Of a DNA stretch of 32,000 bases, positions 1-32,000 are shown one piece after another. Source of the stretch: Geotalea uraniireducens Rf4 (lineage in GTDB: Bacteria; Desulfobacterota; Desulfuromonadia; Geobacterales; Geobacteraceae); the NCBI RefSeq assembly GCF_000016745.1, contig NC_009483.1, positions 4,380,001 to 4,412,000 on the forward strand. The letters are read 5' to 3'. How positions within the stretch are numbered: position 1 is the stretch's first letter; the number at the start of each line of letters is the position of its first letter. The notes beneath the pieces were generated by a model, which saw nothing but the letters and a program-made list of their open reading frames with translations, was not told the origin of the DNA and did not search any database. The position numbers and the translations under genes were made by a program.

Positions 1-315
1 GATACCGAAAACAACGATGAGAACACCACCCACCCTTCTTAACGCGGTCATGTGCGCCTGGAGGAAACCGCCGATAAAGGTTGCAGAAGCACCGAGCAGA
101 ACAAAGACAAAGGTAAAACCAGCGATAAAAAGGAGCGAATGGATAATCGTCTGCTGCCTGACCTTGTGAGACGGATGCTCCATCTGCAGGTCGCTGAAGG
201 AAAGGCCGGTTATATAGGTGATATAGGAAGGAATAAGGGGGAGCACGCATGGTGAGAGGAACGAGAGAAAGCCCGCGATGAACGCTCCGACAACGGTTAT
301 GTTGGTGGATTCCAT
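1..315 (-). CDS. ccdA: Cytochrome c biogenesis membrane protein, CcdA/DsbD-transmembrane family. The N-terminal part is present and the gene runs off the window start.
   Basis: My own translation of the minus strand from the ATG at 315-313 gives MESTNITVVGAFIAGFLSFLSPCVLPLIPSYITYITGLSF... This has the hydrophobic helices and the conserved SPCxLP motif typical of CcdA/DsbD. It is absent from the ORF track because no stop lies in the window. It sits 21 nt downstream of the thioredoxin-like gene. Confidence 0.8.
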   Translation of the reverse strand, partial: MESTNITVVGAFIAGFLSFLSPCVLPLIPSYITYITGLSFSDLQMEHPSHKVRQQTIIHSLLFIAGFTFVFVLLGASATFIGGFLQAHMTALRRVGGVLIVVFGI

Positions 316-336
316 GGTTCCCCCCATTATTCCCTA

Positions 337-849
337 TTACATCTGCGGCTTCATGATCTCATTGAAAAAAGCTACCACCTGCGGATCACTCCAATCCATA
401 CCGCCAACAACTTTTTTTACTATAACACCCTTTTTGTCCAATATAAAGGTTTCCGGTACCCCGGTAGTTCCATAGCGTTTACTGATCGCCTGGTCGGTAT
501 CAAGGAGTGCCGGCAACGCCGCCCCCGAATTCTTGAAAAATCGCTTTACAGCGTCCTTACCCCCCTCATCGATGGATACGGCCAGCATTTGGAAAGGTTT
601 CCCGGCCATCATCCGATCCAGTCTGACCATGGACGGGATTTCTTCACGACAGGGAGGACACCAGGTCGCCCAGAAATTGAGGAAGACAACCTTCCCCCTG
701 AAGTCCGAAAGGCGTACCTGACGGCCGGCTAAATCCTTCAAGGTGAAATCGGGCGCCACCTTCCCTTCTATGACCGGCTCCTCCTGGCGGGAACAACCGA
801 TAACCGCAACACTAAATAAAATCATCACAGCAAAAATAATCTTTTTCAT
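337..849 (-). CDS. Thiol:disulfide oxidoreductase, TlpA/ResA-like thioredoxin-fold lipoprotein
   Basis: 170 aa. The lipoprotein signal MKKIIFAVMILFSVAVIGC carries a lipobox Cys. It has the WCPPC redox motif and an AhpC/TSA-like fold signature (FLNFWATWCPPCREEIP). Its ATG overlaps the upstream stop as ATGA (846-849). Confidence 0.85.
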   Translation of the reverse strand: MKKIIFAVMILFSVAVIGCSRQEEPVIEGKVAPDFTLKDLAGRQVRLSDFRGKVVFLNFWATWCPPCREEIPSMVRLDRMMAGKPFQMLAVSIDEGGKDAVKRFFKNSGAALPALLDTDQAISKRYGTTGVPETFILDKKGVIVKKVVGGMDWSDPQVVAFFNEIMKPQM

Positions 850-2210
850 CTTTTCCGCTCCTGGGGCGTAATATTGTATTTTTCCATACGGTAGATAAGG
901 GTGTGGCGTGGAATACGGAGAAAACGGGCCGCGGCGGTCTGGTTCCAGTCGCTTCTCTCAAGCGCCTCGACAACGATCTCCCGCTCCAGTTGTTCAAGGG
1001 AATATCCTTCGGCAGGAAGATTAATCACACCGATTTCGCGGCTCTTCTTAACGCCGCGGAGCTTGGCCGGGAGATCCTCAACATCGATACTGTCGCTGTT
1101 GCGCATGATCAACAGGCGTTCAATGGTATTTTCCAGCTCCCGCACATTTCCCGGCCAGGGATAGTGCTTCATTACCTCCAGCGCCCGAGGGGCAAAGGTG
1201 ACACCTGCCCCACCATGCTTGGCAGTGAAATGTTTGATCAGCAGCAGAACATCATCCTCCCTTTCCCGTAAAGCGGGCAGATGAATCGGAATAACCGAGA
1301 GGCGATAATAGAGATCCTCGCGGAAGCGCCCTTCGGTTATGGCTGCTTCCAGATCCACGTTGGTGGCCGCCACAACCCTTACATCCAGCTTCTGCGAAGT
1401 GGTTCCCCCCACCGGCTCGACAATTCTCTCCTGCAAGGCGCGCAAAAGCTTGGGTTGGAGGTCAACCGGCAACTCCCCCACTTCATCGAGAAATAGGGTT
1501 CCTCCATCGGCTGACTGGAACTTGCCGACCTTATCCCTGACCGCCCCGGTAAATGCCCCTTTCACATGACCGAACAGCTCGCTCTCAAGAAGGTCTCTGG
1601 GAATGGCGGCACAGTTTATCGGCACAAAGGGAGAAGCCCTGCGGGAACTGAGTGAATGTATCGACTTGGCCACCAGTTCTTTGCCGGTGCCCGACTCGCC
1701 GGTTATTAATACTGTCGCTTCCGTATCGGCAACCTTACGCACGATGGCAAAGACCCGCTCCATCCCCCGGGAAATACCGATGATGTTTCTGAACTCGGCC
1801 CGCTCGGTCAGTTCCTCCTTTAAAAGCCGGTTTTCTTCAGACAATCCCTGCAGCTCCAATGCTTTCTTTACCACCAGTTTGAGCTGATCACGGTTGAACG
1901 GTTTGGTGATGTAATCATAGGCGCCAAGCTTCATCGCCTCAATTGCCGTATCGATCGCGCCAAAGGCGGTAATTACGATAACCAGGGTGGCGGGAGAGCG
2001 CTCCTTTATGGTCGCAAGTACTTGAAAACCGCTTATTCCCGGCATTTTCAGGTCGGTGACGACCAGAGCGGGAGAACATTCGGCAAACAGTGCAAGCCCC
2101 GCCTCACCGTCAGCGGCGGTAACAACTTCATACCCCTCTTCCTGGAGGTTGTACTCGAGAACCCGTCGCAGCGAAGTGTCATCATCAATGATAAGTATTT
2201 TTGCAGCCAT
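846..2210 (-). CDS. Sigma-54-dependent response regulator (NtrC/AtoC-type enhancer-binding protein)
   Basis: 454 aa. It has an N-terminal receiver domain (ILIIDDD...VVTDLKMPG) and an AAA+ domain with Walker A GESGTGKE. It also has the sigma-54 contact motif GAFTGA and a C-terminal Fis-type HTH (NQTAAARFLRIPRHTLIYRMEKY). Confidence 0.92.
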   Translation of the reverse strand: MAAKILIIDDDTSLRRVLEYNLQEEGYEVVTAADGEAGLALFAECSPALVVTDLKMPGISGFQVLATIKERSPATLVIVITAFGAIDTAIEAMKLGAYDYITKPFNRDQLKLVVKKALELQGLSEENRLLKEELTERAEFRNIIGISRGMERVFAIVRKVADTEATVLITGESGTGKELVAKSIHSLSSRRASPFVPINCAAIPRDLLESELFGHVKGAFTGAVRDKVGKFQSADGGTLFLDEVGELPVDLQPKLLRALQERIVEPVGGTTSQKLDVRVVAATNVDLEAAITEGRFREDLYYRLSVIPIHLPALREREDDVLLLIKHFTAKHGGAGVTFAPRALEVMKHYPWPGNVRELENTIERLLIMRNSDSIDVEDLPAKLRGVKKSREIGVINLPAEGYSLEQLEREIVVEALERSDWNQTAAARFLRIPRHTLIYRMEKYNITPQERKR

Positions 2211-2232
2211 TGTCCTCTCTCAAGCAATGCCA

Positions 2233-2255
2233 TTCTACGTTCTACGTTCTACGTT
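2233..2255. repeat. Heptanucleotide tandem repeat (TTCTACG)x3 plus a partial unit. On the transcribed minus strand it reads CGTAGAA.
   Basis: Direct reading of 2233-2253 gives three perfect 7-nt units. The array lies in the 69-nt spacer between the histidine kinase stop (2280) and the response regulator start (2210). Confidence 0.9.
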
Positions 2256-2279
2256 TTAACATAGACCGCGAACAGCCTT

Positions 2280-3383
2280 TCACACGGGCAGCCTTACTGT
2301 GAAGGTCGTCCCCTTCCCCTTTTCACTGGCAACCTGAATGCTGCCGCCGTGACTTTCGACAATCTTCTGGGTGATGGCAAGACCAAGACCGGTTCCGTCC
2401 GGCTTGGTGGTAAAAAACGGCTCGAATATCCTGTTAAGCCTGTCAGGCTCAATGCCTTCGCCGGTATCGGCAAAAGAAAGCTCGACAACGGCAGGGCTCT
2501 CTTCCGCAGGCCCGGGGCATGAGGCGCTGACGGTCAGCTTCCCCCCGCGGCCGGTAGCCTGTAAACCGTTCATCAGCAGGTTAAGGAAGGCCTGGCGCAG
2601 TTTTTCCCGGTCTCCATGCACAGCCGGAAGCTCCGCCGGATTCAACTCTATCGAGACGCCGCGTGCCGCAGCCTCTGTACTTATCAGGGTAACGATCTCA
2701 TTCAGTTCAGCCATGATGTCGCAAGTTGCTCTCTCCACCTGAAGCGGTCTTGCCAGCCCGAGAAAATCCTCCACCACCCGGTTGAGGCGATCGGTTTCTT
2801 TCAGCAGTATCTCCAGAAATTCGTAGTTCGATTCTCCCGGGCGAAAGCTGTCTTTCAATATCTCGGCAGTTCCCTTTATGGAGCCGAGCGGGTTTCTTAT
2901 TTCGTGGGCCAGCACTGCGGAAAGCTCTCCCAGGACTGACAGCCTTTCCGCCCGCCGCAGCTGCTCTTCGATCTCGATGACGAGATCGGCCTGGCTCTGC
3001 AGCTTCTTGTAAGAGTCCTCAAGGCCTCTCGCGGTCTTGTGAAGCTCTTCCCTGCGCGCCACCTCTCGTTGGGAGAGGAGACCGGTGACTCCACCCACGA
3101 TGTTGTATAGCAGAATTTCAAGATATTTCTCAAGCTCCAGAGAAGGGTGTACCCCCCATTGGAAAAGGACGTGCGGCGCATACATGATACTCACAACAAT
3201 GGAAGAGACGAGGCCGCCTCGTAATCCGAACCAGAAGGCAGCAAGAATTATCGGTAAATAATAAAGCCGCTGAAAGATGTCGTGCAGCATCGGCAGATGC
3301 AGTGGCGTCAAATAATGCAGCAGGCTGATTCCCAGTATGAAAACGGCCGGCACCACCAAGCGAACTATGTTTGCACGTTTCAT
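2280..3383 (-). CDS. Membrane-bound sensor histidine kinase, partner of the sigma-54 response regulator
   Basis: The protein has H-box HEIRNPLGSI, N-box LNLLMNGLQA and G-boxes DTGEGI and GTGLGLAI. The N-terminal ~110 aa form about 4 hydrophobic helices with no large periplasmic domain. The start is uncertain. The ORF is open to 3419 (TTG), and I prefer the ATG at 3383 (MKRANIV...). Confidence 0.85.
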   Translation of the reverse strand: MKRANIVRLVVPAVFILGISLLHYLTPLHLPMLHDIFQRLYYLPIILAAFWFGLRGGLVSSIVVSIMYAPHVLFQWGVHPSLELEKYLEILLYNIVGGVTGLLSQREVARREELHKTARGLEDSYKKLQSQADLVIEIEEQLRRAERLSVLGELSAVLAHEIRNPLGSIKGTAEILKDSFRPGESNYEFLEILLKETDRLNRVVEDFLGLARPLQVERATCDIMAELNEIVTLISTEAAARGVSIELNPAELPAVHGDREKLRQAFLNLLMNGLQATGRGGKLTVSASCPGPAEESPAVVELSFADTGEGIEPDRLNRIFEPFFTTKPDGTGLGLAITQKIVESHGGSIQVASEKGKGTTFTVRLPV

Positions 3384-3479
3384 GGAGACACTATTAGTCG
3401 ATGCAGGAACTGAATGCAAGGATATTTTGTTGCGGGGAAAAGTCGGGGGGGCAGAAAAAACAGTGTATTGACGGCATAG

Positions 3480-3740
3480 TTAAGAGCGTTTCGACTTGAC
3501 TCTGCCGGGGAATCCCTGGTAATCCTGCCGGATCTTACGCGAGTTTATGGCAAGGGGGAGAAGCTTTTCATGCTTTGCAAGGACCTCTTCCAGGGAGAAA
3601 CCGTCATTAATGATGATGTCATTTTCACTCAAATGGGTCTGCGCGAAATGTCGGCCATCTTCACGGCAATAAATCATGATCTGATAACTGTCACCATGAA
3701 GTTCAATTTCCGATTTGTGAACCAGCATCTCTTCCAACAT
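3480..3740 (-). CDS. Small hypothetical protein (86 aa), first gene of the putative sigma-54-driven operon
   Basis: An ORF with an ATG start and no family I can recognise. It is co-oriented with and 60 nt upstream of the kinase gene, and it is preceded by a -24/-12-like element. Confidence 0.45.
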   Translation of the reverse strand: MLEEMLVHKSEIELHGDSYQIMIYCREDGRHFAQTHLSENDIIINDGFSLEEVLAKHEKLLPLAINSRKIRQDYQGFPGRVKSKRS

Positions 3741-3792
3741 GACATTGCCCTTACAGCAAATACTTGCTTATTGAAGACCTTTGTTTTATTGG

Positions 3793-3810
3793 AAAGCACT
3801 ATTTATGCCA
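3793..3810 (-). promoter_or_regulatory. Candidate sigma-54 (-24/-12) promoter
   Basis: The minus strand reads TGGCATAAATAGTGCTTT. GG and GC are separated by exactly 10 nt, matching the TGGCAC-N5-TTGC consensus. It lies ~55 nt upstream of the ATG at 3740. Confidence 0.5.
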
Positions 3811-3887
3811 AATTCGGGGGGAAGCAACTGCTGCTAACCATGCGATAGACGGGAAGTAATCAGTTGTGTTTTAACGGATGGGAACTG

Positions 3888-4862
3888 CTATTTAACGCGA
3901 GTCACTACGTAATCAGCCAGATTAACAAGTGCGTATTTTTCCGGGGAATCCTCGAAAACATCCAGGTAAGCCTTGCAACGAGCGACATAGTCTTTTGCCA
4001 CCGTTACTGCATGGTCAATGCCGCCATATTGGTGAACCAGCTCAAAAACCGCCGCAAAATCATCTTCGTCCAGAACGTCTTTATCGACAACTTCGGCAAT
4101 CTTCTCTTTTTCAGCGGCAGTACAGTGCTGCAGTGTATGGATCAGCGGCAGAGTGATTTTTCCTTCTTCCAGGTCATGGCCGATGCTCTTGCCGAACTGC
4201 TCTTCACTGGCAACATAATCGAGCGTATCATCCACGAGTTGGAAGGCTATTCCCAGTTCCATGCCGAAATTCTGCAAGGCGACTTCACGCTCCGAGGAAG
4301 CCTTTCCAAGGATAGCCCCGGACTGGCATGCGGCTGATAGGAGTATGGCTGTCTTGGACTTCACAACCTCGATGTAACGTTCGGTAGTTACATCCAGATC
4401 GCTGGTGCAGACCAGTTGCAGCACTTCCCCTTCAGCAATTATCGTGGTAGCCCCGGAAAGAACCTTCAGAACATTGAGGTCGCCGTCTGCAACCATCAGA
4501 GAGAATGATTTGGAAAAAAGGAAGTCCCCCACAAGAACTGACGCTTCATTCCCCCACAAGGTATTGGCGGAAGCTAAACCTCGACGAAGGTTGGCATTGT
4601 CCACCACATCATCATGCAGAAGGGTAGCTGTGTGGATAAACTCGATCACGCTTGCCAACGGTACATGCCTGTCGCCATGATAGCCGCACAGCTTTGCCGA
4701 AAGGAGCAACAGCGCAGGACGGATTCTCTTGCCGCCGCTCGAAAGCACATATTCGCCAACCTTGCGAATCAGCGGGACGTCCGACTGAAGATCCTTTTTA
4801 AACTGTAACTCGACATTTTTCAGGTCTTCCCCGATGAGGGCAAGCGCTGCTTCCATTACCAA
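3888..4862 (-). CDS. ispB: Polyprenyl diphosphate synthase (octaprenyl-diphosphate synthase-like)
   Basis: 324 aa. It has both Asp-rich motifs of trans-prenyltransferases (LLHDDVVDN and FQLVDDTLDY). The length and layout are typical of IspB. The chain-length specificity is not determinable from sequence alone. Confidence 0.85.
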   Translation of the reverse strand: MVMEAALALIGEDLKNVELQFKKDLQSDVPLIRKVGEYVLSSGGKRIRPALLLLSAKLCGYHGDRHVPLASVIEFIHTATLLHDDVVDNANLRRGLASANTLWGNEASVLVGDFLFSKSFSLMVADGDLNVLKVLSGATTIIAEGEVLQLVCTSDLDVTTERYIEVVKSKTAILLSAACQSGAILGKASSEREVALQNFGMELGIAFQLVDDTLDYVASEEQFGKSIGHDLEEGKITLPLIHTLQHCTAAEKEKIAEVVDKDVLDEDDFAAVFELVHQYGGIDHAVTVAKDYVARCKAYLDVFEDSPEKYALVNLADYVVTRVK

Positions 4863-5059
4863 ACCTCTGCTGAATTTTGGCCAATACTATAGGAAATACT
4901 CAGGAGTTGTCAACGCTTTTCTAGCAACGACAGCCTTTCAGGCCGTCCCGGGTTAAATAAACGCTCATTTACTATTGATTTTTGACGGCTCTTACACTAC
5001 CATTCAAAAATATTTACAATAACTGTCCATGCTCCCAAGGAGACGAACCTTTGGAAAAT

Positions 5060-6022
5060 ATGTCGCCCCATATACTGATAGTGGATGACTCACCCTCATT
5101 CCAAAAGATGCTTTCCGGGCGTCTTGTAAAAAAAGGATACCGGGTCAGTTGTGCCTCTTCGGGCGAAGAGGCCATCAAGATATTTCAGACCGATGATTTC
5201 AACATGGTGCTGACAGATATTATTTTACCAGGCATGAGCGGGTTGAACATGCTCAAACTGGTTAAAGAGATGAAACCCGAAATGGACGTAGTCATTATCT
5301 CCAGTAACGCGTCCAGCTTTACCGCCATAAAGGCACTACGTCTGGGGGCCTATGACTACATTGTAAAACCCATAGACGACGAAGCAATTCTCTTTAACGT
5401 AGTGGCAAGGACCTTGGAGAAGCAGTTGCTGACCGTGGAAAATCGGCGCCTCATCAACGACCTTTCCGAGAAGAATCGGGCGCTTCAGGAAACTTTGGAC
5501 ATGATGAAGACTCTCAATAATGTCTGCGCCATCATTGCCTCAACAACCGATATAGGAGATATCCTGCGGAAACTTGTCGAGAGCGCAGTCGAGCAGCTGA
5601 AAGCAAAAAAGGGATATCTTTTGCTGCTGGACAAGGGGGGAACGAATTTCTCCATGAAAGTCTGCGTCGGCATTGACCATCACCTGGCGAAGGCTTTTAC
5701 CCTGCGGCACGACCAAGGGATATCGGGACTGGTGGCAGCCAACAACAAACCCTTGTGCATTGAATCAGACATTCCCGCCACCCTCACCCTTCGTCTTTTG
5801 GAAGAAGACGTATGCGGCGACCTTTTCAGCACCCCCGGCATCCTTTCGGTCCCGCTTCTTGTTAAGGATCGGGTCGTAGGGGTAGTAAACATATCCGGAC
5901 GCAGCGGGGGAAAGATGTTTACAGACACTGAAGTCGAATTCATCACAACTCTTGCCAATTTTGCAGCAATTGCCCTCGATAACGCCGGCACATTCTACCG
6001 GCTGAAGAAAAAAGGGCAATGA
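5060..6022 (+). CDS. Response regulator with a receiver domain and a C-terminal GAF domain
   Basis: From MSPHILIVDDSPSF...VLTDIILPGMSG...KP the sequence is a CheY-like receiver. The C-terminal ~150 aa are GAF-like (LSVPLLVKDRVVGVVNI). The ORF is open from 4982, but the receiver fold begins at the ATG at 5060. Confidence 0.8.
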   Translation: MSPHILIVDDSPSFQKMLSGRLVKKGYRVSCASSGEEAIKIFQTDDFNMVLTDIILPGMSGLNMLKLVKEMKPEMDVVIISSNASSFTAIKALRLGAYDYIVKPIDDEAILFNVVARTLEKQLLTVENRRLINDLSEKNRALQETLDMMKTLNNVCAIIASTTDIGDILRKLVESAVEQLKAKKGYLLLLDKGGTNFSMKVCVGIDHHLAKAFTLRHDQGISGLVAANNKPLCIESDIPATLTLRLLEEDVCGDLFSTPGILSVPLLVKDRVVGVVNISGRSGGKMFTDTEVEFITTLANFAAIALDNAGTFYRLKKKGQ

Positions 6023-6097
6023 CTCCTATTCCCATAAAACGGCCCATCAAGAAGGTTGAGGAAAAAAGGAACTTACGCTGATTGAGTAAACCCAAGC

Positions 6098-8143
6098 TTA
6101 TTGATTGTTGTGAAGGCCGCTTTTTGAGTCGTTCGGCATTGAAGGATAAGCCGCGATTATCTGGTTACGTCCGTTAGCCTTTGCCTCATAAAGAGCAACA
6201 TCGGCCGCATGAACAAGGGAAGTAAAAGTATGGCCGTCTTCCGGAAAAGAAGCGATACCCAGACTCGCTGTCAATTTACCAAGGGGGAGACTTTCTTCTT
6301 CCGGAAATATCTCCTTTTCAATCCCCACCCTTATCCGTTCGGCAACCACTATTGACTCCTTCTTTGAGGTACCGGGCAGAATGGCGCAGAACTCCTCACC
6401 ACCATAGCGGGCAACGATATCCATGTCGCGTAGTGACGCCTTGATGATATCCGCTGTCTTCTTCAGAGCCTCATCCCCGGCAAGATGGCCGCAAAAGTCA
6501 TTGTAAATCTTGAAATAATCGAGATCTATAAACAGGAACGTCAGGTTGAGTCCGTGGCGGACACTGCGATTCAATTCTTCCTCAAGGCGATTTTTCAGGA
6601 AGCGTCGGTTATAAAGCCCTGTCAGCGGATCAGTTACCGAAAGCTTCTCGAACATGGAAGATTGTTCCAGCACGAGTGTGCGCTCAATCATCAAAGAAGC
6701 GAGGTTTGCAAAAGATGTCAAGAGGTTCATATCAGCCTCGGTAAACGCGCCGAGGTTTTCCTTATCGGAAAGGTTCAAGACGCCGATGATCTTATCCTTT
6801 AGTTTCAACGGTATGCATATCAGAGATTTGGATTTGAAGCGTGGGCGGTTTTTCATACCGACCCTGCTATCTTTTTCCACATCATTTACCAGAAGCGGTG
6901 TCCCGGTTTTAGCCACCTTACCGGCTATCCCTTTCCCGACCTTGACGGTCATGCATTGAGCAACTTGCAGACTCATTCCCATACTGAAAACAATATGGAG
7001 ATTTTCTCCTTTTTTGTCGATCAGCATGATCGACCCTTGACAAGCACTGAGCAGGTCTGCGGCTATTTCCAGTATGATCTTGTAAAGCTCTTCCTTACTT
7101 TCTGCAAAAAGGAGAATATTGGTCAGCGACATCAGTTTGTTCGTCAACAAACTCACCTGAAGATGCTCCGCCTCCCTTTTTAGCTGCATCAGCTTGGCAG
7201 CAACCTTAGAAGCAACGAGTTCTATAAGCAAAAGATCAACAGTCTGCAGCTCACTGTCGAAAAGGGCAATAACCCCAAACAGCTGTCCCTCTGATTCCAA
7301 GGGAAAACAAGTTACGCGATCAGCTTTCAATCCGGGGAATAAACCCCTTAACTCCTTACCAAACCTAACCGTTTTTTTGACTTTATCCGGAGAAACCAAT
7401 ACTGCAATATTTTCCTCGGGGATACTCCCCAATTTCTCAGGCAGGCCCCATGTCCCCGCCATTGAAAATGCCTTGCCGTCCTCATCGCGTAATGCAATGG
7501 CAATCTTGGGAAAATTGAAAAGAAACCCCAGCATTTCGCTGGAGAGGGAAATAGTTTCTTCAATTGTCGCAACCTTATCCAACTGCTCCAGGATTCCGAC
7601 AATTGTCGACAGCTGCCGCATGGTTTTGTCGAAAAGTGATTTATAGAACCTGTCCACCTGAAGTGACGGCAACATCTTCTGAATTTGCTCAGCAACCTCT
7701 TCCATCTCCTGAACGGTTGTAACGGGTAGCTTTTCCAACTGGTTCAGCAGTGAAAAGCCATCAACTTTCTCTCCCCTGGCCAGGGTTTCCAGCTGCCAGA
7801 GATCAATCGATTTATCCCTCACCCCATTCCCGATCAGGCAAAACGAAGTATCACTGATATCGAATGGCACAACAAAACTGAGAAACCCCCCACTATATCG
7901 GTAAACGGTCGTTTTCTTGGTTTTCAAATCAGCTTTGATATTTTTTTCAAAGAAATGATGACACATATCATTGCTTAATTGGTCCTGAATTATTGCACCG
8001 CAGGACTTAAAACCATCTCCAAAGGAGTCCACGGCCCCGTTTTCCCTGTAATAGAGTGTAAGATTGTAAGGAGCAAGAAACAGATAGCTTTTGAGCGCCG
8101 CCAACAGCTCCACAGGCTGGGTTTTCATGGAGTTCTTTTCCAT
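6098..8143 (-). CDS. Diguanylate cyclase (GGDEF) with two GAF-like domains and an unassigned N-terminal domain
   Basis: The C-terminus has LTGLYNRRF, an RYGGEEF active site and FPEDG. Two GAF-like segments are present (FPLESEGQLFGVIALF and ICIPLKLKDKIIGVLNL). The ORF is open to 8293. I prefer the ATG at 8143 (MEKNSMKT...), which is preceded by AGGAGA. Confidence 0.85.
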   Translation of the reverse strand: MEKNSMKTQPVELLAALKSYLFLAPYNLTLYYRENGAVDSFGDGFKSCGAIIQDQLSNDMCHHFFEKNIKADLKTKKTTVYRYSGGFLSFVVPFDISDTSFCLIGNGVRDKSIDLWQLETLARGEKVDGFSLLNQLEKLPVTTVQEMEEVAEQIQKMLPSLQVDRFYKSLFDKTMRQLSTIVGILEQLDKVATIEETISLSSEMLGFLFNFPKIAIALRDEDGKAFSMAGTWGLPEKLGSIPEENIAVLVSPDKVKKTVRFGKELRGLFPGLKADRVTCFPLESEGQLFGVIALFDSELQTVDLLLIELVASKVAAKLMQLKREAEHLQVSLLTNKLMSLTNILLFAESKEELYKIILEIAADLLSACQGSIMLIDKKGENLHIVFSMGMSLQVAQCMTVKVGKGIAGKVAKTGTPLLVNDVEKDSRVGMKNRPRFKSKSLICIPLKLKDKIIGVLNLSDKENLGAFTEADMNLLTSFANLASLMIERTLVLEQSSMFEKLSVTDPLTGLYNRRFLKNRLEEELNRSVRHGLNLTFLFIDLDYFKIYNDFCGHLAGDEALKKTADIIKASLRDMDIVARYGGEEFCAILPGTSKKESIVVAERIRVGIEKEIFPEEESLPLGKLTASLGIASFPEDGHTFTSLVHAADVALYEAKANGRNQIIAAYPSMPNDSKSGLHNNQ

Positions 8144-8530
8144 TGCAATGTGTCTCCTGTATGCATACAGAAACAACTGCCTGATCACATCAAAATGAGC
8201 ACGGCACAGATTAACCCGTTTAACACCACTTCCGGCACTACTTGATTTCCCCGGATAGAGCAGATATCTATACACCGCAGCCCGGCCAACCATGCCTATT
8301 ACCGCATCCAGGCCAGCCTATTAATATCTCTGAGTAATTATTTATTGCTTAGAAATAATATCTATGTTAATGTATTTATTACTACGAATATCCGGCATAT
8401 CGGTTCTATTGACCGGTAAAGCTTATGGCAGCACCAACCATGAACAATGTACATAAGTTAATCTATACACACAGAAATATATTGTCAATAAATAAATACA
8501 CAGAGAGATATTTTTTTTGTTGGGAGTAGC

Positions 8531-9181
8531 ATGATAGAAAATATTTATCACTCAGATATTTCCATTGGCCTGCGCATTAAAGAGCTCCGGCAGGCCAAAG
8601 ACATGACCCAAAAAGAATTTGCCGACTCGCTCGGAATCGTGCAGGGCTTTCTAAGCGGCATCGAGCGAGGCAAAAAAAGTCCATCCGATACCCTCTTGAT
8701 CGCCCTGTGTCATCTTTATAAAATAAACAAAGAGTGGCTATATACCGGCAGGGGAGACATGTTCGGGAAGACGCAGTTACCCGACAAGCTCATCGAGGAA
8801 TTCGTCACGACAAGGATACCGCTGCTCAAGCGGATCCCCCAAGGATTTCCCGATTCGCTTAAAGAGGAAGATATCTGTGATTATGTTTCTCTACCGAATG
8901 GGCCGCAGGGGTGCTACGCCATCATCACATACGGAGATTTCATGGCACCGACCATCCGTGACGGCGATCTGGTCATCTTTAACTCTGGCGGCGAGTTGAG
9001 CAACAAGAATATTGTTCTCGTAAACAACAGGTGGAATGAGGCGATCCTGCGAAGATACCGGGTTGCCGGAAATGAGATATTTTTTTCGCCCGACAACCCG
9101 GCTTACGCCCCGTTCAAGCAGGACAACAACACGAAGATCATAGGCACGGTCGTTGATGTCTGGAGGAAAGTAAAGATCTGA
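8531..9181 (+). CDS. XRE-family HTH repressor fused to an S24 (LexA/CI-like) C-terminal domain, apparently catalytically dead
   Basis: 216 aa. The N-terminal Cro/C1 HTH reads IKELRQAKDMTQKEFADSLGIVQGFLSGIERGKKSPS. The C-terminal S24 fold reads GDFMAPTIRDGDLVIF ... AILRRY. The canonical GDSMxP serine is Phe and the VKRL lysine is Arg. Confidence 0.8.
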   Translation: MIENIYHSDISIGLRIKELRQAKDMTQKEFADSLGIVQGFLSGIERGKKSPSDTLLIALCHLYKINKEWLYTGRGDMFGKTQLPDKLIEEFVTTRIPLLKRIPQGFPDSLKEEDICDYVSLPNGPQGCYAIITYGDFMAPTIRDGDLVIFNSGGELSNKNIVLVNNRWNEAILRRYRVAGNEIFFSPDNPAYAPFKQDNNTKIIGTVVDVWRKVKI

Positions 9182-9191
9182 AGATGAACCG

Positions 9192-9644
9192 TTACAAACC
9201 GCAGGCCCTCATTTCCTTGTCCAGCTTATCCCTGCTGATGCCGAGAGCGCGGCAGATGGTATCCTTGTCGCAGTGGTAACGGTCCAGGGCCATGAGAAAC
9301 AGGGCCTTTTTCAGCGAATTGGACAGCTTGTCCATTACATTCGTTTTGCTCGTTGCCGAGATCAGCGAAAAGAGCGGTTCCAGGTTGCGTTCGAACAGCC
9401 TGGCGTTTTCATCGATTTTCCTTCTGCCGGACGCGTCCATTCTCTTCACCTTTACGATGTTGGCGATAAAATCGTCCATGTTGTCCTGTACATACCTCAG
9501 GGTATCCCAGTGGTTATCAACGGTCATCATCTGACTTGCGGCCTTCTCCGTGCCGGCTTTTCCCTTTCTCATCATAACCACTTCCATGACGCGGTAGCTG
9601 CATTCGCCGGCCTTTTCATCCGGCATCATATAACGGTATCCCAT
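9192..9644 (-). CDS. Small cytoplasmic protein (150 aa) with a C-terminal Fis-type HTH-like segment
   Basis: The ORF is open to 9716, but the ATG at 9644 is preceded by a strong SD (AAGGAGGATACGACC-ATG). The C-terminus KDTICRALGISRDKLDKEMRACGL resembles a Fis/NtrC-type HTH. It lies 31 nt downstream of the cytochrome gene. Confidence 0.55.
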   Translation of the reverse strand: MGYRYMMPDEKAGECSYRVMEVVMMRKGKAGTEKAASQMMTVDNHWDTLRYVQDNMDDFIANIVKVKRMDASGRRKIDENARLFERNLEPLFSLISATSKTNVMDKLSNSLKKALFLMALDRYHCDKDTICRALGISRDKLDKEMRACGL

Positions 9645-9675
9645 GGTCGTATCCTCCTTACCGTCGTTGACGTTT

Positions 9676-10272
9676 TTATTTGATATGACAGGAGAAGCAG
9701 AGGTTGCTGTACTCATTGCTCGTCACCAGGTGGTTCCTATCCGGGTTGAGCGGATTATGGCAACTCAGGCATCCCACCTTGCCGTCGACAAAGAGCATGT
9801 TCGGATTGAGGCTGTTGACGCTTCTCAACTGGTCGTTCATATAACTGGCATTCCCGTAATGCATGCCGATCGGATGACTGCCCAGCGCACTTTGCGCAGC
9901 ATCCGCATCGGGCCGGCTCGTGTTTTTAAAACGGGTATCGTGGGAAGGGGCGCTCGTACCATCGTGGCAGGAGATGCAGTCGAAGGAAAACGCATCGATC
10001 TCCAATCGTTCACCGCCGTTGACGATTACCCTGTTATTGTCGCCGGACATCTCGCCGTAGAGTGAGGTGGCAGCCTGCCTGGCGACAGCAAACCGGTTTT
10101 GGAATAAGACCTTTTCGTAGGGGTCCTCCAGCTGCCGGGTAAAAGAGCAGATACCCAATGAGCCATCACCAAGCGAAGCAGAAGCGATGCTGGCGGTAGA
10201 GACGAAAGCGGAAGCAAAAAGAGCGGCTACCATGAATTTCTTTGCGCCGGATGTAAAGTTTGTCGTTAGCAT
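9676..10272 (-). CDS. Periplasmic triheme c-type cytochrome
   Basis: 198 aa. It has an N-terminal signal peptide (KKFMVAALFASAFVSTASIASA) and three CxxCH heme-binding motifs (CISCH, CLSCH, CFSCH). A SHPIGMHY segment typical of paired-CXXCH cytochromes is also present. Confidence 0.85.
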   Translation of the reverse strand: MLTTNFTSGAKKFMVAALFASAFVSTASIASASLGDGSLGICSFTRQLEDPYEKVLFQNRFAVARQAATSLYGEMSGDNNRVIVNGGERLEIDAFSFDCISCHDGTSAPSHDTRFKNTSRPDADAAQSALGSHPIGMHYGNASYMNDQLRSVNSLNPNMLFVDGKVGCLSCHNPLNPDRNHLVTSNEYSNLCFSCHIK

Positions 10273-10557
10273 GGCCTGTCCCTCCTGAAAGCGTTGTCTT
10301 TACCTTAGCTATTACAACAGCCGTACCAGCGGACGGATAAGCAGTAATTATCCTGTAACGACCTTAAATTGTTGGGCAAATTGGTGGCAACGGGCGAAAG
10401 TTGTCACCACGACTGCGGCAGCGCAACTGTTCTAAGATTGCACAGGAATCATTGTGGAATCAATAAATAGGCTGCTATATCAATACGTTGAGAATGAATT
10501 GATAAAAATGAACAGCGGTTCTTCTTTGCACAGGGAACCTTCAAGCACCTGCATTGC

Positions 10558-10585
10558 TTGAATATCACGGCAACTATGCTATTAT
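10558..10585 (+). promoter_or_regulatory. Candidate sigma-70 promoter for the oxidoreductase operon
   Basis: TTGAAT (10558-10563), a 16-nt spacer, then TATTAT (10580-10585). It lies 36 nt upstream of the ATG at 10622. Confidence 0.35.
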
Positions 10586-10621
10586 TAATCCTCATTTAAT
10601 GCTACACTGTCGGATGATCCC

Positions 10622-12154
10622 ATGCAAAGCGCACCCTTCATTCTTCCCGATGATGACCACAACAGAACCCTGGTTGACAACGTCCACCCCGGTAACTGGA
10701 CAAATCCTGCTCCTGCCGAGCGTTACAACCTTGTGGTTATCGGCGCAGGCACTGCCGGGCTCGTCACTGCCGCCGGCGCCGCCGGCCTCGGGGCAAAGGT
10801 AGCCCTCATCGAGCGACACCTCCTGGGAGGTGACTGCCTCAATTACGGCTGCGTCCCCTCCAAAGGAATCATCCGTGCCGCCCGGGCTATCCATGACGTG
10901 CGAACCGCCCATGAATTCGGTGTGGACGGGGGAGAAAGTCTCCCTATAGATTTTACGGCCGCCATGAAGCGGATGCGGCGAATAAGGAGCGAGATTAGTC
11001 CCCACGACTCGGCCCGGCGCTTCCGGGACGAGCTGGGGATCGACGTCTTCTTCGGCGCGGGAAGCTTTACCGGCTCCGACTCCGTCGAGGTCGGAGGAAA
11101 ACTGCTGCGCTTTAAAAAGGCGGCCATTTGCACCGGGGCGAGGGCTGCCGCCCCTCCCATTCCGGGGATCGTTGAAGCGGGCTACCTCACCAACGAAACG
11201 GTCTTCTCCCTCACCGAACTGCCGCAGAGGCTCGCCGTCATCGGCGGCGGCCCCATCGGCTGCGAGATGGCCCAGACCTTTGCCCGGCTGGGGAGCAAGG
11301 TGACCGTCCTGGAATACTCAGACCACCTCCTTTCCCGGGAAGACGCCGACGCTGCGGAAATCGTGCAGAATGCCCTGATGGATGACGGGGTTGAGCTCTG
11401 CCTGCGAGCCAGCATCCTGGCTGTCGCAAGACGCGACAACGACAAGATCATCACCGTCGAGCAGGATGGAAAAGGGATGGAGCTGGCGTTCGACGAGATC
11501 CTGGTCGGTATCGGCCGGGCTCCCAACATGGAGGGGCTGAATCTGGAGGCGGCAGGGGTTGCCTACGACCCTAAAGTGGGAGTAACGGTGAACGAGCGGC
11601 TCCAGAGCACCAACCCGCGGATCTTTGCCGCCGGCGACATCTGTTTCCCTTACAAGTTCACCCACTCCGCCGACGCCCTGGCACGCATCCTGATCGCCAA
11701 CGCGCTATTCATGGGACGGCAGAAGACATCTGCCCTCACCATCCCATGGTGCACTTATACCGAACCGGAGATCGCCCACGTGGGGATGTACGAGCGGGAG
11801 GCCCGGGAAAAGGGGATCGAGGTGACGACCCTGACCGTGCCACTCAGCGAGGTGGACCGGGCGCTCCTCGACGGAGAGTCGGAGGGGTTTGCCCGGGTGC
11901 ACCTGAGAAAGGGGACCGACCGGATTCTCGGCGCAACCATCGTCGCCCGCCATGCCGGCGAGATGATTAATGAGATGTCGCTGGCCATGACCGCCGGCCT
12001 CGGCCTCTCAGCTGTCGGCAAAACCATTCATCCCTACCCCACCCAGGCGGAGGCGATCAAGAAGCTCGCCGATGCCTATAACCGCACCCGGCTCACCCCA
12101 TTCGTGAAGAAAATCCTCAGCGTCTGGTTGAAATGGCAGAGAAAAACGCAATGA
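10622..12154 (+). CDS. FAD-dependent pyridine nucleotide-disulfide oxidoreductase (mercuric reductase / dihydrolipoamide dehydrogenase-like class I)
   Basis: 510 aa. It has the FAD-binding motif VVIGAGTAGL and the redox-active disulfide GGDCLNYGCVPSK. It also has an NAD-binding GGGPIGCE and a C-terminal dimerisation-domain HPYPT motif. There is no N-terminal HMA/MerA metal-binding domain. Confidence 0.85.
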   Translation: MQSAPFILPDDDHNRTLVDNVHPGNWTNPAPAERYNLVVIGAGTAGLVTAAGAAGLGAKVALIERHLLGGDCLNYGCVPSKGIIRAARAIHDVRTAHEFGVDGGESLPIDFTAAMKRMRRIRSEISPHDSARRFRDELGIDVFFGAGSFTGSDSVEVGGKLLRFKKAAICTGARAAAPPIPGIVEAGYLTNETVFSLTELPQRLAVIGGGPIGCEMAQTFARLGSKVTVLEYSDHLLSREDADAAEIVQNALMDDGVELCLRASILAVARRDNDKIITVEQDGKGMELAFDEILVGIGRAPNMEGLNLEAAGVAYDPKVGVTVNERLQSTNPRIFAAGDICFPYKFTHSADALARILIANALFMGRQKTSALTIPWCTYTEPEIAHVGMYEREAREKGIEVTTLTVPLSEVDRALLDGESEGFARVHLRKGTDRILGATIVARHAGEMINEMSLAMTAGLGLSAVGKTIHPYPTQAEAIKKLADAYNRTRLTPFVKKILSVWLKWQRKTQ

Positions 12155-12852
12155 ATCGGAAAAAACTCGTTATACTCACAATTGTCGCTGCACTCATCGC
12201 CCTTTTCTTCTACTTCGATCTGGGGAGATATCTGACTCTGGAATCATTAAAGGCCAACCGGCTGACCTTGGTGCGTTTCCACGATACACACAGAGTGGCC
12301 ACGGCAGGGATATTCATGGCGGTTTACATCGTGCAGACCGCCCTCTCCCTTCCCGGCGCAGCCATACTGTCGCTCGCCGCAGGCGCCGTATTCGGAGCGG
12401 CCATGGGGACCATCTATTCCAACATAGCAGCCACCCTCGGCGCCACCCTCGCCTTCCTGGTGGCCAGATATCTTTTCCGCAATTCGATCCAGAGCAAATT
12501 CGGGGTCAGGCTCAGCAAATTGAACACCGAGCTGGAGCAAAGGGGGCTCAACTATCTGCTTTTCCTCCGCCTGGTGCCGGTCTTCCCCTTCTTCCTCATC
12601 AACCTGGGGGCCGGATTGACAAAACTGCCGCTGCGGACTTTTTTCTTCGGCACCATGTTCGGCATTATCCCCGGTGGTTTCGTCTATTGCAACGCCGGGG
12701 CCAGCCTGGCATCCATCAACAGCATGAGGGAAATCGCCTCCCCGCGGGTGCTCGGATCCTTTGCCCTGCTGGGCCTCTTTGCCCTGGTGCCGGTGTTTTA
12801 CCAGAAACTGAAAGCAAGAAAACGGGAATCGGGGATCGGGGATCAGCAATAA
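12151..12852 (+). CDS. TVP38/TMEM64 (DedA-related) family inner-membrane protein
   Basis: A multi-pass membrane protein with the family-typical PGAAILSLAAGAVFG and FLRLVPVFPF segments. The ATG at 12151 overlaps the upstream TGA as ATGA. An alternative start lies at 12133. Confidence 0.8.
   Translation: MNRKKLVILTIVAALIALFFYFDLGRYLTLESLKANRLTLVRFHDTHRVATAGIFMAVYIVQTALSLPGAAILSLAAGAVFGAAMGTIYSNIAATLGATLAFLVARYLFRNSIQSKFGVRLSKLNTELEQRGLNYLLFLRLVPVFPFFLINLGAGLTKLPLRTFFFGTMFGIIPGGFVYCNAGASLASINSMREIASPRVLGSFALLGLFALVPVFYQKLKARKRESGIGDQQ
12824..12844. repeat. Heptanucleotide tandem repeat GGGAATC-GGGGATC-GGGGATC inside the 3' end of the TVP38 gene
   Basis: Direct reading. It encodes the C-terminal ...ESGIGDQQ tail and ends 6 nt before the TAA stop. 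Confidence 0.8.
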
Positions 12853-12864
12853 GATGTGGAACCA

Positions 12865-12892
12865 CCAGTTCCCAGTTCCCAGTTCCCAGTTC
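12865..12892. repeat. Heptanucleotide tandem repeat (CCAGTTC)x4
   Basis: Direct reading shows four perfect units. The array starts 12 nt after the TVP38 stop and ends 18 nt before the preferred start of the radical SAM gene. Confidence 0.92.
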
Positions 12893-12910
12893 ACTATTCA
12901 CGGAGTCAAG

Positions 12911-13867
12911 ATGGTCGCTGTCTTCAAAGAACGCTTACTGAAAATCAACCCGGTTTACATCAGATTCGATTCACTGCAGACACTGCAGCTCAATCTCGGC
13001 AATCTCTGCAACCTGAGCTGCAGCCACTGCCATGTAAACGCTTCCCCACACGGCAAGGAAATCATGGACAAGGAAGTAATGACGAAGGTCATAGCCTTCC
13101 TCGCCCGGCAAAGCGGCATCACCCTGGACATAACCGGCGGCTGCCCCGAGCTGAACCCCCACTTCCGTTTTCTCATCGAGGCAACCGACGGCCTCTCCCC
13201 CCGCCGCATCGTGCGGAGCAACCTGGCCATCACGCAGGAAGCGGGGATGGCGTGGCTGACGGAGTTTTACCGGGAGCACGATCTGGTCATCACCGCATCC
13301 CTCCCCTGCTACCTTGAGGAAAACGTGGACCGGCAGCGGGGCCAGGGGGTCCACGCCAAATCCATTGCGGCTCTGAAGAAACTGAACGCTCTCGGCTACG
13401 GAAGGACGCACGAACTGAACCTGGTCTATAATCCTGGTGGAGACTACATACCCGGCGCACAGAAAGAGCTGGAGACTGCCTATAAGGCCGAATTGCTCGA
13501 ATGCTACGGCGTTACGTTCAACAATCTCTACGCCATTACCAACGCACCGATAGGCCGCTTCAGGGAGTACCTGGAAATGAAGGGAGCCTATGAGCGTTAC
13601 CTGAACCTGCTGGCCACCAGCTTTAACCCGGACGCCGCCCAAAACATCATGTGCCGCACGCTGGTAAGCGTCGACTGGAAGGGTTTTCTCTACAACTGCG
13701 ACTTCAACCAGGCCATAGGTCTCCCCATCACCGATGAAGATGGCGGCATACTGATGATCGACGATCTGGAAAATGCGGCCAGAACCGGCAATGAACTGTT
13801 CCTGGCCCAGCACTGTTACTGCTGCACCGCAGGTGAAGGCTCCAGCTGCACAGGCGTACTGGCGTAA
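12911..13867 (+). CDS. Radical SAM/Cys-rich domain protein (ArsS-like, arsenosugar-biosynthesis radical SAM family)
   Basis: It has the CxxxCxxC cluster motif LCNLSCSHCH and a C-terminal Cys-rich tail HCYCCTAGEGSSCTG typical of this family. The ATG at 12911 follows an ACGGAG SD. The ORF is also open from the ATG at 12854, which would translate the heptad array. Confidence 0.75.
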   Translation: MVAVFKERLLKINPVYIRFDSLQTLQLNLGNLCNLSCSHCHVNASPHGKEIMDKEVMTKVIAFLARQSGITLDITGGCPELNPHFRFLIEATDGLSPRRIVRSNLAITQEAGMAWLTEFYREHDLVITASLPCYLEENVDRQRGQGVHAKSIAALKKLNALGYGRTHELNLVYNPGGDYIPGAQKELETAYKAELLECYGVTFNNLYAITNAPIGRFREYLEMKGAYERYLNLLATSFNPDAAQNIMCRTLVSVDWKGFLYNCDFNQAIGLPITDEDGGILMIDDLENAARTGNELFLAQHCYCCTAGEGSSCTGVLA

Positions 13868-13927
13868 CCGGAGAGCGTATCGTTTCGGACCTTGTGCGAT
13901 ATTTTCAATCATCTTACGGAGGGAATA

Positions 13928-15520
13928 ATGGACAAACTGCATCTCTGGGAACGGTATAAAAGTCATCTGAATGTCAACCCTGCCATCGGCCTCATGCTCG
14001 ACATCAGTCGCATGGATTTCCCCGACGGTTTTTTCAATGACATTGAACAGCGCATGCAGAAGGCCTTTAACGACATGGCCGAGCTTGAGGGGGGAGCAAT
14101 AGCCAACCAGGACGAAAGGCGGATGGTCGGCCATTACTGGTTAAGGGAACCGAACCTTGCCCCGACCGGCGGACTTGCGGCGGAGATAGCGTTCACGCTG
14201 CGAGGGATAAAGGAATTTGCCGCCGGGGTCCATGACGGGACTGTGACCGCCCCGACCGGCAAACGCTTCATGCGGATGCTGGTGGTGGGGATAGGCGGCT
14301 CTGCCCTGGGTCCCCAGTTTGTGGCCGATGCACTCGGCTCGGCAGCAGATCGGCTAAGACCGTACTTCTTCGACAACACCGATCCGGACGGCATGGACCG
14401 GGTCTTGGCGGAGATCGGCGCTAGTCTCCGGGAAACCATGACCATCGTCATTTCCAAGAGCGGCGGCACCAAGGAAACAAGGAACGGCATGCTGGAGGCA
14501 AAACGGGCGTATCATGCAATGGGACTTGAATTCGCCGAACACGCCGTTGCAGTGACCGGCAAGGACAGCGAACTGGACAAAACAGCCGTACGGGAAGGGT
14601 GGTTGGCCCGTTTCCCCATGTGGGACTGGGTGGGCGGCCGCACCTCGGTAACCTCGGCGGTGGGGCTTCTCCCTGCCGCCCTCCAGGGGATCGACATTGC
14701 CGCGCTGTTGGAAGGGGCACGGCTCTGCGACGAAATCACCCGCGGCAGGGAAACCCGCGCCAATCCTGCCGCGCTCCTGGCGCTCATGTGGCATCACGCA
14801 ACCGCCGGTCGCGGCGCGAAGGACATGGTGATCCTCCCCTACAAGGACCGTCTCCTCCTTTTTTCCCGCTACCTCCAGCAGCTCATCATGGAATCCATCG
14901 GCAAGGAGCGGGACCTGGACGGCAACATCGTCAACCAGGGAATCGCGGTCTACGGCAACAAAGGCTCCACAGACCAGCACGCCTATGTGCAGCAGTTACG
15001 GGAAGGGGTGAACAACTTCTTCGTCACCTTCATCGAGGTGCTGCAAGACCGGGAAGGGAAATCCATGGAGGTGGAAGCAGGTGTTACCAGCGGTGACTAC
15101 CTGAACGGCTTTTTCCAGGGGACGCGGCAGGCTTTGTATGAAAATGGCAGGGAATCCCTGACCATCACCGTCGACCGGCTCGACGCCCGCACCATCGGCG
15201 CCCTGATCGCGCTTTACGAACGGGCAGTCGGCTATTATGCCAGTCTCGTCAATATCAACGCCTATCACCAACCGGGAGTGGAAGCGGGGAAAAAGGCAGC
15301 GGGAGTAGTGCTCAACCTGCAAGGTGAGGTGCTGTCGTATCTGCATCGTGCCCAAGGGATGGAATTTACGGCAGAGGAGATGGCCGCCGCCATCGGAGCA
15401 GAGAAAGAGGTGGAAACCGTTTTCAAGATTCTCCTCCATGCATCCGCCAACCCGGGCCACGGCATAGCCAGGGAAGCGGGTGAAACCGTTTTCGATTGGA
15501 GATTCCGTTCCGTGCGCTGA
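13928..15520 (+). CDS. pgi: Glucose-6-phosphate isomerase
   Basis: About 530 aa with SIS-domain PGI signatures ([47 protein letters not shown]). The ATG at 13928 follows a GGAGGG SD. Confidence 0.92.
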
Positions 15521-15546
15521 TTTTGTCGGCCGCAACGGAACACCTG

Positions 15547-16395
15547 CTACTCCCGGTCTCGCAGCTTCAAGGCTTCGGCATAGACATCGCTGCGGGGGAG
15601 GCCGGTCTCCATGGCCACCAGTTTCACCGCATCCTTCAACGATAACTCACCACGGTCCAGATAATCGCCAAGCAATTCGGCGAGAGGCCGGGAGGTTCCC
15701 TCCTCCCGGCCGCCGCTCCGGGGAGCGACGAGGACAACCACTTCCCCCTTGATCTTGCGCTCGTTAAGCTGGTCGATGACAGCGGAGATGTCCCCCCTGA
15801 TGAATTCCTCGTAGACCTTGGTAAGCTCCCTTGCAACAACTATTTCCCGATCGCCGAGGATGTCCCGCATGTCGGCCAGGGCCGCGTGAAGCCGGTTGGG
15901 CGATTCATAAAAGATCAAGACGCGGCGCTCGTCCCTGAGCAAGGCGAGCTTATCCCGACGCTTACCCTGGCGATTGGGGAGAAAGCCTTCGAAGACGAAG
16001 GTATCCGTCGGCAGCCCCGAAGCGGAAAGGGCGGTGATGGCTGCGGACGGCCCCGGAACCGGCACGACGGTGAAGCCGGCGGCAACCGCATCACGCACCA
16101 GCTGATAGCCCGGATCGGAGATGCACGGCGTGCCGGCATCGGTGATGAGGGCCACGGTGCGCCCTTCCCCGAGCTGGTCCAGGATATACTTCCCCTTCAG
16201 ATGCTTGTTGTGGTCAAAGTAGGAGGTAAGCGGCTTCGAGATGCCGAAGTGGGAGAGGAGCTTGCGGGAATGGCGTGTATCCTCGGCGGCGATCAGGTCG
16301 GCCTCTTTCAGGATGCGCACCGCCCGGAAGGTGATGTCTTCCAGGTTGCCGATGGGGGTGGCCACAATGTAAAGGGTTCCGGTGGGTTCAGACAT
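15547..16395 (-). CDS. rsmI: 16S rRNA (cytidine1402-2'-O)-methyltransferase
   Basis: 282 aa. The tetrapyrrole-methylase fold begins GTLYIVATPIGNLEDITFRAVRILKEADLIAAEDTRHS, which is typical of RsmI. Confidence 0.9.
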   Translation of the reverse strand: MSEPTGTLYIVATPIGNLEDITFRAVRILKEADLIAAEDTRHSRKLLSHFGISKPLTSYFDHNKHLKGKYILDQLGEGRTVALITDAGTPCISDPGYQLVRDAVAAGFTVVPVPGPSAAITALSASGLPTDTFVFEGFLPNRQGKRRDKLALLRDERRVLIFYESPNRLHAALADMRDILGDREIVVARELTKVYEEFIRGDISAVIDQLNERKIKGEVVVLVAPRSGGREEGTSRPLAELLGDYLDRGELSLKDAVKLVAMETGLPRSDVYAEALKLRDRE

Positions 16396-16430
16396 TACTT
16401 TTTCCTATAAGCCACAACCTGCGTGTCCTC

Positions 16431-16495
16431 CGGGTAAAAAGGACCGAGGATCGAAGAACGAGGTTTTGGTTGTTCTCGGTCCTCGGACCTCGGAC
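16431..16495 (-). terminator. Candidate intrinsic terminator after nadE, built from inverted heptad arrays
   Basis: On the minus strand, GTCCGAG-GTCCGAG-GACCGAG, a 12-nt loop and CTCGTTC-TTCGATC-CTCGGTC form an imperfect ~21-bp hairpin. It is followed by C-TTTTT. Confidence 0.45.
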
Positions 16496-16509
16496 CTCGT
16501 GCCTCGATC
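16442..16509. repeat. Two opposed heptanucleotide arrays. (GAnCGAr)x3 occupies 16442-16462 and (CTCGnnC)x5 occupies 16475-16509.
   Basis: Direct reading. The left units are GACCGAG, GATCGAA and GAACGAG. The right units are CTCGGTC, CTCGGAC, CTCGGAC, CTCGTGC and CTCGATC. The two arms are reverse complements of each other. Confidence 0.85.
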
Positions 16510-16514
16510 CTGCC

Positions 16515-17336
16515 TTATTTCCCCCAGTCGCGGGAGTAGCGGAAGTCCCGGTCGATGGTCCGGGTGGAGACCTTGGCGATCACCGGCAGACGGCGCTTGA
16601 AGTGGGAATTCTGCACCTTGCCGTAAATCTTGTCGATGAAGTCGGCGGAAAACCCCTGGGCAATGAGCTCTTGACGATTGCAGCGGAGATCCACCATCTG
16701 GTAAAGGAGTTCATCAACCTCACGGTAGGTGAAGCCCAGTTCCTGCTCATCGGTCTGCCCTGCCCAGAGATCGGCGGAAGGTTTTTTCTCAATGACCTCC
16801 CGCGGGACCCCCATCGCCTCGGACAGCTGCCAGACCTGGGTTTTGTAGATGTCGCCGATGGGATTGAGGGCGCTCGCCATGTCACCGAAGAGGGTGCCGT
16901 AGCCGAGCAAGAGCTCGGTCTTGTTGCTGGTGCCGAGCACCAGGGCTGAGTAGGCCGCAGAATGGTCATAGAGGATGGTCATCCGCTCCCGGGCCATCTT
17001 GTTCCCGCGCCGCATGTTGTCGGCATCGGGGACCATTTGGAAATAGGCGTCCACCATGGGGGTGATCTCGATCACCCGGTAATTGATACCGAGCCGTTCG
17101 GCAACCAGCCGGGCATGGGCCTCGCTCTCCGGGTTGCTGGTGCGGTAGGGCATGGTGCAGGCATAAACATTTTCCGGGCCAAGCGCTTCTGCGGCCAGGT
17201 AGGCGACAAGCGCCGAATCGATTCCGCCGGAAAGGCCGAGCACGGCCTTTTGCAGCCCTATCTTACGCACTTCTTCCCGGATAAAGCCGACAAGTATCCG
17301 GCGCAGTAATTCCGTATTCATCGCAAGTCCCGCCAT
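16515..17336 (-). CDS. nadE: NAD+ synthetase, synthetase (ATP-pyrophosphatase) subunit
   Basis: 273 aa. It has the PP-loop motif [12 protein letters not shown] and NadE family signatures. Its ATG overlaps the stop of the upstream C-N hydrolase gene as ATGA (17334-17338). Confidence 0.9.
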
Positions 17337-18187
17337 CAGCTTTCCCTCTCTATCTCGATCCGTCGCAGCTCCGCCATGGTAATGGAAAGGCTTTCGTCAC
17401 GCATCATGGGGGAGAAAATCCGCTCCCGCCTGAGCGCCCCCTCTTCCAACCGGGCAAGGACGAAATCCTCTTCGAGGATCTTTCCCCGCTCGCTAACGCT
17501 GCCGCATGGCGCCACCGACTCCGACCCCCCCCAGAAATTCACCCCGTCCTCATAGCCGACCCGGTTGCAGTAGAGCACCCGGGAGTTAAGAAACATGGCC
17601 GTTGTGGAGGTAAGCTTCTGCCAGGCCTTGGTTGAACCGAGACTCTCATCCTCACTGATGCCGCGCCCCGGACTGCTGGAGAGACAAAGCAGGGTGGTCG
17701 CCCCGTCCATGGCCATGATGTAGGGGGCGGACAGATGCCACATGTCCTCGCAGATCAGCATCCCCATCCGGCCGTACCTGGTATCGAAAGCGCGGAACCT
17801 TTCACCGCGGGCAAGGTAGCGCTGCTCGTCGAAGAGGCCGTAGGTAGGGAGATAAACCTTGCGGTGAAGATGCTTTATTTCGCCGTCTTCCAGGTAGATT
17901 GCGGAATTGAAGAACCGGTAGTCCGAAGAAACCTCGACGAACCCGACCGCAATGGAGATCCGACGGGACAGCTCCTTCAGCCTGCCTATTTCGGGTGCAT
18001 AGAGGGAAAGCGCCACTTCCGGTACCAGGTCCTTGAGAAAATAGCCGGTCAGGGCCAGCTCGGGAAACAGAATCAGACCGGCCTGCGACTCTATTCCCCG
18101 TTCAACGGCGGCCTCAACAAGGGCAAAATTATCGGCAAGGCAGCCAAGCTTCGGCTTGATCTGCGCCAGGGCAACGGTAAAATCCAT
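17336..18187 (-). CDS. Carbon-nitrogen hydrolase (nitrilase superfamily), probable glutaminase subunit for NadE
   Basis: 283 aa. The Glu-Lys-Cys triad contexts are [18 protein letters not shown] and MLICEDMW. It is translationally coupled to nadE. Confidence 0.85.
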
Positions 18188-18314
18188 GGTATTCTCCGCA
18201 GTTTTTTCACTAAATTAACACAGCAGAAGCAGCTTGGCAAATTTTTGCCGGCTGATTCATTCAATTACTATGCAGTTTCACCACACACTGTCGACAATCC
18301 ACCATCGACCGGAG

Positions 18315-18698
18315 TCAGTACGCCAGCTCAAAGGCATCTTTGATGTGCTCAATCTCCGGCACAGCATGATCCCGCTGGAGGATGGCGACAACATCGAACC
18401 GGGCAGGGGCATCCAGAAGCATTTTCTTCGCCAGCCAGGTGAGGGCGGCCTTGGAGATCTGCCGCTGCTTGAAAGGGGTGACGGATGCTTGCGGCGGGCC
18501 GCAGGCTTCATTCCTGCGGGTCTTCACCTCAACAAAGACTATGGTCTTGCCGTCTCTGGCTATAATGTCGACCTCACCACACTTACAACGGAAGTTTCGT
18601 TCAACAATGGCGTATTTCCGCCCTTTCAGATAGCAAACGGCGATCGCCTCACCCTGCTCGCCGAGGCTCTTGTTATCTGCCCTATCCTCACTCCTCAC
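18315..18698 (-). CDS. yraN: YraN-family (UPF0102) endonuclease-like protein
   Basis: 127 aa. The family core is GEQGEAIAVCYLKGRKYAIVERNFRCKCGEVDIIARDGKTIVFVEVKTR. The GTG start at 18698 lies inside the heptad array and overlaps the rnhB TGA. Confidence 0.85.
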   Translation of the reverse strand: MRSEDRADNKSLGEQGEAIAVCYLKGRKYAIVERNFRCKCGEVDIIARDGKTIVFVEVKTRRNEACGPPQASVTPFKQRQISKAALTWLAKKMLLDAPARFDVVAILQRDHAVPEIEHIKDAFELAY

Positions 18699-18712
18699 TC
18701 CTCACTCCTCAC
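18685..18712. repeat. Heptanucleotide tandem repeat (TCCTCAC)x4, which reads (GTGAGGA)x4 on the transcribed minus strand
   Basis: Direct reading shows four perfect units. The rnhB stop (18695-18697) and the yraN GTG start (18696-18698) are both inside the array. Confidence 0.95.
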
Positions 18713-19345
18713 GTACTCTTTAACGCCACGAAAAGTCTTTCGGTGAATGGCACAGGGCCCAAGCTCGGCAATGGCCGCCATGTGCGAGACGCAGCCGTAC
18801 CCCTTATGAGCGGCAAAGCCGTAGCCGGGAAACCGGGTTTCGTAATCCATCATCAGCCGGTCACGGGAGACCTTGGCGATAATCGAGGCTGCAGCAATGG
18901 ATAGGCTCAGGCTGTCGCCTTTTTTTATGGTCTTTTGGGGGATGGAAAGGGGAACCTTGGAGATGCCGTCAATGAGCAGATAGTCGGGTGGAATACATAG
19001 CATTGATACCGCCTGTTTCATGGCGGCAAGGGTGGCCTGCAGGATGTTGATCTCGTCGATGAGGCCTGCATCGCTGCTGCCGACCCCGACCGCAGATGCG
19101 GAAGCCATGATGAGATCGAACAGTTCGTTCCTCTTGACTGGGGAGAGCTTTTTTGAGTCATTTACTCCTGGAAGTTCGACTCCATTGGGCAGTATGACAG
19201 CGGCCGCCACTACCGGACCGGCCAGCGGTCCGCGGCCGGCCTCGTCAATGCCGGCAATGCATGCGTATCCCTGGCGTCGAACCAGCGATTCGAATTCCAG
19301 CAGGGACGGCCTCTCTTCACAGGGGAACAGATTCAAAGTCTTCAT
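18695..19345 (-). CDS. rnhB: Ribonuclease HII
   Basis: 216 aa. It has the active-site motif GIDEAGRGPLAGPVV and the RNase HII family layout. Confidence 0.92.
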   Translation of the reverse strand: MKTLNLFPCEERPSLLEFESLVRRQGYACIAGIDEAGRGPLAGPVVAAAVILPNGVELPGVNDSKKLSPVKRNELFDLIMASASAVGVGSSDAGLIDEINILQATLAAMKQAVSMLCIPPDYLLIDGISKVPLSIPQKTIKKGDSLSLSIAAASIIAKVSRDRLMMDYETRFPGYGFAAHKGYGCVSHMAAIAELGPCAIHRKTFRGVKEYVRSEE

Positions 19346-19381
19346 ATGAATCCAGGAAAGGTGTAAAGTGAACGGTTAACA

Positions 19382-19413
19382 TCAAAAGCAAAAGCCCCGG
19401 CACTGCCGGGGCT
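19382..19413 (-). terminator. Rho-independent terminator between rplS and rnhB
   Basis: The minus strand reads AGCCCCGGC-AGT-GCCGGGGCT, a 9-bp GC-rich stem with a 3-nt loop. It is followed by TTTGCTTTTGAT. Confidence 0.6.
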
Positions 19414-19549
19414 CCTTCGCGTTCTTATTCCAATGCCAAATCAAGGCGCTATCTTCGTTGGCTCGTCTTCGGCTCCTCAACGTACTATCTGTACGCTTCG
19501 TCGCCTCACTCCTCGCCGCCTCGATTTCATCCTTGATTTGAAATTGGAA

Positions 19550-19906
19550 TTACATGCCTGCCACGTATTTCTTTTCCTTGATTCGCGATGCCTTACCGCG
19601 CAGCTTGCGCAGATAGTAAAGCTTGGCACGACGGACCTGGCCGCGGGTTATCACCTCGATGGCGTCAACGGACGGCGAGTGGAGGGGGAAACTTCTCTCT
19701 ACGCCGATCCCGTTGGAAATCTTGCGCACAGTGAAGGACTCGCGGATTCCGCCGTTCTGACGGCCGATCACCACACCCTGGAAGACCTGAATACGGCTCT
19801 TGTCACCTTCAACGATCTTCACGTGGACCTTCACCGTATCACCGGGTCTGAACACGGGGATGTTTTTCTTCATCTGCTCCATTTCAATAAAATCGATCTT
19901 GTTCAT
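19550..19906 (-). CDS. rplS: 50S ribosomal protein L19
   Basis: 118 aa, beginning [34 protein letters not shown]... This is a canonical L19. A strong SD (GGGAGGAAG) precedes it. Confidence 0.95.
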
Positions 19907-19993
19907 TTTTTTCTTCCTCCCTTATCTATGCAGCCAGAGCTTTATTTAATATGCAGAATTACCTGTGAATTCTGTTGCCATTCTTCATTTTTT

Positions 19994-20056
19994 CAACCAT
20001 CAACCATCAACCATCAACCATCAACCATCAACCATCAACCATCAACCATCAACCGC
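19994..20056. repeat. Heptanucleotide tandem repeat (CAACCAT)x8 plus one imperfect unit, which reads (ATGGTTG)n on the transcribed minus strand
   Basis: Direct reading shows eight perfect units at 19994-20049, then CAACCGC. The array begins 5 nt after the TAG stop of the upstream gene (20061) and lies ~90 nt upstream of the rplS start. Confidence 0.95.
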
Positions 20057-20060
20057 ATTG

Positions 20061-20642
20061 CTATCGTTCGCCAAGCAGCCGGTCGAGGATGATGGCTGCC
20101 GCCGAGCGGACAGACAGATGGTTATAGGTGCCGCGCCCCTTGATCGGCTCCAGGACGTAATCGGCCCGGTTGAAAATTTCTTCCGTCATTCCCCACCCAG
20201 TACCAAACAGCAGCAGATAGGGCTGAGCTGCATCCCGGAAGAGTTCTCCTAGCTGGGCAGAAGAGATGCTGTTCGCGCGCCCCTGGGCACCGGTGACAAC
20301 AATCTTCGCCCTCTTGCCGTGACTCTTTTCCAGGTCATCAAGAGCCATATCCAGGGAATCGACAACCTGCATAAGCTCAAGGGCCGCCTTGCGCTTGGGA
20401 TTGTAGGTGGCGCCCCAGCCGTCCAGCCAGTGAGACCTGATCCGTTCCGACAGAGTGCGCTGTTCCGCTACCGGCGTTATCACATAGTAGCGATACAGGC
20501 CGAAGGTCTTGGCTGAACGGGCAATGTCGTGCAGGTCGAGATTGGTTACCGCAGTGGCCACGACCTGTTGATTTTTGTCGTATACCGGGTAATGGAGCAG
20601 GGCAATGCTCACATTCGGAGCGGTTGGAAGATTATCCGTCAC
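20061..20642 (-). CDS. Predicted SAM-dependent RNA methyltransferase (SPOUT-like, Methyltrn_RNA_4-type) inserted between trmD and rplS
   Basis: 193 aa. The call rests on my recollection of a family of trmD-linked predicted RNA methyltransferases and on its position, overlapping the trmD 3' end by 11 nt. I cannot verify any diagnostic motif by eye. Confidence 0.45.
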
Positions 20643-21375
20643 TGCCGGCTACCCTTTGCAATTCCTCAAGATATTCCCTGTCGCTTGCAGAGAGATGCGC
20701 ATCCGTCAGCAGATCCGGCCTCGATGCGGCGGTGCGGCCCAGAGACTGTCGGCGCCGCCACTTGGCGATCTCCTGATGGTTGCCGGATAAAAGCACGCTC
20801 GGCACGCCCAGTCCCCGAAATTCCGCCGGCCGCGTATACTGGGGGTATTCGAGAAGACCATCGGCAAATGAATCATTCACGGCAGACTCGTCACTCCCCA
20901 AAACACCGGGAACAAAACGGGAAACAGCGTCAACGAGCACCATGGCCGCCATCTCGCCGCCGGTCAGGACAAAGTCGCCGATGGATATCTCGTCGTCAAC
21001 GAACAGTTCCCTGACCCGTTCATCCACCCCCTCGTACCGGCCGCAGATGATAATCAGCGCTTCTTCACGAGCCAGCTCTTCCGCCACAGCATGGTTGAAG
21101 GAACGCCCCCGCGGGGTGGTAAGGATGACACGCGCCCTGGGACTGCCTACCTTGGCATGTTCAATACATGCCGCAAGGGGCTCCACTTTCATCACCATCC
21201 CTGCGCCGCCACCGTAAGGGTAATCGTCCGTTACGCTGTGCCGATCAAAGGCAAAATCCCGAATGTTATGGAGTTTTACCTCAATAAGTCCCTTCTCGGC
21301 AGCGCGCTTGAGAATGCTTTCCGTTAACGGACCATCAAACATGGCGGGAAAGAGCGTCAAAATATCGAATTTCAT
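20632..21375 (-). CDS. trmD: tRNA (guanine37-N1)-methyltransferase
   Basis: 247 aa. It begins [17 protein letters not shown] and contains [10 protein letters not shown] and LTGGE motifs. Confidence 0.95.
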
Positions 21376-21896
21376 AGATCGAGCAGCCCCTCGGGCAGGC
21401 TGACTGTCATACGTTTTGCATCCGAATCCACATCCAGCACAACATCCGCCAGGGCAGGAATGAGTATCTCCCGTCCGCTCCCCTGGACCACATAAACGTC
21501 ATTACTACCGGTCACGATAATATCCACCAGTTCTCCGAGAGACTCCCCCTCTTCGGTTACCACCTGCAACCCCAAAAGGTCGCACCAGTAATACTCGTCT
21601 TCGGGAAGTTCCGGCAACTGCTCGCGCAGGGCGTACAATTCTCGCCCCACCAGATGAAGCACCTGATTTATATTATCAAACGCCTTAAGGGTAATAATGA
21701 CCTTTTTGCCGTGGGCCTTGGAAGCCGCAACTGCAAAGATTTCCATCTCCCCGCCAGGCTTTTTCACCATAATCGATCGCAATGTCAGCAGGCTATCCAC
21801 GTCGCCGGAAAAGGGGGTGATACGCAATTGCCCCCTGACCCCGTGTGTTGCCGAGACCTTACCGATCAGAACTGTTTCGTTACCGCTGGACATCAC
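21372..21896 (-). CDS. rimM: 16S rRNA processing protein RimM
   Basis: 174 aa. It has the [16 protein letters not shown]-terminal PRC-barrel family signature. Both ends overlap neighbouring genes by 4 nt. Confidence 0.9.
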
Positions 21897-22123
21897 TCTA
21901 CTATCTTCAGGACCGCCTTCTTGTTATCCTTTGTTGAAACAGCGTTGAGCAGGGTACGAATAGCCTTCGCCGTCCGCCCCTCTTTGCCGATAATCCTGCC
22001 CATGTCTTCTTTCGCCACAGTCAGCTTGATAACGGTAGTCTCTTCCTCCATCTCCTCGGTTGCTCTTACCTGATTGGGGTCGTCAACAAGTGCTTTAGCG
22101 ATGGTTTCTACGAGCTCTTTCAT
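21893..22123 (-). CDS. KH-domain RNA-binding protein (YlqC/UPF0109)
   Basis: 76 aa. It has the GRIIGKEGRTAKAIRTLL KH motif and the conserved position between rpsP and rimM. Confidence 0.9.
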   Translation of the reverse strand: MKELVETIAKALVDDPNQVRATEEMEEETTVIKLTVAKEDMGRIIGKEGRTAKAIRTLLNAVSTKDNKKAVLKIVE

Positions 22124-22177
22124 GTCGCTGTCCTCTGTAAGTGTAGAATGTCCGGCGTGCCGGCGGAAAAAACAGGA

Positions 22178-22444
22178 TTATGCAAGCTTGGAAACGAATT
22201 TTTCCCAGATACCGGCTTTTTTGAGGATCTGCTTGACGGTATCGGTAGGCTGTGCGCCCTTGCCAAGCCATTCAAGAGTCTTTGCCTCTTCCAGCTTGAA
22301 GACGGCAGGGTTCTGGTTCGGGTCATAGGTTCCGACATTTTCAATGAAACGGCCGTCCCGCTTGCAACGTTCGTCTGCAACCACAACCTGATAGAATGGT
22401 TTTCTCTTTGCGCCGGCGCGTGCCAGCCTGATTTTTGTTGCCAT
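22178..22444 (-). CDS. rpsP: 30S ribosomal protein S16
   Basis: 88 aa, beginning [24 protein letters not shown]... This is a canonical S16. Confidence 0.95.
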
Positions 22445-22494
22445 TTCTTCCTCCTGGTATTATCACGGCCTCTGCCGCAACTTTGTGTTTAGTA

Positions 22495-23844
22495 TTAAAA
22501 GGGAAACATCCCTTTTCCCATTCCCTTCATAAGCCCTTTGGGGCCGAGCTTCTGCAACTGCTTGACCACTTTTTGCGCCTCGGTGAAGCGCTTGAGGAGC
22601 TGGTTGACCTCCTGCACGGAAGTACCACTCCCCTTGGCAATGCGTAACCGCCGGCTGCCGTTGATGATGGAGTGGTTTGCCCGCTCCGCGCGGGTCATGG
22701 AATCGATGATCGCCTCGATCCGCTTCAACTCCCTCTCGCTCGGCTGGGCGCCCTGCATCTGCTTCATCATCTTGCCCATACCGGGGATCATCCCCATGAT
22801 CGACTCGAGGGAGCCCATCTTCTTCAATTGTTGGAGCTGGCCCTTGAAATCATCCAGATCAAAATTGCTTTTCTTCAGCTTCTTCTGGAGACGCTCGGCC
22901 TCCGTTGCATCGAAGGTGGACTGGGCCTTCTCAATAAGGGTCAGCACATCCCCCATACCGAGAATGCGCGACACGAGACGGTCCGCATGGAACACCTCGA
23001 GCGCGTCCAGCTTTTCCCCTAGCCCGACGAATTTTACCGGCTTGCCGCTGACCGCCTTGATGGAAAGGGCCGCGCCCCCCTTAGCATCGCCGTCCAGCTT
23101 GGTAAGAACAACGCCCGTGATGCCGAGACGCTCGTCAAAGCCGGCCGCGACGTTGACCGCTTCCTGGCCGGTCATGGCATCCGCAACGAAGAGGATTTCG
23201 CGGGGATCGACCGCATCACGGATATGGACCAGTTCATCCATCAGATATTCATCGATCTGATGACGGCCTGCTGTATCGAAGATCACCGTGTCGAAGCCGG
23301 ACAGCTCTGCGTACTTCAAGGCATTGCGACAGATATCGAGCGGCTTCTGGTCCGCCTGAGAATCATACACCTCGATCGACAGCTGCCGCCCAAGGGTTTT
23401 CAGCTGCTCGATAGCCGCCGGACGGTAGACATCGGCAGGAACCATCAGCGGTTTTCTCCGCTGCGCCTTCAGGTACCTGGCCAGCTTGCCGCAGGTAGTG
23501 GTCTTGCCGGCGCCCTGAAGGCCCACCATCATAATGGCAACCGGCGGCTTGGCCGCCAGATCGAGGCTGTTATCCTCACCACCCCCCATGAGACTGACCA
23601 GCTCGTCATGGACAATCTTGACCACCTGCTGGCCCGGCGAAAGGCTTTGCAAAACCTGGGTGCCGACCGCTTTTTCCCGGACACGCTCGACAAAATCCTT
23701 GACGACCTTGAAATTCACGTCCGCCTCAAGGAGCGCCAGACGCACTTCACGCAGGGCATCCTTGATATTCTCCTCGGTCATCACACCATGGCCGCGGAGC
23801 TTCTTAAAGACCAGATCAAGTTTATCGGAAAGGCTTTCGAACAT
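22495..23844 (-). CDS. ffh: Signal recognition particle protein Ffh
   Basis: 449 aa. The SRP54 N/G domain has GLQGAGKTTTCGKLA, DTAGR and TKLDGD motifs. A Met-rich M domain follows (MGMIPGMGKMMKQMQG). Confidence 0.95.
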   Translation of the reverse strand: MFESLSDKLDLVFKKLRGHGVMTEENIKDALREVRLALLEADVNFKVVKDFVERVREKAVGTQVLQSLSPGQQVVKIVHDELVSLMGGGEDNSLDLAAKPPVAIMMVGLQGAGKTTTCGKLARYLKAQRRKPLMVPADVYRPAAIEQLKTLGRQLSIEVYDSQADQKPLDICRNALKYAELSGFDTVIFDTAGRHQIDEYLMDELVHIRDAVDPREILFVADAMTGQEAVNVAAGFDERLGITGVVLTKLDGDAKGGAALSIKAVSGKPVKFVGLGEKLDALEVFHADRLVSRILGMGDVLTLIEKAQSTFDATEAERLQKKLKKSNFDLDDFKGQLQQLKKMGSLESIMGMIPGMGKMMKQMQGAQPSERELKRIEAIIDSMTRAERANHSIINGSRRLRIAKGSGTSVQEVNQLLKRFTEAQKVVKQLQKLGPKGLMKGMGKGMFPF

Positions 23845-23929
23845 CTAAACTCTGCTGTAATTTCAAACTGTTATGTGACGATTTTGTCACGCCATGCAAA
23901 ACGCGCAATTTACCACTTGTAAAGGGGTA

Positions 23930-23959
23930 ACTTTAGTAGAAAGTCCAGCTTTTTGTCAA
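23930..23959 (-). promoter_or_regulatory. Candidate sigma-70 promoter upstream of ffh
   Basis: The minus strand reads TTGACA (23959-23954), an 18-nt spacer, then TAAAGT (23935-23930). Confidence 0.35.
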
Positions 23960-23985
23960 GATAAAATTCACTTATGCATTTCTAT

Positions 23986-24567
23986 TCAGACCCGAATCAC
24001 GGAACGCGCCTGCAACATGCTTTCGGCAATGGTGAACATGTTGGTCACCGTGCCGGCAGCCAGCTTGTCCTTACGATGAAAGAAATCGAGACAGACCCCG
24101 CAGGAAAAAATCTCCACCCCCCGATTTCCAAGCTTTTCCAAGGCTTCGATCACTTCGGAACCTTCGGTGGTCAAAAGCACGCCGGTATTGACAAACAGCA
24201 TCAGGTCGGGAACGTCTGTCACATCGAGCAGGGTTATGATGAAATTTTTCATCAGGAGTCGTCCCAACTCCTCAGGGCCATCACCCAGCCGGTCAGCGGC
24301 GACCAGCATGACAGTCTTACCCCCTATGCTCACGACACCTTCCTTCGCTTGCTGCTGCGTCCCTGAAATGACCAGAGAGAACGCCCCGCCGACGACCGTT
24401 TCCTCGACTTCAAGCCCACGGTTTGCGGCAAAGCGGCCGACATTTTCCCGTGGCGCCCCGTCATCGAGCAATACATTCAGCGGCTCTCCCGGATTCTCTT
24501 CCAAAGCCCGTTTCACCATCACAACCGGTTGCGGACAAGCCATATTTCTGCAATCAATGGTTTTCAA
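23986..24567 (-). CDS. yedF: YedF-like protein (TusA/SirA-type sulfur/selenium carrier domain fused to a DsrE-like domain)
   Basis: 193 aa. The N-terminus has the TusA motif IDCRNMACPQPVVMVKRAL. The C-terminal ~110 aa domain has the length and architecture of selenium-metabolism protein YedF. Confidence 0.7.
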   Translation of the reverse strand: MKTIDCRNMACPQPVVMVKRALEENPGEPLNVLLDDGAPRENVGRFAANRGLEVEETVVGGAFSLVISGTQQQAKEGVVSIGGKTVMLVAADRLGDGPEELGRLLMKNFIITLLDVTDVPDLMLFVNTGVLLTTEGSEVIEALEKLGNRGVEIFSCGVCLDFFHRKDKLAAGTVTNMFTIAESMLQARSVIRV

Positions 24568-24594
24568 CCTTTCCTCCCAATCAGTCTCACAGGG

Positions 24595-24855
24595 TCAACA
24601 ACCCTCCACTTTTTCGTATCGATCATTCCGCTTCACATACAATTCAGCCGGCTGAAGTCCTTCCTCCGCCAGCACCATCTCCACCGAATCCTTAATATCG
24701 GTGCCATACCTGATGGCAAGGCCGCAATCGGATTGTAACGCCCGTGGCACCGGAATGAGAAGAATTCCCAACCTCCGCCCCTTCAATATCTTTTCAGCTT
24801 TCATCACCCGATGGATGGAGTTGAAAACAGCCACATAATCACCGTCTCGGACCAA
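24595..24855 (-). CDS. DUF3343-like small protein (putative S/Se carrier-associated)
   Basis: 86 aa with an apparent TTG start. The pattern AVFNSIHRVMKAEKILKGRRLGILLIPVPRALQSDCGLAIRY matches my recollection of DUF3343. It sits immediately upstream of yedF, which is a common pairing. Confidence 0.55.
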   Translation of the reverse strand: MVRDGDYVAVFNSIHRVMKAEKILKGRRLGILLIPVPRALQSDCGLAIRYGTDIKDSVEMVLAEEGLQPAELYVKRNDRYEKVEGC

Positions 24856-24933
24856 TATCGTACCCTTTCACGAAGTAAACCGATTGCTGCACAATTTTAC
24901 ACAGGGACGTCAACTTTTCAAGCAATAAGCGCA

Positions 24934-24962
24934 TTGACAAAAACATGCTAAATTCATACTAT
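24934..24962 (+). promoter_or_regulatory. Candidate sigma-70 promoter
   Basis: TTGACA (24934-24939), a 17-nt spacer, then TACTAT (24957-24962). It lies just upstream of a GAGAGGTAGAGA SD and the ATG at 24981. Confidence 0.45.
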
Positions 24963-24980
24963 ACCGCCGAGAGGTAGAGA

Positions 24981-25238
24981 ATGCATCCTGTTTTATTATT
25001 CTTAGGGATTATGGCGCTGGCCTGCATCATTAACCTGCCGTTCGGCTATCTGCGCCAGAATTACGAGAAGTTCACCTTCGGCTGGTATTTTTATGTCCAC
25101 ATCTCGATACCGATCATTATCTACCTGCGGATAAAGTCGGGATTCAGCTGGAAGCTTATCCCACTGACGCTGGGGAGCGCAGTTGCCGGTCAATTGATCG
25201 GCGGAAAACTTAACAAGAAAAGGAAATCCCTTGGCTGA
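24981..25238 (+). CDS. Small integral membrane protein (85 aa), function unknown
   Basis: Three hydrophobic segments and a basic C-terminal tail (KLNKKRKSLG). A good promoter and SD lie upstream. Confidence 0.55.
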   Translation: MHPVLLFLGIMALACIINLPFGYLRQNYEKFTFGWYFYVHISIPIIIYLRIKSGFSWKLIPLTLGSAVAGQLIGGKLNKKRKSLG

Positions 25239-25710
25239 AAAACGCCCGAAGATGCCCCGGCCGGCAGCCGTTGCCGACCTCCTTGCCGAAATCTTTCAGG
25301 GCAAACCGGTGGGGAAACGGCTGAATGAGGGAAAGATCTGGCTTGTCTGGGAGATAGCCGTTGGAGAGCAGATAGCGGCCCGCGCGAGACCGACCGGTTT
25401 CCGTGACGGTGTTCTGACCGTGACTGTGGACAGCGCCCCCTGGATGCAGCAGTTGAGCTACCTGAAAAAGCAGATCATCGCCAAGCTGAACAAGAGGCTC
25501 GGCGAAGAACTGGTAAAAGATATTTTTCTCCGAGCTGGAAGTAGGGAAGAGTCTGTCCCACAGCCAACTGCACTGAGAAAAAAAGCAAGACCCCTCTCCA
25601 GCGAAGAAAAGGAAAAAATTGCCGAATACTCTTCGGCAATAGCCGACTCTGAACTACGCGGTGCATTTGCCAGCCTGGTGGCGCGACATAAGGCCGACCG
25701 GGAAGAGTAA
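25231..25710 (+). CDS. DUF721/DciA-like protein
   Basis: About 150 aa. The core VGEQIAARARPTGFRDGVLTVTVDSAPWMQQLSYLKKQIIAKLNKRLG is typical of DUF721. The start is either the TTG at 25231 or the ATG at 25252. Confidence 0.65.
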   Translation: MAEKRPKMPRPAAVADLLAEIFQGKPVGKRLNEGKIWLVWEIAVGEQIAARARPTGFRDGVLTVTVDSAPWMQQLSYLKKQIIAKLNKRLGEELVKDIFLRAGSREESVPQPTALRKKARPLSSEEKEKIAEYSSAIADSELRGAFASLVARHKADREE

Positions 25711-25749
25711 ATCGCGTGGCTTAACTGAACTTACGTTGCAGAGTAAATC

Positions 25750-26458
25750 CTAATTGAACAGGTTATATTTCAATATGCATTTTATTGCAGAAAGGCCGTC
25801 TTTCCACCCGATTTTTTTCCCTTCTTTGTAGGTCCTTCCTGAATAGGAAATGCCGACTTCGTATATTCTCACATCAAGTTTGGCCACCTTTGCGGTAAAC
25901 TCGGGCTCAAAGCCGAAACGTTTTTCTTCCAGCCTCAATTCGCGCAAAACATCCTTAATGAAAACCTTGTAGCATGATTCCATGTCCGTAAGATTTAAAT
26001 TGGTAAACATGTTTGACAAGAAGGTTAAGAACTTGTTTCCCATCATATGCCAAAAAAAACACCACTCGGTGGGGAGCCCCACCCACAAAACGTGAACCGT
26101 AAACTACATCAGCCTTATCATCAAAAATAGGCTGTAAAAGCTGAGAATAATCCCGTGGGTCATATTCCAGGTCAGCGTCTTGAATTATAATTATTTCGCC
26201 ATTGACCATGCTGAAACCGGTCTGAAGGGCGGCACCCTTGCCGAGATTTTTGTCATGAAAAATCAACTGCATGTTTTCCACGCTTAACTTCTTTAACAAA
26301 TCCCGTGTGCCGTCAGTGGAACAATCATCAACAATGATTATCTCCTTGTTAAAAGGAACCTCGGAGACTCTCTGAATAATCTCTAGAAGGGTATTGCATT
26401 CGTTATAAACCGGGATCACTATGGATATCTTAGTATTTTCATCATATCTTTTATACAT
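25750..26458 (-). pseudogene. Family-2 glycosyltransferase (polyprenol-phosphate sugar transferase-like) interrupted by a +1 frameshift in a T8 run
   Basis: Track ORFs 25955-26488 and 25750-26088 are the N- and C-terminal halves of one GT2. The first carries ISIVIPVYNE...VDDCSTDGT...QDADLEYDP. The second carries [29 protein letters not shown]. Both halves are collinear with the intact paralog at 27144-27860. The frames switch at A8/T8 (26052-26059). Confidence 0.8.
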
Positions 26459-26541
26459 ATTGAACCATCCAGACAATATTAAATACAATATAAGAAATAC
26501 CGCTGCACAAATGAAAGAATGTTCCTACGTACAAAATTGAT

Positions 26542-26928
26542 TCAAGTCATTATAGCCGCAATAATTGCGGTCCTTTTTTCAAACATCTCAAGTGCCAGCA
26601 TATAAACCGCAGGCACAAGCAATAAAAACATCATGTGTGAAACTATACCGGCAACAGACAATAAATCTTTGACATTGAAGAGATAAGAAATAACAGCTAT
26701 GAAAATAGATTGGAGAGGCAGAAACATGCTTGCCTGCCAGCCCAGTTCTTTTGTCTGCAACAGGTTTCTCGCGATCTGGAGATAAACTGTCCCGTCGGTA
26801 GAGAGTCCGGGTTGTTGAGAATAAAAGTAGAGGATGATAACAGACAAGATGATTGAAAAGAGTATTCCGTAATGTTCTCGAAAAAAATATTGAATACATT
26901 CAGTGGTATTTTGATTATTGGCCTTCAT
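26542..26928 (-). pseudogene. N-terminal fragment (128 aa) of an ArnT/PMT-type (GT39/GT83-like) membrane glycosyltransferase
   Basis: Only about 4 TM helices are present. The N-terminal loop pattern DGTVYLQIARNLLQ parallels [15 protein letters not shown] in the full-length 27897-29525 protein. The ORF stops after 128 aa, against more than 500 aa for the family. Confidence 0.4.
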
Positions 26929-27143
26929 ATAACCTTCTTTTATGAATTGGAATATTGGGAAAGGGATTTTTTTCTGAGACTGAAAAAAATTTCAGAAACT
27001 TCATTTTCCCCACCACACATATTGAAAATTAATCCGATGTATTCTTTTGAGATAACCGACCAGGCCGTTATTCCCTTCGGCTCCTGCCAGCGGAGCTTTT
27101 TCCCGCCGGGAGAAAGTTAGTGATGAGATTGCCCCGGATATCG

Positions 27144-27860
27144 TCAAAATTTTCTCCTGCTCCGACCGCCTGACCTGAAAAGATTATATTTGAGAATGCA
27201 GCGTAAAGCCGAAAACCCGTCCATCCAGCCAATCTTCTTTCCTTCTTCATATGTTCTGCCGTAATAGGATATGCCGACTTCGAAGATTCTGCATTTCGTC
27301 CTGGCCAATTTTGCGGTGATTTCGGGTTCAAAGCCGAACCTGTTTTCCTCTATCTCAATCGACTGGATAATCTCTCGCCGGAATGCTTTATAGCAGGTCT
27401 CCATATCCGTCAAGTTAAGGTTGGTGAAAGTATTGGAAAGCAGGGTCAGAATACCATTTCCCACCCTGTGCCAGAAATAGACCACCCGATGCGCGCCTTC
27501 ACCAATAAAACGGGAGCCGAAAACGACATCCGCCTTTCCATGCAGAATCGGATCGATTATCTTTGTGTACTCATTCGGATCATATTCCAAGTCTGCATCT
27601 TGAATTATAACGATATCGCCGGTTGCCGCCGCTATTCCGGTCCGGAGTGCAGCGCCTTTCCCCTGGTTAACAGCATGATAGAGGACTTTATCCACCAGCG
27701 ACGCAACACTGTTTCTCAGTACTTCTCTTGTGCCGTCAGTAGAACAGTCATCGACAACGATAATTTCCTTGTGAGGATAAGGAGAAGCTTTAACTGCCTC
27801 TACAATAGTCTTGATAGTGTCCAGTTCGTTATAACACGGAATAATAATTGATAATTGCAT
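27144..27860 (-). CDS. Family-2 glycosyltransferase (polyprenol-phosphate sugar transferase-like), intact
   Basis: 238 aa. It has [20 protein letters not shown] and QDADLEYDP (a DxD-type motif) plus the GT2 fold. Confidence 0.85.
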
Positions 27861-27896
27861 AAGATACCTTAATGGGGCTTGATTGGAGGGACAGTT

Positions 27897-29525
27897 CTAT
27901 TTCAGCAGGTAGCGATAGATAACGAACCCGCCAAGATCCGGAAAATAATTTCCGCTTAACACCTCTATCCCGTAAGCCGGGTTGACGGGCTTGCCTTCCA
28001 GCGGGCCGAGAAGTTCAATCAACTCCTGCCTCCGCGATAAGACTGAATTTGTATCGATCAACAGGAAGCGGGCTCCGTTTTTCCTGCCATAGTCAACAAC
28101 TTCTTTGACCCCTCCTTTGGGGAGAGTAATAACTGGACGATCAGCAAAATAGCCGACAAGCCCCCAACGGGTCATGATCACGTCGTTTTTTTGCGAATTA
28201 TTTTTTATGATTTCACCGGCGCCCTTGTAAATTTTTTCCGTTAACATTACCTGCCTTACCAATTCCGGTGACTGATAATTTGCGTCGGCCTGCTTATAGA
28301 ACCCAAAAGAAACATATGACACGACCAACAATAGCAAGACAGACAATCCGGCCTCATATACTGCGGATTTCATGACAGGCCTGAACTTTTCAACAACTCT
28401 CCAGACCCCTTTAGCTGCAGTTTCGAAAAACGCAATAAAGCAGACAAACATAACCGTGAAGATCGGATAGATGTAGGAATGAGTTTTGGGTATGGTTACT
28501 ATATAATTCGGCGAAGTTACAGCCAATAGTATTAACATATAGATAAAATTCTTTGCCCTTCTGCCCCAGAGAAGAATTACCATTCCCGCCCAGGACACGA
28601 GATGCATCCATATGGGAAAAGTAGAATAATATACCCGTGAGAAAGCCTTGATATTTGCCCATACTGCATCAATAAAGACAGGCACCGTCCCATAGTAATC
28701 TTTCCAGACTGATCCGCCAGTCCCGGTTTTTTTCAATTCTCCCTTGGCATTCAGCGTCAGTACGACATCCGCAGTTTTAACATGTGATTCCGTCAGGGGT
28801 GACAGTGCCCATTGGCCAATATGGTTATGCAGAGAAATCAGATAGGGACCAGCCAGAAGAAGAAACCCAAGCAGGAAAACTAATGGAGCAGCAACCTTTT
28901 TTCTATTGAAATTACCTTTTCCTATTAAAGGCAACAAGCACACCAGGAAGCCGCAAACAAAGCCGACAAATCCTTCCGGTCTTGCCAGGTAGGAAAGGGC
29001 AAATAATATTCCCGCTCCGCATAACCAGCCTTTACCATTCTTTTCCACTCCCTGGTGGAGAAGCACAATTCCCCACAAAAGGTAACAGAGATAACTCGAT
29101 TGGCTCAGGGGGGAAGTGGTAAAAATCAAGCTGAAGGAGAAAAATGCCCAGAGCAGACAGACTGCCAGGGCGGGGATACGGGAAAGGTAGATCCGTGCCA
29201 GGATAAAGAGGGGGAGTACTGTCAGTGCATCCATGAAAATCGAGGCAAGGCGCGCGGCATATTCCAGATCAACCGGCAGTAGGGCAAAAAGGGCAATGAC
29301 TAATGGATAGCCGGGGGGCCTGCCAGCGGTATCCAAAGGCTGCAGCTGGAAAATATTTTTTGCCACTACCATATATCCTACGGCGTCCTGCTCATGGATC
29401 ATCATCGGGTAGCGGTAGGTCACCAGGAAATGATATCTGAGGGCAAATGCCAGCATACAGGCAAAAATCGGCAAACAATATTCCCACTTCTTCAGCAGCA
29501 TACCGAACCTCACGTTTCTAATCAT
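27897..29525 (-). CDS. ArnT/PMT-family (GT39/GT83-like) polytopic membrane glycosyltransferase with a C-terminal periplasmic domain
   Basis: About 540 aa with at least 10 predicted TM helices and then a soluble ~150 aa C-terminal domain. The ATG at 29525 overlaps the upstream GT2 stop as ATGA. The ORF is also open to 29564. Confidence 0.7.
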
Positions 29526-30268
29526 TTTTCTTTTCCAAATATCCGGAAGCACATCAAACCCCACCGCTGGAGCCTGAATTGCACAGCAGTTTTAAGGACG
29601 CCGAGGCCATAGATGACGCTCCGCCGGAAATTGATGGAGGAGGCGTCTTCGAAATATTTGGTCGGACAGCTCACCTCCCCGATCCGGTAGCCGAACCAGA
29701 CAAGCTGGGCCAGCATCTGGTTGTCGAAGACGAAATCATCGGAGTTTCTGTCGAGCGGGAGTTGCTCCAGGATTTCCCGGGAAAAGGCACGATAGCCCGT
29801 GTGGTATTCAGACAGTTTGTGCCCCAGCATGAGATTCTCAAAAAAAGTCAGGAAGCGGTTGGCAACGTACTTGTAGAACGGCATCCCCCCCTTCAACGCG
29901 CCGACCCCCAGGATGCGGGAGGCGAGCACCGCGTCGAATTCGCTGTAGGCAATCATGGACACCATGGCGGTGATCAGCTTGGGGGTATACTGGTAGTCGG
30001 GGTGGAGCATGACCACGATGTCCGCGCCCAGGTCGAGGGCCGTTTTGTAGCAGGTCTTCTGGTTGCCGCCGTATCCCTTGTTCTCCTCATGAACGATGGT
30101 CCGAATCCCGAGACGCCGGGCCACCTAGGCCGTGTCGTCCCGACTGGCGTCATCAACCAGTATCACGTCATCGACAAACTCGAAGGGGATCTCCTTATAA
30201 GTAATTTCAAGTGTTTTTGCCGCGTTATAGGCCGGCAAAACAACTGCTATCCTCTTGTTGTTCAGCAT
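29522..30268 (-). pseudogene. Family-2 glycosyltransferase interrupted by a single in-frame TAG
   Basis: Track ORFs 30125-30322 (…RIAVVLPAYN…VDDASRDDTA) and 29522-30124 ([21 protein letters not shown]…) are in the same frame. They are separated only by the TAG at 30125-30127. Joined, they form a normal GT2. Confidence 0.75.
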
Positions 30269-30995
30269 CGTTTCCCCAACATATGTGTTGCATTTCCGAA
30301 CTGTATCCGCCATCTCCGGCATAGACGATGAGGGGCGGCAGTACCGATAAATCCCCCCTCCGCCCCTTGACCAACTCTACGAGAAACATTCCCGCCCCAG
30401 AGATGTCGTTGCCGTGCACCATACGAAGCCGCAACGGGGCGAGCTTCAGCAGAGCTGCCTCGGCAAAAAGCTCCACCAATCGGGACGGATGATAGATGAA
30501 GCAGATCCTCCCCCCCGGTTTGACCAGGTATTTCGCCGCCGTCAGGAAATCGGTGAGGCATGCGGTAGATTCGTGCCGTGCCTTGTCCCGTCCGGCCCTG
30601 GGGCTCACCCGACCGGTACCGGCTCTGCGGTAGGGGGGATTCGAAACGACCAGGTCAAAGGATGATACGGGAAACACCCCCTTCAAGGAGGTGATATCCG
30701 CGGCCAGAATGGAAATCCTGTCGCCGAGGCCGTTGATACTGACGTTGCGCAAGGCCAAATCCGCCAGCAATGCCTGGAATTCCACCCCGGTAACGGTGAC
30801 ATCCTCCGCCTCCCTGGCCAGGATCAGGGGGATGATGCCGCAGCCGCTCCCGAGGTCAATGGCCCGTTCGCCGGTCCTGATGGCGGCAAAGTCGCACAAA
30901 AGAAGCGGGTCGAGGGAGAATCGGTAGCCGTCCCGCGGCTGGCCAATGCTCAGCCGGTGTCTGCGCAACTCGTCGACGGTTTCTTCACCTTTCAC
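30225..30995 (-). CDS. N6-adenine-type SAM-dependent methyltransferase (TrmN6/YfiC-like)
   Basis: 256 aa. It has the SAM-binding motif IDLGSGCGIIPL and the catalytic NPPY motif (VVSNPPYR). The GTG start at 30995 lies inside a heptad array and overlaps the upstream TGA. Confidence 0.65.
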   Translation of the reverse strand: MKGEETVDELRRHRLSIGQPRDGYRFSLDPLLLCDFAAIRTGERAIDLGSGCGIIPLILAREAEDVTVTGVEFQALLADLALRNVSINGLGDRISILAADITSLKGVFPVSSFDLVVSNPPYRRAGTGRVSPRAGRDKARHESTACLTDFLTAAKYLVKPGGRICFIYHPSRLVELFAEAALLKLAPLRLRMVHGNDISGAGMFLVELVKGRRGDLSVLPPLIVYAGDGGYSSEMQHICWGNDAEQQEDSSCFAGL

Positions 30996-31009
30996 CTTTC
31001 ACCTTTCAC
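30984..31009. repeat. Heptanucleotide tandem repeat (TTCACCT)x3 plus a partial unit, which reads (GTGAAAG)n on the transcribed minus strand
   Basis: Direct reading. The upstream gene's TGA (30992-30994) and the methyltransferase GTG (30993-30995) are both inside the array. Confidence 0.9.
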
Positions 31010-32000
31010 GCGCTTTCGCCACAGGTAGAGTTCCCTCCCCACCACCATGGCAAAAAATGCAAACGACGCCAGGGTCAGGTACTTGCCGACCTTGAACGGC
31101 AGCGGGTCAAAACGCATCTCCACCGCGTGGCTACCCGCTGTCAGATATATCCCCCGCAGAACGTGGTCCACCGGATAAATATCGGCGTCCTTGCCGTCTA
31201 CGGTAGCCCGCCACCCCTTGTAAAACTTCTCACCCACAACGAGGATGGCATTCTGCGCCGGATTTGCCGTGAAACTGATTTTGTCTCCCTCGTAATGGGT
31301 GACCGCGACGCCACCAACCGCCACTGGCGGCTGCATGTTCGGGGCCGGCATCGGGATGGGCGCCGGCGATTCCACGAGTGCAATGGCGCGGGGGTCAAAG
31401 GAGGGGTTCTGCAAAATGGCCAGGCCCTGCTGACGATCACTTACGGGAAGCACCGACGGCACAAGCCAGGCCTTCGGCAGGACCCGTCTGTTTTCCACAA
31501 CAACCTCGGAACCATCGGGCGACGTGAACACCGGCACGTACTTGTCACCAAGCTGCGCCTTTTCCTGCTGGTACTGGTTCGCATCGTAGACGAGGTATTT
31601 GACGTTGAGCATATCGGGCAGTGCGGAATTGAAGCTGAAGATGTCGAGGATCTCCTGCCACCGCCTTTGCTGCACCGGCATGGAGGTGAACATGACCGGA
31701 ATGCCGTTGGTGGCATACTGGTTAGGGTCGGCGCTGAGCGGGAGGACCCGGTATTCCTTCGGCTGGCGCGAAAGATACTCGATGACCGGCGTTTTTATCC
31801 CCTTTGACTTCTGCGGCACATCGACAAGAAACATGAACTTGGCGTTGACCCTCCCCACATCTGCCAGATAGAGGAACAGAAGAAGAAAGGGAAGCGCCTT
31901 CAGCATGCGCCGGCTCCTGGCGGAAACAACGAATACGGCGGCGTAAACAGCGGCCACGACAGCTGCAATGCCGGTCTCGGAGACGATATTGTTCCACCGC
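30992..32000 (-). CDS. YfhO-like large membrane protein (putative glycosyl/glycopolymer transferase). The C-terminal part is present and the gene continues beyond the window end.
   Basis: The frame stays open from 31957 to the window edge (…RWNNIVSETGIAAVVAAVYAAVF…). The C-terminal region KFYKGWRATVDGKDADIYPVDHVLRGIYLTAGSHAVEMRFDPLPFKVG, followed by a final TM helix, is the pattern I associate with YfhO-family proteins. Confidence 0.5.
   Translation of the reverse strand, partial: RWNNIVSETGIAAVVAAVYAAVFVVSARSRRMLKALPFLLLFLYLADVGRVNAKFMFLVDVPQKSKGIKTPVIEYLSRQPKEYRVLPLSADPNQYATNGIPVMFTSMPVQQRRWQEILDIFSFNSALPDMLNVKYLVYDANQYQQEKAQLGDKYVPVFTSPDGSEVVVENRRVLPKAWLVPSVLPVSDRQQGLAILQNPSFDPRAIALVESPAPIPMPAPNMQPPVAVGGVAVTHYEGDKISFTANPAQNAILVVGEKFYKGWRATVDGKDADIYPVDHVLRGIYLTAGSHAVEMRFDPLPFKVGKYLTLASFAFFAMVVGRELYLWRKRVKGER

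Follow-up and report, generated by a model that had tools for sequence, protein, structure and literature searches.

The STRR of filamentous cyanobacteria, reportedly first described by Mazel et al. in 1990, resemble the arrays analysed here in several respects. They too are tandem 7-bp repeats in the intergenic spacers of operons, often able to form hairpins, and such hairpins between co-transcribed genes (e.g., hupS/hupL) have been given a proposed role in transcript stability or translational coupling (PMC2670836). STRR nevertheless comprise a few defined unit families recurring genome-wide in cyanobacteria, whereas the arrays of the window (the whole stretch of 32,000 nucleotides of Geotalea uraniireducens Rf4 that was analysed) come from another phylum and have junction-specific units. 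The GGGAATC and GGGGA(C/T)T repeats of Xanthomonas and Nostoc (Rehm et al. 2015, PMC4692102) are likewise heptamer arrays between aligned ORFs: they lie at most 50 bp from a stop codon or overlap it with the G-rich strand as sense, have the C-rich strand as sense upstream of starts, form about 70 inverted pairs per genome and vary extensively in length among related species at the same junctions. One window array, at 12823, has exactly this kind of unit, the GGGNATC type described by Rehm 2015; however, a single unit family dominates in Xanthomonas and Nostoc, where the G-quadruplex is stressed (PMC4692102), whereas the units here are diverse and mostly G4-incapable, array 12823 having three G-tracts only.

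Within the same bacterial family, G. metallireducens carries 49 copies of Gmet_H4##, four tandem GGGACCG heptanucleotides, as well as paired opposite-strand tandem 7-9-nt "global regulator sites" (Aklujkar et al. 2009, PMC2700814). Like ours, these heptanucleotide arrays are intergenic and intragenic and often opposed at variable distance, but they are multicopy consensus families found by BLAST and read as regulator sites, whereas the single-copy units of the window would be missed by such a search. The TAACTGA direct repeats of marine Beggiatoaceae, some Cyanobacteria and Bacteroidetes (MacGregor 2015, PMC4679880) are also short intergenic heptamer arrays in operons, ribosomal-protein operons included, near translation signals; unlike the window arrays, they have one fixed unit and lie mostly directly upstream of start codons. 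The LSSR (5-11 nt) of Mrazek, Guo and Shah 2007, as cited in PMC4679880 and PMC4692102, share with our arrays the 7-nt tandem units of free sequence, the exclusion of non-triplet units from coding sequence and the occurrence in free-living bacteria with large genomes; heptanucleotides there outnumber all other long SSRs in most genomes, and polymerase slippage is the hypothesis put forward. As summarised in those two papers, the survey does not include the stop/start polarity, opposed pairs and orthologous-junction turnover seen in the window and its relatives.

Heptanucleotide arrays at the gene junctions of the window

The seven period-7 arrays listed in the first-pass annotation were all recovered by TRF and an exact-repeat census, at positions correct to within a 1-nt rotation, five of them perfect and two imperfect (the two arms of the opposed hairpin are given separately):

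2233-2255, minus strand: (AACGTAG)x3.3 on the sense strand (plus strand TTCTACG x3.3); TRF and exact census
12823-12844, plus strand: (CGGGRAT)x3.1, imperfect, G-rich, GGGNATC type; TRF
12865-12892, plus strand: (CCAGTTC)x4, C-rich; TRF and exact census
16472-16509, minus strand: G-rich 5' arm of the opposed hairpin, sense CGAGGnC units; TRF
16442-16463, minus strand: C-rich 3' arm of the opposed hairpin, sense CCTCGTT CTTCGAT CCTCGGT C; imperfect array
18685-18712, minus strand: (GTGAGGA)x4 (plus strand TCCTCAC x4); TRF and exact census
19993-20054, minus strand: (GGTTGAT)x8.9, 62 nt (plus strand TCAACCA x8.9); TRF and exact census
30984-31009, minus strand: (GTGAAAG)x3.7 (plus strand TTCACCT x3.7); TRF and exact census

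Against the five perfect heptamer arrays, the exact-repeat census returned none of periods 5, 6 or 8-13 with at least three copies; no other period in the window reached 2.8 copies, and second-order Markov shuffles of the window gave a chance expectation of 0.0 at all periods between 4 and 15, 7 included. At its lowest threshold TRF added three matches at period 9 with 2.0-2.3 copies, a single 15-mer and an imperfect ATAATTG x2.5 at 27844, within the start of a glycosyltransferase gene. These extras are at chance level, and the earlier statements that periods 5, 6, 8 and 9 are missing and that the low-GC island is free of arrays essentially hold. The absence of any consensus, also noted at first, is true to the extent that six unrelated units occur among the seven arrays, but 18685 and 30984 are both GTGArrr on the sense strand.

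Array 2233 lies in the 69-nt spacer between a histidine-kinase gene (stop 2280-2282) and a sigma-54 response-regulator gene (start 2210), 24 nt past the upstream stop and 22 nt ahead of the start; a GAACnTA array with a related unit is present in L008 and L040. Array 12823 codes for the final residues RESGIGD of a TVP38/VTT-family gene (12133-12852), and array 12865, located 12 nt past the TVP38 stop with a radical-SAM start (12911, called on L082) 18 nt further on, obeys the C-rich-before-start rule; the predicted pairing of the two is weak (z = -1.6). Between nadE and rsmI, the 5' arm starts 5 nt beyond the nadE stop codon (16515-16517), the 3' arm is followed by TCCTTTTT with the rsmI start (16395) 46 nt downstream, and the hairpin has a predicted RNA fold of -37.7 kcal/mol (z = -2.9). 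Unit 3 of array 18685, which has orthologues in about 20 relatives, holds the TGA stop of rnhB (18695-18697) overlapping the GTG start of yraN (18696-18698), and the preceding unit contributes a Shine-Dalgarno-like AGGAG some 6-7 nt upstream. Array 19993 starts 6 nt past the stop of a 193-aa PF09936 methyltransferase-like gene (20061-20642) and ends 86 nt before the rplS start (19906). Array 30984 comprises both the TGA that ends ORF 30992-31957 and the GTG, overlapping it, that begins a methyltransferase gene (30225-30995) and is preceded at 7 nt by an AAGG motif; orthologous GGTGAAA arrays are found in L005 and L007. At each junction of the window G outnumbers C on the sense strand of the stop-adjacent array, and C outnumbers G in the second array or arm (12865, 16442-16463). 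The generalisation that every array overlaps a stop codon or lies within about 15 nt of one breaks down at array 2233 (24 nt). A co-oriented gene does follow every array, but co-orientation holds for 79% of all neighbouring gene pairs in these loci and is no more than the base rate; a location inside operons is likewise no special feature.

The first-pass annotation had also supposed that gain or loss of a unit would rotate the reading frame. This is not supported by simulation: with one unit gained or lost, neither flanking protein changed at five of the six direct arrays. These five lie wholly between genes or have a TGA and a GTG in each unit, and only at 12823 does such a change affect a protein. 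Phase-variable contingency loci (SSRs in ORFs or promoters of host-adapted pathogens) are similarly slippage-prone, with a unit length that is not a multiple of three, but there a unit change switches the gene on or off, whereas the window arrays almost never alter neighbouring proteins.

Period, placement and unit turnover in related loci

Across 161 sequences of related loci (1.86 Mb, all around one syntenic region), period 7 was the commonest array, with 113 observed versus 6.4 in shuffles; in Geobacteraceae-like loci, 36 non-coding arrays had period 7 and any other period had at most 4. With genes called by a crude purpose-made caller, 106 of the 113 period-7 arrays (94%) lay outside gene bodies, in DNA that is 84% coding. 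Placement with respect to stop codons was non-random: in long spacers 14 of 35 arrays abutted the stop versus 5.7 expected under uniform placement (P = 7e-4). Both the excess of period 7 and the bias towards stops, first suspected in the window, are borne out in these loci. Arrays of period 8-10 in Desulfobacterales have a constant core and variable bases.

At orthologous junctions, close genomes differ by 7, 14 or 21 nt. L024 has 21 nt fewer than L023 and L025, with flanking genes 95-98% identical, and L005 and L007 show differences of 14 nt and 7 nt; these steps are consistent with slippage and turnover. Arrays occupy orthologous junctions in many genera, the unit differing by genus (the best metagenome relative has 74% amino-acid identity). 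The rnhB-yraN junction holds GTGAGGA, GTGAAAG, TGAAGGA, GTGAATC, GTGAAGA and degenerate arrays, the nadE-rsmI junction has five unrelated units in five genomes, and L005 carries AGGGACC arrays of the G. metallireducens element type. Nine GGTTGAT copies in the window (19993) face one GGTTGAG in the nearest relative, L001, a hallmark of local sequence that has expanded by slipped-strand mispairing. The initial view that a process, and not a binding motif, is at work agrees with both the whole-unit indels and the different units found at one orthologous junction across genera; nothing in the data shows the templated-addition event or the mechanistic tie to translation or transcription ends suggested along with it.

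Probable slippage and the alternative readings

Taken together, it seems reasonable to argue that the arrays are probably heptanucleotide simple-sequence repeats, of the kind of cyanobacterial STRR and Xanthomonas GGGAATC, that expand and contract by slippage. At a gene junction, some short stretch of the local sequence would be duplicated and then grow or shrink in whole 7-nt units, most likely via slipped-strand mispairing in replication; point mutations would decay old arrays and fresh expansions re-homogenise them around a variant unit, so that one junction would come to hold different units across genera. Because a 7-nt step breaks the reading frame, arrays would survive only where this does no harm: in an intergenic spacer, over the final few codons of a gene, or where a stop and a start overlap. 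At 18685 and 30984 the unit bears TGA, GTG and a purine-rich SD-like motif, so that the array gives a stop, a start and a ribosome-binding site at 7-nt spacing for any copy number. About 40% of the arrays in relatives, and 16442-16509 in the window, occur as opposed pairs able to fold a hairpin spanning the spacer, and a further filter would keep the mRNA strand rich in G in the array near the stop and rich in C in the one near the start. Slippage alone does not account for the preference for 7, for which a polymerase-related cause may be envisaged, nor for the strict G-at-stop, C-at-start polarity, nor for the stop-abutting arrays in long spacers (14/35 vs 5.7). The arrays may also have a function as hairpin stabilisers, in translational coupling or in the avoidance of C-rich Rho-loading RNA past the stop.

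One may go further and consider the arrays as selected RNA structure or translation elements for which slippage only supplies variation, which we hold to be unlikely. Hairpins would then serve as intercistronic terminators, attenuators, mRNA stabilisers or stop-to-start bridges for translational coupling, and G-rich arrays past stops would shield untranslated RNA from Rho. In related loci a reverse-complement partner, able to form a hairpin, exists for 41 of 106 arrays (39%) versus 1 in the control, the first arm abutting the stop and the second lying near the start, but the other 61% are partnerless. Stop-proximal arrays have more G than C on the sense strand in 40 of 41 cases (17/17 independent junctions) and start-proximal arrays more C than G in 19 of 20, a skew that was looked for in array-free spacers and was absent; the G-rich polarity is, however, also seen past the terminal gene in convergent pairs, a setting in which Rho polarity ought to be irrelevant. 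The window hairpin combines its low z with a nearby T-run, yet it was not flagged by the terminator scan. The same junctions keep arrays across genera, 18685 and 30984 supply stop, SD and start, and the roles proposed for STRR (PMC2670836) point the same way; units and copy numbers, on the other hand, change freely, and no Rfam family matches. Finally, sense hairpins are no stabler than antisense ones (10 vs 11; G-U pairs 66 vs 78), and there is therefore no RNA-specific signal.

We find it improbable that the arrays are multimeric protein or RNA binding sites with a loose heptamer code, recognised by a cold-shock, S1 or CsrA-like RNA binder or by a global DNA-binding regulator. A 7-bp tandem spacing leaves sites off one face of the DNA helix, which counts against this reading, as do the unrelated units among the window arrays and at the nadE-rsmI junction; no candidate binder emerged. 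It gains from shared cores (GTGAr at rnhB-yraN and other junctions; GGGAnnC or GGAAT types), from the constant core in Desulfobacterales, from the conservation of arrays at orthologous junctions and from precedent, having already been proposed for the G. metallireducens "global regulator sites" (PMC2700814) and the Beggiatoa TAACTGA repeats (PMC4679880). Very improbable is an origin as footprints or ends of small mobile elements (MITE-, REP- or foldback-like, with tandem-repeat inverted termini) inserted at junctions: opposed arrays do flank spacers of 60-270 nt, and a different palindrome-ended element of about 110 nt sits in the nadE-rsmI spacer of L008, L009 and L063, but units differ by locus, which leaves no element family sharing its ends, most arrays are single, array 19993 appears to have grown from local sequence, and neither target-site duplications nor a transposase were seen.

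The first-pass annotation had raised the question of assembly artefacts. The same sample has been assembled independently, and two Logan contigs from it, L081 and L082, match window 20027-30002 and 10306-19465, respectively, at 100% identity; this cross-check covers the two contigs only, arrays 2233 and 30984 lying outside both. Artefacts are next to inconceivable: L081 does break within the 62-nt array 19993, leaving its 8.9 copies without second-assembly support, but L082 reproduces four array sites (12823, 12865, 16442-16509 and 18685) identically, and dozens of unrelated genomes bear homologous arrays at matching junctions.

Returning to simple-sequence repeats changing by slippage, the preference for period 7 with free sequence is already published (Mrazek 2007, as cited in PMC4679880 and PMC4692102), and so is the position near stops (Rehm 2015, PMC4692102). 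The persistence of arrays at one junction across families could mean that the site is selected and not merely tolerated. The window arrays represent, in Geobacteraceae, a kind of bacterial microsatellite that is already known.

Heptanucleotide arrays in the window and their gene junctions

The seven 7-nt tandem arrays that the first-pass annotation had read by eye, without any rival period among them, are real, were well described and belong to a known class. TRF placed period-7 arrays at 2233, 12823, 12865, 16475, 18685, 19993 and 30984 of the window, with scores of 37-124 for the five perfect ones, and added a marginal period-7 match of 2.5 copies at 27844; the remaining periods amounted to only three 9-mers (2.0-2.3 copies) and one 15-mer. 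An exact-repeat census, counting perfect arrays of at least 3 copies with second-order Markov shuffles as control, agreed with TRF in returning five perfect period-7 arrays (3.3-8.9 copies; Markov expectation 0.0) and none in the window at periods 5, 6 and 8-13. At 16442-16509 the opposed arrays match the form in which they had first been written down, and the window thus analyzed contains head-to-tail iteration of 5-11-nt units longer than chance, as defined for LSSR 5-11. Array density in the window is about 3.5 times that of the average relative. The context of each junction, taken from ORF translations, independent gene calls on two Logan contigs of the same sample (L081 and L082) and six-frame views, is listed below, each array being named by its start coordinate.

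2233: within the 69-nt spacer separating the gene of a histidine kinase from that of its sigma-54 response regulator; the stop codon is 24 nt away
12823: codes for the final residues of a TVP38/VTT protein (ORF 12133-12852)
12865: 12 nt past the TVP38/VTT stop codon and 18 nt ahead of the start of a radical-SAM gene
16442-16509: opposed arrays starting 5 nt past the nadE stop codon, upstream of rsmI
18685: within it, the stop codon TGA of rnhB overlaps the start codon GTG of yraN
19993: starts 6 nt past the stop codon of a PF09936 methyltransferase-like gene, upstream of rplS
30984: within it, the GTG that starts a methyltransferase gene overlaps the stop codon TGA of the ORF lying upstream

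L081 and L082 come from one sequencing run and are each 100% identical to their segment of the window (20027-30002 and 10306-19465, respectively); an independent assembly thus reproduces four array sites. L081 stops within the 62-nt (GGTTGAT)n array, after four units, so that the 8.9 copies at 19993 are those of the window assembly alone; arrays longer than the k-mer of the assembler break contigs, as this short-read contig shows.

It is worthy of mention that the window also holds, at about 25900-30100, a low-GC (38-46%) glycosyltransferase island whose gene content differs in relatives, with two short, apparently truncated GT2-like ORFs (25955-26488, 177 aa; 29522-30124, 200 aa).

Period, placement and strand polarity among relatives

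A genome scan with the 193-aa gene of the window assigned the window to Geobacteraceae, with its best match in a Geobacter MAG (89% amino-acid identity), and synteny is kept throughout the family and into Desulfobacterales; exact-protein look-ups returned only the same sample, and the best match of the metagenome scan reached 74% amino-acid identity. The first 80 loci, 1.2 Mb in all, contained 22 perfect arrays of at least 3 copies at period 7 and 1, 2, 0 and 1 at periods 5, 6, 8 and 9. The wider census, comprising the window and its relatives with 80 metagenome loci added, covered 1.86 Mb around this one syntenic region and compared TRF counts with third-order Markov shuffles: the period-7 excess of the window is found there as well, with 113 arrays observed against 6.4 in shuffled sequence, next to 63 against 3.6 at period 9, 38 against 8.0 at period 8 and 23 against 5.6 at period 6. 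When gene bodies are delimited by a codon-usage-score caller, which reproduces the independent L081 and L082 calls in the window, 106 of the 113 heptamer arrays fall outside them in DNA that is 84% coding, and the period-6 arrays are nearly all internal to genes. Geobacteraceae-like loci hold 36 non-coding arrays of period 7 and at most 4 of each other period.

Besides heptamers, other lineages carry opposed arrays whose period is 8-10 and whose core stays constant. Such arrays were seen in Desulfobacterales-type loci, for instance at L056 10561-10677, L117 4413-4525 and 5985-6110, L106 18262-18338 and L037 12483-12719, and their cores recur across genomes with variable bases (GTTTnATTG/AACCAATnn, ATGGAATA/TTCCAAyA, TGGAGTGA/CACTCCAn, CACTTTAGnn); they look like motif families more than the free-unit heptamers of Geobacteraceae do.

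Placement relative to genes is not random. Within co-oriented spacers of at least 90 nt, 14 of 35 arrays start between -30 and +7 nt of the stop codon, when uniform placement would give 5.7 (P = 7e-4), and a reverse-complement partner lies within 400 nt of 41 of the 106 non-coding arrays as compared with 1 in a reversed-probe control. The location inside operons proposed in the first-pass annotation stands as a description, as 80% of the arrays lie between co-oriented genes, but not as an enrichment, which is ruled out by the base rate of 79% co-orientation among all gene pairs.

A further regularity is strand polarity. Read on the sense strand, G exceeds C in 40 of 41 stop-proximal arrays and C exceeds G in 19 of 20 start-proximal ones; the polarity is kept in unpartnered arrays and at convergent gene ends, holds in 17 of 17 clusters after orthologous junctions are collapsed (p = 1.5e-5), and recurs at every junction of the window, where G>C applies to the array beside the stop and C>G to the second array or arm. 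Local composition is ruled out as its source, for 464 array-free spacers display no comparable G-C skew (about 0 after stops). The polarity spans unrelated units and phyla, and the C-rich array is often the complement of the G-rich one. In one relative, L056, opposite-strand GGTATTG arrays (4676-4721 and 5198-5219), about 500 nt apart, each adjoin the stop codon of one member of a convergent gene pair and are G-rich in the sense orientation of the gene that they adjoin.

One might be tempted to read so strict a polarity as a dedicated, conserved role of sequence-free arrays in operon expression, or as repeat generation with a physical tie to gene ends; on both readings the arrays would form a general, unrecognised class of intercistronic elements instead of tolerated microsatellites, a proposal that we consider improbable. 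Under a dedicated role, the arrays might shield untranslated intercistronic RNA from Rho or pass terminating ribosomes on to the next start codon through translational coupling.

Unit turnover, reading frame and folding

Comparison of orthologous junctions gives the arrays the behaviour of slippage-driven microsatellites, which would grow from local sequence, decay and become homogeneous again. At the rnhB-yraN junction the unit is GTGAGGA in the window, GTGAAAG in two relatives (L005 and L007), TGAAGGA in L018, GTGAATC in L023 and GTGAAGA in L063, with degenerate arrays in L001, L002, L004 and L009; at the nadE-rsmI junction five unrelated units occur across genomes, mainly as opposed pairs. 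An array persists at one junction over long periods, its unit turning over meanwhile. Copy number differs between related genomes at orthologous junctions, a check that the first-pass annotation had proposed: alignment revealed a whole-unit indel of 21 nt between genomes with 95-98% identity in the flanking genes, as well as two indels, 14 nt and 7 nt long, that distinguish L005 from L007, and nine GGTTGAT units of the window face one GGTTGAG at the same junction of L001. The earlier view that a process and not a motif is at work is right insofar as the units are free and appear to be changed by slippage.

The idea that gain or loss of a unit rotates the reading frame did not hold. In simulation, gain and loss of a single unit alike have no effect on either flanking protein at five of the six direct arrays (2233, 12865, 18685, 19993 and 30984), which are either wholly intergenic or contain a stop and a start codon in each unit. 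GTG, TGA and a purine-rich SD-like motif are present in every unit of 18685 and 30984, and the unit that precedes the start codon therefore sets such a motif about 7 nt ahead of it. The sole window array at which slippage would alter a protein in the simulation is 12823: removal of one CGGGGAT unit (window 12823-12930) yields an in-frame fusion of the TVP38/VTT and radical-SAM proteins of 575 aa, and addition of one unit yields a 271-aa product with a new tail. A phase-variable contingency locus, in which unit changes switch a gene on and off, does not agree with five neutral arrays out of six and a sixth that only alters a C-terminal tail or makes a fusion.

The predicted hairpin of the opposed arrays at 16442-16509 is stable (-37.7 kcal/mol, z = -2.9) and is followed by UUUUU starting about 7 nt past the main stem, and a consensus terminator scan of the window does not list it. 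Selection at the RNA level through G-U wobbles on the sense strand, first suspected by eye, was not borne out by systematic folding of 21 opposed pairs, in which the sense strand is the more stable in 10 and the antisense strand in 11 (66 against 78 G-U pairs); sense hairpins being no more stable than antisense ones, there is no RNA-specific signal. Pairing of 12823 with 12865 into a hairpin was likewise discarded (z = -1.6, not significant), self-folding of the 19993 region is not significant (z = -0.55), and Rfam 15 gave no match at gathering score over the whole window. Mobile palindromes of the REP/MITE kind do not fit the loci compared, where units differ at every locus with no common family and the 19993 array grew from a single local copy.

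Three further observations concern these spacers and the neighbouring gene cluster. In L008, L009 and L063 the nadE-rsmI spacer holds, in place of heptamer arrays, a conserved element of about 110 nt (for instance L009, about 13950-14075) with complementary ends GAAACGCGCC...GCGCGTTTC, a candidate for a small mobile element or a structured RNA; in L063 a CCTCACC array is present as well. On the window's minus strand, a strong intrinsic-terminator-like hairpin of 12 pairs (8 GC) followed by a T-run lies at 19390-19416, in the rplS/rnhB gap of a conserved gene cluster. Also on the minus strand, at 19969-19996 upstream of rplS, the last GGTTGAT unit and an A-run make a -35-like TTGAAA, 16 nt from a -10-like CAGAAT (9 of 12 positions match); this promoter-like match is probably due to chance, because it is not conserved in L001.

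Relation to described repeats and meaning for Geobacteraceae

According to the 2007 survey of Mrazek et al., as summarised in PMC4679880 and PMC4692102, heptanucleotides outnumber all other long SSR in most genomes, coding regions favour multiples of three, and the 7 nt are suggested to reflect the DNA segment held by the polymerase. On the points so summarised the present arrays resemble these LSSR, both in the preference for period 7 over neighbouring periods and in whole-unit length polymorphism between related genomes. The GGGAATC and GGGGA(C/T)T repeats of Xanthomonas and Nostoc sit between aligned ORFs under a stop/start strand rule; each genome has about 70 inverted pairs, and arrays at shared junctions vary in length (Rehm et al. 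2015; PMC4692102). The arrays described here share with them G-rich sense strands within 50 bp of stops, C-rich sense strands before starts and frequent inverted pairs. The GGGNATC/GGGGA(C/T)T unit is found only at 12823 (CGGGAAT CGGGGAT CGGGGAT C), the other six window arrays being different, and the at least four G-tracts needed for a G-quadruplex are lacking, since 12823 has three and most other units have no GGG. Cyanobacterial STRR are 7-bp repeats forming hairpins between co-transcribed genes, with a proposed function in transcript stability or translational coupling (PMC2670836); tandem 7-bp units in intergenic spacers, often hairpin-forming, are common to both, whereas a few unit families recur per cyanobacterial genome and six units make up seven window arrays in this member of Geobacteraceae. 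Elements of four heptanucleotides and paired opposite-strand tandem repeats were described in G. metallireducens (Aklujkar et al. 2009; PMC2700814), and TAACTGA arrays in Beggiatoaceae (MacGregor 2015; PMC4679880). Our literature search found no paper that catalogues variable-unit heptamer arrays in Geobacteraceae as such.

What is added, then, is that this known class of arrays is present in Geobacteraceae with a nearly exclusive period of 7, that arrays persist at orthologous junctions with turnover of the unit, and that they are frame-neutral in the window with the one exception of 12823. The published stop/start strand rule, reported for one G-rich unit in Xanthomonas and Nostoc, is thereby widened to arbitrary units in a further phylum; no new system is revealed, and the testable question is sharpened to what accounts for the 7 nt and for the G-richness past stop codons. 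Practical use is the chief benefit: those who annotate genomes of Geobacteraceae and Desulfobacterales should be prepared for 7-nt arrays at junctions. Genuine stop codons and GTG starts can come from such arrays, examples being yraN and the methyltransferase gene, and the arrays are an annotation hazard: where they lack stops on the antisense strand they extend long spurious ORFs, such as those at 18234-18746 (+, 170 aa) and 19433-20092 (+, 219 aa) of the window, and longest-ORF calling displaces the real rplS and yraN because the antisense ORFs so lengthened win. Finally, the arrays could be used as strain-typing markers.

Follow-up and report, generated by a model that had tools for sequence, protein, structure and literature searches.

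A copy-number-variable heptanucleotide array in a clade of Geobacteraceae carries the stop codon of rnhB and the start codon of yraN

In coding sequence, a tandem repeat with a unit length not divisible by three is usually regarded as a frameshift switch. According to the summaries of Mrazek 2007 in PMC4679880 and PMC4692102, heptanucleotides are the most abundant class of long simple sequence repeats (LSSRs) in bacteria, with polymerase slippage as their proposed cause. In such accounts (Mrazek et al. 2007; the cyanobacterial STRR; the GGGAATC/GGGGATT repeats of Xanthomonas/Nostoc, PMC4692102), these repeats have a 7-nt unit and are lineage-specific, abundant and mostly intergenic, and the arrays described here resemble them in all of these traits. 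The same is true of the way in which, according to PMC4692102, position is kept between related species while length and sequence vary, again with polymerase slippage as the proposed cause. In marine Beggiatoaceae, TAACTGA heptamers overlap upstream stop codons (PMC4679880). Within the family considered here, the Gmet_H4## elements of G. metallireducens are similar to the present arrays in having 7-nt units, in about four copies, between and within genes (PMC2700814). Where a 4-nt repeat is spaced 7 nt apart, mispairing seeds a heptamer duplication (bioRxiv 10.1101/2024.05.01.592015). At the junction of rnhB and yraN in the DNA analysed here (a stretch of 32,000 nt, hereafter the window), a heptamer array has the opposite effect to a frameshift switch: a 7-nt unit with a TGA and a GTG shields both neighbouring genes from changes in copy number. 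The array, its genes and the other repeats of the window are listed in Table 1.

Table 1. Genes, translation signals and heptamer arrays in the window, with positions counted from its first nucleotide.
Feature	Position	Strand	Details
(GTGAGGA)x4 heptanucleotide array bridging rnhB and yraN	18685..18712	-	Perfect, 4.0 copies, period 7
rnhB (RNase HII), 216 aa	18695..19345	-	Pfam PF01351, E=9.4e-41
yraN (UPF0102, predicted nuclease), 127 aa	18315..18698	-	Pfam PF02021, E=9.1e-30, residues 16-106
GAGGAG, Shine-Dalgarno-like element	18705..18710	-	Straddles units 1 and 2; 6 nt before the yraN GTG
(GTGAAAG)x3.7 array, second junction	30984..31009	-	Stop and start both in unit 3
(TGGTTGA)x8.9 array	19993..20054	-	6 nt after the stop of a PF09936 methyltransferase gene, upstream of rplS
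(CGAGGNC)x3.6 array	16475..16499	-	One arm of a terminator-like hairpin after nadE
(CCAGTTC)x4 intergenic array	12865..12892	+	
(CGGGGAT)x3.1 imperfect array	12823..12844	+	In the 3' end of ORF 12133..12852(+)
(AACGTAG)x3.3 intergenic array	2233..2255	-	Begins right after the upstream stop codon

The window is placed in the Geobacteraceae by RnhB scans. TRF and an exact-run scan agree on the rnhB-yraN array, the unit of which reads TCCTCAC on the plus strand and GTGAGGA on the minus strand. On the minus strand the junction is TAC-(GTGAGGA)4-TAG, in the wider context ...GTTAAAGAGTAC-(GTGAGGA)4-TAGGGCAGATAAC... RnhB ends in ...KEYVRSEE, and its final five codons (VRSEE) as well as its TGA stop (18697-18695, in unit 3) are encoded by the array. 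The yraN start is the GTG of the same unit (18698-18696), with the first four and a third codons of yraN derived from the array. Unit 3 is common to the two genes, the rnhB TGA and the yraN GTG forming a GTGA overlap at 18698-18695. Upstream, the yraN frame is shut by a TGA in unit 2 (18704-18702), and downstream no canonical in-frame start occurs between the array GTG and codon 58, which is already inside the UPF0102 domain. This leaves the array GTG as the one viable canonical start of yraN, and gene callers choose it in other assemblies too; an alternative start 3' of the array was rejected on the same grounds. The duplex of the Shine-Dalgarno (SD) region with a generic anti-SD (CACCUCCUU, an assumed 16S tail, as the window holds no 16S gene) is predicted at -8.4 kcal/mol, the 5th percentile of the window's 14-mers being -7.9. 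The original prediction that stop, start and SD all derive from the repeat is thus confirmed from the sequence and the ORF coordinates.

No terminator-like site is present at the rnhB-yraN junction itself. When the array was folded in its 4- and 7-copy alleles with 60-nt flanks, the energies were similar and no distinctive structure appeared. A programmed frameshift leading to an RnhB-YraN fusion in the 4-copy allele was considered and rejected on sequence, because unit 2 closes the yraN frame with a TGA and the stretch from there to the rnhB stop lacks a slippery X XXY YYZ motif. A chance origin was likewise rejected (0.0 arrays expected in first-order Markov simulations), and an assembly artefact is excluded by the presence of the array in independent ENA, JGI and Logan assemblies and in several species; the probability remaining for either is vanishingly small.

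The consequences of copy number were followed by rebuilding the junction in silico with n=0-10 units. With n≥3, the RnhB tail (...GVKEYVRSEE, then the stop) and the YraN N-terminus (VRSEDRADNK...) are invariant. Because 7 = 1 mod 3, each further unit shifts TGA and GTG by one frame, so that all three frames receive both. The rnhB stop is always the TGA of unit 3, since the conserved Val codon is the GTG of unit 1, and the yraN start is always the penultimate GTG, since its frame is set by the right flank. One full unit always precedes this start and gives AGGAG 6 nt upstream, so the SD-to-start geometry is also constant for n≥3. The only quantities that vary with n are the stop-to-start distance, which equals 7(n-4)-4 nt (-11, -4, +3, +10, +17, +24), and the number of out-of-frame GTG decoys, each of which opens a five-codon ORF (VRSEE and a stop) that ends at the GTGA two units on. 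With two units an in-frame RnhB-YraN fusion results, with one unit yraN has no start, and with none rnhB ends at the TAG that follows the array. No 2-copy (fusion) allele is found among the natural alleles, all of which keep both ORFs intact.

It had been proposed that an array of three or more units offers an in-frame TGA to the upstream gene and an in-frame GTG to the downstream gene at any copy number, and the rebuild with n=0-10 confirms this. Two companion proposals do not hold. A change of copy number was expected to alter a few terminal residues, but none changes for n≥3; it was also expected to alter the SD-start geometry, which stays constant, the variation being confined to stop-to-start distance and decoy count. 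Phase-variable contingency loci are turned on and off by frameshift, and the present array does not behave in this way, both ORFs and both proteins being unchanged for all n≥3.

For comparison within the species, the exact YraN and RnhB proteins were sought in public assemblies and the DNA was then compared, which gave a small sample. Lineage A consists of the window, SRR29904084 and SRR9436595, which are 100% identical and have 4 copies by sequence, together with SRR29904083, which has 4 copies by gene coordinates alone. Lineage B (ERZ27247098, JGI 3300001914 and Ga0209639) is mutually identical and ~98.5% identical to the window. Its array has 7 copies between flanks identical to those of the window, and callers put yraN 17 nt after rnhB. 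SRR5248218 also belongs to Lineage B, and its contig breaks inside the array. Lineage C is represented by SRR12113422, 99.8% identical to the window, the contig of which opens with GA followed by four units. From this we infer at least five units in Lineage C, as a 4-copy allele would show AC, not GA, before the first unit. Two Logan contigs begin inside the array. The copy-number polymorphism is that of a microsatellite, the flanks being identical around 4, 7 and at least 5 copies in one species, and a sister species having 5. With the alleles of the other species described below included, the stop-to-start distances seen in this small sample are -4, +3, +17 and +24 nt.

From the RnhB scans came 80 loci in species-representative genomes and another 80 in metagenomes. 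Among named organisms, Geotalea toluenoxydans, Geomobilimonas luticola and Geobacter sp. AOG1 are closest (RnhB identity about 70-73%), and the best RnhB matches are a metagenome contig (L086, 86%) and a Geobacter sp. MAG (L001, 82%). In the sister species to which L086 belongs, the junction carries (GTGAGGA)4 followed by GTGAGGG (n=5), unit 3 holding the stop and unit 4 the start (+3 nt). Geomobilimonas luticola (L008) has (GTGAAAG)3.7 and Geotalea toluenoxydans (L006) has GTGAAGA GTGAAGA GTGAAGG GTGAAGG (GTGAAGR x4), both with a GTGA overlap. In Geobacter sp. AOG1 (L003) the array is (GTGAAAG)7.6, the stop lying in unit 3 and the start four units further on, in unit 7 (+24 nt). A further metagenome contig (L106) has (GTGAAGG)4, where downstream ATGs are also possible starts, and degenerate 7-periodic versions with a variable stop-start relation are found at various other loci (L004, L087/88, L001, L096, L036). 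In Geobacteraceae further removed, ...GVKEH(V/C)... is followed by a simple ATGA/GTGA overlap and the repeat is absent.

The overlap-type coupling layout, in which stop and start overlap and the SD lies inside the upstream gene, is found at the 4-copy junction of the window and in L006 and L008, and is absent from the 5-, 7- and 8-unit alleles (spacers +3, +17 and +24 nt). In a neighbour-joining tree of RnhB+YraN the array bearers cluster, interspersed with carriers of decayed arrays (L001, L096) and with some lineages free of the repeat. This pattern fits an old origin of the array, followed by homogenisation, decay and loss. The alignment of related junctions that the original prediction had put forward as its check comes out in its favour, since copy number varies both within the species (4, 7 and at least 5) and across species (3.7, 4, 5 and 7.6), with both ORFs intact in each case.

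The same architecture is seen at a second junction in the window (Table 1), where a YfhO-like gene ends in a TGA (30994-30992) that overlaps the GTG (30995-30993) with which a methyltransferase gene opens. The start of the methyltransferase gene is less certain, with an alternative TTG at codon 10. In Lineage B the second junction has 4.7 copies, and the genes are called at 1-1891 and 1895-2683, 3 nt apart. Degenerate versions with a GTGA overlap are present in G. luticola (L008; GTGAATG GTGAAAG GTGAAGG GTGAGGA) and in L067 (GTGAGGA GTGAGAC GTGAGGG GTGAGGA). At this junction no array is found in AOG1, G. toluenoxydans or L009, and the other 4-nt overlaps in the window (849/846, 21375/21372) carry no repeat. 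The unit GTGAAAG recurs at several places, namely at 30984 in the window and at 5475 and 10625 in L003.

Heptamer arrays are not confined to these junctions and point to a process that is genome-wide. The window contains 5 perfect heptamer arrays of at least 3 copies, against 0.0 expected from 300 first-order Markov simulations, and the exact-run scan of the window found no perfect arrays of period 5, 6, 8 or 9. All arrays of the window lie in short intergenic stretches or at gene ends, and imperfect heptamer arrays are present as well. Across 1.27 Mb of 80 Geobacteraceae loci, 9 heptamer arrays of at least 3 copies are found, all in four genomes of the window's clade. As in lineage-wide heptanucleotide LSSRs, the period is 7 only, the arrays are mostly non-coding, and their distribution is restricted to a clade.

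Between Lineages A and B, copy number differs in 5 of the 6 comparable arrays, in an aligned region that is about 96.5-98.5% identical. The TGGTTGA site has 8.9 copies in the window vs about 2.9 and one substitution in Lineage B. At the nadE hairpin, CGAGGNC is single-copy in Lineage B, where the opposite arm (TCCTCGA) is expanded instead. The CCAGTTC site is also single-copy there, and a neighbouring 7-mer (GTGAGTA, in the orientation of L081) has grown to x3.6. Adjacent 7-mers have thus expanded independently in the two lineages (GAACTGG x4 vs GTGAGTA x3.6). The imperfect CGGGGAT array is of equal length in both, and the ORF that contains it corresponds to a VTT-domain gene called in L081. 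This variability points to frequent de novo heptamer duplication, and not to a device dedicated to rnhB and yraN. The GTGAnnnGTGA of the overlap junction has just this form, a 4-nt repeat spaced by 7 nt of the kind described to seed duplications.

The array is probably a slippage-prone heptamer microsatellite that grew on an ancestral GTGA overlap and is tolerated since the frames are immune to copy number. This tolerance follows from 7 = 1 mod 3 together with the TGA, the GTG and the half SD carried by every unit. Replication slippage, which appears strongly biased towards heptamers in this Geobacteraceae clade and to act on many short intergenic sites, would change the copy number. Selection would remove alleles with n<3, which have a fusion (n=2) or no yraN start (n=1), and also arrays whose units lose TGA or GTG. 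The purine-rich units would encode harmless hydrophilic tails in all frames. A change of spacer may shift YraN output modestly, and adaptive tuning need not be assumed. Counter to this explanation, perfect arrays occur at the rnhB-yraN junction across genera in which RnhB is only about 70% identical. The presence of the array in different genera implies long persistence or repeated regeneration, beyond what is usual for a neutral microsatellite. In addition, GTGA is almost always kept in imperfect arrays at both junctions. Of 27 departures from the within-array majority in eight imperfect arrays of these junctions, 22 are in unit positions 5-7 (binomial P about 5e-5). This count has to be read with caution: GTGA periodicity was the criterion by which the arrays were recognised, direct constraint acts on some units, and the counts are non-independent as a variant may be spread by slippage. 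The position bias hints at selection on every unit. Slippage, if it rotates units into stop/start positions, would put every unit under indirect selection, and this would explain the retention of GTGA.

In an adaptive reading, which the original prediction had raised as a possibility, selection keeps the array as a contingency-type locus, and copy number tunes the output of YraN relative to RNase HII between lineages, through the distance from stop to start and the count of decoy GTG/SD sites. Such a rheostat would account for the copy-number polymorphism within the species and across genera with both ORFs intact, for the same architecture at a second operon junction, for the GTGA retained in the units of degenerate arrays, and for the long positional persistence of the array. 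However, unrelated heptamer arrays in 3' UTRs, terminator arms and 5' leaders are equally variable without any stop/start role, and the SD-to-start geometry is independent of n. The natural spacers (-4 to +24 nt) are within the under-25-nt range reported as optimal for coupling, although the same source reports that re-initiation coupling is not a major mechanism in E. coli (PMC7538156). Moreover, as genes of housekeeping type, rnhB and yraN do not obviously require population heterogeneity, and several independent datasets contain the identical 7-copy allele, which means that switching cannot be extremely fast. We regard the rheostat as unlikely: the array is one among many highly variable heptamer repeats of this lineage, for which a tolerated mutational process is the more economical account. 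A broader form of selection is also doubtful, namely that heptamer arrays of GTGA plus purines provide this clade with an intercistronic module that is selected and reusable and serves as a heritable and reversible coupling dial at several junctions. If this were true, a highly mutable repeat would alter the distance between stop and start by 7 nt at a time while both genes stayed intact, and selection would keep GTGA in every unit because slippage rotates units into stop/start positions. A binding-site array, with the tandem heptamers as regulator sites in DNA or in purine-rich mRNA with GGA/AGG motifs and the coding overlap as secondary, is more improbable still. The junction units differ by species (GTGAGGA, GTGAAAG, GTGAAGR, GTGAAGG), the other units of the window are unrelated to them, and the common motif does not extend beyond GTGA plus purines, which is itself explained by the need for stop, start and SD. 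Rfam gave 0 matches at gathering thresholds over the whole window. These findings have to be set against the recurrence of GTGAAAG at several different places and against two precedents for regulatory heptamers: 4-5 tandem heptanucleotide families of G. metallireducens are annotated as putative global regulatory elements (PMC2700814), and for TAACTGA repeats a role as binding sites of S1, Csp or Csr-type proteins has been suggested (PMC4679880). The idea of one mobile or regulatory family of heptamers, of the GGACCGG or TAACTGA kind, was rejected here, as the units vary between species at one site and also between sites.

If the array is a tolerated microsatellite, the layout explains how a lineage prone to heptamer slippage can keep tightly packed operons. 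The alleles also form a natural series (-4, +3, +17 and +24 nt, with constant SD and proteins) for studying stop-start distance in coupling. For annotation of such genomes, it matters that a repeat at which short-read graphs break contains both the end of one gene and the beginning of the next. The abundance of heptamer SSRs, their constant positions despite variable length, and heptamers with stops in three frames (TAACTGA) are already known. Literature searches found no description of a tandem repeat forming a stop-start overlap, of one with stop, start and SD all provided by its unit at such a junction, or of natural repeat alleles without effect on either protein. At this junction a mutation-prone repeat is tolerated, and possibly exploited.

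Compared with known systems, the bacterial heptanucleotide LSSRs differ in that they are described (PMC4692102) as intergenic or UTR elements, some of them G-quadruplex forming; none is described there with the stop of one gene plus the start and SD of the next. The TAACTGA repeats of the Beggiatoaceae are similar in being heptamers that give stops in all three frames, but they have a single fixed unit at about 169 sites and may be mobile (PMC4679880), whereas the units here are GTGAGGA, GTGAAAG and others, so the arrays do not belong to that family of Beggiatoaceae and cyanobacteria. The TAACTGA unit also contains no start codon, the start lies outside the repeat, and there is mostly no recognisable SD beside it (PMC4679880). 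Strain-level variation in copy number with both proteins unchanged is seen here and is not shown for the TAACTGA repeats (PMC4679880). The Gmet_H4## elements are multicopy with a fixed consensus (GGACCGG in 49 sites; MTYCTGA), while the units here vary by site and species (PMC2700814). With SSR contingency loci, such as the 7-bp repeats upstream of H. influenzae hmw1A (PMC8262952) and GGTGCCC in P. fluorescens pflu0185 (bioRxiv 10.1101/2024.05.01.592015), the array shares a short unit, slipped-strand mispairing and a copy number positioned to affect expression, and the seed in pflu0185 is likewise a 4-nt repeat spaced 7 nt. However, contingency loci switch or grade genes by frameshift or promoter spacing, and here the frames are insulated from a repeat that is not a multiple of three. 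Finally, the 4-copy allele is like the ATGA/GTGA coupling overlaps, being a textbook GTGA overlap with the SD inside the upstream gene, but in the other alleles this overlap is replaced by a spacer of +3, +17 or +24 nt that consists of the repeat itself.

A second stop/start junction built from heptamers was found in the window, where a YfhO-like gene is linked to a methyltransferase gene via a GTGA overlap within a (GTGAAAG)3.7 array. The array has 3.7 copies in the window versus 4.7 in the other lineage of the species, and degenerate forms are found in Geomobilimonas luticola (L008, ~575-600) and in another compared locus (L067, ~2836-2866). The same unit, GTGAAAG, makes up both the rnhB-yraN junction of Geobacter sp. 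AOG1 and a 10.9-copy AOG1 array that begins at the TGA stop of a TusA-like gene, with ffh downstream.

Coordinates of heptamer arrays and associated features (L081, locus of the other lineage; L003, Geobacter sp. AOG1; L008, G. luticola; L004, a further compared locus)
Feature	Coordinates	Strand
(GTGAAAG)3.7, second stop/start junction	window 30984-31009	-
(AACGTAG)x3.3	window 2233-2255	-
(CGGGGAT)x3.1, within 3' end of ORF 12133..12852(+)	window 12823-12844	+
Expansions within one intergenic spacer	window 12865-12892 (+); L081 15777-15801	
Terminator-like hairpin downstream of nadE	window 16420-16510 (-); L081 12208-12238	
(TGGTTGA)x8.9	window 19993-20054	-
(GTGAAAG)x10.9, AOG1	L003 5475-5550	
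Inverted pair, GGGACCA x3.7 + CCGGTCC x4.6	L008 12767-12864	
Arrays at third operon junction	L003 4695-4879; L008 4831-4909; L004 4652-4681	

Neighboring 7-mers of a single intergenic spacer have expanded separately, GAACTGG to four copies in the window and the adjacent GTGAGTA to 3.6 in the other lineage. This independent growth is direct evidence of de novo heptamer duplication. The arms of the terminator-like hairpin after nadE are complementary heptamers (CGAGGNC and TCCTCGA); the 5' arm has grown to ~4 copies in the window lineage, and the 3' arm has grown in the other lineage. The rplS leader contains a TGGTTGA array, 6 nt past the stop of a PF09936 methyltransferase gene, with 8.9 copies in the window and only ~2.9 in the other lineage. 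Read on the + strand, this array yields spurious ORFs whose PSTINHQ repeats are its translation (19433..20092, among others). The AACGTAG array, the unit of which includes TAG, begins directly past the preceding gene's stop codon; ~20 nt beyond the array comes the ATG of the next gene, at 2210.

At a third operon junction, between Se/S-carrier-like and TusA-like genes, heptamer arrays are present in three genomes: a 185-nt composite in AOG1 (AGGGACT x4.4 + ACTAGGA x8 + GGATCAC x15.3), AGGGATT x11.3 in G. luticola and GTGAATG x4.3 in L004. The window's species has a mere 27-nt gap here. The TAG stop of the upstream gene falls within the array in AOG1, and by eye the same looks to be the case in G. 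luticola.

Two Logan contigs from the same species, L083 and L084, both open with exactly 30 nt of the (GTGAGGA) array (positions 1-30 of each). Short-read graph assemblies are interrupted at heptamer arrays longer than the k-mer length, and therefore copy numbers from assemblies broken at an array are lower bounds.

At 21 nt, the CGGGGAT array preserves the reading frame of its ORF, which is the counterpart of a VTT-domain gene called in L081. The array unit belongs to the G-rich GGGGATC type, which has been investigated in Xanthomonas and Nostoc as repeats that form G-quadruplexes (PMC4692102); AGGGATT of G. luticola and AGGGACT of AOG1 are also of this type. The inverted GGGACCA/CCGGTCC pair of G. 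luticola matches the GGACCGG four-repeat family of G. metallireducens, reported from 49 sites (PMC2700814).
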